Shown: in pieces, positions 1 to 64,000 of the stretch
How positions within the stretch are numbered: position 1 is the first letter of the stretch
Layout of the letters: the number at the start of each line of letters is the position of its first letter
Assembly (NCBI GenBank): GCA_963754655.1
Contig: CAVWGN010000001.1
Span: forward strand, 1,856,001-1,920,000
DNA length: 64,000 bases
Direction: 5' to 3'
Source of the DNA: an uncultured Chlamydiae bacterium
GTDB lineage: Bacteria > Chlamydiota > Chlamydiia > Chlamydiales > Parachlamydiaceae
Notes under the pieces: model-generated
What the model saw: only the letters and a program-made list of their open reading frames with translations
The model's database searches: none
Told to the model about the DNA's origin: nothing
Program-made: the position numbers and the translations under genes

Positions 1-479
1 GCTGTTGAAAGAATAAGAGGTTTTCCAGTCTGAGCAGCTTTGCGAATCAAATCATGATCGACAATTTCTGGAGAGGCAATTTTATAACAAGGAACATTTA
101 AAGATTCCAAAAAATCGACTGCAGTTTCATCAAAGGGACTGCTAAAAACCTCTATTTCCAATTTCCGGCAATAATCAAAAATCGCGGAATGCCATTCCCA
201 GGGAGTATAAGCCTCTTGATAGAGTTCATATAAATTGCGATTTTTCCATAAACTTTCTTGATCCTCAATTAAAAACTCTTTCCCCTTCATATTCAGGGTA
301 ATTGTATCCGGTGTATATGTTTGCAATTTCACTGCATGGGCCCCCACTTTCTTGGCCATGTCCACAATGTCCAATGCTCTTTGCAAAGAACCCTTATGAT
401 TAGCTGATAATTCAGCCACAATACAAGGGGGATGAGAAGGACCGACAAAAATATTTCCTATTTGAATTTCTTTTCTCAT
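1..479 (-). CDS. pseI: Pseudaminic acid synthase / NeuB family (5' part; runs off window edge)
   Basis: Manual translation from ATG at 479: MRKEIQIGNIFVGPSHPPCIVAELSANHKGSLQRALDIVDMAKKVGAHAVKLQTYTPDTIT...AYTPWEWH...FSSPFDETAVDFLESLNVPCYKIASPE, typical PseI/NeuB motifs; not in ORF track. Confidence 0.9.
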   Translation of the reverse strand, partial: MRKEIQIGNIFVGPSHPPCIVAELSANHKGSLQRALDIVDMAKKVGAHAVKLQTYTPDTITLNMKGKEFLIEDQESLWKNRNLYELYQEAYTPWEWHSAIFDYCRKLEIEVFSSPFDETAVDFLESLNVPCYKIASPEIVDHDLIRKAAQTGKPLILST

Positions 480-545
480 TTTAAATTCCTTTTGCTTGCA
501 ATTGCTGTAAAAACATGTGATTAATCGCTTACAGATTGGAAACTA

Positions 546-1217
546 CTAAAAAGTTCGAAGGCGCTTTAAAAACGTTTCATTAATCGCTTGCAGATTAGGA
601 ACAGTTAAGTGGGCATCATAAGCTTCTTCTACTTTATCATGGCCATAAGGGCCAGTCAAAACGCGAATTGTTTGAAAGCCTAAAGGCTTGATCCCGACGA
701 AATCTTTATGGGGATTATCAGCGATATAAACAACTGAGGAAGGAGACACTCTTTCTAATTCGCAAATCTTCTCAAAACAATAGGGAGAAGGCTTTCGCCG
801 ATGAAGACCATGAGCATAAGTAAAAAAGCAGCGACGGACAAACAAATCTAGACCCAATGCATAAAACTTCTTTCGCTGAACAAGTTGATTGCCATCTGTC
901 ACGATATACAAAGGATAATTATGCAAACGAACTAAGCAAGTATGAGCTTCTGGAAAAAGGCTTAAAGAAGGCTCGTGCCCACGATACACGCTGATACAAT
1001 TTTTAATCATTTTTTGGGTTTGGATGCCTTGTTTAAGCAAGTAGCGGTCAAACACTTTTTCGCGCTGGATTTTAAGCTCAGCATTTAAGGCTTCTACAAT
1101 TTGATTTTGAGGCAGTCCAACGATAGGGCTTAGGTAATCTGCAACTGCTCGAAACCCACTGCGGACAAATAAGAGCTCTTCATAAAGAGTATCATCTAAG
1201 TCAAAAATGATGACCAT
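546..1217 (-). CDS. HAD-superfamily hydrolase
   Basis: FDLDDTLY motif I, VTDG, KP, YIADNPHKD; overlaps upstream gene (operon). Confidence 0.9.
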   Translation of the reverse strand: MVIIFDLDDTLYEELLFVRSGFRAVADYLSPIVGLPQNQIVEALNAELKIQREKVFDRYLLKQGIQTQKMIKNCISVYRGHEPSLSLFPEAHTCLVRLHNYPLYIVTDGNQLVQRKKFYALGLDLFVRRCFFTYAHGLHRRKPSPYCFEKICELERVSPSSVVYIADNPHKDFVGIKPLGFQTIRVLTGPYGHDKVEEAYDAHLTVPNLQAINETFLKRLRTF

Positions 1218-2791
1218 GGCAATAACCTATCTGTTAGATAACGCACTTGTCTGATTTCACCCTTGCCGCGCATAAAGGGATAATCCTGTAAGTCTATTCC
1301 TACACATTCCGTAAAAAACCAAAAAAAGCTCTCTAATCCTACAGCGATACTGGCTGTTGAAGCTCCTCCAAAGCGCGGGTTGCACTCAATCACATGAAAC
1401 TTTCCCATTTCATCCTCAATGAGTTGAAACACTGCATGACCTTCAATTTTTAACAGATCAGCCATTTCATGACAGAGATGTTCTAATGAGGGATAATGGA
1501 CCGTTGTCGTCACTTGTGACTCACCATTGACAACGTGGTTGCGCTGTCGAGCCACTGAACCTTTGACCTTTCCCTTAAATGAACGATAGACATCTACGCT
1601 CCACTCTATTCCTTCAATAAAAGGCTGAAAAATGGGCTCTTTTAATTGACATCCATGCCTTAAGGCTTCCTCACGTGTTAAACCTAATCCCAATTGCTGC
1701 GAACCTGCTCCTCTTCTCTCCTTGACAACATAAGCAGAGGAGTGGAATTCTTCAAGAAATAAATAAGTGGAAATAACAGGAAAATGGTGCTGCCATAAAA
1801 AATCAGCAAATTTCTTCTTATCCAAGCACAGCGCAATCGTTTCTAAAGAAGACACCATCGGATAAATTCCTCGATCGTAAAAAAAAGATCGATGATACGC
1901 ATAAAATTCAAGATCTGCATTGCGAGTGGGAATAAGGGCTGTAATTTTGTTTTTTTGACAGTATGTCACGATTTCTTTCCCCGTCATTTTTTCTAAGGGA
2001 GGACAATGCCAAAATTTATCTACTCCATATTGACCAATGCAAGAGGGATTGCTATCACAGCCATGAACCTCTTGAAATTGTCCTAATTGATTGGCAGCTG
2101 CTCTCACAGCCTCTATTAGCGGCATTTTTTTAGAAATACTGGTAATTAATACGGCAGGATGTTCAGGAATGATGGGATATTCTTGATCCGATGTTAATCG
2201 ATCCATTTTTATATGACTCTTATCCTTCCAATCTTTTGCTAACAAACCATGCATAATAGAATTGACCCGTTGTCCATGCTTATAAACATGCTCGCGTAAA
2301 ATTCCCTCGGGCTTAAATCCTAATTTTTCCAAAACATGAAGAGTCGAATGGCGAAAAGCGAAAGTTTCTGTAAAAAGTCGATGTAGGTGTAAATGTTCAA
2401 ATGCAACTTGACAAAGCAATCCCAAAAAATGAGTAAAATCTCTTGGATAAATGATAGCATCTTGTGCACGAGTGGGATTAACTAGAAAAGAGACTTCGGA
2501 TCGTGAATTTTCCCAATCCACGTAAGTGAGCCCTCCATAACCAATGCAAATGCCACCAAATAAAAAGCTAAATAAAATTTGTGTTGGCCTTTCTTGTTCA
2601 AACATGGGCCAAACATGTTTTTGGAAATAGAGGTGTTGGTCTTCAAATGTAATCATCTCTTTTTGTCGCAACACATCCATTTGTGCATTACGCCATAAGC
2701 GAATATTTTCCACATCTTCTTGACGAATGGCGACAATTTGATAATTTTGATTATCTTGAAAAGAATTCTGTTTTAAACACTTATAATCCAT
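1196..2791 (-). CDS. GNAT (RimJ/RimL, PseH-like) acetyltransferase fused to ATP-grasp domain
   Basis: N-half IRLWRN...LEKLGFKPEGILREH; C-half DKKKF, VVKERRGAGS, QPFIEGIEWSVD, IECNPRFGG. Confidence 0.8.
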   Translation of the reverse strand: MDYKCLKQNSFQDNQNYQIVAIRQEDVENIRLWRNAQMDVLRQKEMITFEDQHLYFQKHVWPMFEQERPTQILFSFLFGGICIGYGGLTYVDWENSRSEVSFLVNPTRAQDAIIYPRDFTHFLGLLCQVAFEHLHLHRLFTETFAFRHSTLHVLEKLGFKPEGILREHVYKHGQRVNSIMHGLLAKDWKDKSHIKMDRLTSDQEYPIIPEHPAVLITSISKKMPLIEAVRAAANQLGQFQEVHGCDSNPSCIGQYGVDKFWHCPPLEKMTGKEIVTYCQKNKITALIPTRNADLEFYAYHRSFFYDRGIYPMVSSLETIALCLDKKKFADFLWQHHFPVISTYLFLEEFHSSAYVVKERRGAGSQQLGLGLTREEALRHGCQLKEPIFQPFIEGIEWSVDVYRSFKGKVKGSVARQRNHVVNGESQVTTTVHYPSLEHLCHEMADLLKIEGHAVFQLIEDEMGKFHVIECNPRFGGASTASIAVGLESFFWFFTECVGIDLQDYPFMRGKGEIRQVRYLTDRLLPWSSFLT

Positions 2792-2844
2792 ATCTCTTCC
2801 AAACCCGTCGTCAATTTTTCATAACCTAACAGTGACATCATCAT

Positions 2845-4074
2845 TCATCTTTTATCTGTCAATTGATCAAACAATTTGCACAGTCGATTGTATAGTGTTT
2901 TGTAATTTTGCGAATTTAGGGAGAGTTCGATCTGAAGATTTAAATTTGCATATTGAATCACCCACCAACTCTCTTCCTGAACGGCAGCCAAGACAATGTC
3001 TCGATCTTTTTTAAGACTTTCATCTGCATAGATAAGAGCCTCGCCATTTTGCTGAACAGCAGCTAAGACAATCGCTTGATCTTTTTTAAAGCTTTTATCT
3101 GCAAATTGAAGAACCCTTCCATCTTGTTGAACGGCAGCCAAGACAATCTCTCGATCTTTTGTAAAGCTTTCATTTACCTTTGCAAAAGCCCAGCCGTTTT
3201 GCTTAACGGCAGCCAAGACAAACTCTCGATCTTTTTTAAGACTTGTATCTGCATAGCGAAAAGCGTTGCCATTTTGTTGAATCGCAGCTAAGACAACCTC
3301 TCGCTCTTTTTTAAGACTTTTATTTATATCAAAAACAGAACTTCCAAAACAGTGAGCAATTTTAATAAAAATTTTTTTATCATTAAAATTGGGAAATTTT
3401 TTAAGTGTAGAGATGATAGACATTTCTGCTTGCCACCATGTTTTACCTCGACACCCCTGATAAATTTTTTCGATAAAGTCATTTTTGATAAGGGTTAATC
3501 TTTGGTCATCCGTGCCTGATGTCAGAGATCTTAAAATAAATACTTGCTCTTCAGCTATCTGCTGAATGTTTTTATTGGGGCTTTTTTTGCAAACTTCAGG
3601 GTCCCATGGATAGCGATCCAAAAGAAAAAGAAATAAACTCTTTGATTGAAATAAGCATGAATCAATCATTAATAATTTTTCAAATCTTTTTCCACGATGA
3701 CCTTGGGCTCGATCAATCAGTTTGAGTTCCTGAGGTGTAAAATCCTTCTTTTGCTCAGTTATGATGCACTCCTGGAGATGTGTAATAGCGAATTGATGAC
3801 TCCCTTTCAATTGGAAAAGGGCCTGCACCAATGCAATGCATGGATTCTCCTCAAGAACGCCTTTCCATTTTTGACAGGTAAGTAAAAGAGAAGAAATATC
3901 ACGTAAAGGTTGGCTTTGATTGATAACCCGATCAAAAATAATTCCTAACATTTCCGAAGGAATTAATGTGTCTAAACCAGCCTCACTTGAAGTGTTATCT
4001 ATTTTTTCTGAATTACTTAGGTTAATTTGCATCACTAATAACTTCATTAATTTTTTATTAACTTGATAATTCAT
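2845..4074 (-). CDS. F-box-like + DUF4116-repeat protein (putative effector)
   Basis: LIPSEMLGIIFDRV...LLTCQKWK F-box-like; five 25-aa (75-bp) repeats D/EREIVLAAVQQxG; ATG 4074 preferred over GTG 4110. Confidence 0.7.
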   Translation of the reverse strand: MNYQVNKKLMKLLVMQINLSNSEKIDNTSSEAGLDTLIPSEMLGIIFDRVINQSQPLRDISSLLLTCQKWKGVLEENPCIALVQALFQLKGSHQFAITHLQECIITEQKKDFTPQELKLIDRAQGHRGKRFEKLLMIDSCLFQSKSLFLFLLDRYPWDPEVCKKSPNKNIQQIAEEQVFILRSLTSGTDDQRLTLIKNDFIEKIYQGCRGKTWWQAEMSIISTLKKFPNFNDKKIFIKIAHCFGSSVFDINKSLKKEREVVLAAIQQNGNAFRYADTSLKKDREFVLAAVKQNGWAFAKVNESFTKDREIVLAAVQQDGRVLQFADKSFKKDQAIVLAAVQQNGEALIYADESLKKDRDIVLAAVQEESWWVIQYANLNLQIELSLNSQNYKTLYNRLCKLFDQLTDKR

Positions 4075-4137
4075 TTTTAAAATAGTTGACCCTCTACGTC
4101 TACAAACCACCTGTGAATTGACGTTAAGCGATGAAAT

Positions 4138-6897
4138 TTAAGTTGCTTTCCATGCCGCGTGAATGATGGAAGTGCCTTTTTCTTGGTATAATGAAAACCC
4201 TAAGTTTTCGCAAATTTTGAGCATTCCCGTATTTTCAGATAAAATATAACCATCCACAACTGCTATTTTCTCTTGCTTAGCAATAAGTAAGAGATGTTTG
4301 AGCAACTGTGTGCCCAATCCTAAATGGTGATAAGCATCGGCGATAATCAGCTTGAATTGAGCATGGGGAATCCCTGGAATGCGTATCAAGCGACCAATCC
4401 CAATCATTTTTTTCTGCTGATATTGATCAATTTCAGCCACAATAGCCCATTCACGGTCATAATCATTAAAACAAATGCGAATTAAACGTTCATGCGCCAC
4501 TCGTCGATCTAAAGTCATAAATTCAAAGTAACGTTGGCGCACACTATTTTCAGATAACTCGCGATGAAATTGAATGATGAGGTGTTCATCTTCTGGATAA
4601 ATGGGACGCAAAGTGAGTGGAATTCCATTGTTCAATTGTGTGGATAAAACATAATTAAAAGGGTAAGGGCGAATAGCAAGCCGAGGAAGTTGATCATCGA
4701 GAATTTTGAAATCATGCAGGACAATCCGCGCATCAAGTGCAATTATTTTTTCTTCAGAAGCCATCAAAGGATTAATATCGCATTCTTGAATTCTTGGATT
4801 TTCAACAACTAATAAAGAAAATCTAATTAAAATTTCCTCTAACTGAGAAAGATTGATGGCTTTGCGTCCTCGAACGCCTAGCAAGGCTTCATAGATTTTG
4901 GTTTTTTGCATCAGATGCCGGGCTAAATTAACATTTAAAGGCGGAATGGCTAAGGCACGATCTTTGAAAACTTCTACCAACTGTCCACCCGTTCCAAATA
5001 AAATCACAGGACCAAATTGAGGATCGGTTGTGCTCCCCAATATCAATTCATAACCGGTATGCTTGATCATTTGCTGGACAGTTACGCCCTCAAAATGCTC
5101 TTTACCCACTTTTTCAGTTACCGAAGTTTGGATATCATCAAATGCTTTCTTCACCTCTTCGACAGATTGCAAATTCAGTTTGACTCCTCCCACATCTGTT
5201 TTATGAGTGATTGTTTGAGAAAAAAGCTTGAGGACAATAGGAAAACCTAATTGTATCGCCATGCTAACCGCTTCTTCAGGAGTATAAGCAATCAGAGTTT
5301 TTACAACGGGAATCCCATAATCTTCTAAAATGTGTTTGGATTCAAATTCTGTGAGTAATGTCCGCCCCTCTTTTTGAATCTTTTGCAATAGTTGCTTAAC
5401 ATGCTGTGGCTCCCCAACCGAAATCAATGATTTTTCTTCTTTTATGATTGATTGATTTAAGGCAGGGATCTCATAGAGAGTTTGAAGGTTTTTACTATAG
5501 CGCCACATAGTAGCAAAGGTTTGTGCAGCATCGTCGGGATATTCAAAAACAGGAATTTGAGCATGAGAGAGAATTTCAGCCCCTTCCTTCACACTGGCTC
5601 CTCCCATCCAACTGGTTAAAAGAGGCTTTTGATGATTTTGTGTCGCGTGTTTAATTGCGACAGCAGTTGCCGTTGCATCTGTCATATCTTGAGGCGAAAG
5701 GATCACAAGCAAGCCATCACTCTTTTCATCCTTCATGAGAATATCGACTGCCTTTGCATAACGATCTGCATCCGCATCGCCAAGAAGATCAACAGGATTG
5801 CTATGGCTCCAAGCATTTGGTAAAACGCGATCTAAAGCTTCTAACGTTTGAGAAGACAAAGGGGTAAGCTCTGCTTGATGAAAAATAGCGGCATCCGTTG
5901 CTAAAACTCCTGGTCCACCCGCATTTGTGACAATAGTCAACCGAGGACCTTTAGGACGAGGCTGCTTAGCTAAAACAGAAGCCATATTGAAAAGCTCAGC
6001 AATGGTATTGACTCTTAATGCTCCAATTCTTTCAACAGCTGCATCAAACACTTCATCGCTTCCCGCCAAAGAACCCGTATGAGAAGCGGCTGCCTTAGCA
6101 GCTGCCTGAGTTCTCCCTGCTTTAATCAGGATGATGGGTTTTTCCAAAGCGACCTCACGAGCAGCTGTCATAAAAGAGCGAGCATCCCCTACCGTTTCCA
6201 TATAAAGCAAAAGGCTATGCGTATGAGGATCGCTACCCAGGTAATCAATCAACGTTCCCCAATTCACATCTGCCATGGAGCCAATCGAAACAAAAGCACT
6301 AAATCCGACTTTATGCTCAAGACTCCAATCTAACACAGCCGTACACATGGCTCCAGATTGGCTAATGAAAGCCAAATTGCCTGGCAAAGCCATTCCCTTA
6401 GCAAAAGTGGCGTTCAGCCCAGAAATAGGATTCATAATCCCTAAACAATTAGGACCAATGATGGGCATTTTGCCACGCCTAGCATGGACAAGAATGTCTT
6501 CCTCGAGCTTACGGCCTGATTCGCCCAGTTCTTTAAATCCAGCTGAGATGATAATGGCCGATTTAACATGTGCCTCTACACATTCTGATACAATTTTTGG
6601 AACCGTCGGAGCAGGAGTGACAATAATGGCAAGATCAATCTTTTCCGAAACACTGCCCACCGAAGAATAAGCTTTAAGCCCCAATACCTGACTGCGTTTA
6701 GGATTGATGGGATAAATTTGACCTTGAAAAGAGCCTGAAAGTAAATTGATCATGATCGTTCGAGCAACGCTGCCTAGATCATCCTTAGCTCCGATCACAG
6801 CCACCGTTTGAGGGTGAAAAAGAGGATCTAAGGGATGGGGATATCGTTCAATAAAATTTTGAGACGGATCCGTTTGATTGAGATTTCCAGCCATCAT
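4138..6897 (-). CDS. Bifunctional acetate-CoA ligase family / GNAT protein lysine acetyltransferase (Pat/PatZ type)
   Basis: [47 protein letters not shown]-terminal GNAT GLGTQLL. Confidence 0.9.
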
Positions 6898-6925
6898 GAA
6901 AGCGACCCTCCTATGATTTCTTGTT

Positions 6926-6954
6926 GAATCTATCCCACTTAATCGGATAGATTC
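6926..6954. promoter_or_regulatory. Perfect inverted repeat between divergent pat and rnb genes (operator-like)
   Basis: GAATCTATCC-N9-GGATAGATTC. Confidence 0.4.
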
Positions 6955-7007
6955 TTATTTGCATTAAATCAGGATCCTCATTAAAAAAACACTTAGAACC
7001 TATCCTT

Positions 7008-8468
7008 ATGCAAAATTCAAACTCTTCTATTGACTTAACTTCTTTAGCTAAGCAAAGTATGATTGAACATCAACTACTTCCAGACTTTCCCTTAGCTGTT
7101 TTAACAGAAGTCAGCCAGCTCACCTCTCCAGAGAAAATCAATTCCCCTGAGGTTAAAGATTTGCGCCATCTCCTCTGGTTTTCAATTGATAATGACGATT
7201 CAAGAGACTTGGATCAAATTACCTTTGCCGAGAAATTAGATGAGCAATTTAAAATTTATGTTGGCATTGCGGATGTTGATAGTTTAGTCAAGAAAGGATC
7301 TGCAATCGATCGTTATGCACAGCATAATACAACTTCAGTCTATACTCCAACTAAACTATTTCCCATGCTGCCTGAAAAATTATCAACGTATTTGACCTCC
7401 CTCAATGAAAATGAAGAGCGAATCGCCTTGATTGTTGAGGCAAGCATCGATGCAACAGGCAACTTAATCACGTCTAGCATTTACCGAGCGCATGTCATAA
7501 ACAAAGCAAAGCTAGCTTATAACAGTGTTTCAGCATGGCTGGATGGCGCAGAGCCTGCACCCAATGCCATTAAAACAAACCCCGATTTAGACTATCAAAT
7601 TCGCCTTCAAGATAAAATTGCACAGATTCTACGTCAATATAGACACAAAGAGGGAGCATTGACTCTGCAAACAATTGAAACTTTTCCTGTTATTGATGGA
7701 CAACGTATTGTGGACATAAAAGCTACTGGAAAAAATCGAGCAAAAGATCTTATTGAAGATTTTATGATTGCAGCTAACAGATCAACTGTTTCTTTTCTAA
7801 AAAATAAGCAAAAGCCTTCTTTAAGGCGGGTGGTTCGTACACCCAAGCAATGGGATCGCATTGTAGAAATCGCTAAACAATATGGGGCAAATCTTCCCAC
7901 TGAACCCGATGCAAAAGCCTTGGATCTTTTTCTCTACCAACGTCTCGTCTCAGATCCTCTCCACTTTCCCGATCTTTCTTTGACAGTTATTAAACTCTTA
8001 GGTCGAGGAGAGTATGTTGTTGAACAGCCTGGCGCGCAACCCATTGGCCATTTTAGCTTAGCTGTCAAGGATTATACTCATTCTACTGCTCCCAATAGAA
8101 GGTTTCCAGATCTGATTACGCAACGCCTGATTAAGTCTATTCTTGCCAACCAACCATATGCTTATACACTCAGCGAGCTTGATCAATTGGCCAAACACTG
8201 CACCGAGAAGGAAGATGAAGCAGAAAAAGTTGAACGTAAAATGAAGAAATCAGCTGCAAGTTTGCTTCTTTCTTCTAAGATTGATCAAGAATTTGATGCT
8301 CTCGTGACAGGTGCGGCTCTCAAGGGAACGTGGGTAAGAATTTTAACTCCACCTGTAGAAGGCAAATTAATTCAAGGATTCGAAAAGATAGAAGTGGGCG
8401 ATAAAATCCGAGTAAGACTCGTGCATGTAGATGTTGCCAAAGGATTTATCGATTTTATTCGAGTTTAG
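7008..8468 (+). CDS. RNB-domain exoribonuclease (RNase II/R family)
   Basis: SIDNDDSRDLDQ catalytic motif, YTHSTAPNRRFPDL, C-terminal S1-like domain. Confidence 0.9.
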   Translation: MQNSNSSIDLTSLAKQSMIEHQLLPDFPLAVLTEVSQLTSPEKINSPEVKDLRHLLWFSIDNDDSRDLDQITFAEKLDEQFKIYVGIADVDSLVKKGSAIDRYAQHNTTSVYTPTKLFPMLPEKLSTYLTSLNENEERIALIVEASIDATGNLITSSIYRAHVINKAKLAYNSVSAWLDGAEPAPNAIKTNPDLDYQIRLQDKIAQILRQYRHKEGALTLQTIETFPVIDGQRIVDIKATGKNRAKDLIEDFMIAANRSTVSFLKNKQKPSLRRVVRTPKQWDRIVEIAKQYGANLPTEPDAKALDLFLYQRLVSDPLHFPDLSLTVIKLLGRGEYVVEQPGAQPIGHFSLAVKDYTHSTAPNRRFPDLITQRLIKSILANQPYAYTLSELDQLAKHCTEKEDEAEKVERKMKKSAASLLLSSKIDQEFDALVTGAALKGTWVRILTPPVEGKLIQGFEKIEVGDKIRVRLVHVDVAKGFIDFIRV

Positions 8469-9166
8469 GTTAAATCAAAAAAAAGAATCTGAGAAGGGCT
8501 ACGAGCCTGAAAATGAAGTGAATCCACTTCGCTGACCGAAGCACCATCTCCAGTTTCGAGGATGATGCCATTGACCTCTATTTCTCCCCTCATCACTTGA
8601 ATCCAACCATAGCGATTAGGGGCTAATTCATATTTCAGCTCTTTTCCCAGGTCTAGGGTTGTAAGATAACCCCCAACATTTTGATGAATATGTAAAGAGC
8701 CTTCTCTTCCATCAGAAGAAATGATCAAACACCAGCGATTATGCTGAAGCGAGGGAGAAAAAAAATTTTCTTGATAACTGGGTTTTAAACCTCGATCAAT
8801 AGGTTTTATCCAAATTTGCAAAAAATGCGTTTCCTCTTTATCAGATGCATTAACTTCGCTATGTGTCACTCCTCGCCCTGCCGATAATAATTGAATCTTG
8901 CCTGGACGCAAAATGGAGGCATTTCCCAAATCATCTTGATGAGTCAGTCCCCCTTCTAAAACAACAGAAAAAATTTCCATATCTTGATGAGAGTGGACAG
9001 GAAAACCTGTTCCAGGCTGAATGCGATCTTCATTGATTACCCTTAAAGAGCGAAATCCTCGATAATCGGGATCATCGTAGCGTGCAAAAGAAAAAGTGTG
9101 ATAGGTTTTTAACCATCCATAATCAAAAAATCCACGGTCTCCCGATTTACGAACATGTATAGACAT
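8465..9166 (-). CDS. Pirin family protein (YhhW-like)
   Basis: GWLKTYHTFSF, LRVINED, GFPVHSHQDMEI, AGRGVTHSE; ATG 9166 (MSIHVRK) is the likely start. Confidence 0.9.
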   Translation of the reverse strand: MSIHVRKSGDRGFFDYGWLKTYHTFSFARYDDPDYRGFRSLRVINEDRIQPGTGFPVHSHQDMEIFSVVLEGGLTHQDDLGNASILRPGKIQLLSAGRGVTHSEVNASDKEETHFLQIWIKPIDRGLKPSYQENFFSPSLQHNRWCLIISSDGREGSLHIHQNVGGYLTTLDLGKELKYELAPNRYGWIQVMRGEIEVNGIILETGDGASVSEVDSLHFQARSPSQILFFDLT

Positions 9167-9258
9167 TCTCTTCTCTTGTTTTAGATAGAGATTAACATGC
9201 TCATTTATTTTAAAAAAGTTTTTTGATAAATTTAAGAAAATTCTCAACAAGGAAAGGT

Positions 9259-10821
9259 ATGCAAACTTTAATGCCACCCCATCTTTTAAATAATAACACG
9301 GGTGATAGTGTTTCAATTTGGATGGAAGAAGAAATTGCCCCCTTTCCTCCATTGAATCAAGATCTAACAACAGATGTTTGTATTGTGGGGGGTGGCTTCA
9401 TTGGCCTGACTTGTGCCTATTTTTTGCTTCAGCGAGGACTTTCAGTGAGTGTGATTGAAGGAGGTTCACTAGGAGGAGGTCAATCTTCTCGAACAACCGG
9501 ACATTTAGCTTGGTCATTAGATGATCGTTTTTTTGATTTGGAAAAGCTTTTTGGATTAGAAGGAGCCCGCATAGCCGCTGAAAGCCATCACGAAGCAATC
9601 AAAACAATTGAAAAAATCGTTCAAAAAGAACGCATTCTTTGCGATTTAGAAAAATTGGATGCTTATTTATTTTTGTCTCCACACGATAGCCCTGACATCT
9701 TGGAAAAAGAATGGTCAACGCTCCAAAAAATTGGCATGCCTGTCCAAAAATTGGAACGAGCTCCGCTTCGCTCCTTTGATACAGGTCCTTGTTTGCAATT
9801 TCCTGATCAGGCTCAATTTCATATTTTTAAGTATTTAAAAGGGTTAATTCATGCCATCGTAAGTAAGAATGGCAAAATTTATTCTCACACTCATGTCCAT
9901 CGCATTCAAGATGGCTCCCCTTGTTATGTTGTCACAGATCATCATCATATTATCACAGCAAAGTCTGTGATTGTTGCAACCAATACTCCAGTTAACGACC
10001 GTTTTATGATTCATAGTAAGCAGGCCCCTTATCGCACTTATGCTATTGCAGGTTCCGTTCCTAAAAATTCAGTCGCACGGGGACTTTATTATGACACTCA
10101 GGATCCTTATCATTATATTCGCCTTCAAAGACATGAAAAAGACGCTAACCTTGATTGGTTGATTGTTGGAGGAGAAGATCACAAGACTGGACAAGAGGCG
10201 GATATTTTTGAAAAATATCTTCGGCTTGAAGATTGGACACGCCAACGTTTTCCCATGCTCCAAGAGATCTCTTATCGATGGTCAGGCCAAGTCATTGAAC
10301 CCGTTGATTCATTAGCCTTTATCGGTCGTAATCCGCATGACAAACATGTCTACATTGCTACAGGAGATTCAGGAAATGGACTTACACATGGAACCATAGC
10401 GGGTCTATTGATCACAGATTTAATTGTCGAAGGCTTTCATCCATGGGCCGAAGTTTATGATCCTTCCCGTAAGACGTTGCAAGCTGCGGGAGAATATGCC
10501 AAAGAAAATTTCAATGTTGCTGTTCAATATGGCGAATGGGTGACGCCTGGCGAGGTTGAGCATAGTAAACAAATTTTACCCGGTACAGGCGCTTTAATTC
10601 GCGAGGGATTAAAAAAATATGCTGTTTATCGAGATGAAAAAGGCCGTTTACATTGTTTTTCAGCGACTTGTCCGCATTTAGGGGGAATTGTGAAATGGAA
10701 CCCAGGAGAAAAAAGCTGGGATTGCCCCTGCCATGGATCGCGCTTTGGCATCGATGGTCAAGTCCTCAATGGTCCAGCCATTGAGGGTTTATCCCCCGCT
10801 TCGCAAACCTTACAAGAATAG
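9259..10821 (+). CDS. FAD-dependent oxidoreductase with C-terminal Rieske [2Fe-2S] domain (YhfW-like)
   Basis: IVGGGFIG Rossmann motif; CPHLG...WDCPCHGSRF Rieske motif. Confidence 0.9.
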   Translation: MQTLMPPHLLNNNTGDSVSIWMEEEIAPFPPLNQDLTTDVCIVGGGFIGLTCAYFLLQRGLSVSVIEGGSLGGGQSSRTTGHLAWSLDDRFFDLEKLFGLEGARIAAESHHEAIKTIEKIVQKERILCDLEKLDAYLFLSPHDSPDILEKEWSTLQKIGMPVQKLERAPLRSFDTGPCLQFPDQAQFHIFKYLKGLIHAIVSKNGKIYSHTHVHRIQDGSPCYVVTDHHHIITAKSVIVATNTPVNDRFMIHSKQAPYRTYAIAGSVPKNSVARGLYYDTQDPYHYIRLQRHEKDANLDWLIVGGEDHKTGQEADIFEKYLRLEDWTRQRFPMLQEISYRWSGQVIEPVDSLAFIGRNPHDKHVYIATGDSGNGLTHGTIAGLLITDLIVEGFHPWAEVYDPSRKTLQAAGEYAKENFNVAVQYGEWVTPGEVEHSKQILPGTGALIREGLKKYAVYRDEKGRLHCFSATCPHLGGIVKWNPGEKSWDCPCHGSRFGIDGQVLNGPAIEGLSPASQTLQE

Positions 10822-10852
10822 TTTTGCCTATTAGGATGAACGGCTTTAAAAT

Positions 10853-11218
10853 CTTATGCGTTAAACTAAGAGAGGAGCGTACGCGAAGCGATGCATTCAG
10901 TCGCCCGCCGCTTCGCTCTGGGCTCTGTGTGGAGGGATTTAAACCCACCGTTCGGTCGCCCTCCGGGCTCGGTCACGGTGGGCTAGAAACAGTCGTCCTA
11001 CGGACTCTAGCAGCAATTTAAAAGCCATTGAATGCTAGTCAAGGCGTTCTGATAATGCCGCTAGAGTCCGTAGGACGACTGTTTCTAGCCCACCGTGACC
11101 GAGCCCGGAGGGCGACCGAACGGTGGGTTTAAATCCATCCACACAGAGCCCAGAGCGAAGCGGCGGGCGACTGAATGCATCGCTTCGCGTACGCTCTTCT
11201 CTTAGCTTAACGCATAAG
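10853..11218. repeat. Long GC-rich palindrome (REPIN/BIME-like), 159-bp arms with 48-bp spacer
   Basis: 10853-11011 is the reverse complement of 11060-11218 with only a few mismatches. Confidence 0.9.
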
Positions 11219-11386
11219 GGTTTAATGCCGCCCCCTATACAAAATTAATGTGATAAATTACTCGATTGTTTTTCTTTTACTGGCAATGTATAATATTATT
11301 TCTTAAGCTTTTAGAAAATTATATTCTTTCCCTTCTATTTGAGAGAAAGATCGCAAGAATAATAAATAAAGGATATTTAGTGATAT

Positions 11387-13198
11387 ATGACTCTTTTAAG
11401 TTGCCAAGGACTTAGCAAATCATTCGGAAGCCGCCTTTTGTTTAAAGATCTTTCATTTGGAATTTTTGCCGGAGATAAAATTGGATTGATAGGACCCAAT
11501 GGATCTGGAAAATCAACTTTATTGAAAATCCTAACAGGTTTGGAGATGCCTGATGAAGGAGGAGTCGTACGCAATCGTTCTCTGCGCGTGGGATATATTC
11601 CACAAGAAACTGAATTTCCCGATCTTCCTATCCAACAGCTTATGCTAGAAGCTTTGAAAGATGAATTTCATTTCTCGCAAGAATATAGACAAACGCAGAT
11701 TGCCATTGCGTTGAGTAAAATGGGATTTGCAGACAATTCAGTTTCTGCCGCTTCTCTTTCAGGCGGATGGAAAAAGCGCTTAGCGCTTGCAATGGAACTG
11801 ATTCGTTCCCCTGACGTCTTACTCCTTGACGAACCTACCAACCATCTTGACCTTGAAGGGGTTATCTGGCTGGAGAAATTTTTAAAAAATGCCTCTTTTG
11901 CCTATATCATCATCAGTCATGATCGTTATTTTCTGGAAAATACAACAACCCGTATCATGGAACTTGATAAAAGCTATCCTAAAGGATTATTTGCAGCTGA
12001 GGGATCTTACAGCACTTTTTTGGAAAAACGAGAGGAATTTTTAAGTGGGCAACTGCAACAAGAACGTTCATTAAATTCAAAAGTTCGCAGAGAAGTTGAA
12101 TGGTTAAAGCAAAATCCCAAAGCACGCACCACCAAATCTCAATCGCGCATTCAACAAGCACAGCGTTTGATTCAAGAATTGCAAGACATCAAGTCTCGCA
12201 ATCTGAATAGCAAAAGCCAAATTGATTTTTCTTCTTCTAAAAAAGAGTCTCAAAAGTTGCTGGTTACTACTAACTTGACTAAATCAATGGGTGAGCGCTT
12301 GCTTTTTGCAGGCATTGATCTTCTACTTGCTCCTGGAGTGCGATTAGGTGTGATCGGAATGAATGGAAGTGGAAAAACCACTTTCTTAAGGCTGTTAGCG
12401 GGAGAACTGATTCCTGATAAGGGAACAATCAAATATGCAGATGGAATCAAAATCGTCTATTTTGATCAGCATCGAGCGCAACTCCCTTCCGATATTTCAT
12501 TGCGGCGTGCTTTATCACCCGAAGGAGACACTGTCTATTACCAAGGCCAAACAATACATGTCAATTCATGGTGCCGGCGCTTTTTATTTTCTCCCGATCG
12601 CCTAGACCTTCCCTTTGGCCATCTTTCAGGAGGAGAAAAAGCACGTGTTCATATCGCGCGACTCATGCTGCTGCCAGCAGACATTTTATTACTAGATGAA
12701 CCAACTAATGATCTAGATATCCCCACTTTAGAAATCTTAGAAAATAGCCTGCTAGAATTTCCAGGAGCAATTGTCCTCATTTCTCATGACCGTTATATGT
12801 TGGATCAGATTTCAAATGTCATCTTAGGACTGGGAACACAAAGCGATACAGAACTTTTTGCTGATTATCGGCAATGGGAACAGTATCAAATTCAAAAAAT
12901 TGAAAAAGAAAAAACAGCCGCAAAAGAGAAAATTGAAAAAAAAGAACCCTCTTTCTCTTCTCGTTCTGTCGAACGCTCTAAAAAAATGAGCTATTCCGAA
13001 AAGCGAGAATGGGAACAGATGGAAAACACAATCTTAGAACTAGAAAAAGAAATTGAATCTCTTCAGAATCAAATTCATGATCTTCTCATTGCCAATCAAC
13101 CAGACAAAATTCAACAGATGTGCCAAGAGCTAAATCTTAAACAGCAAGCACTTGAAAAGCTTTTCCAACGCTGGCAAGAACTTGAGTTAAAACAATAG
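11387..13198 (+). CDS. uup: ABC-F family ATPase (Uup-like)
   Basis: Two ABC domains (GPNGSGKS, LSGGW, DEPTNHLD; GMNGSGKT, LSGGE, DEPTNDLD) and Uup-like C-terminal coiled coil ending RWQELE. Confidence 0.8.
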   Translation: MTLLSCQGLSKSFGSRLLFKDLSFGIFAGDKIGLIGPNGSGKSTLLKILTGLEMPDEGGVVRNRSLRVGYIPQETEFPDLPIQQLMLEALKDEFHFSQEYRQTQIAIALSKMGFADNSVSAASLSGGWKKRLALAMELIRSPDVLLLDEPTNHLDLEGVIWLEKFLKNASFAYIIISHDRYFLENTTTRIMELDKSYPKGLFAAEGSYSTFLEKREEFLSGQLQQERSLNSKVRREVEWLKQNPKARTTKSQSRIQQAQRLIQELQDIKSRNLNSKSQIDFSSSKKESQKLLVTTNLTKSMGERLLFAGIDLLLAPGVRLGVIGMNGSGKTTFLRLLAGELIPDKGTIKYADGIKIVYFDQHRAQLPSDISLRRALSPEGDTVYYQGQTIHVNSWCRRFLFSPDRLDLPFGHLSGGEKARVHIARLMLLPADILLLDEPTNDLDIPTLEILENSLLEFPGAIVLISHDRYMLDQISNVILGLGTQSDTELFADYRQWEQYQIQKIEKEKTAAKEKIEKKEPSFSSRSVERSKKMSYSEKREWEQMENTILELEKEIESLQNQIHDLLIANQPDKIQQMCQELNLKQQALEKLFQRWQELELKQ

Positions 13199-13393
13199 TA
13201 AACAAAAAATATAGTGCTCATTTAATCGCTATTGCACTTTTTATAGCAATCAACACATTACATTTTTATAAATTTCACCTAAATAAAACAGACTAAGAAA
13301 CAAACTCAGTATTTCGAACAATTTATAATGAAATTTATTTGACACTTCTTTATAATTATTCTTTTTCATTTATCCAATTAGGATTGTTCATTT

Positions 13394-14995
13394 ATGTCAG
13401 TTGGAGAGTCAAATCAAATAAGAGAAGCCTGTCATCAGCGAAGGACTTTTGCCATTATTAGCCATCCTGACGCGGGTAAAACGACGTTAACAGAAAAACT
13501 TCTTTTGTATTCGGGGATGATTCACACAGCAGGCATGGTTCGAGGCCGCAAAGGGCGCAAAGCAGCGGCCTCTGATTGGATGGCGATGGAGCAAGAAAGG
13601 GGAATTTCTATCACAGCTTCTGCCATGCAGTTTACTTATAAAGATACAATTATCAATGTTCTTGACACCCCTGGACATGAAGATTTTTCCGAGGATACTT
13701 ATCGCACTTTGACTGCAGCTGATTGCGCCATCATGGTCATTGATGCCTCAAAAGGGGTGGAGAAGCAGACACGAAAACTATTTGAAGTGTGCCGTCTACG
13801 TCAGATTCCTGTATTGACCTTTATTAATAAAATGGATATGCCGGGCCGAGATCCTTTGGATTTGATGAATGAAGTAGAAGAGGTATTAAAAATTCATTCC
13901 TCTGCTCTGAATTGGCCAATTGGATCTGGCAAAGATTTCATTGGAGTAGTGGATCGCGCAACGCAAGAGTGCTTATTTTTTACAAAAACAGCAGCAGGAG
14001 GAGCACAAAAAGCTCTCATTTCACGCTTTCCTCTACACAGTACAGAAGTAAAAGAACGCTTAGGATTAGAGCGTTTTCAAGAGCTTTTAGAAGAATTAAC
14101 TCTTTTAGACACAGCTGGAAATGAATTTTCACAGAAAAAATTTTTAGCTGGTGAAGTCACTCCGATCTTTTTCGCCTCTGCTTTGACAAATTTTGGTATC
14201 GAGCCTTTTTTTGATGCCTTTATTCATCTTGCTCCTTCCCCGCATACCCGCTTAGCTAATAAGTTCGATGGACAAGAAATCGCCATTGAAATTGATATGC
14301 CTTTTAGTGCCTATGTTTTTAAATTGCAAGCTAATATGGACCGTCGGCACAGAGATAGCATGGCTTTTTTGCGTATTTGTTCAGGCCGCTTTGAACGTGA
14401 TTTGATCGTTAAGCACCACCGATTAGGTCGAGAAATACGCCTTTCACGGCCTCATGGCATGGTAGCAGGAGAAAGAACAACCGTGGATTATGCCTATGCC
14501 GGCGATATCATTGGAGTGATTAATCCTGGTGTCTTTGCAATTGGCGATACAATTTCTCTTTCAGGGGGGTTTAACTTTAAACCTCTTCCTCAATTTCAAC
14601 CTGAAATTTTTGCACGCGTGCACCCTAAAGATATTGGCAAAAGAAAATCCTTTGACAAAGGAGTTTTGCAATTGACTGAGGAAGGGGCTATCCAATTACT
14701 ACGTCCCTATGATTTAAGTGGGGATTTCATTTTTGCGGCTGTTGGCCAACTTCAATTTGAAGTCATGCAATATCGATTGAAAGATGAATATGGAGTTGAG
14801 ACAGTATTGACCTCTCTCCCCTATCACTGCAGTGCTTGGCTAGTAGGCAATGTGCAAACTTTTAAAAAAACAACAACTGCATTACTCGTCAAAGATCGAT
14901 TTGAAAGACCTATTGTTTTATTCGGAGAACAGTGGGAAAAACAGTATGCAATCAAGCAAAATCCCGATCATCAACTTATTGATATTTTGTCATAA
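13394..14995 (+). CDS. prfC: Peptide chain release factor 3
   Basis: RRTFAIISHPDAGKTTLTEKLL, SDWMAMEQERGISIT, DTPGHEDFSEDTYRTL, AVGQLQFEV. Confidence 0.95.
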   Translation: MSVGESNQIREACHQRRTFAIISHPDAGKTTLTEKLLLYSGMIHTAGMVRGRKGRKAAASDWMAMEQERGISITASAMQFTYKDTIINVLDTPGHEDFSEDTYRTLTAADCAIMVIDASKGVEKQTRKLFEVCRLRQIPVLTFINKMDMPGRDPLDLMNEVEEVLKIHSSALNWPIGSGKDFIGVVDRATQECLFFTKTAAGGAQKALISRFPLHSTEVKERLGLERFQELLEELTLLDTAGNEFSQKKFLAGEVTPIFFASALTNFGIEPFFDAFIHLAPSPHTRLANKFDGQEIAIEIDMPFSAYVFKLQANMDRRHRDSMAFLRICSGRFERDLIVKHHRLGREIRLSRPHGMVAGERTTVDYAYAGDIIGVINPGVFAIGDTISLSGGFNFKPLPQFQPEIFARVHPKDIGKRKSFDKGVLQLTEEGAIQLLRPYDLSGDFIFAAVGQLQFEVMQYRLKDEYGVETVLTSLPYHCSAWLVGNVQTFKKTTTALLVKDRFERPIVLFGEQWEKQYAIKQNPDHQLIDILS

Positions 14996-15038
14996 AATCC
15001 AAGTAGTCATTGCAAAATGCTAGCGCTCTGCTTTGTGC

Positions 15039-15572
15039 TTAAGTCGAAAATTTGACTTGATAGAGATAAATGGGTGTGCGATACAAATCATCGGCCCGCT
15101 CAGAGCGAACAGGGATCCATCCCGGAATGGCAAAAGTATGGCTGATCACATAGGCATCGGGATTAAGTTCATTTTCAAATTTGATTTTTAAACGCTGCAT
15201 AGCTCCTGGATAGAGATAGCAAACAACAAGGGATACGCTTCCCAAGGATACTTGAAAGAAATCTTGGCGCTTAATAAATAAATTGGTAAAGGAAAACCAT
15301 TTAGCAAATAGTTTAGAAACTAGATAGGGAATCGGTGAAATTTCATAAGCCCTCACTTGGCAAGAAGGAAAACGGCTAGCTAAAGTAAAGGCCAATGTTC
15401 CCCATCCCGAACCTAATTCTGCAATTTCTTTATTTGTGATTTTAGGTAGCATTTGCAGCAGTAGATTTTTGACTTTTATAGACGTAGGTGTAGGAGTAAT
15501 CCCATAAAGATAGGAATACAACAAGGTAACCCCTAAAATTCCCAGAAGAACCAGAAAAAAAACCCCATCCAT
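15039..15572 (-). CDS. SAM-dependent methyltransferase
   Basis: ELGSGWG motif I, YEISP, CYLYP, ISHTF. Confidence 0.85.
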   Translation of the reverse strand: MDGVFFLVLLGILGVTLLYSYLYGITPTPTSIKVKNLLLQMLPKITNKEIAELGSGWGTLAFTLASRFPSCQVRAYEISPIPYLVSKLFAKWFSFTNLFIKRQDFFQVSLGSVSLVVCYLYPGAMQRLKIKFENELNPDAYVISHTFAIPGWIPVRSERADDLYRTPIYLYQVKFST

Positions 15573-15611
15573 TTTTCCAATAGACTATCCTATTATGATA
15601 TTGAATAAATG

Positions 15612-15643
15612 GCGATGGTGACAGCTTTAACCATCACCATCGC
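15612..15643 (-). terminator. Putative intrinsic terminator hairpin
   Basis: GCGATGGTGA...TCACCATCGC stem downstream of 15691..16161; weak T-tail. Confidence 0.45.
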
Positions 15644-15690
15644 ATTTCCCATAAACCTAATTCATTTTAAGCGGTCCTAATAAATTCAAA

Positions 15691-16161
15691 TCACCCTCTT
15701 TTTTTGGGAGGATATGAATTGCTTCGACTAGGCTGGTTTAGATTTCTATCTTCATTTAACTTGCGATTAGCAGGCTGTTGATAAGCTGTAGATATTGGCT
15801 TATCTTGGCCATATTTTGTATTATTGGAAGACGGTGTTGTCAGTGAGGATTTTTCTTCATCTTCATCCTCATCACCCTCCTCTTCATCCTCATCCTCATC
15901 CTCATCCTCGTCTTCATCACCTTCATCATCCTCGTCTTCATCACCCTCCTCATCCTCATCCTCATCTGGTTGTTGCTCGGCCAGATAGGGATTTAATGGT
16001 TTAGAATGATCCGCTGGATTACGCAGACCTATCTTCTCTTCTTCTTCTGGATGACATTGTGAAGAATTTCTTTTTAGAGCAGATGGAGAGGACTCTTTGC
16101 AAGGTTGATTTTTTCCACAAGAGTCTTGGCGATTATCCGCTGGTCCATGCTTGTTAGCCAT
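15691..16161 (-). CDS. Hypothetical disordered protein with long Asp/Glu tract
   Basis: About 38-residue D/E/G tract; GAGGG SD-like sequence upstream; basic C-terminus PPKKRG. Confidence 0.7.
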   Translation of the reverse strand: MANKHGPADNRQDSCGKNQPCKESSPSALKRNSSQCHPEEEEKIGLRNPADHSKPLNPYLAEQQPDEDEDEEGDEDEDDEGDEDEDEDEDEDEEEGDEDEDEEKSSLTTPSSNNTKYGQDKPISTAYQQPANRKLNEDRNLNQPSRSNSYPPKKRG

Positions 16162-16205
16162 ATGATACCCTCTAAATTTAAATTGTTAAGGATTTAATTT
16201 TTTTG

Positions 16206-16349
16206 CTATTTTTCGCCTTTTCTTTCTATTTCATGTTTTTTTTGTGTTTCGACAGCTTGATGTGATGCAGCTGACCTTTCTTCAGGCGTTTTGTGTTGAG
16301 AAGCTTTTTTACCCGCTTGTTTATGTGACTCACTCTTTCTAGACATCAT
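16206..16349 (-). CDS. Small hydrophilic protein (47 aa), stress-protein-like
   Basis: Manual translation MMSRKSESHKQAGKKASQHKTPEERSAASHQAVETQKKHEIERKGEK; strong SD AAGGAGG; below ORF-track cutoff. Confidence 0.7.
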   Translation of the reverse strand: MMSRKSESHKQAGKKASQHKTPEERSAASHQAVETQKKHEIERKGEK

Positions 16350-16533
16350 TTTCCTCCTTTAATTTTTGCTCGTTAACCTTAAAAAGTTTGAGATAAAAGA
16401 GAGCATGAAATAAATTATCGTTAAAATAACCATAAAATAAATCTTTTATTCAGACAAGATTTTGCAATTGTAAATCCTTACTAACTGATAATAGGACACA
16501 TAAGAAACAAAAACAGGAGCATGAGATCTTCTA

Positions 16534-17334
16534 ATGACCGTTCCTAATTTTTCGTCTATGACTTTGACAGCCGTTCAAGCTGCTCTAAAAGCAGGAGAGA
16601 TTCTAAAAAGAGGCTTTGGAACATCATTTGAGATTACAGCTAAACCAGGAAGACAAAACTTTGTGACAGAATATGATAAAGCTTCTGAAGCGTGTATTAT
16701 TTCTTTCATAAAACAACAATTTCCTTCACATAGTTTTTTAGCAGAGGAAAGCGGCTTTACAATGCCTTCTAATGAAGAGAATATGTTATGGATTATTGAT
16801 CCTTTAGATGGGACGACAAATTTTGCTCACCATATTCCTCTCTTTACCATTAGTATCGCAGCTTATTATCAAGAAAAAGGAATCTGCGGCGTCATCTTTC
16901 AACCTCTTACAAATGAGCTGTTTATAGCAGAAAAAGACAAAGGGGCTTATTTAAATGGGTCTCGTTTGCACGTCAGTCAAACCAACTGTCTTGAAGAGGC
17001 CCTTCTGATTGCCAGTTTTCCCTACAATGCAAACCCTATTCCAATTTTTAATTTGGAAGGGCTAGTCAAAATTATTCAACAAGGCACAACTCTGCGTAAT
17101 TTGGGTTCAGCGGCATTAGCTTTAGCTTACGTTGCAGCTGGCAAGGCTGATGCATTTTGGATGTATAATCTTTATCCTTGGGATCTAGCTGCAGGACAGC
17201 TTTTGATTGAAGAGGCCGGTGGGCGCATGAACCGCTATGAACCTTCCTTTGCTTCCTTTCATTCTCCTACGAATATCTTAGCAAGCAATCAAGCCTTGCA
17301 TGCCCCTTTACAAGACTTTCTTTTTCCAACTTAG
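16534..17334 (+). CDS. suhB: Inositol monophosphatase family protein
   Basis: FLAEE, WIIDPLDGTTNFAH, GSAAL, PWDLAAG. Confidence 0.9.
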   Translation: MTVPNFSSMTLTAVQAALKAGEILKRGFGTSFEITAKPGRQNFVTEYDKASEACIISFIKQQFPSHSFLAEESGFTMPSNEENMLWIIDPLDGTTNFAHHIPLFTISIAAYYQEKGICGVIFQPLTNELFIAEKDKGAYLNGSRLHVSQTNCLEEALLIASFPYNANPIPIFNLEGLVKIIQQGTTLRNLGSAALALAYVAAGKADAFWMYNLYPWDLAAGQLLIEEAGGRMNRYEPSFASFHSPTNILASNQALHAPLQDFLFPT

Positions 17335-17520
17335 TAGTTAAGGATGAAATAGGCTGCGAACTCTGCTATTTGTAAAAAGTCAAGAGTCTATTTTTTGCCG
17401 GGCTCTTAGCATTAAAAGATAAATTTTAAACAGTTCGTTCTAAATATTGGATCAATTAATGCAAGGAGGCGTTTAGATTTTTTTAAATATCTCTTTTTCG
17501 TTTCAACTTTTTCAAGACAA

Positions 17521-17695
17521 GTTTATGCCGTCCTTTCAGGACTCGATGTTTTTTTGATAGAACCCAGGCCTCCGCTTCGCTGCGACCTGGGCTGTAATAG
17601 GCCGGCCCTTCAGGCCTTAACAAAAGATGTTTAAGACCCTCTTCCATAGTCCCTAAATCACATCTTTTTGTTAAGGCCTGAAGGGCCGGCCTATT
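17521..17695. repeat. Truncated copy of REPIN-like palindrome family A
   Basis: Near-identical to the left arm and spacer of 23755..24067; right arm cut after about 30 bp. Confidence 0.85.
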
Positions 17696-17760
17696 GTCTG
17701 ATCAAGCACATGGGTAACACATTATCCAAGGACATGGGTAACTCTATCTAAGCACATACA
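17695..17760 (-). mobile_element. Probable IS481-family end remnant
   Basis: Terminal TGT plus tandem subterminal ACATGGGTAAC motifs about 22 bp apart, resembling IS481 ends; coincides with the palindrome truncation. Confidence 0.45.
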
Positions 17761-18098
17761 AGGCTCTTAGCATTAAAAGATAAATTTGCTAATATTGACC
17801 CACTTACGCCAATTCAACCCCGGGGCTTTGAAGCAGTCTAAATACACAAAACTAATGTGGTTGAGTACTAGAAGTCGATTATTCAAAAAAGTGTTTTAAT
17901 GCTAAGAGACCTGCTATTTTTTACGAGACTATTGAAAGTAAAATGTTCTTTCCCCTATATTTAAGGATAAAGATGAACGTTAACATTCAGATTAAAGTTA
18001 TAAAACCACCCCTAAGTTAGAAAAAACTTTAAATGTCTTCCGATTTTTTCTAGCATGAATGAGTAGCCTTTATTTTTAATTAAAAACTATATTCAATT

Positions 18099-19334
18099 TT
18101 GAAAATAAATATTATGCAAATACAATCAATTCTTTTGTGTTTTTTTTTATCCATTTGTCATTTAAGCCATCTCTCTGTTTATGCAGATGCGTCTAAAAAC
18201 AGCCTTGTCCAAACCACTTTAAATGATGGCTATATTCATGCGTTAGCTTCTCTTGTTTTTCATACCCAAACTTTGGAAAAGCAACTAGATTCTGATTTCT
18301 CTTTGGCTGAAGACATGATTTTTTCAGCTGATGATGCGGCTCTGTTATGGGCCAAAGCTAGGCATATTCTCTCATTGTGTGCTACCAATAGCAACCTCAT
18401 TCATCACCTCTATTTTCTTGAGGATGCTCTTAAGCAATATGAGCATGCAAATGACTGTATGCAAGCTGGAAATCTTCAAGAAGCACAAAAAGGGTTGCAG
18501 GCCTCTTTTCGACTCTTACGTCAATTATGGGAGGAAGCAATTGAATTAGAGGAGAACCTCTCCTCTGATTTTTTAATCTCTGCTATTGTGCGTAAAAAAG
18601 CAGATCCAAACTTTGAAGATAATCCGCATATTCCTTCAACAGCTCGCAAAATGATGAAACCTTATCTTCTCCCTCTTAATCATCCAAAGCGTTCAGTTCT
18701 AGATGCGATATTTTTAAAAAAACGCGTGACAACGGATAGAGAAAGTTTTTATCAAGCAGGATTCAAGACAATTGCTAAGGGACCTCGTTCTTACGTACGT
18801 GTCGCTAAACATGCAAAGTTAAGTGGATATTTAGTTAAAGCTTATCTCGATACTGTATTAGAAAAGAAATATAACAAAGAAAGCTGGGAATGGCTGGTGC
18901 GTCGTTGTGAGGGAGCGAGTAAAATTCGCAGTATTATTCGCAAGTATAAGATTCAACATTTTACTGTTCCAGATAAGTGGATTTATTGCTTGCCAGCAGA
19001 CCCCTCTCCCCCTAATGATGCACAACATACACGACACTTGGCCCTTCTTTTAGTCACTAATATGAATTTAGCATCAAAATCTCGCAATTACCATGCATGG
19101 CTTCATTATATTACAAAGGAACATTTAGATGAGCTTTATATGATTCTTAGCAGAGCAAAGGGATCGAGTTACCGGCCTGACAATATTGCTTACACTAACT
19201 TAGGAAAATTTGCCTTTATTGATACAGAGTATCCTTCTAAAGGACCCGATTTCTCCAGCATCCGTTCTTATTTGAATCAGGAGATGCTCAATTACTGGGA
19301 TAACCTTGTCAAACAAGGCGGCTACTCAAGTTGA
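18099..19334 (+). CDS. Hypothetical secreted protein with C-terminal kinase-like region
   Basis: Hydrophobic N-terminus; YLVKAY, SSYRPDNI, FAFIDTE resemble kinase subdomains II, VIb and VII. Confidence 0.6.
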   Translation: MKINIMQIQSILLCFFLSICHLSHLSVYADASKNSLVQTTLNDGYIHALASLVFHTQTLEKQLDSDFSLAEDMIFSADDAALLWAKARHILSLCATNSNLIHHLYFLEDALKQYEHANDCMQAGNLQEAQKGLQASFRLLRQLWEEAIELEENLSSDFLISAIVRKKADPNFEDNPHIPSTARKMMKPYLLPLNHPKRSVLDAIFLKKRVTTDRESFYQAGFKTIAKGPRSYVRVAKHAKLSGYLVKAYLDTVLEKKYNKESWEWLVRRCEGASKIRSIIRKYKIQHFTVPDKWIYCLPADPSPPNDAQHTRHLALLLVTNMNLASKSRNYHAWLHYITKEHLDELYMILSRAKGSSYRPDNIAYTNLGKFAFIDTEYPSKGPDFSSIRSYLNQEMLNYWDNLVKQGGYSS

Positions 19335-19405
19335 AGGTGCAATTAAAAGCATACAGGAACATAAAAGACAAAAAGGCTAAATTAAAAAAACCGGGAATGA
19401 AGGAT

Positions 19406-20962
19406 ATGTCTGAAGTTAAAGCCGCTGGAAAAATGGAAAAACTTGTCGCGTTATGTAAAAGACGCGGTTTTATCTTTCAATCTTCAGAGATTTATGGAGG
19501 ATTAAATGGTTTTTGGGATTATGGCCCCCTTGGCGTTGAACTGAAACGAAACATCAAAGAGGCGTGGTGGCAAGACATGGTTCGCGCTTCTCGTCAAGGA
19601 ATTGATGGCAATCCTCTTGAAATTGTTGGTGTCGATTGTTCAATTATCATGAATCCCAATGTATGGATAGCCTCAGGCCACGTCGGTGGTTTCAGCGACC
19701 CCATGGTCGATTGCAGAGAAACTAAGAATCGCTATCGAGCTGATCATCTCCTGTGTGGAGAGATCATTGCCATGCAAAAAGGACAACAACTTTCGCTCAG
19801 CTGGTTGGCTGTTCTAGAAGAAGAAGATTCCCTCGTTGCCTGGACAAAAAAAGCGGAAAAGCTACTAAAGAAAATGGGAGGAGGAGAACTCATTGTTCCA
19901 AATGTTCTGATTGCGTATCCTGAGCTGTCGAATTCTATTCAGAAAAAAGTCATTGGGCCCCATACTGAAGAACCGGGCACTTTAACTGAACCCCGCCAGT
20001 TTAATCTCATGTTTAAAACATTTGTGGGAGCTGTAGAGGATGCTTCTGCAATTGCTTATTTACGTCCAGAAACAGCTCAAGGTATCTTCGCTAATTTTCG
20101 TAATATCATTGATACAAGCAGAGTTAAAATCCCATTTGGCATTGCCCAGATTGGCAAAGCTTTCCGCAATGAAGTGACTCCACGGAACTACATCTTTCGT
20201 TCAAGAGAATTTGAACAGATGGAAATTGAATTCTTTATCCAACCTAAAGATGCGCATGAATGGTATGAATTTTGGAGAAAGGTGCGTTACCAATGGTGGC
20301 AGGCTATCGGCATTTCCAGTAATCACTTAAGGCTTCGAGAGCAAACCAAAGAAGAGTTAGCCCATTATGCCAAGGAAGGAGCTGGTAGCAGCGACATTGA
20401 ATATCGCTTTCCATTTACCGATCCTGGTTTTGGTGAGCTGGAAGGCGTTGCTCATCGCACAGATTATGATCTTAGGCGGCATGCTGAAGAGTCAGGGCAA
20501 GATGATCGTTTCAAGTATTTTGATCAGGAAAGTAATATGCGTTATTTTCCACATATCATCGAGCCTTCAGCTGGGGTCGATCGCGGCATATTAGCTTTGC
20601 TTTGTGAAGCCTATACAGATGATCCTGCACGTCCTAGCGGTGTGGTGATGAAATTTCATCCTCGGATGGCGCCAATAAAAGCTGGAGTGTTTCCCTTAGT
20701 TGACAAGGATGGAATGCCTGAAATTGCGCGCAATCTTTATATCGATTTGCGCAAGCAATGGAATGTTCAATTTGATGTTAAGCAGACGATAGGCAAGCGC
20801 TATGCACGAATGGATGAAGCTGGAACACCTTTTTGTTTTACCATAGATACGCAAACTCTAAACGATCAGACTGTCACTGTGCGCTATCGCGATACTTTAC
20901 AGCAAGAGCGTATTGCACTCTCTCAAGTGAAGAATTTTTTAATCGATAAATTGGTTTTCTAG
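19406..20962 (+). CDS. glyQS: Glycine--tRNA ligase, homodimeric (alpha2) type
   Basis: LCKRRGFIFQSSEIYGG, LRPETAQGIF, GKAFRNEVTP, REFEQMEIEFF, IEPSAGVDR; start taken at ATG 19406. Confidence 0.95.
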   Translation: MSEVKAAGKMEKLVALCKRRGFIFQSSEIYGGLNGFWDYGPLGVELKRNIKEAWWQDMVRASRQGIDGNPLEIVGVDCSIIMNPNVWIASGHVGGFSDPMVDCRETKNRYRADHLLCGEIIAMQKGQQLSLSWLAVLEEEDSLVAWTKKAEKLLKKMGGGELIVPNVLIAYPELSNSIQKKVIGPHTEEPGTLTEPRQFNLMFKTFVGAVEDASAIAYLRPETAQGIFANFRNIIDTSRVKIPFGIAQIGKAFRNEVTPRNYIFRSREFEQMEIEFFIQPKDAHEWYEFWRKVRYQWWQAIGISSNHLRLREQTKEELAHYAKEGAGSSDIEYRFPFTDPGFGELEGVAHRTDYDLRRHAEESGQDDRFKYFDQESNMRYFPHIIEPSAGVDRGILALLCEAYTDDPARPSGVVMKFHPRMAPIKAGVFPLVDKDGMPEIARNLYIDLRKQWNVQFDVKQTIGKRYARMDEAGTPFCFTIDTQTLNDQTVTVRYRDTLQQERIALSQVKNFLIDKLVF

Positions 20963-20993
20963 GTCTAAAAGACCGTTTTAACGTCATATACAG

Positions 20994-22349
20994 CTAAGCT
21001 TCTTCTTGCGCTAAAGAACTCATACGACCTTTTAGCATGGCGACTTCTTTGGAAAAATCGCAATTTAAGTCATAGGTTTGATTAAAATTTTCAAAAAATT
21101 CTAAAAGCCTTTTGTGTTGCTTTAATAAGCTAATCTGCGTCAAATAACAAATCTTTGCCGTGTCTTGAAGACAATAAAGGAGAGGCCGACTATCCAACTC
21201 TTTTAAGCTCATATAACCGCCAATATTGCACTCATAATGAGTACAATGAGGAAGACCTCGCATATGGCCAAATTCATGAGCAGCAATTTTCATCATGCGT
21301 AAAAGACAAGTTTGAAAAGCTTGGGAGTTAGAACTGGGATCACCAAAACGGGCATTTGACCAAATCCCTACACCGTTTATTAATGAGGCGCATCCAAAGA
21401 CAAAATTTGTCAATTGAGTTGCATATAAATCTTCATTCGTAAAGGCAATGATTTGAGGATTTTTTACATTCTCATCTTTCAAATCGGGAATGAGCGCGAT
21501 TTCCATTAATTCAATTGCCACATCTGCATTATATTGCCCATTTTTACGAGGAAAATCTAGTTTCATTCTTTCTTCAATAAATTGGTGCCAATGTTGAAGT
21601 GCATCCCTTCTTCTTTTTTCTTTATCAGTAGCACATGGTTGTTGTAAAGTTTCTTGAGACACCTTTAAGTATTGTGTCTTGAGCTCTTCCATTGTTAAAA
21701 TATTCCGACAGAATTGAATGGGAAGGTTATGGAAAATATGCAAGTAATCGGTTGTGATGGAAATGATCTTTAAATCAATGTCACTAAATAGCCCAAGCCG
21801 TTGAATGTGAATAGGTCGATGATCGGGCCAACATTTATCATGTCCTTGAATATAATCGTCAAGCGTCTGGTTATACTCTCCAATTTCTTTTCCATACTCT
21901 CTCCAAGAGTGGGGCAATGGATCGGGCAATGTCTTATCTAAATGTTGAACACACGCACATTCATTTTGAATAAATTTGGTAAATTCTTCTTGCCCTTCTA
22001 GGACCGGTTCTTCTTCGATCTCTTCTAGCTCCTCTACTGCATCCATATCTTGATTAGAATCAATCTGATACCGATTGTGAAGAAGAACTCCTTGCCATTC
22101 ATCTTTCTTCCACCATTTCACAGCTAAGGCCAATAAGATAATGGGAAATGTTAAAAGAGCCCCTAAGGATGCTAAAATTCTAAGACCAAGAGAATGCGTT
22201 TTGATATCTGTTTCATTTTCATTTTCATCTAAAGGAAAATGACGTCCATTGCAAACAACTCTTAAACAAGCTAAGCTATCATCAATCTTTTGGAGAAGAT
22301 AAGACTTATTTGGATAATCAATAGAATCAATAACTGAGAAATTAATCAT
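20994..22349 (-). CDS. Archaemetzincin-like (M54) zinc metalloprotease with N-terminal hydrophobic segment
   Basis: HEFGHMRGLPHCTHYEC...ELDSRPLLYCLQD; FVFG motif; TM-like ILASLGALLTFPIILLALAV. Confidence 0.8.
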   Translation of the reverse strand: MINFSVIDSIDYPNKSYLLQKIDDSLACLRVVCNGRHFPLDENENETDIKTHSLGLRILASLGALLTFPIILLALAVKWWKKDEWQGVLLHNRYQIDSNQDMDAVEELEEIEEEPVLEGQEEFTKFIQNECACVQHLDKTLPDPLPHSWREYGKEIGEYNQTLDDYIQGHDKCWPDHRPIHIQRLGLFSDIDLKIISITTDYLHIFHNLPIQFCRNILTMEELKTQYLKVSQETLQQPCATDKEKRRRDALQHWHQFIEERMKLDFPRKNGQYNADVAIELMEIALIPDLKDENVKNPQIIAFTNEDLYATQLTNFVFGCASLINGVGIWSNARFGDPSSNSQAFQTCLLRMMKIAAHEFGHMRGLPHCTHYECNIGGYMSLKELDSRPLLYCLQDTAKICYLTQISLLKQHKRLLEFFENFNQTYDLNCDFSKEVAMLKGRMSSLAQEEA

Positions 22350-22470
22350 TTAAAAAACCATATATTCATTTATTTATAAAATAAAAATTAAACAAATTAC
22401 ATAATTACAAAATTTACAATTTTAGGATACTAAAATTAAAAATTCTAAGGAATAAATGAAGGATCAAAAA

Positions 22471-23508
22471 TTACGATGATTCGCAACCTTCTATACAACT
22501 TTCCGCTTGAAAATAAGGTAGATGAAAACCATATTGCCAACCCTGGTGATACAGAGGCAATACAAATTCAAGAAAAGACTCAACGCTACAACAATTAGAA
22601 GTTAGAATGATTTTGCGTTGCTCAAAGAGCCAGGCATTTCCTTTGAAAAGAAAACCAAATAATTGTTTAATTTTATTTAGCTTTCCTCTTAAAGTCATTT
22701 CAAACGGGATATCTTCTATGAACACATTTAGAAAAGTCATAAAATTTTCCCAACGTCGCTGATAAGGAATGCCAGAAAAATGGGCTTTAATTTCATGAAA
22801 AATAAAGGGATTGATCACACTTCCACGGCCAATCATCAGGGCATCGCAACCAGTTTGCTTGAGCATATTCAACGCATCTTGCATAGTTAAAATATCCCCA
22901 TTTCCTACTACGGGAATTTTTAGCACTTGTTTTGCCTCGGCAATAAGATCCCAGCGAGCAGGTGGACCATATCCATCTAATTTGGTACGAGGGTGAAGGG
23001 TTAGAAAGCGAATTCCACTGGATTGAGCAGCTAACAGATTCTCTTTGAAAAGGGAAGTGTCATTAAAACCCGAGCGCAATTTAGCCGTGACAGGGACTGA
23101 AACAGCCTCTACCATAGACTTTGCAACTTGATAGAGGTGCTCGGGTTCCTTTAGCAAACTTGAGCCCGCTCCTCTGCCTGTCACTGTTTTAGATGGACAG
23201 CCGCAATTAAGATCAACCCGCGGTGCTCCCCGCTTCACCACTTCCTTTGCCATATCAGCCATTAAATGGGGATCAGATCCCATCAGTTGCGCCGCTTGAG
23301 GAATCGGATGAGTTTCATCTGCCACATAACGTTTCGCTAAGCTCATGACATGGGCATTCGTAGGAACGCGCATAAACTCCGTACACGCTTCATCAAACCC
23401 TCCTATCGCAGCCATCGCACGACGAAATGCTCGATCTCCCACCCCTTCCATAGGAGCCAAGAGAAGATAGGGACAGCCATGTTCATTTTTAGGGAGAATA
23501 GAATGCAT
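22471..23508 (-). CDS. tRNA-dihydrouridine synthase family protein
   Basis: LAPMEGV, DLNCGCPS, GAGSSLL, HPRT, GNGDI, MIGRG. Confidence 0.9.
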   Translation of the reverse strand: MHSILPKNEHGCPYLLLAPMEGVGDRAFRRAMAAIGGFDEACTEFMRVPTNAHVMSLAKRYVADETHPIPQAAQLMGSDPHLMADMAKEVVKRGAPRVDLNCGCPSKTVTGRGAGSSLLKEPEHLYQVAKSMVEAVSVPVTAKLRSGFNDTSLFKENLLAAQSSGIRFLTLHPRTKLDGYGPPARWDLIAEAKQVLKIPVVGNGDILTMQDALNMLKQTGCDALMIGRGSVINPFIFHEIKAHFSGIPYQRRWENFMTFLNVFIEDIPFEMTLRGKLNKIKQLFGFLFKGNAWLFEQRKIILTSNCCSVESFLEFVLPLYHQGWQYGFHLPYFQAESCIEGCESS

Positions 23509-23655
23509 ACAGGAAAGCCAATTAAAATTATAAATATATTTGTTTATCACATAAAAATAAAGAATTATAACACGTATAATAACAGTTATTTGTTTTAATT
23601 TTACTAAAAATTACAGTAACAGCACTTCCCATTAAGAAAATGCTTTAGGGTCGGA

Positions 23656-24088
23656 TGTTTTTACTAAAAATATTTGATACTTGCAGCCTTCAGGCTGCAT
23701 AACACAACTCGCTCATAACTGGGCGTTGCCTTGGTCTATTGCACTTACAGCTGTCATGGTTCAAAAAGAGAGAATTTTGGGTAACATGTTTATGCCGTCC
23801 TTTCAGGACTCGATGTCTTTTTTGATAGAACCCAGGCCTCCGCTTCGCTGCGACCTGGGCTGTAACATGACGGCCCTTCAGGCCTTAACAAAAAGATGAT
23901 TTAGGGACTATAGAAGAGAGACTTAAAACTCTTGTTAAGGCCTGAAGGGCCGTCATGTTACAGCCCAGGTCGCAGCGAAGCGGAGGCCTGGGTTCTATCA
24001 AAAAAGACATCGAGTCCTGAAAGGACGGCATAAACATGTTACCCAAAATTCTCTCTTTTGAACCATGTCTTACAGCCCTTCAGGCTGA
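23656..24088. repeat. Composite repeat: family-A palindrome (23755..24067) nested in a family-B REP arm
   Basis: About 137-bp near-perfect arms 23755-23891 / 23932-24067; flanked by direct CTTACAGC (23744-23751, 24069-24076); outer sequence matches 39602-39710. Confidence 0.9.
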
Positions 24089-24130
24089 TTGCTTTAAGGT
24101 AGCTCAGGCGTGTCTTAAAAATGCTAGACT

Positions 24131-25669
24131 TTAATTAGAAAGTTCGTAAATGATCGCTGTCATTTGTGCTTGATCCTCAAAAGTTGCTAAAACATCTTGA
24201 ATTTCGGATACTTGACCATTGTTAATGGTGATCATAAATTGTAAAAGATGGCCATTTTTACCCATGATATAACCTGCTAATGCTTGAGCCGCTAAAAATA
24301 ACTCTTGCGTTGCCAGATTCTCATACATTCCTGTACCCGTTTTAGCGTAGACTTTTCCCACTACTTCTGTCGTTTTGCCAAAGTCTGCTAATGATCCATC
24401 AACTCCCAAAATAGGTAAAGCCTGGTAAAATTTCTGAAATTGGTCTGCAGGAAGGCGGTAAATATAATCTAATAATTTTATCGTAGCTTGCGGAGTTAAA
24501 CGATTATTCTCTCCTCCAGCAGCATCCGTAAAGACAAAATTTCCTCGAGTAATCTTTGCCTCTTCTTCAATAAATTGACCAATAAGAAGCATACCCTCGT
24601 CAAATGTTTTTTTTCCTTTTTGAGCTGCGAGCAATAAAGGGATCCAATTGGCTCCTGTGTTGAGGCTTACCTTGAGAATAAGTTTGGCATACTCTGAGAG
24701 TGGTGGAGAAATCCACAAGGCGACTGGCTGCATATTGCGATAATCCTCTTGGGAAGGGAGCTCTGGCGCTTTTTTTTCATCAATACGGATCTTCACGCCT
24801 TGATTGTGCAAAGCTTGTATCCATGCTTGGCGCGCAAAATGCTGAGGATCTTTGATGGAAAATGTGCGGACAACCTCTTTTTGATCAAGTGGGATTGTTC
24901 CCTCTACCACCACCTGTCTCCCCAATTCATCAGAGGTGACTTGAATTTGAAAAGCTCCTTTTTCCACTGTTTGCACATGATTTACCACAGTATAACCTGG
25001 AACCTGCGGCCACCAGGAAAGTTCTGCTGTTTGATTAGACTGAGTAGGATTGATCACGATGTCGATCAAATTTTCATTAATCATAAGAGGAGTGATCTTG
25101 ATTCCCCTTGAATCTGTCTCTTCAAAAAGACGGTTATCTACAAGAATATTTCCATTGACTTGTGTAATGCCTTTTTCACGTATTTGTTTTGCAAGTTCAT
25201 TTATTCCATGTAAAGGATTTTGTTTTGTCAATCCTGCACCTGGAAGCATATTGGCATAAGAATGGTCGATTTTTGTAAAAGAAAGGGTATCCCCTGTTTG
25301 CCTTGCTCCCATCGTAAGATCTCCCTTTCCAACCAGAATCAAATCTCCTTCAAGAATTCCATTTTGAAGATCTCCTTTCAGATAGACAGGGGTTTTAAAG
25401 CGGTAAGAATCTCCATAAGCATGCAGAAAAGCGGCGACTGAATACACCTTAGTGACTGATCCTGCAAGGAATAATTGATTTGAATTCAAGTCAACAATCA
25501 CTTTTCCCGTTTCTGAATCTTTAGCCAATATTCCCCATTGCGCATGTTGATACTTAGGTTGTTGCATAATCTTAAGCATTTTTTCAGGTAATGGCTTTTC
25601 TTGACCTTGTAGAGAGTAACAAGTCCAAACATTTAACAAACAAGCAAACAAAAAATTAGGCCTCATCAT
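24131..25669 (-). CDS. dacB: D-alanyl-D-alanine carboxypeptidase/endopeptidase (peptidase S13, PBP4)
   Basis: SVTK (SxxK), SLN (SxN) and KTG motifs; signal peptide. Confidence 0.9.
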   Translation of the reverse strand: MMRPNFLFACLLNVWTCYSLQGQEKPLPEKMLKIMQQPKYQHAQWGILAKDSETGKVIVDLNSNQLFLAGSVTKVYSVAAFLHAYGDSYRFKTPVYLKGDLQNGILEGDLILVGKGDLTMGARQTGDTLSFTKIDHSYANMLPGAGLTKQNPLHGINELAKQIREKGITQVNGNILVDNRLFEETDSRGIKITPLMINENLIDIVINPTQSNQTAELSWWPQVPGYTVVNHVQTVEKGAFQIQVTSDELGRQVVVEGTIPLDQKEVVRTFSIKDPQHFARQAWIQALHNQGVKIRIDEKKAPELPSQEDYRNMQPVALWISPPLSEYAKLILKVSLNTGANWIPLLLAAQKGKKTFDEGMLLIGQFIEEEAKITRGNFVFTDAAGGENNRLTPQATIKLLDYIYRLPADQFQKFYQALPILGVDGSLADFGKTTEVVGKVYAKTGTGMYENLATQELFLAAQALAGYIMGKNGHLLQFMITINNGQVSEIQDVLATFEDQAQMTAIIYELSN

Positions 25670-25692
25670 TTTTTATCCTTTTCATGTTGATA

Positions 25693-27438
25693 TTATTGAT
25701 TTTCTTCCATTCCAAATGTAAAAGCATAAGCTTGAATTCCCTTAGGAACATCAAGCGTCAAAAGATGACGTCCTCCTTTTCCTTTTAAATCGACAACGTC
25801 ATATTTACGTGGATCTTTGACTGTAATTTCCCCTTTAGACCCCATATCTGATGTCCAAAAAGAAGAAGGTAATGGTTTCCCATCTAACTCAACTTTTATT
25901 GGCAAAGGACTTTTGCCTCCTAAGACGAGATAAACACGATTCGCTTGAAAATTTAAACTCAATTGAGCGTTATTCGAATCAGATGTGATGTGTTCCGCGT
26001 CAATTGTCCAGTCTCCTTTGAGTCCTAGTTCATTTGGTTTTAAGACATCCTGATAATCATAATGAGCCATTTTGTTGCGAACAATGTGAATGTCAGGAGT
26101 GTAAGCAACGGCCCTTTGATAGCCCAGATAGGTTTCAGGCGTTAAGCTTGTCCTATCAGTGGTGGCTTTTTCTTCTTTTTCTTCTTTAAGTAGAGGTAGA
26201 TGGAGAAGAGAGCGAATGGCATTTTCTGTTTCAAGATAATCTCCTTCTCCAAAATGGACTTCTCTAACAATTCCATTTTGATCAATTAAATAATGTGCTG
26301 GCCAATAAGAATTATAAAAGGCTTGCCAAATCTGATAATGATTATCCATGGCAATCGGATAAACTAAATGAAACCGCTCTACCGCTTTTTTGACATTATT
26401 TTCATCTTTTTCAAACTCAAACTCAGGAGTATGTACGCCGATAATGATGAAATTCTTATCTTTATAGATCTCATTCCAACGTCGAAGATAAGGAAAAGTT
26501 CGAATACAATTGATGCAGCTATAAGTCCAAAAGTCTATCAGTACAACTTTGCCTTTCAACTGATCGAGGGTTAAAGGAAGTGAGTTAATCCAGGCGGTTG
26601 CCCCTTGCAAAGGAGGCGCTGGAGCAATATAAGGCAGAGAGTGTGCTTCCTGGCCATTGGTTTTTTTTTGAGGCTCAACAGTGAATGGAGAAGGACCTCT
26701 CAGTTTTTGAATTTGCTCTTGAACCCAAGCATTTTTTTCTAATTGAACACTGGGAATATAGTCCAAAATAGATTGTTGAAAGACGACATCCCAATTCAAG
26801 GCAAGAGCAATAGCAGTTAAAATCATTAAAGCACCAAAAACCTGGCGAATTCTTTCTGTATGCTTGGCAATTGATGGCACACGTAAGGCACGCTGTCCCC
26901 CGTAAGCAATCATCAAAAGGGGTACAGCGGCTCCTAAGCTATAAGCGATCGTGAGTAAAATCACTTCTAAACCGACTCTTTGTGTTGCGACCAAAGTCGT
27001 GATGGCAGCCAGAATAGGTCCTGCACATGGAGTCCAAACAAGACCAAGGGCCAAGCCTATGATCAATCCTCCCATAAATCCTGAACGTTGCGTTCTTGAG
27101 CGAGCCTGAAGCCGTGTGCCAAAATTGGCCAAAGAATCTGTGAAAATGGCAAATTTTTCACTCAAGATGGGAATCAACAAGATCATGCCAAAAAATCCGA
27201 TGAATGCAATGGCAATGTAACGCAAAACATTCGCTGACAATCCCAAGGATTGAACAAGAGTCGTTAATGTCAAAGTAAAGAAGACAAAACTCATGATTAA
27301 ACCAAGAATGACTCCTATCGGACGTCCTTTTCCCCCACTTGCACTAGCTGATAAGATAGCTGGTAAAACAGGCAGAATACAAGGTGATAAGACTGTTGCA
27401 AGGCCTGCTAAAAAAGCAAAAATCAATAATAATAACAT
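25693..27438 (-). CDS. dipZ: Cytochrome c biogenesis protein DipZ (CcdA + thioredoxin-like + C-terminal domain)
   Basis: LSPCILPVLP, WTPCAGP, DFWTYSCINC, GVHTPEF, TPETYLG. Confidence 0.9.
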   Translation of the reverse strand: MLLLLIFAFLAGLATVLSPCILPVLPAILSASASGGKGRPIGVILGLIMSFVFFTLTLTTLVQSLGLSANVLRYIAIAFIGFFGMILLIPILSEKFAIFTDSLANFGTRLQARSRTQRSGFMGGLIIGLALGLVWTPCAGPILAAITTLVATQRVGLEVILLTIAYSLGAAVPLLMIAYGGQRALRVPSIAKHTERIRQVFGALMILTAIALALNWDVVFQQSILDYIPSVQLEKNAWVQEQIQKLRGPSPFTVEPQKKTNGQEAHSLPYIAPAPPLQGATAWINSLPLTLDQLKGKVVLIDFWTYSCINCIRTFPYLRRWNEIYKDKNFIIIGVHTPEFEFEKDENNVKKAVERFHLVYPIAMDNHYQIWQAFYNSYWPAHYLIDQNGIVREVHFGEGDYLETENAIRSLLHLPLLKEEKEEKATTDRTSLTPETYLGYQRAVAYTPDIHIVRNKMAHYDYQDVLKPNELGLKGDWTIDAEHITSDSNNAQLSLNFQANRVYLVLGGKSPLPIKVELDGKPLPSSFWTSDMGSKGEITVKDPRKYDVVDLKGKGGRHLLTLDVPKGIQAYAFTFGMEENQ

Positions 27439-27587
27439 GCAATTTTCCTTTAATCTGCTAACAAGATTTAATCTCATTAGGAAGCAAAATAATTTTTTTT
27501 AAAAGAGAAAATTAAAAAAAAGAATTTGATTATTAAATATGTTGTATTAGAGAGTAAGATTGAGCACACACAAATGCAGGTAACGCT

Positions 27588-28658
27588 ATGAGTAAAAGAT
27601 ATACAATTGCTTGTTGTTTATTAGCAGTAGAATTCATTTGTTCTTCTCTTTTATTTACCCAACCGGTTCTTACTCAGCAGGAACAAGAAGCAGCTCTTAA
27701 CAAAGGAAACCTACGCATTGATGATTTTTCAAAGAAAATGCAAGCTTTTTATGAACTAGGACATCAAGAAAAATGGCGAGATATTACAGAAAAAGTGTTG
27801 GCCAGCCCTGATACCGATGAAAGTAGCAAAGAGTCTATTCGTTTGTATCAAAGACGCATTGTCGTCTTCAAATATCCAAGCGACAACCTTTGGATAAAAG
27901 GATTTATTAGTTTTACTCCTCATCCTATTGATCATCCTCTTCTGATTCTGTATCGATGGGGAAATGCAAACTTTGCTCTTATGAATCCTGGGATTATCTT
28001 CGCAACATATAAAGATTATACAGTCATTTCTTCAACTCTTCGTGGTGGAGTCAGTGAAGGAAAGGATGAATTTGGCGGAGCAGATGTCGATGATATGAAA
28101 AATTTAATGAATTTTATTCCTCAATTGGCACAAGAATTAGGAATTGAGCTTCATCCTTCCTGCGTTTTTATGCTGGGACCCAGTCGAGGAGGACTTGAAA
28201 TGTTTCTTACTCTGGCTCATTTTCCAGAATTACAAAAACGAGTGAATAAAATTGTCGCTCTTTCAGCTGCTTTGGATTTACATCAATTGATTCATGATCG
28301 ACCCAATGACATGAAAGTGATGCTTGAACGTCAATATGGTTTGCAAGAAGGAGTAAAGGGAGAAGCTTGGATCGCAAAACGCGATCCGCTTAATACTGTT
28401 TCCTTTTTAAAACGGTCTCTTCCCATCCTCATTGTCCAAGGAACAGCTGATAATCGTATTAACTTAGCTGAAGGACGTCATATGGCTCAAGCATTACAAC
28501 AAAGCGGCCATGATATTAATTACTGGGAAATCCAAGATGGAAACCATGCGTTACTCAATCATCCCTATATTATGAATGATATTGCTCATTGGCTGGAATC
28601 TAATTCACCTTGCATGTCCATTCATCTTTCGAGACAAAAAGGGAAGGAGCTAGAATAA
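27588..28658 (+). CDS. Alpha/beta hydrolase, prolyl oligopeptidase (S9) family
   Basis: DEFGGADVDD, GPSRGG nucleophile, QGTAD, GNH; signal peptide. Confidence 0.8.
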   Translation: MSKRYTIACCLLAVEFICSSLLFTQPVLTQQEQEAALNKGNLRIDDFSKKMQAFYELGHQEKWRDITEKVLASPDTDESSKESIRLYQRRIVVFKYPSDNLWIKGFISFTPHPIDHPLLILYRWGNANFALMNPGIIFATYKDYTVISSTLRGGVSEGKDEFGGADVDDMKNLMNFIPQLAQELGIELHPSCVFMLGPSRGGLEMFLTLAHFPELQKRVNKIVALSAALDLHQLIHDRPNDMKVMLERQYGLQEGVKGEAWIAKRDPLNTVSFLKRSLPILIVQGTADNRINLAEGRHMAQALQQSGHDINYWEIQDGNHALLNHPYIMNDIAHWLESNSPCMSIHLSRQKGKELE

Positions 28659-28747
28659 AACTCCTTCCAGTTGAATCACAGAACGCAAGTACCTTGATTG
28701 ATAGAATATTTTATTTGATCGTAATAGGCTTTCAATAGGAAAGCTCC

Positions 28748-30931
28748 CTAGAAAAAAAACGAGTTTTTGGTCCTTTTACAGCACACAGTAGTCGTCACTG
28801 GCTTGCTTTTCAAGCCATTAGATCCAATGGCTATGAGCTTATAGACATACTTTCTATGAGGATGTGGATTATGATCGTTATAGTGATGACAGGACTTTGC
28901 AGGAATTCTGGCTATGAGTTTGCCATTGCGGTATAAAAGATATTCGACAACATGAGTTGTACTACTCTCATGACCAGCTCTCCATTTCAGTCGATTAATA
29001 TGATCAGTTTGAGTAGCAAACTTATTTTTTAATGCTATTCCTTGAAAATATATTGGAGGACTAGGAGGAGAGAGAGGTGGTGGGACTGGGATAGTTAAGA
29101 CAGAGGTGATATCAGAGACTAATGCTGTATTAAGTGCACCGCCTCCAAATGCAGAGCCTGTATTGGTAACACTTGGTGCTGTACTGTCCACTATTACCTT
29201 AAAGGAAATGGGTGGGAGCATTTCTGTTGGAGAAACTGTAGCTGTTGTCGTCGCTGTGATTGTTTGCCCCGTTACTGTGAACATCCAACCAGTTCCTGTT
29301 AAACTTCCCGAAACAAAGGTTAGGCTACTAGGCAACACATCTGTAACAGTGATTGTTCCACTTGTCGAAGCGCTTCCGCTGTTGCCAACCGTTAGTGTAT
29401 AAGTCCCCATTTGGCCTACAATGAAAGTACTGGGAGAATTTGTCTTTGTTATTGTAAGGATCGGTGCAATTGGTATAACGGAAGTTATATCACTGACAAT
29501 CGCGGTATTGATTGCACCCCCTCCAATTGCAGTAGCTACATTGGTAACAAATGGCACTGCTGCGCTGCCAACAGACACCTCGAAAGACATTGGTGGGGAT
29601 ACTCCGCCTGGAGGAATGACAACCGATGTCGTCGCTGTAATTGTTTGTCCAGTTACGTTGAATGTCCAACCCAATCCTGATACACTTCCAGAAACAAGGG
29701 TTAACCCATTAGGTAACACATCTGTTACGGTGATTGTTCCACTTGTTAAAGCACTAAGACTGCTATTGCCAACTTCTACTGTATATGTTGCCGTTTGACC
29801 CATTGTGAAATTACTTGGGGAATTGGTTTTTGTTATTGTAAGAATCGGCTCTGTTGGATTTGCGGCTATCACTAGGACTGTATCAAAGGCTGTTGCTGTA
29901 TTGGTTGCGCCACCTCCAGTTGCAGTTGCTATATTGGTAACACTTGGCACTGCATCACTTCCGACCAACACCGACAATGTAATGGACGGAGCGACTCCCA
30001 GTGCGGAAATTTGAGTTGTTGTCGTAGCTGTGAATGTTTGTCCCGATATGGTTATTTCCCAAGCAGTTCCTACGCCAGATACAGGTGTTAAACCAGTAGG
30101 CAACGTGTCTGTAACAGTAATCGTTGAACCTGCTGTGGTTGGGACAGTTCCGATATTGCCCACAATCAATGTAAAAGTCTCTGTTTGACCTACAATAAAT
30201 GGAGAGGATGTATTCTTTTTTAATAGAGTAAGAAAAGGGAAAGGAGGAGGAGGAGGGTTTGGTTGTGCCGTGATCAGATTGTCATCCAAGGTGACCGCAC
30301 CAGTTATTGCAATGACAGAACCGAGGACTGAAGCACCGGTAGTTACAGTAACGGATATGTCTGCAAGAATGTTACCCTGAAAGGCTGTCGCAGTGCCAAG
30401 GGTAGCGCTGCTTCCTACCTGCCAGAACACATTGTGGGGTACACCTCCGTTAATCATAACGACGGCAGAACCCGTGGCTGTAGTCAAAGTTGAACCAATT
30501 TGAAAGACGAACATTGCATTAGGGTTATCCTGGGCATCAAGGGTGAGCGTCCCTGTGAGTTGTGCTGAAGATGAGAAGAAATAGACGCCAGGGCCTAACG
30601 TAAGTCCGCCGAGATCTTGGCCCGTAAGCACCTCAGTGAGTGTCAGGCTAGCAGCTGTAGTATAAGCTGTATGTGCGTCGGATTGTGCAGTGACGGCAAT
30701 AGGATTGCTGCCTGTGAATTCACCCCCTGTATATATTCCAGGAGGAAATCCAGTAATTGCAGTACCTGGAGAAACCCCCAAGTTACCAGTAATTATAGTG
30801 TTTCCTGTATTAGTAACTGTCGAAGCTCCAAGAACCCCGAAAGTCGCTGCAGATCCCAAGTCAACTTGGGAATGTAGAAAAATAGGAGCTAAACAAATCA
30901 TCATACTCAATAAAAAATTTTTCATTGCCAT
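28748..30931 (-). CDS. Secreted DUF3494 ice-binding-domain protein with three DUF11/Ig-like repeats and C-terminal FN3-like domain
   Basis: LGSAATFGVLGASTVTNTG...LGPGVY...NVFWQVGSSATLGT...FQGNILA; three repeats LTITKT...ITVTDxLPxxLT...VTN; Pro linkers. Confidence 0.85.
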   Translation of the reverse strand: MAMKNFLLSMMICLAPIFLHSQVDLGSAATFGVLGASTVTNTGNTIITGNLGVSPGTAITGFPPGIYTGGEFTGSNPIAVTAQSDAHTAYTTAASLTLTEVLTGQDLGGLTLGPGVYFFSSSAQLTGTLTLDAQDNPNAMFVFQIGSTLTTATGSAVVMINGGVPHNVFWQVGSSATLGTATAFQGNILADISVTVTTGASVLGSVIAITGAVTLDDNLITAQPNPPPPPFPFLTLLKKNTSSPFIVGQTETFTLIVGNIGTVPTTAGSTITVTDTLPTGLTPVSGVGTAWEITISGQTFTATTTTQISALGVAPSITLSVLVGSDAVPSVTNIATATGGGATNTATAFDTVLVIAANPTEPILTITKTNSPSNFTMGQTATYTVEVGNSSLSALTSGTITVTDVLPNGLTLVSGSVSGLGWTFNVTGQTITATTSVVIPPGGVSPPMSFEVSVGSAAVPFVTNVATAIGGGAINTAIVSDITSVIPIAPILTITKTNSPSTFIVGQMGTYTLTVGNSGSASTSGTITVTDVLPSSLTFVSGSLTGTGWMFTVTGQTITATTTATVSPTEMLPPISFKVIVDSTAPSVTNTGSAFGGGALNTALVSDITSVLTIPVPPPLSPPSPPIYFQGIALKNKFATQTDHINRLKWRAGHESSTTHVVEYLLYRNGKLIARIPAKSCHHYNDHNPHPHRKYVYKLIAIGSNGLKSKPVTTTVCCKRTKNSFFF

Positions 30932-30958
30932 TTACCTGAAGTTTAAATTTTCTCAATT

Positions 30959-31126
30959 TACACTCTTTTCGATCCCCTAGACCGATTTTGGAGTGATGGT
31001 GGTGGTCTCAGCTGCACGAGATCGCACTGGGATCAATAATTAAGAAATAGGAACCCCCAGCGATCTCGTGCAGCTGGTACGCCACAATCACTCCAAAACC
31101 GGTTTTAGTGGACCGGAAAGAGTATA
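30959..31126. repeat. Imperfect long inverted repeat upstream of the ice-binding gene
   Basis: CAGCTGCACGAGATCGC / GCGATCTCGTGCAGCTG and TTTTGGAGTGAT / ATCACTCCAAAA pairings. Confidence 0.75.
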
Positions 31127-31442
31127 CCTCTGCGTAGTTCTTATGAAAGAAGACCTACTCTGAAGGAACAAGTATCAATTTCAATAGATAAACCACCTTA
31201 ATTAAAAATTCTAGTATATAGTATAATGAACCTAGCCGGTTGTTCTAATGGCTTAAATTTGAGTTGTTTACAATTTGATGGCTTGTCTTTTAGCAAATAG
31301 GGGCTAAAAGATAAGAAGCCAACCATATGCAAGATGTCTATTCAATCCGAGGTTTCTCAAAAAAACAATTGACAATATTTTTTTTTAAGTTAAATTAGGG
31401 ATTGACTCAAGCATGAGATAAAATGACTTTAAAGGAGAAATT

Positions 31443-31613
31443 ATGAAAAAATTAGTCGTTTATTCAGCTATGCTGCTTACTTTGTTAGCAGTGACAGCTT
31501 GTGAAACAGAGAAAACTACAACAAACAATCCCAATCAGCCTACAAGAGATCGAACGGGAAATCCTCAAAATCCAAACCCAAATCAAACCCCTCCAGAACA
31601 ACCCCAGAGGTAA
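31443..31613 (+). CDS. Small lipoprotein (56 aa)
   Basis: MKKLVVYSAMLLTLLAVTAC lipobox, N/P/Q-rich tail, AAGGAG SD; below ORF-track cutoff. Confidence 0.8.
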   Translation: MKKLVVYSAMLLTLLAVTACETEKTTTNNPNQPTRDRTGNPQNPNPNQTPPEQPQR

Positions 31614-31708
31614 TTTTATCTTCTTAAAGATAAAATAAAGTGCGAAGCTGTGCTTAGCATGAGCATGCTTCGCATCCTTTTCAAGCGCTTCGATCAAATT
31701 TCAAAAAC

Positions 31709-32998
31709 TCATTTAAGAACTTGACAACTTTCGCTATTCTGAAGATCAAGACCTGTCGCTTGAATGAGTCGATCATAAGCATTGCGCACATCAAATTTTG
31801 CTTGATTGATGTTTTGCTGTGCTTCATGCACGCTTTTAATCACATCGCGAAATTCAAAAGACGACATCATTCCCAGTTGATGTTTTTTAGTCGCCATTTT
31901 CATTCCCTCTTCTACCAAAATTGCGCCCTCTTGAGCAGCTAAATAAGTCAAATAAGATTGCTCAATTTCATTCAATAAATTATACACCAAAGCTTCTGTT
32001 TCCAATTCTGTCTGATAGTAATTAGCGCCCGCTTCTCTGGTCCCTTCCCTTGCTTGCTTAATCCTCTGCTGATTCGAAGGATCATATAACATCCAATTCA
32101 AATTAACTCCCGTCTCCACATAAGGTTGATGATCAAAGCCATTGTTGATATAGCGATGGCCAGCATTTGCATAGAGGCTAAGTGTTGGAGAAGTCTCAGC
32201 TTTTGTTTGGCATACCTTATTTTGAGATAACAAGTAAGAAAATTGCTCTTGTTTTAATTGGGGGCGATATTGAAATGCCCATTGTAACCATTGGCCTGTG
32301 TCACACTTTTGCCAATTAAAGGAAGGAAGGGGAATGTCTTTTTCGGTCAAACAAAAAGGGGTATTGGAACTCAATCCAAGAAGAGTGAGTAAATCAAACT
32401 GGCTGCTTTTAATGCTACTTTGAGTGGAATAGTAATCAATCCAAGCACTTTTCAGATGCACTTTTGTCTGATTAAATTCAAAAGGAATTGATGTTCCAAG
32501 TTCTAAATGTCGCTCTTGTCTCTTGATTTCATCTTCCCAGAGTTGAATGACCATGTGATCAACAGCCAAATGGGCCTGATTTAAAAGAACGGCATAGTAG
32601 GCGTCCCGCACTTGAAATAATATGTCGCACAGCTGCTGCCGCACTTCTAATCTTAAACGCTCCCATTCAATTTGAGCTTCTTTTAGATTATAAATAGCCG
32701 CTTTATCATATAAAGGCTGAGTCACCTGCAAAAGGTTATTGATATTTCGCTGATCCTTCCCTACATTAGCTTCACAAGAGAAATTCACTTTAGGAAGAAA
32801 ATAATCTTTTGAAGCTCTATATCCGTAATAGCCTTGCTCTAAACGATGCAAGCTTGCATTCAATTGATAATTATTTTGAATGGCCAGTTCTTCGGCATGC
32901 CTCAATGATAAAAGCAGCGGCTCTTGAGCTTGCCCATTAGCCAAAACAAAAAGAAAAAGAATCAAAAAAAAGAGTCGATTTTTCATAATATAACCCAC
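31709..32998 (-). CDS. TolC-family outer membrane efflux protein
   Basis: Signal peptide, LSLRHAEELAIQNN, LP...QPLYD, RPQLK; last gene of efflux operon. Confidence 0.85.
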   Translation of the reverse strand: MGYIMKNRLFFLILFLFVLANGQAQEPLLLSLRHAEELAIQNNYQLNASLHRLEQGYYGYRASKDYFLPKVNFSCEANVGKDQRNINNLLQVTQPLYDKAAIYNLKEAQIEWERLRLEVRQQLCDILFQVRDAYYAVLLNQAHLAVDHMVIQLWEDEIKRQERHLELGTSIPFEFNQTKVHLKSAWIDYYSTQSSIKSSQFDLLTLLGLSSNTPFCLTEKDIPLPSFNWQKCDTGQWLQWAFQYRPQLKQEQFSYLLSQNKVCQTKAETSPTLSLYANAGHRYINNGFDHQPYVETGVNLNWMLYDPSNQQRIKQAREGTREAGANYYQTELETEALVYNLLNEIEQSYLTYLAAQEGAILVEEGMKMATKKHQLGMMSSFEFRDVIKSVHEAQQNINQAKFDVRNAYDRLIQATGLDLQNSESCQVLK

Positions 32999-33019
32999 AA
33001 TTTCTCGCTTGACGGATGA

Positions 33020-33712
33020 CTAAGTATTTTTTCGAATGTCCGAGGCAATCCGTCCATCATTTATCGTAATGCATCGTTGAGCTCGTTGAGCAATCTCTTT
33101 TTCATGCGTCACTAAAATAATTGTCGTCTGTCTAAGTTGATTAATCGTGCTAAAAAGATCAATAATCTTATTCGCGTTTTCCGAATCCAAATTGCCAGTG
33201 GGTTCATCCGCAAGCAATAGGGATGGATCCATGGCTAAGGCTCGCGCAATTGCCATGCGTTGTTTTTGTCCTCCAGACAATTGATGGGGATAATGATAGA
33301 GTCGAGGTCCAAGCCCAACCACCTCCAGTAATTCGATCGCTTTCTTTCGTGCAGTTTTTTCTGCTATGCCTCCATAAAGTTGAGGAAGGACAACATTTTC
33401 AATTGCGTTTAAATCGTTTAACAAATGAAAATTTTGAAAAACAAAGCCTATTTTTTGATTGCGCACATGAGCAAGCTTTTTAGAAGAGAATGAGGAAACC
33501 TCCTGTCCTTCCAGAAAAAATTGACCAGATGAGATTGAATCCAGACATCCTAATAAGTGCATAAGTGTTGTCTTTCCTGAACCGGAAGGACCAGTCAAAG
33601 CAACAATTTCCCCTTTTTTAATTTCCAAATCAATATTGCTCAATGCAATTAAAGCATGCTCCCCATTTTGAAATATTTTAGTCAATTTTTTAGTTTGAAT
33701 GAGCCACATCAC
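33020..33712 (-). CDS. ABC transporter ATP-binding protein (MacB/LolD-like)
   Basis: [36 protein letters not shown]. Confidence 0.95.
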
Positions 33713-33733
33713 AATTAACCACTAAATTAATAA

Positions 33734-34975
33734 TTATATAGATTGCAAAGCTTCAACAGGGTGAAGCTTGGAGGCTTTATAAGCAGGATAGAATCCAAAA
33801 AAAAGACCAACAATGAAAGTCGTTACAAAAGCAATAATTAAAGGCGTCTCACGCAAAGCCCATTCAAATTCTGTAAAAGTTCCTAATAGATAGGCGCCTC
33901 CGACTCCAATTAGTATTCCCATAATGCCTCCGCTCAAACACAACAAAATAGATTCGATAAGAAATTGAGTCAAAATATGCCCAGATGTCGCTCCTACAGC
34001 CATTTTAATTCCAATCTCTTTTCTTCTTTCGGTCATGGCAACAAGCATAATATTCATAATTCCAATTCCTCCCACTATTAATGAGACACTAGCAGCAATT
34101 AAAAGAAATTGATTGAAGACTTGGGAAGATTTATGCGCTGCCTGCATCATTGCTTGTAGATCCCAAATGGTAAAATCATCAGATTCTCCCTCCATTATTT
34201 TATGCCGAAATCGTAGCAGCCTGCGTAGACTAGAGACAAGCTGCGTAGAGTTCTTTCCTTCTTTAGGCCGCACGATGATATGATGAATAGAATGATTTTC
34301 TTCTGAAGAAATGATTTTTTTCCAAACAGATGAAAAAGGAACAACAATATTGATATTTGGATTTTGAATGCGGTTGACTTTTTTAGGAGCTTCATTAAAA
34401 ACACCTAAGACTTTAAAGGAATTTTTGCCAATAAGGATGATTTTGCCAATGGGATTTTCTTGTTTAAATAGCTCCTTAGCTACTTCTGAGCCCAATACAG
34501 CAACTGAGATCGCTCCCCTCTCATGATGGGAAGAAAAGGGAAATCCCATTTTAATCCCTCGTGGTTCAATCCGAAAAAAATCAGCATTTAACCCTTGAAT
34601 TTCAGCTACAAGTTGATTGCCTTGGTATTTGACCACTTCCTTTTTTTCAACGCATGGAGTACAAGCTTGAATATTTGAAGAAAATTGGTTTATCGCAAGA
34701 TAATCCTCATAACTGAGCTTTCTCTCCTGCTTTTTTGTTTTCCTTACTTTACCTTTACTCATAAAGTTACCTGGCATGATATAAACCAAATTTTCTCCCA
34801 TAGCCAAGATTTCTCTTCTTAGCCTCTCATTAGCCCCTTCTCCTAAAGCCATGGTTACCGTCATAGAAGCAATGCCAATGACAATTCCAAGAAGTGCCAA
34901 ACCTGACCGAATGGGATGCCGGCGCAGACTCAAAAAAGCCATCTTAAAAAAAATGAAAAGGGAAACTCGAGCCAC
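33734..34975 (-). CDS. ABC transporter permease (MacB-like)
   Basis: LGIVIGIAS, GGIGIMNIMLV..TERRKEIGIK, FFGFYPAYKASKLHPVEAL. Confidence 0.9.
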   Translation of the reverse strand: MARVSLFIFFKMAFLSLRRHPIRSGLALLGIVIGIASMTVTMALGEGANERLRREILAMGENLVYIMPGNFMSKGKVRKTKKQERKLSYEDYLAINQFSSNIQACTPCVEKKEVVKYQGNQLVAEIQGLNADFFRIEPRGIKMGFPFSSHHERGAISVAVLGSEVAKELFKQENPIGKIILIGKNSFKVLGVFNEAPKKVNRIQNPNINIVVPFSSVWKKIISSEENHSIHHIIVRPKEGKNSTQLVSSLRRLLRFRHKIMEGESDDFTIWDLQAMMQAAHKSSQVFNQFLLIAASVSLIVGGIGIMNIMLVAMTERRKEIGIKMAVGATSGHILTQFLIESILLCLSGGIMGILIGVGGAYLLGTFTEFEWALRETPLIIAFVTTFIVGLFFGFYPAYKASKLHPVEALQSI

Positions 34976-34977
34976 GA

Positions 34978-36180
34978 CTATAACTTTCGATAAAATTTTT
35001 CGTAAATCTTTTGCATTTCATCCTGTTCCATTACATCCACAAGCACCTGCTCATCTCCTTTTAAGCCTGATTTGATTTCAAAGGAAATTTGATCTGTAAT
35101 TCCAATCTCCACAGGAATTTCTTTAAAGCAATCCTTGCAATCCTTCCAAATGAATTGAATATTTTCATCTTGATGCAATTTTACTAACGCCTGCTTATCG
35201 GATGCCTCCATTGGTTGAATCTTATAATTCAACAATTCTGCAATGGGTTGAAGATGTTCCTGTTTGATAAGAAAGGCTCGAGAAGTCAAAGTCAAAGCTG
35301 AATCAACCTCTGCCACATCTATTTTTGCATTGACGCTCATCCCAGGACGTAAAAGCAATTGAGGATTATCAATGTAAGCTTTGGCCTGATAGGTGCATTC
35401 TTTATCGTCATCTGTTTTGGCTGTAAAACTAATAGTATGAATGAGGCTATTAAAAACCTTATTAGGATAGGTATCTACCACCATCTGCACTTTTTGTCCT
35501 TTCTGAATTTGTCCTATATCTTTTTCGCTAATCTCTAATTCTGCTTCAATTTGCTTAATATCCGGAGCTAGCGATAATAAAGTCCCACCATCTAAATCAG
35601 AAGTGACTTTTTCTCCTTTGGCTACATTAATGTGAATCACGATGCCGGAGGCAGGCGCATAGACTTTATTATTTTCAAAAGCAATCATTTTTTTCTCATA
35701 ACTCGCTTTTAAAGATTTAATATCCGCCAACGTTGTGAGATAACTGCGCTTTGCTTCTTGTAAATCCATGTGGGACAGAAATTTTTCTTCGAATAATTGT
35801 TTTTTACGTTGATAATTGTTCTCTTGATATTCCATTTCAGCTAAAACTTTTTCATATGCTCCTTGAGCTTCGCGCACTTCGGTATCACCTAACCCCGTAT
35901 CAATTTCCACTAATAACTGTCCTTCTCTTACTGGATCATTTTCTTCCACATAAATAGCTTTCACACGACCGGTGACCACACTACCAATTTTGACCTGATC
36001 TTTAAGTTTTAAGCTGCCTGTTGCTGAAATCATTTGCTTAATTTCTTTTTTTGTAGGGGTTTCCACTTCATACAACTGCTCTAAGGGAATAGTAGCGGGT
36101 TTAAAATAAAAATAATAAATCGGGAAAGCGATAATAGTTGAAATTAGCATGATAACGAAAATAAATTTCAGAAATCTCAT
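34978..36180 (-). CDS. Periplasmic adaptor subunit (MacA-like)
   Basis: ISATGSL, VTGRVKAIYV, APASGIV, LRPGMSV. Confidence 0.9.
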   Translation of the reverse strand: MRFLKFIFVIMLISTIIAFPIYYFYFKPATIPLEQLYEVETPTKKEIKQMISATGSLKLKDQVKIGSVVTGRVKAIYVEENDPVREGQLLVEIDTGLGDTEVREAQGAYEKVLAEMEYQENNYQRKKQLFEEKFLSHMDLQEAKRSYLTTLADIKSLKASYEKKMIAFENNKVYAPASGIVIHINVAKGEKVTSDLDGGTLLSLAPDIKQIEAELEISEKDIGQIQKGQKVQMVVDTYPNKVFNSLIHTISFTAKTDDDKECTYQAKAYIDNPQLLLRPGMSVNAKIDVAEVDSALTLTSRAFLIKQEHLQPIAELLNYKIQPMEASDKQALVKLHQDENIQFIWKDCKDCFKEIPVEIGITDQISFEIKSGLKGDEQVLVDVMEQDEMQKIYEKFYRKL

Positions 36181-36408
36181 TACATCCTCCTGCTGAAGGA
36201 ATTTTAAGTAGAATTCTCTTAGTTGAGAAAATTTTTGGGAATAATATTGCTAATAATTGTATGATTTATTCTCTTTCTTCACAACTAATATCCTTTCTCT
36301 TTAAACCTTCTAAAAAACGCTCCCTATCCTCTATATAGAATTGTCAAAAAAAATCAATATTTGTTATTTTTTAACTAAAATTCCTCATACATTAAGCAGA
36401 GTGTTTTT

Positions 36409-36672
36409 ATGCCTTTTACAATTGGAGGAGAATGGATACCAGAACCCTCTTCAAAGCCTAAGCAACCGATTAAAATCATTAAAGAAAAAAGACGCTCTTC
36501 TTACGTGACAATCATCTTAAATCTTGCTCAAGAAGATTCTCAACTGAAAAGCGTCTGTTCAATTTTAAAGCAACGGCTTGGATGCGGAGGATCGGTCAAA
36601 AAAGGTTGTATTGAATTACAAGGAGATCAAGTCGATTTAGTGCGAGCCTACCTCAAAGAGAAAGAAATGTAA
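36409..36672 (+). CDS. Translation initiation factor SUI1 / YciH family
   Basis: LKQRLGCGGSVKKGCIELQGD. Confidence 0.85.
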   Translation: MPFTIGGEWIPEPSSKPKQPIKIIKEKRRSSYVTIILNLAQEDSQLKSVCSILKQRLGCGGSVKKGCIELQGDQVDLVRAYLKEKEM

Positions 36673-36704
36673 ATGAAGTAAGAAGAACCCACCTCTTGCT
36701 TTAT

Positions 36705-37409
36705 TTATTCCTTAATTCTTTTATTAATTGTATCTTTTACAACGCTTAATAAGGATGCATTCACCCAAGGTAAAGCTTCGACTACATTTTTAGACCATTT
36801 AAAATAATCTTGAATCCGTTGTTCAGACCAATCAGGCATAGGATTTGTTAAAAGATCACTTAAGTTATCCCATTTATCTGCTAATTTAATTTGAGCAGCT
36901 CCTGCTGATTTATAAGGAGCTGTCATAATTTGGAGCTTTTTGCGCTCCTCTTTAGGAAGAGTTTTATCATCTGTCACTTCTTGTACAAAAGCAGTTATTC
37001 GCTCTCCAAATAAATCTAGAAGTTCTTGATAAGAAGTTTCAGTATCTTCCAATGTATCATGGAGTAAACCTGCGATAATGATAGAGGGATCTCGAATGCT
37101 TCCTACCGTGACCAAGTGATGCGCGACTGAAAGAGGATGGACGACATAAGGTGTTTGTGCCTCATCTTTGCGCACTTGCTTGTGATGTTTATGAGCAGCA
37201 AATTCGACTGCTTTTAGAATGAGATGTACATCTTCTTCAATCCAACCTTCCCCTCTTTCATAAACAACCATTAAAACCTTTTGAAATTGAATAGACTTTT
37301 CTTGTATCTGAAAGACAGGAGGGCCAAAATATTCTTTCACAACCTCATCTAACCTTTTAAAATGCTGCTGTATTCTTTGAAGAGTAGAGGGATGGGGACG
37401 AATAAGCAT
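36705..37409 (-). CDS. HD-domain Mesh1/SAH-like (p)ppGpp hydrolase with N-terminal extension (intact copy)
   Basis: FAAHKH..QVRK..TPYVVHP, LLHDTLEDT, VQEVTDDK, IKLADKWDN; no synthetase domain. Confidence 0.85.
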   Translation of the reverse strand: MLIRPHPSTLQRIQQHFKRLDEVVKEYFGPPVFQIQEKSIQFQKVLMVVYERGEGWIEEDVHLILKAVEFAAHKHHKQVRKDEAQTPYVVHPLSVAHHLVTVGSIRDPSIIIAGLLHDTLEDTETSYQELLDLFGERITAFVQEVTDDKTLPKEERKKLQIMTAPYKSAGAAQIKLADKWDNLSDLLTNPMPDWSEQRIQDYFKWSKNVVEALPWVNASLLSVVKDTINKRIKE

Positions 37410-37752
37410 ACACCTCTATTAAAACGACTTGCTTTTTAGCATGCTCAAGAAGCTATGGCTTTCCCAACTTTTTTGGTACTTATCTTCTCGCCATAGGCAT
37501 TCCTATTTTTATAATAAATTTTTCATATAAACGAAATAGAGAAAAATAAATAAATCATTTATGAGCAAAAATATCCGCCGCTTCCATGGCTTCCTATTCT
37601 CGCTTCTCCTATCTGGCATAAAACGTTCATGAGCAAAATATGCAGTTAGTGCTTGCAATTGATCCCATTTAAACAGGACCTTTAATATTTTCAAGGCTAG
37701 TACTCTAACTTTTCTCTCAGTAAGGCTTTTTTTAAAGAAATCGGTGCTTGAA

Positions 37753-39276
37753 TTAACTTGCTATAAGATTGTAGCAGCCGGTTGAGTCAAACTTTTTTAA
37801 GCTTTTGGGAAGCTTGTCCAACGAGGCTATATTAGTGTATCCTACATTAAGCTTTTCTAGCTTTGAAAAAGACTCATCAAGCTTTTGAAAGGATTCTGCC
37901 GTAAGAGACTCGCATCCCTTTAAGTCAAGCTCTTTTAAGCTTTTGGGGAGCTTGTCTAGGGAGGCTATCGAAGTAGATGCTATATTAAGCTTTTCTAGCA
38001 TTGAAAAGGACTCATCAAGCTTTTGAAAGGATTCTGCTGTAAGAAGCCGGCATCTCTCTAAGTCAAGTTCTTTTAAATTTTTGGGGAGCTTGTCTAGGGA
38101 GGCTATTTCAGTCGATCCTACATTAAGCTTTTCTAGCTTTGAAAAGGACTCATCAAGCTTTTGAAAGGATTCTACTATTGTAAGAGCCATGCATTTGTAT
38201 AAGTTAAGCTCTTTTAAGTTTTTGGGGAGCTTGTCCAGGGAGCCTATGTGAGTGCCTCCTACATTAAGCTTTTCTAGCATTGAAAAGGACTCATCAAGCT
38301 TTTGAAAGGATTCTGCCTTAAGAGAATGGCATGCCGTTAAGTTAAGCTCTTTTAAGCTTTTGGGGAGCTTGTCTAGGGAAGCTATGTGAGTAAATGATAC
38401 ATTAAGCTTTTCTAACTTTGAAAAGGACTCATCAAGCTTTTGAAAGGCTTCTGCCGTAAGAGACCTGCATCCTTCTAAGTTAAGCTCTTTTAAGTTTTTG
38501 GGGAGCTTGTCTAGGGAGGCTATGTCAGTCGATCCTACATTAAGCTTTTCTAGCTTTGAAAAAGAAGATAAATCTAATTTCTCTATTGGAGTAGTGCCTA
38601 ATAGAGTCAGGGATCGAAGATTGGGAAATGCTTGTTGTAATCTTCTGAGTTTTTCATTATCTAAGCTTGTAAAATTGGAGAGATCGAGTGTAGTGATTTC
38701 TAGCTTTGAAAAAGAAGATAAATCTAATTTCTCTATTGGAGTAGTGCCCGATAGAGTCAGGGATCGAAGATTGGGACAGGCTTGTTGTAATCTTCTGAGT
38801 TTTTCATTATCTAAGCTTGTAAAATTGGAGAGATCGAGTGTAGTGATTTCTTCTCCAAATTGAAAGATAGCCTCAAATCTTTGCTTAGGAGAAAGGTTAC
38901 TATCTAACAAGTTAAAAGCTATTAATTTTCCCATAATTTGTGAATAGATGTCCATTGAACCCGCTGCCTCAAGCAACTCAGGATAGCGTATATAATGTGG
39001 AGAAGGATTGTCTAAATACTGCATGATTTGCTTCCAAAGATTTTGATCTTCGGGTTGAATCTTAAGTTGTTGAAGTAAGTTTTTAACTTCCTGTGCAGTT
39101 TCTTGTGAAGACAAAGAAAAGGCTGCTTGTCTTAAAAAATCTTGAATAATGAAATTAATTTTTTCTAAATTTTTCGTTTTATGTGAAGAAACCTTCTCAC
39201 TATTATAAGTGTTGATTAATTCCTTAAAAGAAACTTCGATAGACGAAGGTAAATGGTAAGAATGAGTCGGATCCAT
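37753..39276 (-). CDS. Variable LRR protein, array copy 1 (intact)
   Basis: 46-aa/138-bp units KLEKLNVxxTxIASLDKLPKxLKELxLxxCxxLTAExFQKLDESFS; 150-bp cap duplication 38551-38850. Confidence 0.9.
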   Translation of the reverse strand: MDPTHSYHLPSSIEVSFKELINTYNSEKVSSHKTKNLEKINFIIQDFLRQAAFSLSSQETAQEVKNLLQQLKIQPEDQNLWKQIMQYLDNPSPHYIRYPELLEAAGSMDIYSQIMGKLIAFNLLDSNLSPKQRFEAIFQFGEEITTLDLSNFTSLDNEKLRRLQQACPNLRSLTLSGTTPIEKLDLSSFSKLEITTLDLSNFTSLDNEKLRRLQQAFPNLRSLTLLGTTPIEKLDLSSFSKLEKLNVGSTDIASLDKLPKNLKELNLEGCRSLTAEAFQKLDESFSKLEKLNVSFTHIASLDKLPKSLKELNLTACHSLKAESFQKLDESFSMLEKLNVGGTHIGSLDKLPKNLKELNLYKCMALTIVESFQKLDESFSKLEKLNVGSTEIASLDKLPKNLKELDLERCRLLTAESFQKLDESFSMLEKLNIASTSIASLDKLPKSLKELDLKGCESLTAESFQKLDESFSKLEKLNVGYTNIASLDKLPKSLKKFDSTGCYNLIAS

Positions 39277-39353
39277 ATTTTCTTCTCTCTTTTGATTATG
39301 ATTAAAAATTTAATACAATAATTAATAAATAATTTATTATATTTACAAATGCT

Positions 39354-39382
39354 ATTATACAAACTATTTTGATTTTAAGCGA
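39354..39382 (-). promoter_or_regulatory. Putative sigma70/66-type promoter of LRR gene (similar upstream of the other copies)
   Basis: Minus strand TCGCTT-N17-TATAAT about 80 bp upstream of the ATG. Confidence 0.35.
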
Positions 39383-39601
39383 GTACTAAAAACACTTTTT
39401 ATTTAATTGACATTTGCATTAGATTTATTTTCAACTTAAGATTGATTTAATATCAAATGAATTTAGTAAAAAAATTTGATTTGATATTAAATCTATGGAA
39501 ACAGTTTTCCTTCAAAAGGATTTAACTAAATCGATCATAAAAATGAATAAAAATAAAAAAATCCTGCCTTTTGTTGGCATGAAGATGACCGAATTGCCAG
39601 G

Positions 39602-39918
39602 GTGTTTTTACTAAACATATTTGACACTTGCAGCCCTTCAGGCTGCATGACACAACCCGCTCATAACCAGGGCGTTGCTGGTCTATTGCACTTACAGCCT
39701 TTCAGCTGATAGAGAACCTCAGCTTACAATATTAGACCGCAAGTCTCTATATTTTGGACCTTTTTTATAGACAGCACGTCTAAAAGTAAAATAGGAAATT
39801 TCCTGTATTAGCCGGAAGAGCTTTAAGTGCAATAGACTATGGCAACTCCCTGGGTATGAGCGGGTTGTGTCACGCAGCCTGAAGGGCTGCAAGTGTCAAA
39901 TATTTTAGTAAAAAACAC
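39602..39918. repeat. REPIN-like palindrome family B (array unit 1)
   Basis: GTGTTTTTACTAAACATATTTGACACTTGCAGCCCTTCAGGCTGC... and its inverted copy; internal GCCCTTCAGGC motifs. Confidence 0.85.
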
Positions 39919-40425
39919 TGATTGTTCAACTTTTTCATGAAAATTATTTTTGGTGAATTGAATAATTTCCAAAGCTTTTTTGGAACTTTCTCTTTAACTT
40001 TCATAGCCAATTTAAAGATGATCCTGAAATTTGACCTCAGACACTTTAACACTTTTTTGAACGATAGAATTTAATAAATCATCCATGACTTGCACATTCG
40101 CTTTGGTAATGGAAAAAGAGTGCTTCATATCCTTTATTTTTTACAATAATCAAAGCCTAAAGTAATATTATGTATTTGAATATTAATAAGATAATGATAA
40201 AATATTTATGTGATTAGAATTGCTATTTTTTGTAAAAAATTAGCACCCTAACCAAGGTAAAGCTTCGATTAAATTTTTAAATCATTTAAAATAATCTTGA
40301 ATCCGTTTTCAGACCCATCAGCCATAGGATTTGTTAAAAGATTGCTTAAGTTATTCCATTTATCTGCTCATCACACTTCTTCAATCCAACCTTCCCCCTC
40401 TTTTATAAACAACCATTAAAACCGG
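39919..40425 (-). pseudogene. Deleted remnants of thioredoxin and HD-hydrolase genes
   Basis: Fragments matching 51303-51520 and 36760-37275. Confidence 0.75.
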
Positions 40426-40593
40426 TTGTCCTATTTTTATAATAAAATTTCATATAACGAAATAGAGAAAAATAAATAAATTACTCACCTTACGCAAGCG
40501 AGGTTAAAGAATCAGTGATATCTTTAAATAACCAGTAGCATGATTTGTTTAATAGCCTGAAAGGCTTCAAAGAAAATAGCCCAGGGCATCGCC

Positions 40594-42085
40594 CTTGTCA
40601 TTACCCAAATTTTTCAAAAATTTATTATTTTCATTAACTTTGCACCTTCTACAAGATCTATAAGCCTACTCATGCCAAGCCAAAGGGTCTTTAATCCCGG
40701 CATTCCATCACTTTTTCTGTTAATGTGACCTCCTAGCTTCCCGATCGCTAGCGCTACACATTTAACCGTCTTTATCTTCCTTTTAAGATAGGTTTCAAGG
40801 ACTTTTATTTCAAATTGACTAAGTCCGCTTTCTTTTGCGTCGCCATCAGGATTAGTCCTTAAAGATTCTCTGAGATCTACTAATCTAAGTGCAACAATAC
40901 TCATAATCGCAATTGCAGCAAAAAGTCTATGAGCATTTTCTAATTGAAGATCTTCGGCTCTTAATCCACTTTTAAGAGTTTTATGAAAATCTTCTATCAT
41001 CCAACGTAGCGAATAATATTTTACAATAAGATATGCAGATTCAATATTATTTATGCTTAAAGAAGTATATAAAAACCATTCAATCGTACTGCCATCCTCG
41101 GGATCAACGCCCCAAACATGTACTACAGTCACTTGCAGCGTAGGTAATTCCCCAATACTATAACCGGGCCTTGCAGGAGCCCGTAGGGATACTTCTTGCC
41201 AATTTACATTCAATGAAATCGTTCTTTTTGTTGTTCCATTTCTTCCTCTGCGATCAATTGTAGTAGCTCCTATTGGGGGTAATTCTCTTAATGTTTCAAA
41301 CAAACGAATTTCCCAATCGTTATTATCTACACGATCATGTTTGACTCGGATGATATAATCATATCCAGATGCCTGAGTATCCTGAAGAACTTCGTAAATA
41401 TCTGCATTGCGATCACAGACTCTAATCAATCTATTTTGATTACTCTTTGGAGCCTGGTTTTTAAGCATCTTTGACCACAAATCTGTCTCGAGCCCTTGTT
41501 GTCCGTTTCCTTGTTTATGGGTCTTCTCTCTTTTAGGAGGACGCACATAATATTGTTGAGAGGGCAAACCTAAAATTTTTACACAGGGATCTTTTGAAGA
41601 GGTTTTGTTCCTTATTCCTAAAGCAATAGTAGAATGCAAAATAAATCCTTGATCCCCTTTTCTGCCAGAGCCTACAGGACCCAAACCTTCAATTGGTTCT
41701 TGTCCATTCCATTCAAATTCTGAACTATCTTCGATAAGTAAGATATCGCCATGCCAATTTAACATGTTTTGTGTTGCTAAAGCCCGATGGTTTGATTGAA
41801 TGGTATCAGGTGTCATAACATTTTGATCAAGAAGATTATAGGATGCTTTAATATCATACCACTTTGTATAAAGAGAGGAAAAAAATTGTCCTGGATGCAT
41901 AGCTAGTTTTGTTGCCATATCAACTAATCTCCGCGTCCTCCTTTTATCAAATAGCTGAACTTTCCCAAAGTTTTTATAAGCCCACATGCCTGTATCAAAT
42001 TCATATCGTGTTGTATGCATAAATATCTCCTTTGTTGAAAAACATCTATTATACAACAACCTTGAAAAATTTGGGTAATGACAAG
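40594..42085 (-). mobile_element. IS4-family (IS50/Tn5-like) insertion sequence, intact
   Basis: 24-bp TIR CTTGTCATTACCCAAATTTTTCAA; 9-bp TSD GGCATCGCC (40585-40593, 42086-42094). Confidence 0.95.
40614..42020 (-). CDS. IS4-family transposase
   Basis: DKRRTRRL, IEDSS, VCDRNADIYE, YSLRWMIEDFHKTLKSG (YREK), IGKLGGH..RKSDGMPG; SD before ATG 42020. Confidence 0.95.
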   Translation of the reverse strand: MHTTRYEFDTGMWAYKNFGKVQLFDKRRTRRLVDMATKLAMHPGQFFSSLYTKWYDIKASYNLLDQNVMTPDTIQSNHRALATQNMLNWHGDILLIEDSSEFEWNGQEPIEGLGPVGSGRKGDQGFILHSTIALGIRNKTSSKDPCVKILGLPSQQYYVRPPKREKTHKQGNGQQGLETDLWSKMLKNQAPKSNQNRLIRVCDRNADIYEVLQDTQASGYDYIIRVKHDRVDNNDWEIRLFETLRELPPIGATTIDRRGRNGTTKRTISLNVNWQEVSLRAPARPGYSIGELPTLQVTVVHVWGVDPEDGSTIEWFLYTSLSINNIESAYLIVKYYSLRWMIEDFHKTLKSGLRAEDLQLENAHRLFAAIAIMSIVALRLVDLRESLRTNPDGDAKESGLSQFEIKVLETYLKRKIKTVKCVALAIGKLGGHINRKSDGMPGLKTLWLGMSRLIDLVEGAKLMKIINF

Positions 42086-42094
42086 GGCATCGCC

Positions 42095-42305
42095 CTGGGT
42101 TAGATTGACCCTCGTCATGTAGTCTGAAGGACTACAAGAGAATCATCTGTCCCAAACATGTTTTTATCAAACGCAATTCCCATTTGTTTTATTTAGTTAG
42201 CGGATTTCTAAAAAATATGAAATTGAGTTTGATTAAAACATGTTTGGGATGAGATGATTCTCTTGTAGTCCTTCAGACTACATGACGAGGACTAATCTAC
42301 CCCAG
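42095..42305. repeat. Inner palindrome of the REPIN-like element, carrying inverted IS200-like tnpA 3'-end remnants
   Basis: CATGTAGTCTGAAGGACTACAAGAGAATCATCT...CCCAAACATG and its inverted copy; 42205-42250 reads about FLK(K)YEIEFD*KHVWD with frameshifts. Confidence 0.75.
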
Positions 42306-42314
42306 GGCGATGCC

Positions 42315-42455
42315 CTTGTCATTACCCAAATTTTTTAAAAATTTATTATTTTCATTAACTTTGCACCTTCTACAAGCTCTATAAGCCTACTCATGCCGAG
42401 CCAAAGGGTCTTTAACCCCGGCATTCCATCACTTTTTCTGTTAAGGTGACTTCTA
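42315..42455 (-). mobile_element. Partial IS4 copy (one end only)
   Basis: TIR plus about 120 bp of transposase 3' end; preceded by GGCGATGCC (42306-42314). Confidence 0.85.
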
Positions 42456-42571
42456 CTGCCAATAATTTAAGTAACATTTATCAAAATTTTAATTTCGCTG
42501 TCTTACGTCTGTAAATGAAGGTAAGCTGATTCTCATTCATAGATAATGAGACAATGCCTTAAAAATGCTGA

Positions 42572-43873
42572 CTATAAAATGATGTGTAAACGATTCCTAA
42601 AAAAGTCTCTTAATTGATTACACCCTTGATTGGTTATATTACAAAAACTTAAGTTTAAAGATTGCAAAGAGGTCAAATCCTTTAAATGCGCAAGTCCTTG
42701 ATCGGTTAGCTTCGTCTGTCTTAAATCTAAAGATTGCAAAGAATTCAAATTCTTTAAATGCGCAAGCCCTTGATTGGTTATATTACAAAAACTTAAGTTT
42801 AAAGATTGCAAAGAGGTCAAATCCTTTAAATGCGCAAGCCCTTGATCGGTTATATCACAAAAACTTAAGTTTAAAGATTGCAAAGAGGTCAAATCCTTTA
42901 AATGCGCAAGCCCTTGATCGGTTATATCACAAGAACATAAGTCTAAAGATTGCAAAGAATTCAAATTCTTTAAATGCGCAAGCCCTTGATCGGTTAGCTT
43001 CGTATGTCTTAAATCTAAAGATTGCAAAGAATTCAAATTCTTTAAATGCGCAAACCCTTGATCGGTTATCTTCTTGCATCCACTTAAATTTAAAGATTGC
43101 AAAGAGGTCAAATTCTTTAAATGCGTAAGCCCTTGATCGGTGATCTGCTGACAATTTTTTAAATTAAGAGAAGTAAGATGAGTCAAGTTTTGGCTCAGTT
43201 TTTTAAGACCTGTATCTGTGATATTGCTATTAATTAAATCTAGACTTTCACAATTGCGGCAATGCTTAAGAACAAGTTGCAGATTAGACTGAGAAGGTTT
43301 TATAAGGGTTAAATTTTGAATCAAACCTCCAATCTGTGCATTCAATACTTGATTGAATGAAGAAAGACGATGGAGGTTAGCTTCGAAAAGCAAGGCGGTA
43401 ATGGGAGGATGAGAAGGAACAGATTTTAAGCTTTTGCAGACGGAACCTATTCCTTGTCTGCTATGAAAAATAATATTTTGCCAAATATCCAAAGGAAGAG
43501 TGTCAAGTGTCAAAAGAGATTCTCCTTCAGTAGCTTTTTTAATTTGAGAATTATCTTGAGACAAAAATTCTTCTTCATCTTCAGCAGAAAAATCTATCTC
43601 GTGTTGATCAACAAAGAGACTCCCAAGATCTGAATCTTGGTTGTGAATGCGATCTGAATCTTGAATGGAATCTGGGTCTTGAATAGGATTGAAAAGTTCT
43701 TTTGCTTTAAAATAAGAAGAGCAATAGGAAAAAGCAGCATAACAAGCTGCTAACAAACCTAAAGCTACAGAGACAATAATTAAAATTTTTTTATTTTGAC
43801 TCGTTAAAGTCGACTTAAACTTATCTATAAGCAAAATAGGACAAAAAGAATTAAAAGCCGGAAAATTAAACAA
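42572..43873 (-). CDS. F-box-like + LRR protein with N-terminal TM segment (Protochlamydia-type effector)
   Basis: TM ILIIVSVALGLLAACYAAF; LDTLPLDIWQNII..VCKSL; 24-25-aa repeats ITDQGLAHLKxLxSLQSLxL. Confidence 0.85.
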   Translation of the reverse strand: MFNFPAFNSFCPILLIDKFKSTLTSQNKKILIIVSVALGLLAACYAAFSYCSSYFKAKELFNPIQDPDSIQDSDRIHNQDSDLGSLFVDQHEIDFSAEDEEEFLSQDNSQIKKATEGESLLTLDTLPLDIWQNIIFHSRQGIGSVCKSLKSVPSHPPITALLFEANLHRLSSFNQVLNAQIGGLIQNLTLIKPSQSNLQLVLKHCRNCESLDLINSNITDTGLKKLSQNLTHLTSLNLKNCQQITDQGLTHLKNLTSLQSLNLSGCKKITDQGFAHLKNLNSLQSLDLRHTKLTDQGLAHLKNLNSLQSLDLCSCDITDQGLAHLKDLTSLQSLNLSFCDITDQGLAHLKDLTSLQSLNLSFCNITNQGLAHLKNLNSLQSLDLRQTKLTDQGLAHLKDLTSLQSLNLSFCNITNQGCNQLRDFFRNRLHIIL

Positions 43874-43998
43874 AATATTACTCCTAATTTATTAATTCTA
43901 TGAATTATAATCCTAAAATCAGTTTAAGTTCAATATTTACACATTATCTGGATGCCTTAGCAGCATGATGATTAAGCTGCTGTACTCGTGCCAACTTC

Positions 43999-44071
43999 AC
44001 CTTTCAAGATGAATATCGTAGATTTCTAAAAAAAATATGAGGTTGTGTTTGATGAAAAATATGTTTGGAAT
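43999..44071 (+). pseudogene. 3'-end remnant of IS200/IS605 (Y1/RAYT-like) tnpA
   Basis: TFQDEYRRFLKK(+A)YEVVFDEKYVWN, matching the typical IS200 TnpA C-terminus; followed by the REP arm. Confidence 0.65.
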
Positions 44072-44122
44072 TCGGTGATTCTCTTGTAGTCCTTCAGACT
44101 ACATGAGGATAGGAAATATGCC

Positions 44123-46453
44123 CTTGTCATTACCCAAATTTTTCAAAAATTTATTATTTTCATTAACTTTGCACCTTCTACAAGATCTATAAGCCTACTC
44201 ATGCCAAGCCAAAGGGTCTTTAATCCCGGCATTCCATCACTTTTTCTGTTAATGTGACCTCCTAGCTTCCCGATCGCTAGCGCTACACATTTAACCGTCT
44301 TTATCTTCCTTTTAAGATAGGTTTCAAGGACTTTTATTTCAAATTGACTAAGTCCGCTTTCTTTTGCGTCGCCATCAGGATTAGTCCTTAAAGATTCTCT
44401 GAGATCTACTAGGGAGCGTACCTAAAAGATTTAAAATAATAACTCTTATGATTTATAATTTTCTGTGATAAAACAAGGGGGAAATTTGAATGAGTAGGAT
44501 AGTATTAACTAATGAAAGATGGATAAAAATAAAACCTTTATTGCCAAAAGAACGAGGATATTGGGGCAGACCAAGTCGGCCTCATCGTAAGATTTTAGAA
44601 GGCATTATTTGGATTTTAAGAACAGGAGCCGCTTGGAGGGATCTACCACCCAAGTATGGTCCTTGGAGCACATGTTATAATCGCTTTAATCGATGGACAA
44701 AGGCTGGAATCTGGCAAACGATTTGGCAAGCTTTAAAAGATGAAATTGACGAAGAAAATTACTCTGTAGACAGCTCAATTGTTGAAGCGCATCAAGATGC
44801 TTGTAGGATAAAAAAAAAGCCGAAGAAGCCATGGGAAAATCAAGGGCCGGAACAACCACAAAAATTCATGCAGTAACAGATGGATTAGGTCGTTGTATTG
44901 ATTTTATCTTGACAGAAGGTCAAGTACACGAGAGCACTCAAATGAAGCTTTTACTCAGTGGAAAAAATCCACAAAATGTTATAGCTGATAAAGCTTACGA
45001 CTCAAATGAAATCAGAAATTTTATAGAAAAGATGGGAAGTCAAGCTGTCATACCCAGCAAAGTATCAAGAGCTGAACTAATTGAACATGATAAACATATC
45101 TACAGAGAGCGTTGCTTGGTAGAAAATTTTTTTCAGTTTATAAAACGATTTAGGCGTATTGGAATAAGATACGAAATGAAAGCTCAAAATTATGCAGGAA
45201 TGTTGACGATCGCTTGTATTATACAATGGTTAATCTTTTAGGTACGCTCCCTAATCTAAGTGCAACAATACTCATAATCGCAACTGCAGCAAAAAGTCTA
45301 TGAGCATTTTCTAATTGAAGATCTTCGGCTCTTAATCCACTTTTAAGAGTTTTATGAAAATCTTCTATCATCCAACGTAGCGAATAATATTTTACAATAA
45401 GATATGCAGATTCAATATTATTTATGCTTAAAGAAGTATATAAAAACCATTCAATCGTACTGCCATCCTCGGGATCAACGCCCCAAACATGTACTACAGT
45501 CACTTGCAGCGCGGGTAATTCCCCAATACTATAACCGGGCCTTGCAGGAGCCCGTAGGGATACTTCTTGCCAATTTACATTCAATGAAATCGTTCTTTTT
45601 GTTGTTCCATTTCTTCCTCTGCGCTCAATTGTAGTAGCTCCTATTGGGGGTAATTCTCTTAATGTTTCAAACAAACGAATTTCCTAATCGTTATTATCTA
45701 CACGATCATGCTTGACTCGGATGATATAATCATATCCAGATGCCTGAGTATCCTGAAGAACTTCGTAAATATCTGCATTGCGATCACAGACTCTAATCAA
45801 TCTATTTTGATTACTCTTTGGAGCCTGGTTTTTAAGCATCTTTGACCACAAATCTGTCTCGAGCCCTTGTTGTCCGTTTCCTCGTTTATGGGTCTTCTCT
45901 CTTTAGGAGGACGCACATAATATTGTTGAGAGGGCAAACCTAAAATTTTTACACAGGGATCTTTTGAAGAGGTTTTGTTCCTTATTCCTAAAGCAATAGT
46001 AGAATGCAAAATAAATCCTTGATCCCCTTTTCTGCCAGAGCCTACAGGACCCAAACCTTCAATTAGTTCTTGTCCATTCCATTCAAATTCTGAACTATCT
46101 TCGATAAGTAAGATATCGCCATGCCAATTTAACATGTTTTGTGTTGCTAAAGCCCGATGGTTTGATTGAATGGTATCAGGTGTCATAACATTTTGATCAA
46201 GAAGATTATAGGGTGCTTTAATATCATACCACTTTGTATAAAGAGAGGAAAAAAATTGTCCTGGATGCATAGCTAGTTTTGTTGCCATATCAACTAATCT
46301 CCGCGTCCTCCTTTTATCAAATAGCTGAACTTTCCCAAAGTTTTTATAAGCCCACATGCCTGTATCAAATTCATATCGTGTTGTATGCATAAATATCTCC
46401 TTTGTTGAAACATCTATTATACAACAAACTTGAAAAATTTGGGTAATGACAAG
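44123..46453 (-). mobile_element. IS4-family copy 2, inactivated
   Basis: Same TIRs; frameshift near 45900, TGG to TAG near 45685, IS5 inserted at 44412; followed by GGCGATGCC. Confidence 0.95.
44412..45251 (+). mobile_element. IS5-family (IS427-like) element, two overlapping ORFs 44490..44876 and 44831..45241
   Basis: TIR GGGAGCGTACCTAAAAGATT; TA duplication; WILRTGAAWRDLP, VDSS, ADKAYDS, ERCLVENFF; A-run slippery site near 44810. Confidence 0.95.
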
Positions 46454-46465
46454 GGCGATGCCCTG

Positions 46466-48316
46466 GGCTGGGATGAGAAAACAAAAAAATATTTAACAAC
46501 TAATTATTAGAACGCTTTTCCTCCTATTTTAAATTCGCTTGGCTTTTTAAAAAGAGGCTTTTATAATTGATTGCTCAAAATTAGATGAGGCATAAAATGG
46601 ATTCAAAAAGCACTCAAAAGCATGAGCGTCCTTCAGATATACGTAAACAAGTGAAGCATTACCAGGAAAGTCGCGATGAATGGAAGCAAAGAAACGCAGA
46701 AAAAAGAACTAAGATTCAAGCTCTAATGACTGATAAGAAACGATTAGGAGAAAGGCTACAAAAGGAACAAGATAATGTCTTGGCATTAAACAAACAGATA
46801 AAATGCCTTCAGTCGAGATTAGAAGAGGTAGAAGAGAAAAGTAAAATCAAAGATAAGCAAATTGATGAATTAAAAAAAAACTTGTGCAATAATTGAGCAA
46901 GAAATTAGCAACAATCGAAGGGTCGCTCGACATCAATATCCTATATTATTTATATTTTTTGTGATTTCACTTGCATTAGCTGCAATAGCATTTAGAGCGA
47001 TTCAGCGAATTTTCATCTCCATGCAGAGTTGTAACATTCCAATATTTAAATATTTCAATTTCCAGCCTTCATGGAAAAGCGTCGAATTGTGGTTTTTACG
47101 ATATGGGCTTTACAAGCTTATAAAGGCTAAGGAAAAGGCTTCAGATTGGATTATCCTTGTTGATTTTAAAGTTCAAGCTGGTTACCAAAAGTGCTTAATA
47201 GTTCTTGGAGTTCAATTAAGTACATTACAAAGTAAGTTTGAAAAAAGGGGCAGCTTTGATATTCATCATGAAGATTTCCAACCACTAGCGCTACAACCCA
47301 TGAATTCATCAACTGGTGAAAAAGTTGCGCATGTTTTAGAAGAAATATCGGAAAAAATTGGCCCATTTCTGCAGATAGTGGCAGATCATGGCAGTGATGT
47401 AAATAAAGGTGTAAGACTATATTGCCAAAACCATGAAAAAACAATAAACACCTATGATGTGGTCCATAAACTAGCAATTCTATTAAAAAAGGAACTGGAA
47501 AAAGATGATACTTGGAAACACATAATTCAATTGATTACAGATACAAAACAAAAGACAAAACAGAGTCCAGAGGCTTTTTTGAGCCCTCCCAAACAAAGAG
47601 AAAAAGCGCGATTCATGAATGCTGATATTTTAATTGATTGGCTACAAGATATTTTAAACCTTCTTCAAATGCAAGAGACGATTCCCCATTTAGATATAAA
47701 TAGATTAAAAGATAAAGCTGGTTGGATAGTTGATTTCGAAGAAGTCATTGAAAAATATGCTCAGATGATAGAAATCATTCGTTTGGCAAGGCATTTAGTA
47801 AGAACTGAAGGTCTTCATAGACGAAGCTATGCGACTTTTTTTCTTAAAGCAAGACTTCACTTTAGAAGTTTGAAACCAGAAGCACTACATTTGGCAAAAG
47901 AGATTTTTTATTTTTTGAAACAGGAAGGTAGAGTGCTATCCAAGGGACAGGTGTTAGTGGGAAGCAGCGAAGGAATAGAGTCTTTGATAGGAAGACAGAA
48001 AATAATAGTAGAGAGAACCAAAGCGACATCTAGTATAACTAAAAGTATCCTAAGTCTTGCAGGAATGGTTGGGGAAAATAATTGTGATATCTTACAAGAG
48101 GCTTTAGAAACGGTGTCAGTCGAAATGTTGGAGGAATGGGAAGAAACATGGATTGGCAAAACGGATTTAGCAAAACGAAAAGAAGTTTTGAGTTTGGGCA
48201 AAGTAAATTCAGATGTCATTGAACTTACTATAAAATCAAATAAATTGGAACCAGAACCGTTAGCGATTTTAGCTGTGTAAAAATCGGTTTTTAGCCCTCG
48301 TTTTCTCATCCCAGCC
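46466..48316 (+). mobile_element. Unclassified IS with DDE-like transposase (ORFs 46585..46896 and 46961..48280)
   Basis: 17-bp TIR GGCTGGGATGAGAAAAC / GTTTTCTCATCCCAGCC; CTG duplication; ILVDF, VADHGSD, SSEGIESLIG motifs; A9 run at ORF junction. Confidence 0.8.
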
Positions 48317-48610
48317 CTGGGCTATTTTCTTTGAAGCCTTTCAGGCTATTAAACAAATCGTGCTATTGGTTATTTAAAGATATCACTGATTCTTTAACCT
48401 CACTTACGTAAGGTGACTAAATCATTCATGAGCAAAAATATCCGCCGCTTCCTATTCTCGCTTCTCATATCTGGCATAAAACGTTCATGAGCAAAATATG
48501 TAGCCAGTGCTTGCAATTTATCCTATATTAAACACGATCTTTAATATTTTCAGAAACTCGTGCTCTAACTTTTCTCAGTAAGGCTTTTTTTAAAGAAATC
48601 AGCGCTTGAA

Positions 48611-50396
48611 TTAACTTGCTATAAGATTGTAGCAGCCGGTTGAGTCAAACTTTTTAAGCTTTTGGGAAGCTTGTCCAACGAGGCTATATTAGTGTATCCT
48701 ACATTAAGCTTTTCTAGCTTTGAAAAAGACTCATCAAGCTTTTGAAAGGATTCTGCCGTAAGAGACTCGCATCTCTCTAAGTCAAGCTCTTTAAGCTTTT
48801 GGGGGGCTTGTCTAAGGAGGCTATGTCAGTCCCTCTTACATTAAGCTTTTCTAGCATTGAAAAGGACTCATCAAGCTTTTGAAAGGATTCTGCTGTAAGA
48901 AGCCGGCATCTGTCTAAGTCAAGCTCTTTTAAGTTTTTGGGGAGCTTGTCTAGGGAGGCTATGTGAGTCGATCCTAAATCGAGATTTTCTAGCTTTGAAA
49001 AGGACTCATCAAGCTTTTGAAAGGATTCTGCTGTAAGATAATTGCAATACCTTAAGTCAAGCTCTTTTAAGTTTTTGGGGAGCTTGTCTAGAGAGGCTAT
49101 GCGAGTCGATCTTACATTAAGCTTTTCTAGCTTTGAAAAGGACTCATCAAGCTTTTGAAAGGCTTTTGCTGTAAGAGACTCGCCGCCGCATCCCATTAAG
49201 TCAAGCTCTTTTAAGTTTTTGGGGAGCTTGTCTAGGGAGGCTATGCGAGTCGAGCCTACATTAAGCTTTTCTAGCTTTGAAAAGGACTCATCAAGCTTTT
49301 GAAAGGACTTTGCTGTAAGAGACTTGCATACCCTTAAGTCAAGCTCTTTTAAGCTTTTGGGGAGCTTGTCTAGGGAGGCTATGCGAGTCGATCTTACATT
49401 AAGCTTTTCTAGCCTTGAAAAAGACTCATCAAGCTTTTGAAAGGATTCTGCTGTAAGAGACTTGCATTCGGCTAAGTCAAGCTCTTTTAAGCTTTTGGGG
49501 AGCTTGTCTAGGGAGGCTATGCGAGTCGAGCCTACATTAAGCTTTTCTAGCATTGGAAAAGACTCATCAAGCTTTTGAAAGGATTCTGCTGTAAGAGTGC
49601 ATCTCTTTAAGTCAAGCTCTTTTAAGTTGTTGGGGAGCTTGTCTAGGGAGGCTATGTAAGTCCTTCTTACATTAAGCTTTTCTAGCTTTGGAAAAGACTC
49701 ATCAAGCTTCTGAAAAGCTTCTGCTGTAAGATAATAGCAGCGCGCTAAGTTAAGCTCTTTTAAGCTTTTGGGGAGCTTGTCTAGGGATGCTATGTCAGTC
49801 GATTCTACACTAAGCTTTTCTAGGTTTGAAAAAGAGGATAAATCTAATTTCTCTATTGGAGTAGTGCCTGATAAAGTCAGAGATCGAAGATTGGGACAGG
49901 CTTGTTGTAATCTTCTGAGTTTTTCATTATCTAAGCTTGTAAAATCAGGAAGATCGAGTGTATTGATTTCTTCTCCAAATTGCAGGGCAGCCTCAAATGT
50001 TTGCTCAGGAGAAGGGTTACTATCTAACAACTCAAAAGCTATTACTTTTCCCATCATTTGTGAATAGATGTCCATTGAACCCGCTGCCTCAAGCAGCTCA
50101 GGGTAGCGAATATCATGTGGAGAAGGATTGTCTAAATACTGCATGATTTGCTTCCAAAGATTTTGATCTTCGGGTTGAATCTTAAGTTGTTGAAGTAAGT
50201 TTTTAACTTCCTGTGCAGTTTCTTGTGAAGGCAAAGAAAAGGCTGCTTGTCTTAAAAAATCTTGAATAATAAGATTAATTTTTTTTAAATTTTTCGTTTT
50301 ATCTGAAGAAACCTTTTCATTATTATAAGTGTTGATTAATTCCTTAAAAGAAACTTCGATAGACGAAGGTAAATGGTAAGAATGATTCGGATCCAT
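48611..50396 (-). pseudogene. Variable LRR protein, array copy 2 (ORF ends 48777 by frameshift; homologous end at 48611)
   Basis: Single-T deletions near 48790 and 48651 relative to copies 1 and 5; may be real or homopolymer errors. Confidence 0.8.
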
Positions 50397-50719
50397 ATTT
50401 TCTTCTCTCTTTTGATTATGATTAAAAATTTAATAAAATAATTAATAAATAATTTATTATGTTTACAAATGCTATTATACAAACTATTTTAATTTTTAAG
50501 CGAGTATTAAAAACAATTTTTATTTAGTTGACATTTGTATTAGATTTATTTTCAACTTGAGATTGATTTAATATCAAATGAATTTAGTAAAAAAATTTGA
50601 TTTGATATTAAATCTATGGAAACAGTTTTTCCTTCAAAAATATTTAACTAAATCGATCATAAAAATGAATAAAAACAAAAAATCCTGCCTTTTGTTGGCA
50701 TGAAGATGATCCGAATTGC

Positions 50720-51011
50720 CAGGGTGTTTTTACTAAACATATTTGACACTTGCAGCCCTTTAGGCTGCATGACACAACCCGCTCATAACCGAGGCGTTGT
50801 TCTAGTCTATTGCACTTACAGCCTTTCAGGCTGATAAAGAACCTCAGCTATAATATTAGACCACAAGTCTAAAAGTACAATAGGAAATTCCCTGCATTAG
50901 CCTGAAGGGCTTTAAGTGCAATAGACCATGGTAAAGCCCTTGTTATAAGTGGTTTATGTCATGCAGCCTGAAGGGCTGCAAGTATCAAATATGTTTAGTA
51001 AAAACACCCTG
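50720..51011. repeat. REPIN-like palindrome family B (unit 2)
   Basis: CAGGGTGTTTTTACTAAACATA...TATGTTTAGTAAAAACACCCTG. Confidence 0.85.
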
Positions 51012-51024
51012 ATTGAATTGCTTT

Positions 51025-51519
51025 TTATTGAATTTCTTGAAAGAAATCTTTGATCTTTGCTTCACATTCTTCTTTTGACATATATCCTACAAGGCGAGAA
51101 ACAACCTTTCCTTTATACATTAAGATAGTTGTCGGATAGGCTTTGACCTTTAAAAAGTTGACTAATAACGTCTCTTCATCAGCATCAATTTTAGCAAATT
51201 GGCATTCTTTCTTATATTTTTCATGTAATGTTTCAAAAATGGGAGCAAAATATCTACAAGGACGACACCAGTCTGCATAGACATCAATAATGAAGACCTT
51301 ATCTGATTGTTCAACTTCTTCATGAAAATTATTTTTGGTGAATTGAATAATTTCCAAAGCTTTTTGGAACTATCTCTTTCTCTTAAACTTTCATAGCCAA
51401 TTTGAAGATGATCCTGAAATTTGACCTCAGACACTTTAACGCTTTTTTGAACGATAGAATTTAATAAATCATCCATGACTTGCACATTCCGCTTTGGTAA
51501 TGGAAAAAGAGTGCTTCAT
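51025..51519 (-). pseudogene. Thioredoxin (WCRPC) with frameshifted N-terminal extension
   Basis: Trx domain 51025..51357 intact (TTG start); upstream SD+ATG at 51519 disconnected by indels. Confidence 0.75.
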
Positions 51520-51661
51520 ATCCTTTATTTTTCACAATAATCAAAGCCTAAAGTAGTATTATTTATTTGAATATTAAAAAGATAATGATAAAATATTTAT
51601 GTGATTAGAATTGCTATTTTTTGTACAAAATTAACACCCTAAACCCACGGTAAAGCTTCGA

Positions 51662-52240
51662 TTAAATTTTTAAATCATTTAAAATAATCTTGAATCCGTT
51701 TTCAGACCTATCAGCCATAGGATTTGTTAAAAGATCGCTTAAGTTATCCCATTTATCTGCTAATTTAATTTGAGCAGCTCCTGCTGATTTATAAGGAGCT
51801 GTCATAATTTGGAGCTTTTTGCGCTCCTCTTTAGGAAGAGTTTTATCATCTGTGACTTCTTGTATAAAAGCAGTTATTCGCTCTCCAAATAAATCTAGAA
51901 GTTCTTGATAAGAAGTTTTCAGTATCTTCCAATGTATCATGGAGTAAACCTGCGATAATGATAGAGGGATCTCGAATGCTTCCTACCGTGACCAAGTGAT
52001 GCGCGACTGAAAGAGGATGGACGACATAAGGTGTTTGTGCCTCATCTTTGCGCAGTTGCTTGTGATGTTTATGAGCAGCAAATTCGACTGCTTTTAGAAT
52101 GAGATGTACATCTTCTTCAATCCAACCTTCCCCTCTTTCATAAACAGCCATTAAAACCTTTTGAAATTGAATAGACTTTTCTTGTACCTGAAAGAGAGGA
52201 GGGCCAAAATATTCTTTCACAACCTCATCTAACCTTTTAG
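51662..52240 (-). pseudogene. HD hydrolase pseudogene (5'-deleted, frameshifted)
   Basis: Near-identical to 36705..37409; extra T near 51916; 5' end lost by deletion joining it to the LRR3 3' end. Confidence 0.9.
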
Positions 52241-52246
52241 GTTGAG

Positions 52247-53536
52247 TCAAACTTTTTTAAGCTTTTCTAGCTTTGAAAAGGACTCATTAAGCTTTTGAAA
52301 GGATTCTGCTGTAAGAAGCCGGCATCTCTCTAAATCAAGCTCTTTTAAGTTTTTGGGGAGCTTGTCTAGGGAGGCTATGTCAGTAAATCCTAAATTAAGC
52401 TTTTCTAGCTTTGAAAAGGACTCATCAAGCTTTTGAAAGGCTTCTGCTGTAAGATAATTGCAATAGCTTAAGTCAAGCTCTTTTAAGTTTTTGGGGAGCT
52501 TGTCTAGAGAGGCTATGTTAGTCGATTTTACATTAAGCTTTTCTAGCTTTGAAAAGGACTCATCAAGCTTTTGAAAGGCTTCTGCCGTAAGAGACGACCT
52601 GCATCCTTCTAAGTTAAGCTCTTTTAAGTTTTTGGGGAGCTTGTCCAGGGAGGTTATATTAGTGAATCCTACATTAAGCTTTTCTAGCTTTGAAAAGGAC
52701 TCATCAAGCTTCTGAAAAGCTTCTGCTGTAAGAGACTTGCATACCATTAAGTTGAGCTCTTTTAAGTTTTTGGGGAGCTTGTCTAGGGAGGTTATATTAG
52801 TGAATCCTACATTAAGCTTTTCTAGCTTTGGAAAGGACTCATCAAGCTTTTGAAAGGATTCTGCTGTAAGAGACTCGCATCCGGCTAAGTTAAGCTCTTT
52901 TAAGTTTTTGGGGAGCTTTTCTAGGGAGGTTATGTTAGTCGATTCTACATTAAGCTTTTCTAGGTTTGAAAAAGAGGATAAATCTAATTTCTCTATTGGA
53001 GTAGTGCCTGATAAAGTCAGAGATCGAAGATTGGGACAGGCTTGTTGTAATCTTCTGAGTTTTTCATTATCTAAGCTTGTAAAATCAGGAAGATCGAGTG
53101 TATTGATTTCTTCTCCAAATTGCAGGGCAGCCTCAAATGTTTGCTCAGGAGAAGGGTTACTATCTAACAACTCAAAAGCTATTACTTTTCCCATCATTTG
53201 CGAATAGATGTCCATTGAACCCGCTGCCTCAAGCAACTCAGGATAGCGAATATCATGTGGAGAAGGATTGTCTAAATACTGCATGATTTGATTCCAAAGA
53301 TTTTGATCTTCGGGTTGAATGTTAAGTTGTTGAAGTAAGTTTTTAACTTCCTGTGCATTTTCTTGTGAAGGCAAAGAAAAGGCTGCTTGTCTTAAAAAAT
53401 CTTGAATAATAAGATTAATTTTTTCTAAATTTTTCGTTTTATCTGAAGAAACCTTCTCACTATTATAAGTGTTGATTAATTCCTTAAAAGAAACTTCGAT
53501 AGACGAAGGTAAATGGTAAGAATGACTCGGATCCAT
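52247..53536 (-). CDS. Variable LRR protein, array copy 3 (C-terminally truncated)
   Basis: Same units; a 50-bp deletion between TTAAGCTTTT repeats removes the terminal cap. Confidence 0.85.
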   Translation of the reverse strand: MDPSHSYHLPSSIEVSFKELINTYNSEKVSSDKTKNLEKINLIIQDFLRQAAFSLPSQENAQEVKNLLQQLNIQPEDQNLWNQIMQYLDNPSPHDIRYPELLEAAGSMDIYSQMMGKVIAFELLDSNPSPEQTFEAALQFGEEINTLDLPDFTSLDNEKLRRLQQACPNLRSLTLSGTTPIEKLDLSSFSNLEKLNVESTNITSLEKLPKNLKELNLAGCESLTAESFQKLDESFPKLEKLNVGFTNITSLDKLPKNLKELNLMVCKSLTAEAFQKLDESFSKLEKLNVGFTNITSLDKLPKNLKELNLEGCRSSLTAEAFQKLDESFSKLEKLNVKSTNIASLDKLPKNLKELDLSYCNYLTAEAFQKLDESFSKLEKLNLGFTDIASLDKLPKNLKELDLERCRLLTAESFQKLNESFSKLEKLKKV

Positions 53537-53860
53537 ATTTTCTTCTCTCTTTTGATTATGATTAAAAATTTAATACAATAATTAATAACTAATTTATTAT
53601 GTTTACAAATGCTATTATACAAACTATTTTAATTTTTAAGCGAGTACTAAAAACACTTTTTATTTAATTGACATTTGTATTAGATTTATTTTCAACTTGA
53701 GATTGATTTAATATCAAATGAATTTAGTAAAAAAAATTTGATTTGATATTAAATCTATGGAAACAGTTTTTCCTTCAAAAATATTTACCTAAATCGATCA
53801 TAAAAATGAATAAAAATAAAAAAATCCTGCCTTTTGTTGGCATGAAGATGACCGAATTGC

Positions 53861-54149
53861 CAGGGTGTTTTTACTAAACATATTTGACACTTGCAGCCCT
53901 TTAGGCTGCATGACACAACCCGCTCATAACCGAGGCGTTGTTCTAGTCTATTGCACTTACAGCCTTTCAGGCTGATAAAGAACCTCAGCTATAATATTAG
54001 ACCATAAGTCTAAAAGTACAATAGGAAATTCCCTGCATTAGCCTGAAGGGCTTTAAGTGCAATAGACCAGGGCAACGCGCTGGGTATAAGTGGTTTGTGT
54101 CATGCAGCCTGAAGGGCTGCAAGTGTCAAATATTTTTAGTAAAAAACAC
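53861..54149. repeat. REPIN-like palindrome family B (unit 3), followed by deleted trx remnant
   Basis: As unit 1. Confidence 0.85.
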
Positions 54150-54532
54150 TGATTGTTCAACTTCTTCATGAAAATTATTTTTGGTGAATTGAATAATTTC
54201 CAAAGCTTTTTTGGAACTTTCTCTTTCTCTTAAACTTTTATAGCCAATTTGAAGATGATCCTGAAATTTGACCTCAGACACTTTAACGCTTTTTTGAACG
54301 ATAGAATTTAATAAATCATCCATGACTTGCACATTCCGCTTTGGTAATGGAAAAAGAGTGCTTCCATGGCTTCCTATTCTCGCTTCTCCTATTTGGCATA
54401 AAATGTTCATGAGCAAAATATGCAGTTAGTGCTTGCAATTGATCCCATTTAAACAGGACCTTTAATATTTTCAAGGCTAGTACTCTAACTTTTCTCTCAG
54501 TAAGGCTTTTTTTAAAGAAATCGGTGCTTGAA

Positions 54533-57171
54533 TTAACTTGCTATAAGATTGTAGCAGCCGGTTGAGTCAAACTTTTTTAAGCTTTTGGGAAGCTTGTCCA
54601 ACGAGGCTATATTAGTGAATCCTACATTAAGCTTTTCTAGCTTTGAAAAAGACTCATCAAGCTTTTGAAAGGATTCTTCTGTAAGAGCCATGCAGTTAAC
54701 TAAGTCAAGCTCTTTTAAGTTTTTGGGGAGCTTGTCTAGTGATGCTATGTGAGTCGATCCTACATTAAGCTTTTCTAGCTTTATGAAAAAGACTCATCAA
54801 GCTTTTGAATGGATTCTGTTTTAAGGGAATGCAACCGATAGAGAGGTCAAAATGGATTTAACTAAATTATATTGCAGTGTAGATGATTTTTGGAAGTCAT
54901 TTAAACAAGAATGGGATAAGCATTTGATTGATAATGGCAAAACAAAGCGAGGGCCTGAACCAGAATTATCAATTCCAGAGATGATGACAATTGTGATTTT
55001 ATTTCATCAATCGAATTATCGAACATTTAAATATTTTTATGACTACGTTTGTAAGTATTTACGAAGAGATTTTCCAAAATTAATTAGCTATAGCCGTTTT
55101 GTTTATTTAATGAAGAATTTATTTATTCCATTATTTGCCTACCTTTTAGAGAGAAGAGGAGAGATAACAGGAATTGCTTTTATTGATTCTACATCTCTAG
55201 ATGTTTGCCATAATAAACGCATTAAAAGAAATAAAGTTTTCAAAGGTTTAGCCAAACGTGGAAAAACGACCTCTGGATGGTTCTATGGATTTAAATTACA
55301 TTTGATTATTAATGAGAAAGGAGAAATTTTAGCCTTTCAGCTGACTCCTGGGAATATTGCGGATGTATCTGTTGCTGAAACGTTATCAAAAGGAATTTTT
55401 GGAAAGTTATTCGGTGACAAAGGATATATTTCGGCAGAACTTGCAAAAACAGCTTTTAAAACAAGGACTTGAGTTGTTTACAACTATAAGATCAAATATG
55501 AAGCAAAAGCTCATGAAGTTAACAGATAGAATTCTTCTTAGAAAACGAGCAATAATTGAAACAGTAAATGATCAATTAAAAAATATTTCTCAAATTGAAC
55601 ATACACGTCATAGAAGTGCTGGAAACTTTTTGATCAATCTATTAGCTGGTATTGTAGCTTATACTCATCAGCAAAAAAAGCCATCTATAAATTTAGCTGA
55701 GCAAGATCGTATGTTATTAATGGCTGCATAAAAAACCCAAAACTCAGGTTACATTAAGCTTTTCTAGCTTTGAAAAAGACTCATCAAGCTTTTGAATGGA
55801 TTCTGTTGTAAGAGACCTGCATCCGAGTAAGCTAAGCTCTTTTAAGTTTTTGGGGAGCTTGTCTAGTGATGCTATGTTAGTCAATCCTACATTAAGCTTT
55901 TCTAGCTTTGAAAAAGACTCATCAAGCTTTTGAAATGATTCTGCCGTAAGAGAATTGCAATACGATAAGTCAAGCTTTTTTAAGCTTTTGGGGAGCTTGT
56001 CTAAGGAAGTTATGTCTGTTGATCTTCTTACATTAAGCTTTTCTAGCTTTGAAAAAGACTCATCAAGCTTTTGAAAGGATTGTGCTGTAAGAAGCTGGCA
56101 TCTTTCTAAGTCAAGCTCTTTTAAGCTTTTGGGGAGCTTGTCTAGGGAGGTTATATTAGTGAATCCTACATTAAGCTTTTCTAGCTTTGAAAAGGACTCA
56201 TCAAGTTTTTGAAAGGATTCTGTTGTAAGAGAATAGCATTTCGCTAAGTTAAGTTCTTTTAAGTTTTTGGGGAGCTTGTCTAGGGAGGCTATGTCAGTCG
56301 ATCCTACATTAAGCTTTTCTAGCTTTGAAAAAGACTCATCAAGCTTTTGAAGGGATTCTGCCGTAAGAGACCTGCATAAGTTTAAGTTAAGCTCTTTTAA
56401 GTTTTTGGGGAGCTTGTCTAGGGAGGCTATGTCAGTCGATCCTACATAAAGCTTTTCTAGCTTTGAAAAAGACTCATCAAGCTTTTGAAAGGATTCTGCC
56501 GTAAGAGACCTGCATAAGTTTAAGTTAAGCTCTTTTAAGTTTTTGGGGAGCTTGTCTAGGGAGGCTATATTAGTTAATTCTACATTAAGCTTTTCTAGCT
56601 TTGAAAAAAAGGATAAATCTAATTTCTCTATTGGAGTAGTGCCTGATAAAGTCAGAGATCGAAGATTGGGACAGGCTTGTTGTAATCTTCTGAGTTTTTC
56701 ATTATCTAAGCTTGTAAAATCAGGAAGATTGAGTGTATTGATTTCTTCTCCAAATTGCAGGGCAGCCTCAAATGTTTGCTCAGGAGAAGGGTTACTATCT
56801 AACAACTCAAAAGCTATTACTTTTCCCATCATTTGCGAATAGATGTCCATTGAACCCGCTGCCTCAAGCAACTCAGGATAGCGAATATCATGTGGAGAAG
56901 GATTGTCTAAATACTGCATGATTTGCTTCCAAAGATTTTGATCTTCGGGTTGAATCTTAAGTTGTTGAAGTAAGTTTTTAACTTCCTGTGCAGTTTCTTG
57001 TGAAGGCAAAGAAAAGGCTGCTTGTCTTAAAAAATCTTGAATAATAAGATTAATTTTTTTTAAATTTTTCGTTTTATCTGAAGAAACCTTTTCATTATTA
57101 TAAGTGTTGATTAATTCCTTAAAAGAAACTTCGATAGACGAAGGTAAATGGTAAGAATGATTCGGATCCAT
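54533..57171 (-). pseudogene. Variable LRR protein, array copy 4, interrupted by IS982
   Basis: ORF 55744..57171; remainder (VGSTH..LVNCMA..VGFTN..CYNLIAS*) at 54533-54820. Confidence 0.9.
54821..55749 (+). mobile_element. IS982-family element, frameshifted transposase (54852..55472 / 55357..55731)
   Basis: [40 protein letters not shown]; right end AACTCAGGT; extra A near 55447; left TIR not recognisable. Confidence 0.9.
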
Positions 57172-57494
57172 ATTTTCTTCTCTCTTTTGATTATGATTAA
57201 AAATTTAATAAAATAATTAATAAATAATTTATTATGTTTACAAATGCTATTATACAAACTATTTTAATTTTTAAGCGAGTATTAAAAACAATTTTTATTT
57301 AGTTGACATTTGTATTAGATTTATTTTCAACTTGAGATTGATTTAATATCAAATGAATTTAGTAAAAAAATTTGATTTGATATTAAATCTATGGAAACAG
57401 TTTTTCCTTCAAAAATATTTAACTAAATCGATCATAAAAATGAATAAAAACAAAAAATCCTGCCTTTTGTTGGCATGAAGATGATCCGAATTGC

Positions 57495-57786
57495 CAGGGT
57501 GTTTTTACTAAACATATTTGACACTTGCAGCCCTTTAGGCTGCATGACACAACCCGCTCATAACCGAGGCGTTGTTCTAGTCTATTGCACTTACAGCCTT
57601 TCAGGCTGATAAAGAACCTCAGCTATAATATTAGACCACAAGTCTAAAAGTACAATAGGAAATTCCCTGCATTAGCCTGAAGGGCTTTAAGTGCAATAGA
57701 CCAGGGTAACTCCGTGGTTATAAGCCGTTTGTGTCATGTAGCCTGAAGAGCTGCAAGTATCAAATATGTTTAGTAAAAACACCCTG
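57495..57786. repeat. REPIN-like palindrome family B (unit 4)
   Basis: As unit 2. Confidence 0.85.
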
Positions 57787-57799
57787 ATTGAATTGCTTT

Positions 57800-58293
57800 T
57801 TATTGAATTTCTTGAAAGAAATCTTTGATCTTTGCTTCACATTCTTCTTTTGACATATATCCTACAAGGCGGGAAACAACTTTTCCTTTATACATTAAGA
57901 TAGTTGTCGGATAGGCTTTGACCTTTAAAAAGTTGACTAATAACGTCTCTTCATCAGCATCAATTTTAGCAAATTGGCATTCTTTCTTATATTTTTCATG
58001 TAATGTTTCAAAAATGGGAGCAAAATATCTACAAGGACGACACCAGTCTGCATAGACATCAATAATGAAGGCCTTGTCTGATTGTTCAACTTCTTCATGA
58101 AAATTATTTTTGGTGAATTGAATAATTTCCAAAGCTTTTTGGAACTATCTCTTTCTCTTAAACTTTCATAGCCAATTTAAAGATGATCCTGAAATTTGAC
58201 CTCAGACACTTTAACACTTTTTTGAACGATAGAATTTAATAAATCATCCATGACTTGCACATTCGCTTTGGTAATGGAAAAAGAGTGCTTCAT
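57800..58293 (-). pseudogene. Thioredoxin (WCRPC) with disrupted N-terminal extension
   Basis: Trx domain 57800..58132; upstream MKHSFSITKANVQVMDD... has an in-frame TAA and a frameshift. Confidence 0.75.
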
Positions 58294-58435
58294 ATCCTTT
58301 ATTTTTCACAATAATCAAAGCCTAAAGTAGTATTATTTATTTGAATATTAAAAAGATAATGATAAAATATTTATGTGATTAGAATTGCTATTTTTTGTAC
58401 AAAATTAACACCCTAAACCCACGGTAAAGCTTCGA

Positions 58436-59063
58436 TTAAATTTTTAAATCATTTAAAATAATCTTGAATCCGTTTTCAGACCTATCAGCCATAGGATTTG
58501 TTAAAAGATCGCTTAAGTTATCCCATTTATCTGCTAATTTAATTTGAGCAGCTCCTGCTGATTTATAAGGAGCTGTCATAATTTGGAGCTTTTTGCGCTC
58601 CTCTTTAGGAAGAGTTTTATCATCTGTCACTTCTTGTACAAAAGCAGTTATTCGCTCTCCGAATAAATCTAGAAGTTCTTGATAAGAAGTTTTCAGTATC
58701 TTCCAATGTATCATGGAGTAAACCTGCGATAATGATAGAGGGATCTCGAATGCTTCCTACCGTGACCAAGTGATGCGCGACTGAAAGAGGATGGACGACA
58801 TAAGGTGTTTGTGCCTCATCTTTGCGCACTTGCTTGTGATGTTTATGAGCAGCAAATTCGACTGCTTTTAGACTGAGACGTACATCTTCTTCAATCCAAC
58901 CTTTCCCTCTTTCATAAACAACCATTAAAACCTTTTGAAATTGAATAGACTTTTCTTGTATCTGAAAGACAGGAGGGCCAAAATATTCTTTCACAACCTC
59001 ATCTAACCTTTTAAAATGCTGCTGTATTCTTTGAAGAGTAGAGGGATGGGGACGAATAAGCAT
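58436..59063 (-). pseudogene. HD hydrolase pseudogene
   Basis: Same +T frameshift (GAAGTTTTCAG) and altered 3' end as the 51662 copy. Confidence 0.9.
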
Positions 59064-59406
59064 ACACCTCTATTAAAACGACTTGCTTTTTAGCATGCTC
59101 AAGAAGCTATGGCTTTCCCAACTTTTTTGGTACTTATCTTCTCGCCATAGGCATTCCTATTTTTATAATAAATTTTTCATATAAACGAAATAGAGAAAAA
59201 TAAATAAATCATTTATGAGCAAAAATATCCGCCGCTTCCATGGCTTCCTATTCTCGCTTCTCCTATCTGGCATAAAACGTTCATGAGCAAAATATGCAGT
59301 TAGTGCTTGCAATTGATCCCATTTAAACAGGACCTTTAATATTTTCAAGGCTAGTACTCTAACTTTTCTCTCAGTAAGGCTTTTTTTAAAGAAATCGGTG
59401 CTTGAA

Positions 59407-61200
59407 TTAACTTGCTATAAGATTGTAGCAGCCGGTTGAGTCAAACTTTTTTAAGCTTTTGGGAAGCTTGTCCAACGAGGCTATATTAGTGTATCCTACA
59501 TCAAGCTTTTCTAGCTTTGAAAAAGACTCATCAAGCTTTTGAAAGGATTCTGCCGTAAGAGACTCGCATCTCTGTAAGTCAAGCTCTTTTAAGCTTTTGG
59601 GGAGCTTGTCTAAGGAGGCTATATCACTGAATCCTACATTAAGCTTTTCTAGCATTGAAAAGGACTCATCAAGCTTTTGAAAGGCTTCTGCTGTAAGAAG
59701 CCAGCATCTCTCTAAGTCAAGCTCTTTTAAGCTTTTGGGGAGCTTGTCTAGGGAGGCTATTCCAGTGAATCCTACATCAAGCTTTTCTAGCTTTGAAAAG
59801 GACTCATCAAGCTTTTGAAAGGACTCTAAGGAATCTATTGTAAGATCCGTGCATTTATATAAGTTAAGCTCTTTTAAGTTTTTGGGGAGCTTGTCTAGGG
59901 AGCCTATGTGAGTCGATCCTAAATCGAGCTTTTCTAGCTTTGAAAAGGACTCATCAAGCTTTTGAAAGGATTCTGCTGTAAGATAATTGCAATACCTTAA
60001 GTCAAGCTCTTTTAAGTTTTTAGGGAGCTTGTCTAGGGAGATTATATTAGTGTATCCTACATTAAGCTTTTCTAGCTTTGAAAAGGACTCATCAAGCTTT
60101 TGAAAGGATTCTGCCGTAAGAGACTCGCATCTCTCTAAGTCAAGCTCTTTTAAGTTGTTGGGGAGCTTGTCTAGGGAGGCTATGTGAGTAAATCCTAAAC
60201 TAAGCTTTTCTAGCTTTGGAAAAGACTCATCAAGCTTCTGAAAAGCTTCTGCTGTAAGATATGTGCATCCGGCTAAGTTAAGTTCTTTTAAGTTGTTGGG
60301 GAGCTTGTCTAGGGAGGTTATGTTAGTCGAGCCTACATTAAGCTTTTCTAGCATTGAAAAGGACTCATCAAGCTTTTGAAAGGATTCTGCCTTAAGAGAA
60401 TGGCATGCCGTTAAGTCAAGCTCTTTTAAGTTGTTGGGGAGCTTGTCTAGGGAGGCTATGTAAGTAAATCCTAAATTAAGCTTTTCTAGCTTTGGAAAAG
60501 ACTCATCAAGCTTTTGAAAGGATTCTGCTGTAAGATAATAGCAGCGCGCTAAGTTAAGCTCTTTTAAGCTTTTGGGGAGCTTGTCTAGGGATGCTATGTC
60601 AGTCGATTCTACACTAAGCTTTTCTAGGTTTGAAAAAGAGGATAAATCTAATTTCTCTATTGGAGTAGTGCCTGATAAAGTCAGAGATCGAAGATTGGGA
60701 CAGGCTTGTTGTAATCTTCTGAGTTTTTCATTATCTAAGCTTGTAAAATCAGGAAGATCGAGTGTAGTGATTTCTTCTCCAAATTGCAGGGCAGCCTCAA
60801 ATGTTTGCTCAGGAGAAGGGTTACTATCTAACAACTCAAAAGCTATTACTTTTCCCATAATTTGTGAATAGATGTCCATTGAACCCGCTGCCTCAAGCAA
60901 CTCAGGATAGCGAATATCATGTGGAGAAGGATTGTCTAAATACTGCATGATTTGATTCCAAAGATTTTGATCTTCGGGTTGAATCTTAAGTTGTTGAAGT
61001 AAGTTTTTAACTTCCTGTGCAGTTTCTTGTGAAGGCAAAGAAAAGGCTGCTTGTCTTAAAAAATCTTGAATAATAAGATTAATTTTTTCTAACTTTTTCG
61101 TTTTATCTGAAAAAACCTTCTCATTATTATAAGTGTTGATTAATTCCTTAAAAGAAACTTCGATAGACGAAGGTAAATGGTAAGAATGATTCGGGTCCAT
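59407..61200 (-). CDS. Variable LRR protein, array copy 5 (intact, 597 aa)
   Basis: Eight Cys-containing repeats, full C-cap KKFDSTGCYNLIAS. Confidence 0.9.
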   Translation of the reverse strand: MDPNHSYHLPSSIEVSFKELINTYNNEKVFSDKTKKLEKINLIIQDFLRQAAFSLPSQETAQEVKNLLQQLKIQPEDQNLWNQIMQYLDNPSPHDIRYPELLEAAGSMDIYSQIMGKVIAFELLDSNPSPEQTFEAALQFGEEITTLDLPDFTSLDNEKLRRLQQACPNLRSLTLSGTTPIEKLDLSSFSNLEKLSVESTDIASLDKLPKSLKELNLARCYYLTAESFQKLDESFPKLEKLNLGFTYIASLDKLPNNLKELDLTACHSLKAESFQKLDESFSMLEKLNVGSTNITSLDKLPNNLKELNLAGCTYLTAEAFQKLDESFPKLEKLSLGFTHIASLDKLPNNLKELDLERCESLTAESFQKLDESFSKLEKLNVGYTNIISLDKLPKNLKELDLRYCNYLTAESFQKLDESFSKLEKLDLGSTHIGSLDKLPKNLKELNLYKCTDLTIDSLESFQKLDESFSKLEKLDVGFTGIASLDKLPKSLKELDLERCWLLTAEAFQKLDESFSMLEKLNVGFSDIASLDKLPKSLKELDLQRCESLTAESFQKLDESFSKLEKLDVGYTNIASLDKLPKSLKKFDSTGCYNLIAS

Positions 61201-61524
61201 ATTTTCTTCTCTCTTTTGATTATGATTAAAAATTTAATACAATAATTAATAAATAATTTATTATGTTTACAAATGCTATTATACAAACTATTTTAATTTT
61301 TAAGCGAGTACTAAAGACATTTTTTATTTAATTGACATTTGTATTAGATTTAATTTCAACTTGAGATTGATTTAATATCAATCAATTTAATAAAAAAATT
61401 GATTCGATATTAAATCTATGGAAGGAAATAGTTTTTCTTTCAAAAAAGTTTATCTAAATTGATCATAAAAATGAACAAAAATAAAAAATGCTGTCTTTTG
61501 TTAGCATAAAGATGACCGAATTGC

Positions 61525-61814
61525 CAGGGTGTTTTTACTAAACATATTTGACACTTGCAGCCCTTCAGGCTGTATGACACAAGCCACTCATAACCAAGGC
61601 GTTATCTTAGTCTATTGCACTTACAGCCTTTCAGGCTGATAGAGAACCTCAGCTTACAATATTAGACCGCAAGTCTAAAAGTAAAATAGGAAGTTCCCTG
61701 CATTAGCCTGAAGGGCTTTAAGTGCAATATACCAGGACAACGCCCTGGGTATGAGTGGGTTGTGTCACGCAGCCTGAAGGGCTGCAAGTGTCAAATATTT
61801 TTAGTAAAAAACAC
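61525..61814. repeat. REPIN-like palindrome family B (unit 5), followed by deleted trx remnant
   Basis: As units 1 and 3. Confidence 0.85.
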
Positions 61815-62140
61815 TGATTGTTCAACTTCTTCATGAAAATTATTTTTGGTGAATTGAATAATTTCCAAAGCTTTTTTGGAACTATCTCTTTCTCTTAAAC
61901 TTTCATAGCCAATTTGAAGATGATCCTGAAATTTGACCTCAGACACTTTAACGCTTTTTTGAACGATAGAATTTAATAAATCATCCATGACTTGCACATT
62001 CCGCTTTGGTAATGGAAAAAGAGTGCTTCCATGGCTTCCTATTCTCGCTTCTCCTATCTGGCATAAAATGTTCATGAGCAAAATATGCAGTTAGTGCAAT
62101 TGATCCCATTTAAATAGGACCTTTAATATTTTCAAGGCTA

Positions 62141-62979
62141 GGGAGCGTACCTAAAAGATTTAAAATAATAACTATTATGATTTATAATTTTCTCTGATAA
62201 AACAAGGGGGAAATTTGAATGAGTAGGATAGTATTAACTAATGAAAGATGGATAAAAATAAAACCTTTATTGCCAAAAGAACGAGGATATTGGGGCAGAC
62301 CAAGTCGGCCTCATCGTAAGATTTTAGAAGGCATTATTTGGATTTTAAGAACAGGAGCCGCTTGGAGGGATCTACCACCCAAGTATGGTCCTTGGAGCAC
62401 ATGTTATAATCGCTTTAATCATGGACAAAGGCTGGAATCTGGCAAACGATTTGGCAAGCTTTAAAAGATGAAATTGACGAAGAAAATTACTCTGTAGACA
62501 GCTCAATTGTTGAAGCGCATCAAGATGCTTGTAGGATAAAAAAAAAGCCGAAGAAGTCATGGGAAAATCAAGGGCCGGAACAACCACAAAAATTCATGCA
62601 GTAACAGATGGATTAGGTCGTTGTATTGATTTTATCTTGACAGAAGGTCAAGTACACGAGAGCACTCAAATGAAGCTTTTACTCAGTGGAAAAAGTCCAC
62701 AAAATGTTATAGCTGATAAAGCTTACGACTCAAATGAAATCAGAAATTTTATAGAAAAGATGGGAAGTCAAGCAGTCATACCCAGCAAAGTATCAAGAGC
62801 TGAACTAATTGAACATGATAAACATATCTACAGAGAGCGTTGCTTGGTAGAAAATTTTTTTCAGTTTATAAAACGATTTAGGCGTATTAAAATAAGATAC
62901 GAAATGAAAGCTCAAAATTATGCAGGAATGTTGACGATCGCTTGTATTATACAATGGTTAATCTTTTAGGTACGCTCCC
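62141..62979 (+). mobile_element. IS5-family copy 2 (extra 1-bp deletion in ORF A)
   Basis: Same TIRs; inserted in CTAG with TA duplication; AATCATGG versus AATCGATGG near 62420. Confidence 0.95.
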
Positions 62980-63033
62980 TAGTACTCTAACTTTTCTCTC
63001 AGTAAGGCTTTTTTAAAGAAATCGGTGCTTGAA

Positions 63034-64000
63034 TTAACTTGCTATAAGATTGTAGCAGCCGGTTGGGTCAAACTTTTTTAAGCTTTTGGGAAGCTTGTCC
63101 AACGAGGCTATATTAGTGTATCCTACATTAAGCTTTTCTAGCTTTGAAAAAGACTCATCAAGCTTTTGAAAGGATTCTGCCGTAAGAGACTCGCATCTCT
63201 CTAAGTCAAGCTCTTTTAAGCTTTTGGGGAGCTTGTCTAAGGAGGTTATATTAGTGAATCCTACATTAAGCTTTTCTAGCTTTGAAAAGGACTCATCAAG
63301 CTTTTGAAAGGATTCTGCTGTAAGAAGCCGGCATCTGTCTAAGTCAAGCTCTTTTAAGTTTTTGGGGAGCTTGTCTAGGGAGGCTAGGCGAGTCGATCCT
63401 AAATTGAGCTTTTTTAAGTTTTTGGGGAGCTTGTCTAGGGAGGCTATGTGAGTCGATCCTAAATCGAGCTTTTCTAGCTTTGAAAAGGACTCATCAAGCT
63501 TTTGAAAGGATTCTGCTGTAAGATAATTGCAATACCTTAAGTCAAGCTCTTTTAAGTTTTTGGGGAGCTTGTCTAGGGAGATTATATTAGTGAATCCTAC
63601 ATTAAGCTTTTCTAGCTTTGAAAAGGACTCATCAAGTTTTTGAAAGGATTCTGCCGTAAGAGACTTGCATCTCTCTAAGTCAAGCTCTTTTAAGCTTTTG
63701 GGGAGCTTGTCTAGGGAGGCTATATGAGTCGATGCTAAATCGAGCTTTTCTAGCTTTGGAAAGGACTCATCAAGCTTTTGAAAGAATTCTGCTGTAAGAG
63801 ACTTGCATCCGGCTAAGTCAAGCTCTTTTAAGTTGTTGGGGAGCTTGTCTAGGGAGGTTATATTAGTGAATCCTACATTAAGCTTTTCTAGCTTTGAAAA
63901 GGACTCATCAAGCTTTTGAAAGAATTCTGCTGTAAGAGACTTGCATCCGGCTAAGTCAAGCTCTTTTAAGTTGTTGGGGAGCTTGTCTAGGGAGGTTATG
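63034..64000 (-). CDS. Variable LRR protein, array copy 6 (3' part; start beyond window)
   Basis: Manual reading: LAGCKS, LAGCKS, LERCKS, LRYCNY, LDRCRL, LERCES modules, ending CYNLIAS* at 63034. Confidence 0.85.
   Translation of the reverse strand, partial: ITSLDKLPNNLKELDLAGCKSLTAEFFQKLDESFSKLEKLNVGFTNITSLDKLPNNLKELDLAGCKSLTAEFFQKLDESFPKLEKLDLASTHIASLDKLPKSLKELDLERCKSLTAESFQKLDESFSKLEKLNVGFTNIISLDKLPKNLKELDLRYCNYLTAESFQKLDESFSKLEKLDLGSTHIASLDKLPKNLKKLNLGSTRLASLDKLPKNLKELDLDRCRLLTAESFQKLDESFSKLEKLNVGFTNITSLDKLPKSLKELDLERCESLTAESFQKLDESFSKLEKLNVGYTNIASLDKLPKSLKKFDPTGCYNLIAS

Follow-up and report, generated by a model that had tools for sequence, protein, structure and literature searches.

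An apparently young tandem array of LRR genes with hypervariable loop codons in an uncultured Parachlamydiaceae bacterium

The genes described here appear to represent a young, lineage-specific tandem amplification of a single LRR gene in an amoeba-associated, Parachlamydiaceae-like intracellular bacterium. They were identified in a 64,000-nt stretch of DNA, referred to here as the window, from an uncultured Chlamydiae bacterium (Parachlamydiaceae; assembly GCA_963754655.1, contig CAVWGN010000001.1, positions 1,856,001-1,920,000). The interpretation favoured, to which a probability of roughly 0.6 is attached, is that a recently amplified family has diversified at loop codons of its repeats, and that its products would be binders injected into the host.

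The genome carries eight paralogs, six of them inside the window. They share the minus strand and lie within 35 kb; these copy numbers derive from one assembly of one strain. In a tblastn search of the genome with the paralog N-terminus, all eight matches fell inside C1:1894707-1928756, and the two further copies, G7 and G8, are located just beyond the end of the window. An earlier interpretation, the sequence-only reading, had described a tandem array of at least six LRR genes. The six minus-strand ORFs bear out that number, but the array is interrupted by insertion sequences, an unrelated LRR gene and gene fragments (Table 1). The unrelated LRR gene lies, with nested IS elements, in the 9.5 kb gap between G1 and G2.

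Table 1. Positions of the LRR paralogs and associated elements in the window
Feature	Position	Strand	Description
Full-length HD_4 gene	36705..37409	-	SpoT-hydrolase-like; edge of array
G1, LRR paralog	37753..39276	-	507 aa, 5 full units and C-cap; Pfam LRR_4 E=1.3e-26
IS4/Tn5-type transposase	40614..42059	-	
Second IS4/Tn5-type copy	45219-46390		Split by IS5-type element at 44409-45251
G2	48643..50396	-	ORF 48777-50396, 539 aa, 7 full units; frameshift near 3' end
G3	52247..53536	-	429 aa, 5 units; 3' deletion adjoining HD_4 gene remnant (51846-52250)
Severed LRR remnant	54425..54851	-	Beyond IS; one unit and cap, frameshifted
IS982-type transposase	54852..55731	+	Two overlapping ORFs, DDE_Tnp_1_3 E=2.1e-48; separates G4 from remnant
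G4	55744..57171	-	475 aa, 6 units; terminates at IS982-type element
Module spacer	57172..59406	-	Conserved upstream DNA (about 620 bp) and two gene fragments; copies behind other paralogs, 88-99% identity
MITE-like palindromic element	57495..57786	.	Upstream of G4; 116-nt arms, 85% complementary
Thioredoxin fragment	57800-58132		Inside spacer 57172..59406
HD_4 fragment	58620-59063		Inside spacer 57172..59406
G5	59407..61200	-	Intact, 597 aa, 8 full units and C-cap; copy used for structure model
IS5-type element	62138..62983	+	Between G5 and G6; 99% identical to 44409-45253
G6	63034..64000+	-	Intact, 568 aa, extends to 64740 outside window; C-cap present

Each paralog opens with an N-terminus of 190 aa, whose identity across seven copies is 91-100%, and continues with 5-8 units of 138 bp, which were detected as arrays in every gene by TRF (matches of 84-90%). 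Both features had been predicted from the sequence. The constant cap that was expected to follow the units is present in G1, G5 and G6 only; the other three in-window genes are frameshifted (G2), deleted (G3) or interrupted by an IS (G4). Together with a 3' deletion in G7, damage to the 3' end thus affects four of the eight copies. The G2 frameshift occurs approximately 1.5 units ahead of the cap, and the unit remainder and cap are found in other frames at 48643-48776. The severed remnant beyond the IS982-type element is apparently the 3' end of G4. Two paralogs show further individual features: in G1 the N-terminal LRR cap contains an internal tandem duplication of 150 bp (38547-38851), and G6 has an additional 20-aa half unit beside its 7 units.

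The amplified module is 3-4 kb in length, repeats at 88-99% identity, and brings along fragments of passenger genes as well as IS elements. The array spacers contain pieces of thioredoxin and HD-domain genes, and the full-length HD_4 gene at the edge of the array is the source of the truncated HD_4 copies within it. Upstream DNA of 410-620 bp is common to all eight copies. MITE-like copies precede other paralogs as well (39598-39914, 50720-51011, 53861-54145 and 61525-61810), and partial copies of this element occur at several dozen further sites in the genome. Among G1-G7 the N-termini differ by a dS of 0.01-0.11; comparisons with G8 give 0.16-0.22. Unequal recombination probably multiplied the module, comprising the LRR gene, the 620-bp upstream region and the thioredoxin- and HD-domain gene pieces, until eight copies were present. 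Four of these have since been damaged by inserted IS elements, by deletions or by a frameshift, in what appears to be birth-and-death evolution.

It is very improbable that extra or chimeric copies were created by mis-assembly of the repeats. In favour of an artefact, the region is highly repetitive and the one sequencing run found covers none of the LRR arrays, but each copy can be told apart by features of its own, be it an IS insertion, the junction of a deletion, a frameshift, a duplicated internal segment or the order of its units, the N-termini differ by 1-10% between copies, and the genome is assembled in 2 contigs.

The units were parsed into 54 segments, 46 of them full and 37 exactly 46 aa long. 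Each unit is a 46-residue double repeat, in which a 20-residue YopM-like LRR is joined to a 26-residue cysteine-containing LRR. Alignment of the units and calculation of per-codon entropy revealed that variation is concentrated at seven codons (8, 9, 11, 28, 29, 31 and 32), corresponding to positions 7, 8 and 10(/11) of each LRR, rather than being evenly spread. Amino-acid entropy is 1.4-3.0 bits at these positions and 0 at 23 of the 46 unit positions, and per-nucleotide divergence is 0.456 in the hypervariable codons vs 0.065 in the remainder of the unit. Between the neighbouring units G7u4 and G7u5, for example, 16 of the 21 nt of the hypervariable codons have changed, against 2 of 117 nt elsewhere; among the 34 unit pairs with no more than 3 differences per 117 scaffold nt, hypervariable pN is 0.40. 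The dipeptides listed in the sequence-only reading agree with the ORFs, and its clustering of in-frame indels at variable positions was confirmed, as six of seven adjoin hypervariable codons. Its statement that the scaffold is nearly identical even at synonymous sites requires some qualification: the units are close to identical there, but not fully so (pS 0.10, dS 0.11).

The units of a single-copy homolog from a same-genus genome vary at most non-core positions, and the scaffold of the window family is therefore not intrinsically constrained. This bears on the alternative that the amplified gene is merely degenerating, so that variation marks only the loop residues under least constraint and diversity as such was never selected. 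Such neutral decay is unlikely. It would accommodate the truncated, frameshifted or IS-disrupted state of four of the eight copies and an N-terminal omega of 0.48, both of which fit partial decay, as well as the IS-rich surroundings and the borderline within-codon statistics described below. Positions 4, 14, 15, 17, 24 and 39, however, are free in the outgroup homolog and invariant or nearly so here, and open frames of 379-597 aa have been kept in all eight copies. Furthermore, neutral sites cannot outpace synonymous ones, and hypervariable dN is 0.79 vs a scaffold dS of 0.11 and N-terminal dS values of 0.05-0.2.

Tree counts put the nonsynonymous rate at the hypervariable codons at 3.7-6.6 times that of synonymous change in the scaffold, and the maximum-likelihood codon rate was 8.3-fold higher at hypervariable positions (tree lengths 23.8 vs 2.87). 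Within the hypervariable codons, dN/dS was 1.70 by NG86 and 1.42-1.53 by parsimony counts (binomial p=0.065 and 0.015). The GY94 omega at these codons was 1.73 (vs 0.71), with a likelihood-ratio test against omega=1 that was borderline (2dlnL=4.27, p=0.039). This within-codon evidence rests on trees of 138-nt units that recombine, which weakens it. The within-codon test is also weakened by raised synonymous change at the same codons: pairs with the same residue used different codons in 19.4% of cases, vs 6.9% elsewhere, and synonymous changes per synonymous site were 4.4-6.3 vs 1.5-1.7. The diversifying selection proposed earlier is thus partly supported, by sites that outpace synonymous change and by a dN/dS of 1.4-1.7, but tempered by the borderline within-codon result and the synonymous excess. 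To judge from the sequences, the substitutions at the seven codons have most likely been retained by diversifying selection, and local mutation bias or older alleles could be contributing.

A stronger form of the mutational idea, that the loop codons owe their variation to a raised local mutation rate or to templated micro-conversion and that selection was minor, appears quite unlikely. The synonymous excess just described and the clustering of indels in the same loops are what it would predict, but part of that excess is an artefact of pathway averaging over multi-nucleotide codon differences, and no donor template array was seen. The hypervariable substitutions involve all bases and all three codon positions, without adenine specificity, and no PF00078 (RVT_1) match was found in the genome, for which marker genes indicate 96.7% completeness (the control was positive in 3 of 14 genomes). 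A target of a diversity-generating retroelement would be expected to have a reverse transcriptase and a template repeat nearby and to change specifically at adenines; with neither the enzyme in the genome nor a bias towards adenines, the locus was rejected as such a target.

There is, in addition, evidence of exchange among units. The 46 units carry 25 first-half and 31 second-half signatures in 42 distinct combinations, a single second-half signature may be joined to as many as 3-4 first halves, and 81 of 190 site pairs failed the four-gamete test. Diversity in the array probably arises from retained substitutions, small in-frame loop indels, and the gain, loss and exchange of units and half-units between paralogs. 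Antigenic-variation loci of the vls/pilS type have one expression site and promoterless partial cassettes. That type of locus was rejected, as all eight copies share the same N-terminus start and upstream 410-620 bp; because each has its own N-terminus and upstream DNA, no copy is a promoterless cassette. Programmed repertoire switching, in which intact copies would receive cassettes by recombination from damaged donors and so vary within the population, is regarded as very improbable. The unit and half-unit recombinations shared between paralogs are compatible with it, as is one low-depth soil-metagenome contig with a mosaic junction absent from the genome (best ungapped match 160/168 nt), but this contig was assembled from short reads across a repeat and could be a chimera. 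The 620 bp upstream are the same in all copies, and neither a recombinase nor a specific signal sequence was found. It is also very unlikely, in our estimation, that the array is a self-shuffling library, in which the near-identity of the scaffold allows units and half-units to recombine between intact and damaged paralogs so frequently that the population carries many binding specificities simultaneously. If true, this would constitute a recombination-driven repertoire of injected binders, resembling antigenic-variation loci but host-targeted.

Pfam LRR_4 was matched in four of five window paralogs tested at E=5.8e-21 to 5.4e-32, and in G4 at 6.8e-16. The G5 model (pLDDT 81.5, pTM 0.73) contains a helical N-domain (residues 11-143) and an LRR solenoid from residue 146, with residues 1-7 modelled as disordered. 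The LRR superfamily is defined by tandem LxxLxLxx(N/C/T)xL motifs that LRR profiles recognise and that fold into a solenoid of beta-strands and loops; the profile matches and the strands, spaced regularly at 20 and 26 residues in the model, place the family there, and the top Foldseek matches were all LRR solenoids. Within the unit, the model has beta-strands at positions 4-6 and 24-26 and a helix at 35-44, and the hypervariable residues therefore fall in strand-to-loop segments. The protein would thus combine a helical N-terminal domain with a solenoid of double repeats whose core is nearly constant, and positions 7, 8 and 10(/11) are predicted to line up in a stripe at the concave sheet's edge. 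In the model the variable residues lie 2-6 residues past each strand and, judged from secondary structure and repeat geometry, probably on the sheet's flank. The earlier placement of the variable sites on the LRR binding face is consistent with a stripe just after the strands, but in the model the stripe is on the flank, outside the strands themselves.

Plant NLR/RLP clusters and lamprey VLRs have a conserved core with hypervariable exposed positions around LxxLxL, and unequal recombination within the cluster. They belong to another kingdom and differ in domain make-up, the window family having neither NB-ARC nor somatic assembly, and their variable residues alternate within the strand, whereas those of the window family come after it. 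The likeness would be one of evolutionary mode and pattern, not of homology.

The nearest named LRRs are the type III effectors YopM, SspH1 and XopAE, and also FBXL2, at scores far below family cut-offs (XopAE, 67.9 bits vs a 600-bit cut-off). The best solved-structure sequence matches were YopM (6.7e-11) and SspH1 (1.5e-05). YopM is variable in repeat number, and the 20-residue LRR of YopM and IpaH/SspH, with its 'L..LP' tail, resembles the first half-unit; in the window family, however, it alternates with 26-residue repeats, and no NEL or other C-terminal domain follows. Pfam detected no NEL E3-ligase domain, and the proteins end 16 residues past the last LRR motif, so that an IpaH/SspH-type effector, which would require a ligase domain after the LRRs, was rejected. 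An F-box-LRR effector (NEX1a, GALA) was likewise rejected by sequence: no F-box family matched the 190-aa N-terminus at E<=1, and none of 36 genome matches to PF12937 (F-box) is at the LRR locus. An F-box match below threshold (E=0.015; 15.7 vs 20.5 bits) occurs in P0009, a distant relative, in a segment of which the window family lacks approximately 25 residues. At the level of structure, where an F-box would be a three-helix fold able to bind Skp1, the N-terminal model (pLDDT 72) had no Foldseek match at E<=0.001; VIA-align returned generic helical bundles only (residues 5-95, Z<=9.3), residues 96-143 being barely covered. No transmembrane segment was found in the LRR proteins (maximum hydropathy 0.93), and the genome contains one SctV (754 bits). 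The proteins may be delivered into the amoebal host, probably via the type III system, and the variable stripe of each paralog would recognise a partner of its own, a protein of the host or of a competitor.

LRR expansions in Parachlamydiaceae have been published previously (Domman et al. 2014, PMC4209131). The NEX1 and PEX1 families described there are likewise lineage-specific LRR families of the same bacterial family, often in tandem and variable in repeat number, and are presented as host-interaction effectors without homologs outside the group. They carry F-box, RING/U-box or BTB domains, whereas no F-box was found here, and have 45-64% identity and a global dN/dS of 0.29-0.63, with no positive selection detected; the window paralogs differ in their 91-100% identical N-termini and in divergence confined to seven codons per unit. 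Domman et al. report only purifying selection in the large chlamydial LRR families, and a very small window for catching the early phase of diversification. The present locus appears to sit in that phase, with paralog dS of 0.01-0.2 and seven loop codons per repeat near saturation. What is new is an unusually young member among the known Parachlamydiaceae LRR expansions.

The Ralstonia GALA type III effectors, as portrayed by Kajava et al. (2008, PMC2244805), also have near-perfect, recently multiplied LRRs of the cysteine-containing type, and codon tests by repeat indicate positively selected surface positions; they differ in having an F-box, 24-residue repeats, selected sites on the convex helical side and dispersed genes. 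The lgr genes of the amoeba symbiont Protochlamydia amoebophila (Eugster et al. 2007, PMC2216083) resemble the array in recent serial duplication, LRR growth by adjacent concatenation and an absence of homologs elsewhere. They are large, GC-rich, dispersed genes with 28-residue RI-like repeats, and the abstract reports no localised hypervariability.

The array offers a natural experiment on the birth of a repeat-protein binder family and on which positions set specificity, and its eight existing variants could be assayed for binding to amoebal proteins. Its layout, a constant scaffold with variable loops, is similar to that of engineered repeat binders.

A tandem array of at least six LRR genes had been proposed in the sequence-only reading. 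Six paralogs (G1-G6) do lie wholly or partly in the window and two more (G7 and G8) were found just outside it, all on the minus strand, in a genome of 3.16 Mb in two contigs. When the whole genome was searched by tblastn with the 190-aa N-terminus, eight matches of 77-100% identity were obtained, all inside one 35-kb stretch. Arrays of the 138-bp unit were found in each paralog by Tandem Repeats Finder; units at 76-100% identity were confined to this locus, and LRRs at 30-41% identity occur in eight further loci of the genome.

Features of the LRR paralog locus and its surroundings, in window numbering
Feature	Position	Strand	Remarks
HD_4, SpoT-hydrolase-like gene	36705-37409		full length; one array end
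G1 LRR paralog	37753-39276	minus	ORF
Duplication in G1	38547-38851		150 bp, tandem
Palindrome copy	39598-39914		
IS4/Tn5-type transposase, one copy	40614-42059		
Unrelated LRR gene	42572-43873		433 aa
IS5-type element	44409-45251		
IS4/Tn5-type transposase, second copy	45219-46390		
Two ORFs	46585-48280	plus	103 aa and 439 aa
G2 LRR paralog	48777-50396	minus	ORF
Palindrome copy	50720-51011		
G3 LRR paralog	52247-53536	minus	ORF
Palindrome copy	53861-54145		
G4 LRR paralog	55744-57171	minus	ORF
Palindromic element	57495-57786		292 bp; 116-nt arms, 85% complementarity
G5 LRR paralog	59407-61200	minus	ORF
Palindrome copy	61525-61810		
G6 LRR paralog	63034 onward, to 64740 outside window	minus	ORF
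G7 LRR paralog	66281-67582	minus	outside window
Thioredoxin-domain gene	69215-70063		full length; other array end; outside window
G8 LRR paralog	71656-72795	minus	more divergent; outside window

Open frames of 379-597 aa are retained in all eight copies. A constant cap had been described after the units of each gene, but the shared C-terminal cap is kept in G1, G5 and G6 only. G2 carries a frameshift approximately 1.5 units ahead of the cap, the 3′ ends of G3 and G7 are deletions running into HD_4 remnants, G4 ends against an IS982-type element, on whose far side one more unit and the cap survive as an LRR remnant, and G8 has an ending of its own. The tandem duplication in G1 (2.0 copies, 97% matches) is present in that gene alone, covers the N-terminal LRR cap and adds 50 residues.

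The spacers are 88-99% identical between modules, and each consists of approximately 620 bp 5′ of the gene, including the palindrome, followed by one thioredoxin and one HD_4 fragment. Together with the full-length HD_4 and thioredoxin-domain genes at the two ends, this is the pattern expected once a 3-4 kb module has been amplified in tandem by unequal recombination. IS4-, IS5- and IS982-type elements are inserted within and between modules. One copy of the palindrome lies upstream of each LRR paralog; with matches to its ends at several dozen further genomic sites, it resembles a MITE.

A total of 54 unit segments were parsed, of which 46 are full units and 37 have exactly 46 residues. The unit comprises a 20-residue LRR (positions 2-21) and a 26-residue cysteine-containing LRR (positions 22-46 plus 1). 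This alternation of YopM-like and cysteine-containing repeats was observed in all units, in the single-copy homolog of a same-genus genome (L002:1486-2964) and in three proteins from the representative library (P0006, P0008 and P0009); it is thus common to a wider family rather than restricted to the locus.

It is apparent that variation within the unit is concentrated in seven codons, in agreement with the invariant scaffold and hypervariable positions first described. Of the 46 positions, 23 had an amino-acid entropy of 0, and values of 1.4-3.0 bits were obtained at positions 8, 9, 11, 28, 29, 31 and 32. Over all 666 pairs of 37 units, per-nucleotide divergence was 0.456 in the 21 hypervariable nt, compared with 0.065 in the remaining 117. 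Even the neighbouring units 4 and 5 of G7 differ at 16 of 21 nt in the hypervariable codons, as against 2 of 117 elsewhere. In-frame indels had likewise been said to cluster at or near the variable positions, and six of seven adjoin hypervariable codons.

In the AlphaFold model of G5 (pLDDT 81.5, pTM 0.73), the unit has two strands, at positions 4-6 and 24-26, and one helix, at 35-44. The seven positions, equivalent to 7, 8 and 10(/11) in canonical LRR numbering, sit in the segment leaving the strand. Since consecutive solenoid repeats lie one upon another with equivalent positions in line, the hypervariable residues are predicted to run as a stripe along one border of the concave sheet. The top sequence matches among solved structures were YopM (6.7e-11), FBXL2 (6.8e-09) and SspH1 (1.5e-05); in NCBIfam, XopAE, GogB and SspH2 were matched weakly at the LRR level, far under their cut-offs.

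Nei-Gojobori estimates for the hypervariable codons were pS 0.346, pN 0.487 and omega 1.70, and for 32 scaffold codons dS 0.111, dN 0.019 and omega 0.17. Parsimony counts on two trees gave omega of 1.42 (binomial p=0.065) and 1.53 (p=0.015) for the former and 0.46-0.47 for other codons, with hypervariable nonsynonymous rates 3.7 and 6.6 times the scaffold synonymous rate. Under GY94 with fixed topology, omega was 1.73 (tree length 23.8) at the hypervariable codons and 0.71 (tree length 2.87) in the comparison set; fixing omega at 1 for the hypervariable codons gave 2dlnL=4.27 (p=0.039). Omega values of 1.42-1.73 lean towards the diversifying selection originally suggested, but their significance is borderline, and the trees were built on recombining 138-nt units. 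A further caveat on these tests is that same-residue pairs use different codons in 19.4% of cases at hypervariable codons and 6.9% elsewhere.

N-terminal dS is 0.01-0.11 among G1-G7 (pooled omega 0.48) and 0.16-0.22 to G8. By these low values the paralogs are young, and over the same period the seven codons have evolved at several times the rate of neutral sites. The L002 homolog (492 aa) is 42% identical over N-terminal residues 8-93 and has the same 46-residue unit; since most positions outside the core differ between its units, the uniform scaffold in the window reflects recency, not constraint. Concerted evolution of G8 relative to the rest was considered and rejected: its scaffold dS (0.16-0.17) approximates its N-terminal dS, so there is no sign of homogenisation beyond gene age.

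Among the 46 units, 25 different first-half signatures and 31 different second-half signatures were counted, in 42 distinct combinations; one and the same second-half signature is joined to different first halves in different paralogs. G6 contains, in addition, a half unit of 20 residues. Of 190 site pairs, 81 were incompatible by the four-gamete test, and a PHI-like neighbour-incompatibility test detected no distance effect inside the 138-nt unit (p=0.66). A low-depth soil-metagenome contig of 168 nt (60418-60585) shows 10 differences, eight of which turn the first-half signature of G5 unit 2 into the G1 type, while its flanks remain G5-like. This mosaic junction, absent from the present genome, is a weak hint of shuffling, since chimeras can arise where repeats are assembled from short reads. 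A diversity-generating retroelement was rejected: changes affect all bases and all codon positions, and RVT_1 had no match in the genome (the control was matched in 3 of 14 genomes).

The N-terminal domain is modelled as helical, with helices between residues 11 and 143. It matched no Pfam family, had no usable match in the ESM Atlas and none in Foldseek at E<=0.001, and VIA-align returned generic helical bundles only. All four matches in a word-indexed search of 5.8 billion proteins were this genome's own; one of 40 relatives' genomes gave a match, and a genome-contig scan found one locus, the sole outside record, in Parachlamydiaceae. HMMER yielded six matches among 1.84 billion representatives, of which P0006, P0008 and P0009 share the architecture, and P0005 (583 aa) and P0007 (1475 aa) match a repeated helical motif only. 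Profile positions 45-110 recur as 5 and 7 tandem stretches in the latter two, which are unrelated large proteins, and may represent a widespread helical repeat motif. The three distant same-architecture proteins and L002 carry approximately 25 extra residues ahead of the LRRs, absent from the window family, which in one distant protein gave a sub-threshold F-box match (E=0.015). F-box-like matches number 36 in the genome and 0 in the G1-G8 locus. As a lead, the window family may have descended from F-box-LRR proteins.

Tandem LRR expansions of Parachlamydiaceae are already known (PMC4209131), and the passages cited here take them as host-interaction effectors (PMC4209131, PMC3991601). Given these readings, a type III export gate encoded in the genome, proteins with no transmembrane segment and an N-terminus whose sole outside genome record is in Parachlamydiaceae, the paralogs would most likely be secreted into the amoeba, where different paralogs would bind different targets. 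For Ralstonia GALA effectors, repeat-level positive selection is reported in the cited passage (PMC2244805). The present family appears, from the comparisons made, to be private to one lineage, without an F-box and unusually early in its diversification. The literature search found no paper on hypervariable LRRs in Parachlamydiaceae or on this locus.

Of three runs from a single soil-metagenome study, one contained part of the stretch (share 0.12); it provided 41 short contigs over IS elements and spacers, and none over the LRR arrays. The IS5-type element is nested in the second IS4/Tn5-type transposase copy, and its empty site, with 44408 joined to 45251, was seen in one soil-metagenome contig. 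The unrelated LRR gene is built of another type of LRR, present as 7.2 copies of a 72-bp repeat, and its first 200 residues matched no Pfam family. The 103-aa and 439-aa ORFs, between the IS remnants and G2, had no family match in Pfam or NCBIfam; they are spanned by a 1.9-kb soil-run contig with approximately 10 differences.

Follow-up and report, generated by a model that had tools for sequence, protein, structure and literature searches.

The window, by which we mean the whole 64,000-nt stretch of DNA analysed here, contains a series of LRR paralogs in which identical variable modules recur, raising the question of how these modules came to be shared. A sequence-only reading had suggested that the broken copies could act as donor cassettes, as in vls/pilS-type antigenic variation or VLR assembly. 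Our results favour a different answer: this is probably a tandem array of eight LRR paralogs evolving by ordinary homologous recombination among its members.

All eight LRR paralogs of the genome (c1 to c8) lie in one orientation within a single 37-kb stretch. The sequence-only reading counted six, which is correct for the window, but c6 crosses the window end and c7 and c8 are located just beyond it. Matches to the unit HMM in the 3.16-Mb genome all fall in the array (59/59), the GC content of which is 34-39%. The copies in the window are as follows.

37753..39276, minus strand: c1, LRR paralog, 507 aa, intact
48614..50396, minus strand: c2, LRR paralog; ORF 48777..50396, 539 aa
52247..53536, minus strand: c3, LRR paralog, 429 aa
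54533..54837, minus strand: C-terminal part of c4 left over behind the IS, with a partial unit, a complete unit and the cap
55744..57171, minus strand: c4, LRR paralog, 475 aa, interrupted by an IS982-like insertion
59407..61200, minus strand: c5, LRR paralog, 597 aa, intact, eight units plus cap
63034..64000, minus strand: c6, LRR paralog, 568 aa, intact; 5' end at window coordinate 64740

Each paralog opens with a 195-aa helical N-terminal domain, continues with four to eight double-LRR units and, where undamaged, closes with a short C-terminal cap. The repeat, previously described as a single LRR, is in fact a double unit of 46 aa (26 + 20; 138 nt), and in an AF2 model (pLDDT 83) the repeats form a regular solenoid to which each half-unit contributes one strand. 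The LRR paralog is matched by Pfam LRR_4 (E=5e-32). The N-terminal domain, ~85-97% identical among members, has no Pfam match, and a search with the N-terminal 145 residues against Atlas found nothing. When the whole protein was compared with NCBIfam, every family remained below its cut-off, the type III effector LRR matches far below it (67.9 vs 600 bits). The proteins are presumably host-directed (effector-like) and derived from an intracellular, probably chlamydia-like bacterium.

The description of copies 2, 3 and 4 as broken holds, but the damage is confined to the 3' end. In c2 the eighth unit and C-terminal cap reach ~48614, past an A4 run and an A6 run that have each lost 1 nt, and in c3 a 3' deletion joins the LRR gene to a 5'-truncated HD gene. 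Altogether, the damage comprises frameshifts in A runs, two distinct deletions and an IS insertion, that is, unrelated and heterogeneous 3' accidents. No copy has lost its ATG or N-terminal domain. Upstream of the ATG, at least 400 nt are conserved across c1-c7, and the c8 region is only partly alignable. The upstream region of c5 (-390..-110) carries ~25 private substitutions.

Self-BLAST showed that the LRR genes are part of a higher-order segmental repeat (LRR - HD hydrolase - thioredoxin), its periods being 3.5 kb and 7 kb. A two-gene super-unit of ~7 kb is present three times, as (c7,c6), (c5,c4) and (c3,c2), and its spacers differ by 0-5 nt per 100 nt over most intervals, and by up to 9 at the ends. 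The LRR array is a lineage-specific, young tandem cluster, which includes the following passenger genes and insertion elements.

36705..37409, minus strand: HD-domain gene (SpoT/RelA hydrolase-like), co-duplicated with the LRR genes; the only intact HD copy
51642..52250, minus strand: HD copy 3' of c3, frameshifted and 5'-truncated
58416..59063, minus strand: HD copy 3' of c5, frameshifted
51025..51357, minus strand: intact thioredoxin gene belonging to the repeat unit
57800..58132, minus strand: intact thioredoxin gene belonging to the repeat unit
54126..54416, minus strand: deletion variant of the repeat unit
61791..62081, minus strand: second copy of the deletion variant, upstream of c5
54838..55747, plus strand: IS982-like element (DDE_Tnp_1_3), interrupting c4
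62138..62983, plus strand: IS5-like element (DUF4096 + DDE), abutting the c6 3' end

One frameshift is common to the HD copies at 51642-52250 and 58416-59063 and was therefore inherited. The genome has four intact thioredoxin copies, two of them beyond the window. In the deletion variant, the LRR 3' spacer runs directly into sequence from upstream of the thioredoxin gene, followed by the first 19 codons of that gene. Decay of the HD and thioredoxin passengers is as expected under passive segmental duplication. The IS982-like element is the sole full copy in the genome; the IS5-like element has 23 full copies, and a further IS5-like copy at 44409-45253 lies within a broken IS4-like element.

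Module sharing is real: all ten motifs listed in the sequence-only reading were found in the copies named. The motif LTACHSLKAESFQKLDESFSMLEKLNVG is present in c1 (residue 313) and c5 (residue 263), and both copies carry a match to HIGSLDKLPKNLKELNLYKC. LRYCNYLTAES and LDLGSTHI are each found in c2, c5 and c6, LARCYY in c2 and c5 (residue 217 in both), LDRCRLL in c2 and c6, LERCRLL in c1 and c3 (also twice in c7, outside the window) and LSYCN in c3 and c4, and additionally in c7. At the DNA level, 138-nt units are only 0-2 nt apart in c2u8/c6u8, c3u3/c7u3 and c3u4/c7u4, as well as in c2u6/c5u5/c6u5 and c1u5/c5u8/c2u8; units of c4 are 9-13 nt away from any unit elsewhere. The claim that modules recur at different positions was overstated: some do have a shifted index, but LARCYY, LRYCNY (c5/c6) and LTACHS are position-matched, the last once the 50-aa N-terminal duplication of c1 is subtracted. 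Between arrays, ten maximal exact DNA matches reach 100 nt or more: four have the same unit index, five are shifted but colinear, and one conflicts in order. Differing module positions are mostly index shifts, because units were gained or lost. The view of c5 as a mosaic of c1 and c2 is half right, since the overlap of c5 with c6 is no smaller.

Recombination between the LRR paralogs is well supported. For the non-repeat scaffold, PHI was 0.295, compared with 0.480 +/- 0.043 in permuted data (2000 permutations, all above the observed value; p<=0.0005), and 48% of site pairs are incompatible among 37 informative sites. For 42 units, PHI gave p=0.0025, a signal that recurrent substitution at sites under selection could exaggerate. 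A GENECONV analysis and a comparison of the unit tree with gene of origin had been proposed along with the cassette idea. The former, run as a GENECONV-style permutation test that covered 15 pairs from c2-c7 at 76 polymorphic sites, yielded significant tracts for c2-c5 (global p=0.0002) and c2-c4 (0.006), with c3-c5 at 0.046 and the remaining 12 of the 15 pairs not significant. In the unit tree, clustering by gene is absent, the copy label taking 33 changes vs a shuffled mean of 31.3. Three tracts are of particular relevance.

50103..50796, minus strand: 694-nt identical tract c2=c4, -400 to +294 relative to ATG; c4 partner 56878-57571
37251..37847, minus strand: 597-nt identical tract of the c1 and c5 loci
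38416..38562, minus strand: 147-nt exact match of c1 (unit 0 B half plus unit 1 A half, EGCRS) to c7 units 2-3

The 597-nt tract spans the last half-unit, cap, stop, spacer and HD 5' end, and yet the 5' scaffolds of c1 and c5 differ by 8%. An identical run of 345 nt is shared by c3 and c7. The c2/c4, c3/c7 and c1/c5 runs all adjoin regions that are 5-15% different in the same pairs. Copy c2 is identical to c4 in its 5' part and to c5 in the 3' scaffold, and the c1/c7 match is the only long one whose order conflicts when set against the TACHS unit (c1 units run EGCRS, TACHS, YKCMA, ERCRL, KGCES, then the C-terminal cap). Flanks diverge by 0-5% and are near-identical around c2, c4 and c6, which are positional homologues but carry different module sets. 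Taken together, PHI, the GENECONV-style tracts and the 597-nt and 694-nt identities bear out the proposal that the paralogs exchange sequence. Since intact and broken copies share near-identical tracts (c6/c2 over 142 nt, c1/c7 over 147 nt), broken copies are possible sequence donors. Signs of unequal exchange are also present: adjacent duplicates in c4 (LNLCRS x2; the first two units, near-identical with 2 differences in 138 nt) and c6 (LAGCKS x2), both noted previously, 50 aa of N-terminal cap LRRs duplicated in tandem in c1, a lone 20-aa half-unit in c6, and three units fewer in c1 than in c5.

Diversity within units is concentrated in two patches, with 39% of columns holding 71% of it (pi = 0.28 and 0.19 in the patches vs 0.06 elsewhere in the unit). 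The hypervariable codons 7, 8, 10, 11 and 33, 34, 36, 38 occupy matching places in the two LRRs, corresponding to LRR positions 7, 8, 10 and 11/12 directly following each beta-strand, and are flanked by near-invariant DNA of ~50 nt and ~30 nt. Pairing of A and B patch types varies: A1 is joined to B3 or B4 and A2 to B0 or B2, whereas the partners of A0 are B0, B1 or unique B types. Selection leaves a weak signal: pN/pS over whole units is 0.96 (16 non-independent closest pairs), and the ratio of 1.5 for hypervariable codons is circular, because these were selected on high pN. Diversifying selection is probably acting on the array, and patch diversity would be kept up by such selection on a ligand-binding surface.

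Under the favoured explanation, unequal crossing-over would lead to gain and loss of units and entire genes, alongside ectopic gene conversion between members. Such exchange would keep the flanks, scaffold and invariant unit parts almost identical, and the two diverse patches of each unit would travel between copies inside conversion tracts, so that variable modules recur across paralogs. The locus is a clean but ordinary case of concerted evolution in a lineage-specific LRR array. As a counterpoint, much of the module sharing is explicable without conversion: nine of the ten long exact matches are colinear and are therefore explained by common descent and unit loss, and common B types such as GFTNIT may be an unchanged ancestral state.

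Could there have been no exchange at all, only recent serial duplication followed by point mutation, unit loss and fast, selection-driven patch substitution? Besides this colinearity, three shared motifs at equal residue positions and the young flanks speak for such a history. However, it cannot yield zero differences over 597-694 nt beside 5-15% different tracts in the same pair, and leaves unexplained the incompatible scaffold sites with their significant clustering, the affinities of c2 to c4 and c5, the out-of-order EGCRS segment shared by c1 and c7, and near-identical flanks around unrelated module sets. Duplication without exchange is already disfavoured, and we regard it as very improbable. 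Still less credible is an assembly artefact, in which chimeric joins or consensus polishing over 93-99% identical repeats would generate mosaics and homopolymer errors the frameshifts. The sample is a single genome assembly, and in an array of 95%-identical tandem repeats with 3.5-kb and 7-kb periods misjoins are conceivable; the c2 frameshifts, 1-base losses in A runs, are typical long-read errors. Against this, the genome is in two contigs, mosaic boundaries do not match repeat-unit boundaries, and the HD frameshift was inherited. In addition, fragments from a soil metagenome that appears to be independent match parts of the array exactly, for example over 289 nt at 50115-50403 and, with one gap, over 398 nt at 61769-62167, although this run may be the assembly's own source.

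The remaining alternative is a programmed diversity generator, in which segmental conversion from partly defective neighbours would rewrite a single expressed LRR gene, or a few of them, at high frequency, so that the binding surface of a host-interaction protein varies within the population. In Borrelia vlsE/vls, Neisseria pilE/pilS and lamprey VLR, a conserved framework flanks short variable segments moved by segmental conversion, and partial or defective copies are clustered; these systems combine a single expression site with truncated cassettes that lack promoters, and possess dedicated factors acting in cis or in trans. The present array resembles them in its framework-flanked variable segments, with near-invariant DNA usable as homology arms, in its conversion tracts, and in defective copies kept beside intact ones, with which they share near-identical stretches, at a single locus and in one orientation. 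Unlike in these systems, each copy is a complete gene that carries a 5' region of its own, none of the eight is a promoterless, 5'-truncated cassette, and a dedicated factor was not found: searches revealed neither a G4 motif nor a simple-sequence tract, and a reverse transcriptase is absent from the genome. The assorted 3' defects, the mostly colinear module order and the decaying passengers, which fit passive segmental duplication, also argue against it. The cassette model fails on anatomy and appears very improbable.

Nothing in the array layout points to programmed antigenic variation; its behaviour resembles that of plant NBS-LRR and Cf-type resistance-gene clusters. In the latter, tandem LRR paralogs undergo unequal crossing-over and ectopic gene conversion, repeat number varies, and exposed LRR residues are hypervariable on a conserved framework. 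Recombining tandem paralogs, varying repeat number and hypervariable exposed residues are all shared with the present array, which differs in being bacterial and haploid, without meiosis, much smaller and younger, and in having a different N-terminal domain. Moreover, its variable positions are 7, 8, 10 and 11/12, compared with the whole xxLxLxx face in plants. These clusters are a close known system (see, for example, PMC3113787, PMC6771003 and PMC3492116).

Among Parachlamydiaceae, Domman et al. 2014 (PMC4209131) describe NEX1 and PEX1, large lineage-specific LRR families in tandem arrays with F-box, RING/U-box or BTB N-terminal domains, members 45-64% identical, and birth-and-death evolution with only marginal recombination signals. 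A lineage-specific tandem layout, variable repeat number and a presumed host-interaction role are common to these families and the present array, which differs from that description in its N-terminal domain without Pfam match, the ~85-97% identity there and strong conversion. The lgr genes of Protochlamydia amoebophila, according to Eugster et al. 2007 (PMC2216083), represent recent serial LRR duplications in one organism only, their LRR arrays growing by concatenation of adjacent repeats. Recent serial duplication confined to a single organism and growth by adjacent repeats are likewise seen in the present array. However, lgr genes, as described there, are large, GC-rich, dispersed on the chromosome and built of 28-residue RI-like LRRs, whereas the genes studied here have a 26+20-residue double unit and low GC and form one compact array.

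The genome that carries the array (3.16 Mb in two contigs; the window corresponds to G000:C1:1856001-1920000) encodes six paralogous leucine-rich repeat (LRR) genes on the minus strand, from 37.7 kb to the window end, and two more (c7 and c8) lie directly beyond it.

LRR paralogs starting in the window (window coordinates)
37753-39276, minus strand, LRR paralog c1
48777-50396, minus strand, LRR paralog c2
52247-53536, minus strand, LRR paralog c3
55744-57171, minus strand, LRR paralog c4
59407-61200, minus strand, LRR paralog c5
63034 to past the window end, minus strand, LRR paralog c6

Every paralog has the same three-part layout: a 195-aa N-terminal part closed by two cap LRRs, four to eight 46-aa units and, in undamaged copies, a C-terminal cap (LKKFDSTGCYNLIAS). 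Each unit (138 nt) is a double LRR, composed of a 26-aa A half (LKELDLxxCxxLTAESFQKLDESFSK) and a 20-aa B half (LEKLNVGxTxIASLDKLPKN). The products are LRR proteins by Pfam (LRR_4, LRR_6 and LRR_1), with LxxLxLxxN/CxL repeats above the gathering threshold; the LRR_4 match has E=5e-32 and scores 109.5 bits for c5 and 92.4 bits for c1 (cut-off 27). Apart from LRR types, c1 and c5 gave only chance-level matches in Pfam. The N-terminal domain had no match in Pfam, its first 145 residues had none in the Atlas, and the whole protein had none above cut-off in NCBIfam. The AlphaFold (AF2) model (pLDDT 83, pTM 0.73) consists of a helical head followed by a regular solenoid with one strand per half-unit, and Foldseek searches with the whole model retrieved only generic long LRR ectodomains (TLR7/8/9/13). 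The type III effector LRR families XopAE, GogB and SspH2 were also considered, and scores against them fall far under the NCBIfam cut-offs; the best match, XopAE, reaches 67.9 bits where 600 are required, and it is confined to the LRR region.

Differences between units crowd into two patches, nt 13-36 and nt 88-117, so that 39% of the columns account for 71% of the diversity (Pi of 0.28 and 0.19, versus 0.06 elsewhere). The stretches between the patches are near-invariant, synonymous sites included. The hypervariable codons, 7, 8, 10 and 11 in the first LRR and 33, 34, 36 and 38 in the second, correspond to positions 7, 8, 10 and 11/12 of each LxxLxLxxC/TxL motif, just after the modelled beta-strand; motif positions 2, 3 and 5 are conserved. 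The pN/pS ratio is 1.5 in the hypervariable codons, a circular value because these codons were picked for high pN, and 0.17 in the other codons. For whole units, compared in 16 closest pairs, the ratio is 0.96; for the N-terminal domain it is 0.59. Diversifying selection may plausibly act on the patches. A ligand-binding surface is predicted from the variable positions, eight in each 46-aa unit, which are as such targets for binding studies with host proteins.

The sequence-only reading had described identical variable modules recurring in different paralogs at different positions. All ten of its statements on shared motifs are correct in the sequence, and whole units only 0-2 nt apart per 138 are found in c2u8/c6u8, c3u3/c7u3, c2u6/c5u5/c6u5, c3u4/c7u4 and c1u5/c5u8/c2u8 (u, unit index within the copy). 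Recurrence in different paralogs thus stands, but the difference in position was overstated, as several modules lie at the same residue and their order is mostly kept. LARCYY is at residue 217 in both c2 and c5, and LRYCNY at 401 in both c5 and c6, while the 50-residue offset of LTACHS (313 in c1, 263 in c5) results from an internal duplication in c1. An alignment-free search for maximal exact matches between arrays, with a minimum length of 100 nt, gave ten entries, four with the same unit index, five shifted with the order kept, as judged against common neighbours or the C-terminal end, and one out of order. The latter is a 147-nt segment shared by c1 (scaffold end and EGCRS half-unit; modules are named after their variable patches) and c7 (units 2-3), which precedes the TACHS unit in c1 and comes after it in c7. 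Some unit types are repeated within one gene (ERCRL twice in c7, ERCES twice in each of c5 and c6).

In a maximum-likelihood tree of 45 units, units group with others of their type, not of their gene: 33 changes of copy label are required, compared with a mean of 31.3 after shuffling, and seven of the eight well-supported inner branches (41 in total) join units of different copies. A and B halves are also combined in more than one way. Two B types are found with the RYCNY/SYCNY A type, either GF/YTNII or GYTNIA with the ERCES type, and five or more B types with the ERCRL type. The module map was also searched for a strict four-gamete square, in which two A types would each pair with the same two B types, and contained none.

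Exchange between paralogs is also recorded outside the units. In the scaffold (the non-repeat part, comprising 400 nt upstream and 633 nt of coding sequence), 37 informative sites give 48% incompatible pairs, and the PHI statistic is 0.295, compared with 0.480 +/- 0.043 after permutation, none of 2000 permutations being as low (p<=0.0005). For 42 units the PHI test gave p=0.0025. We ran a GENECONV-style permutation test on c2-c7 (76 polymorphic sites, 15 pairs), leaving out c1 because differences private to it, near the internal duplication, inflated the runs of other pairs. Significant tracts were detected for c2-c5 (21 concordant sites between +434 and the scaffold end, global p=0.0002), c2-c4 (46 concordant sites, -400 to +292, global p=0.006) and c3-c5 (global p=0.046), and the remaining 12 of the 15 pairs were not significant. 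By these tracts, the 5′ part of c2 is that of c4, and its 3′ scaffold that of c5. Furthermore, c2 and c4 are identical over a 694-nt stretch, yet their closest common unit is at least 11 differences apart. The scaffold of c1 is the most divergent among c1-c7 (67-83 differences per ~1033 nt); c1 and c5 are nevertheless identical along 597 nt that run from the last half-unit into the neighbouring HD-domain hydrolase gene, with only 8 differences across 1060 nt there. The gene conversion proposed from sequence alone is supported by the PHI and GENECONV-style results and by the 597-nt and 694-nt tracts, and the family shows concerted evolution by ectopic gene conversion, with supported tracts and site incompatibility among tandem paralogs. 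Signs of unequal exchange are present as well: adjacent duplicates in c4 (2 differences) and in c6, a 50-aa duplication in c1, a solitary 20-aa half-unit in c6, and a c1 that is three units shorter than c5 between TACHS and YKC.

The array is itself a repeat of repeats. Self-comparison revealed a basic repeat made of an upstream region, an LRR gene, a spacer, an HD-domain hydrolase gene and a thioredoxin gene, together with a deletion variant from which HD and most of thioredoxin are missing. A two-gene super-unit of ~7 kb is present three times, as (c7,c6), (c5,c4) and (c3,c2), with c1 and c8 at the edges; in the three super-unit spacers compared, most windows have 0-5 nt differences per 100 nt, and the ends at most 9.

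Passenger genes of the duplication (window coordinates)
36705-37409, HD-domain (SpoT/RelA hydrolase-like) gene copy
51642-52250, HD-domain (SpoT/RelA hydrolase-like) gene copy
58416-59063, HD-domain (SpoT/RelA hydrolase-like) gene copy
51025-51357, thioredoxin gene copy
57800-58132, thioredoxin gene copy

One HD copy is intact and the rest are frameshifted or truncated, two of them with a common frameshift; of the thioredoxin copies, four are intact (98-100% aa identity) and two truncated. IS5-like elements, of which the genome has 23 full copies, three of them (99% identity) in or beside the array, adjoin c6 and c7, and IS4-like elements sit between c1 and c2.

The start codon and the 195-aa N-terminal domain are kept in all eight copies. 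In c2 two losses of a single base, one in an A4 run and one in an A6 run, disrupt the frame, with the eighth unit and the cap intact behind them; these deletions could be real or could be homopolymer errors. In c3 and c7, deletions that differ between the two have joined the LRR gene to the HD gene. c4 is split by an IS982-like element, with its last units and cap following at 54533-54837. Since the element replaces ~60 nt between two similar adjacent units, this event was no simple insertion with a short target duplication. The units on either side (window 54720-54837 and 55748-55845) carry TESIQ, a rare variant of the AESFQ motif. Upstream, c1-c7 have a conserved stretch of at least 400 nt in common, and c8 is alignable in part only. 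The c5 upstream region (-390..-110; window 61310-61590) has about 25 substitutions private to c5, though the c5 coding scaffold from +434 equals that of c2. A promoter scan found 58 sigma-70-like sites versus 42.8 +/- 7.0 in shuffles, a signal too weak for use; in this weak scan, a TTGATA-18-GAAAAT site lies ~150-180 nt upstream of c2, c3 and c4, and no site of this type was detected upstream of c5.

How the exchange is driven may be assessed against known diversification systems. Systems of the vls/pilS type have one expression locus and silent cassettes without a promoter and 5′ coding region; pilE has an upstream G4 motif as a conversion-promoting cis element, and inverted repeats are typical of vls. 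In lampreys, VLR assembly fills in an incomplete germline gene by copy-choice, with flanking LRR cassettes as the source and an AID/APOBEC-like deaminase taking part, and diversity-generating retroelements combine a reverse transcriptase with a template repeat beside the variable repeat. The sequence-only reading had proposed that c2, c3 and c4 could act as donors in a system of the vls/pilS or VLR kind. A programmed cassette system of this sort would fit the recent tracts that intact copies share with defective ones (c6/c2, c1/c7) and the framing of the patches by invariant DNA. The anatomy, however, speaks against it. Unlike silent cassettes, all copies have an ATG and the N-terminal domain, none is 5′-truncated and promoterless, and the defects lie at the 3′ ends and are mutually unrelated. 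VLR-type assembly does not apply either, as c1, c5 and c6 are complete genes and stand-alone LRR cassettes are absent: a unit profile search of the genome hit 59 places, all in the array and all within the eight genes or the c4 remnant. Neither a G4 motif nor a simple-sequence repeat was found in window coordinates 36000-74000. Reverse transcriptase (PF00078) had no match in the genome at E<=0.001, with control genomes matched, which excludes a diversity-generating retroelement; the variable nucleotides, moreover, are not confined to adenine positions. In addition, module order is mostly colinear and the co-duplicated HD and thioredoxin genes decay like passengers. On its anatomy, a programmed system is not supported.

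A further reading is a standing combinatorial library: RecA-type segmental conversion, drawing on intact and defective neighbours alike, would reshuffle the two 18-30-nt hypervariable patches of each unit, both bordered by invariant DNA, and would do so quickly enough for variants to appear within a symbiont population. We consider this improbable. If true, the array would be the bacterial counterpart of VLR/vls diversification, and its target a host-targeting LRR protein made by an amoeba-associated bacterium; were conversion frequent within populations, such a way of generating diversity would be unusual for an intracellular symbiont.

Most likely, this is a young lineage-specific LRR array evolving by homologous recombination among its own members. 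Unequal crossing-over would change unit number and gene number, ectopic conversion would homogenise the flanks, the scaffold and the unit framework, and the patches would stay diverse, carried inside conversion tracts. Positional homologues have near-identical flanks and unrelated module sets. This contrast could arise if homogenisation acts on the flanks and selection maintains differences between the arrays, the explanation we favour, or, less favoured, if arrays are rearranged much faster than flanks mutate; probably both contribute. Under homologous recombination among its members, the array offers a single-nucleotide-resolution view of how a bacterial LRR family diversifies, with recombination evening out all but a stripe of residues beside the beta-strands and transferring those between copies. 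Based on the family type, the RI-type LRR gene at 42572-43873 and distant relatives in Chlamydiota/Neochlamydia records, we infer a host-directed role.

Among 41 related genomes, including that of the array, matches were found only in the latter and in one of three congeneric genomes, where they are weak (42-45% identity over parts). The congeneric members have the same 46-aa double-LRR architecture and N-terminal hydrophobic segments, with units strongly diverged from one another; several lie within ~20 kb (G002:C1:475313-494188, loci L004, L006 and L008). Relatives of the N-terminal domain were not found in the genome collection, and in a set of 5.8 billion proteins the best one from another genome is 40-41% identical. 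Exact-pattern scans of metagenome contigs with a 45-mer and a 22-mer of the invariant unit part gave no match. The protein, genome and metagenome collections searched thus yielded no sister strain. Words of the array occur in three sequencing runs, all from one soil-metagenome study and none an RNA run, one of them with 11% of the sampled words. That last run yielded 33 short contig pieces. Some are identical to window sequence; no joint lies within the array, and most of the repeats are uncovered.

As far as the parts of the literature drawn on here extend, Parachlamydiaceae have large LRR families in tandem arrays with F-box, BTB or RING heads and 45-64% identity, which evolve by birth and death with only marginal recombination (Domman et al. 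2014, PMC4209131). NEX1/PEX1 families are described there with an N-terminal F-box, RING/U-box or BTB domain and C-terminal LRRs, whereas c1 and c5 have no such domain in Pfam. In contrast to these older families and their marginal recombination signals, as given in those parts of the study, the present array may represent an early, concerted phase of LRR family expansion. For the lgr genes, the portion of their description used here gives recent duplications in series and growth by concatenation of adjacent 28-residue LRRs (Eugster et al. 2007, PMC2216083). By analogy, and within the same partial coverage of sources, plant resistance-gene clusters would be the closest match in evolutionary mode. 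The original observation is confirmed with its "different positions" toned down.

The surroundings of the array contain several further genes. Between c1 and c2, an intact IS4/Tn5-like transposase gene (window 40614-42059) is accompanied by a second copy (45219-46390) split by a nested IS5-like insertion (44409-45253). The same interval encodes a second LRR protein, unrelated to the array (42572-43873, minus strand, 433 aa), with RI-type ITDQGLAHLKNL repeats (LRR_6) and an N-terminal hydrophobic stretch; its LPLDIWQNII motif recalls an F-box, with no F-box match in Pfam. Downstream of c2, two ORFs of 103 aa (coiled-coil-like) and 439 aa (46585-48280, plus strand), neither with a match in Pfam or NCBIfam, may be part of another mobile element. 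Upstream of the array, a 727-aa protein (28748-30931, minus strand) combines an ice-binding-protein-like N-terminal region, below the NCBIfam cut-off, with DUF11 repeats.
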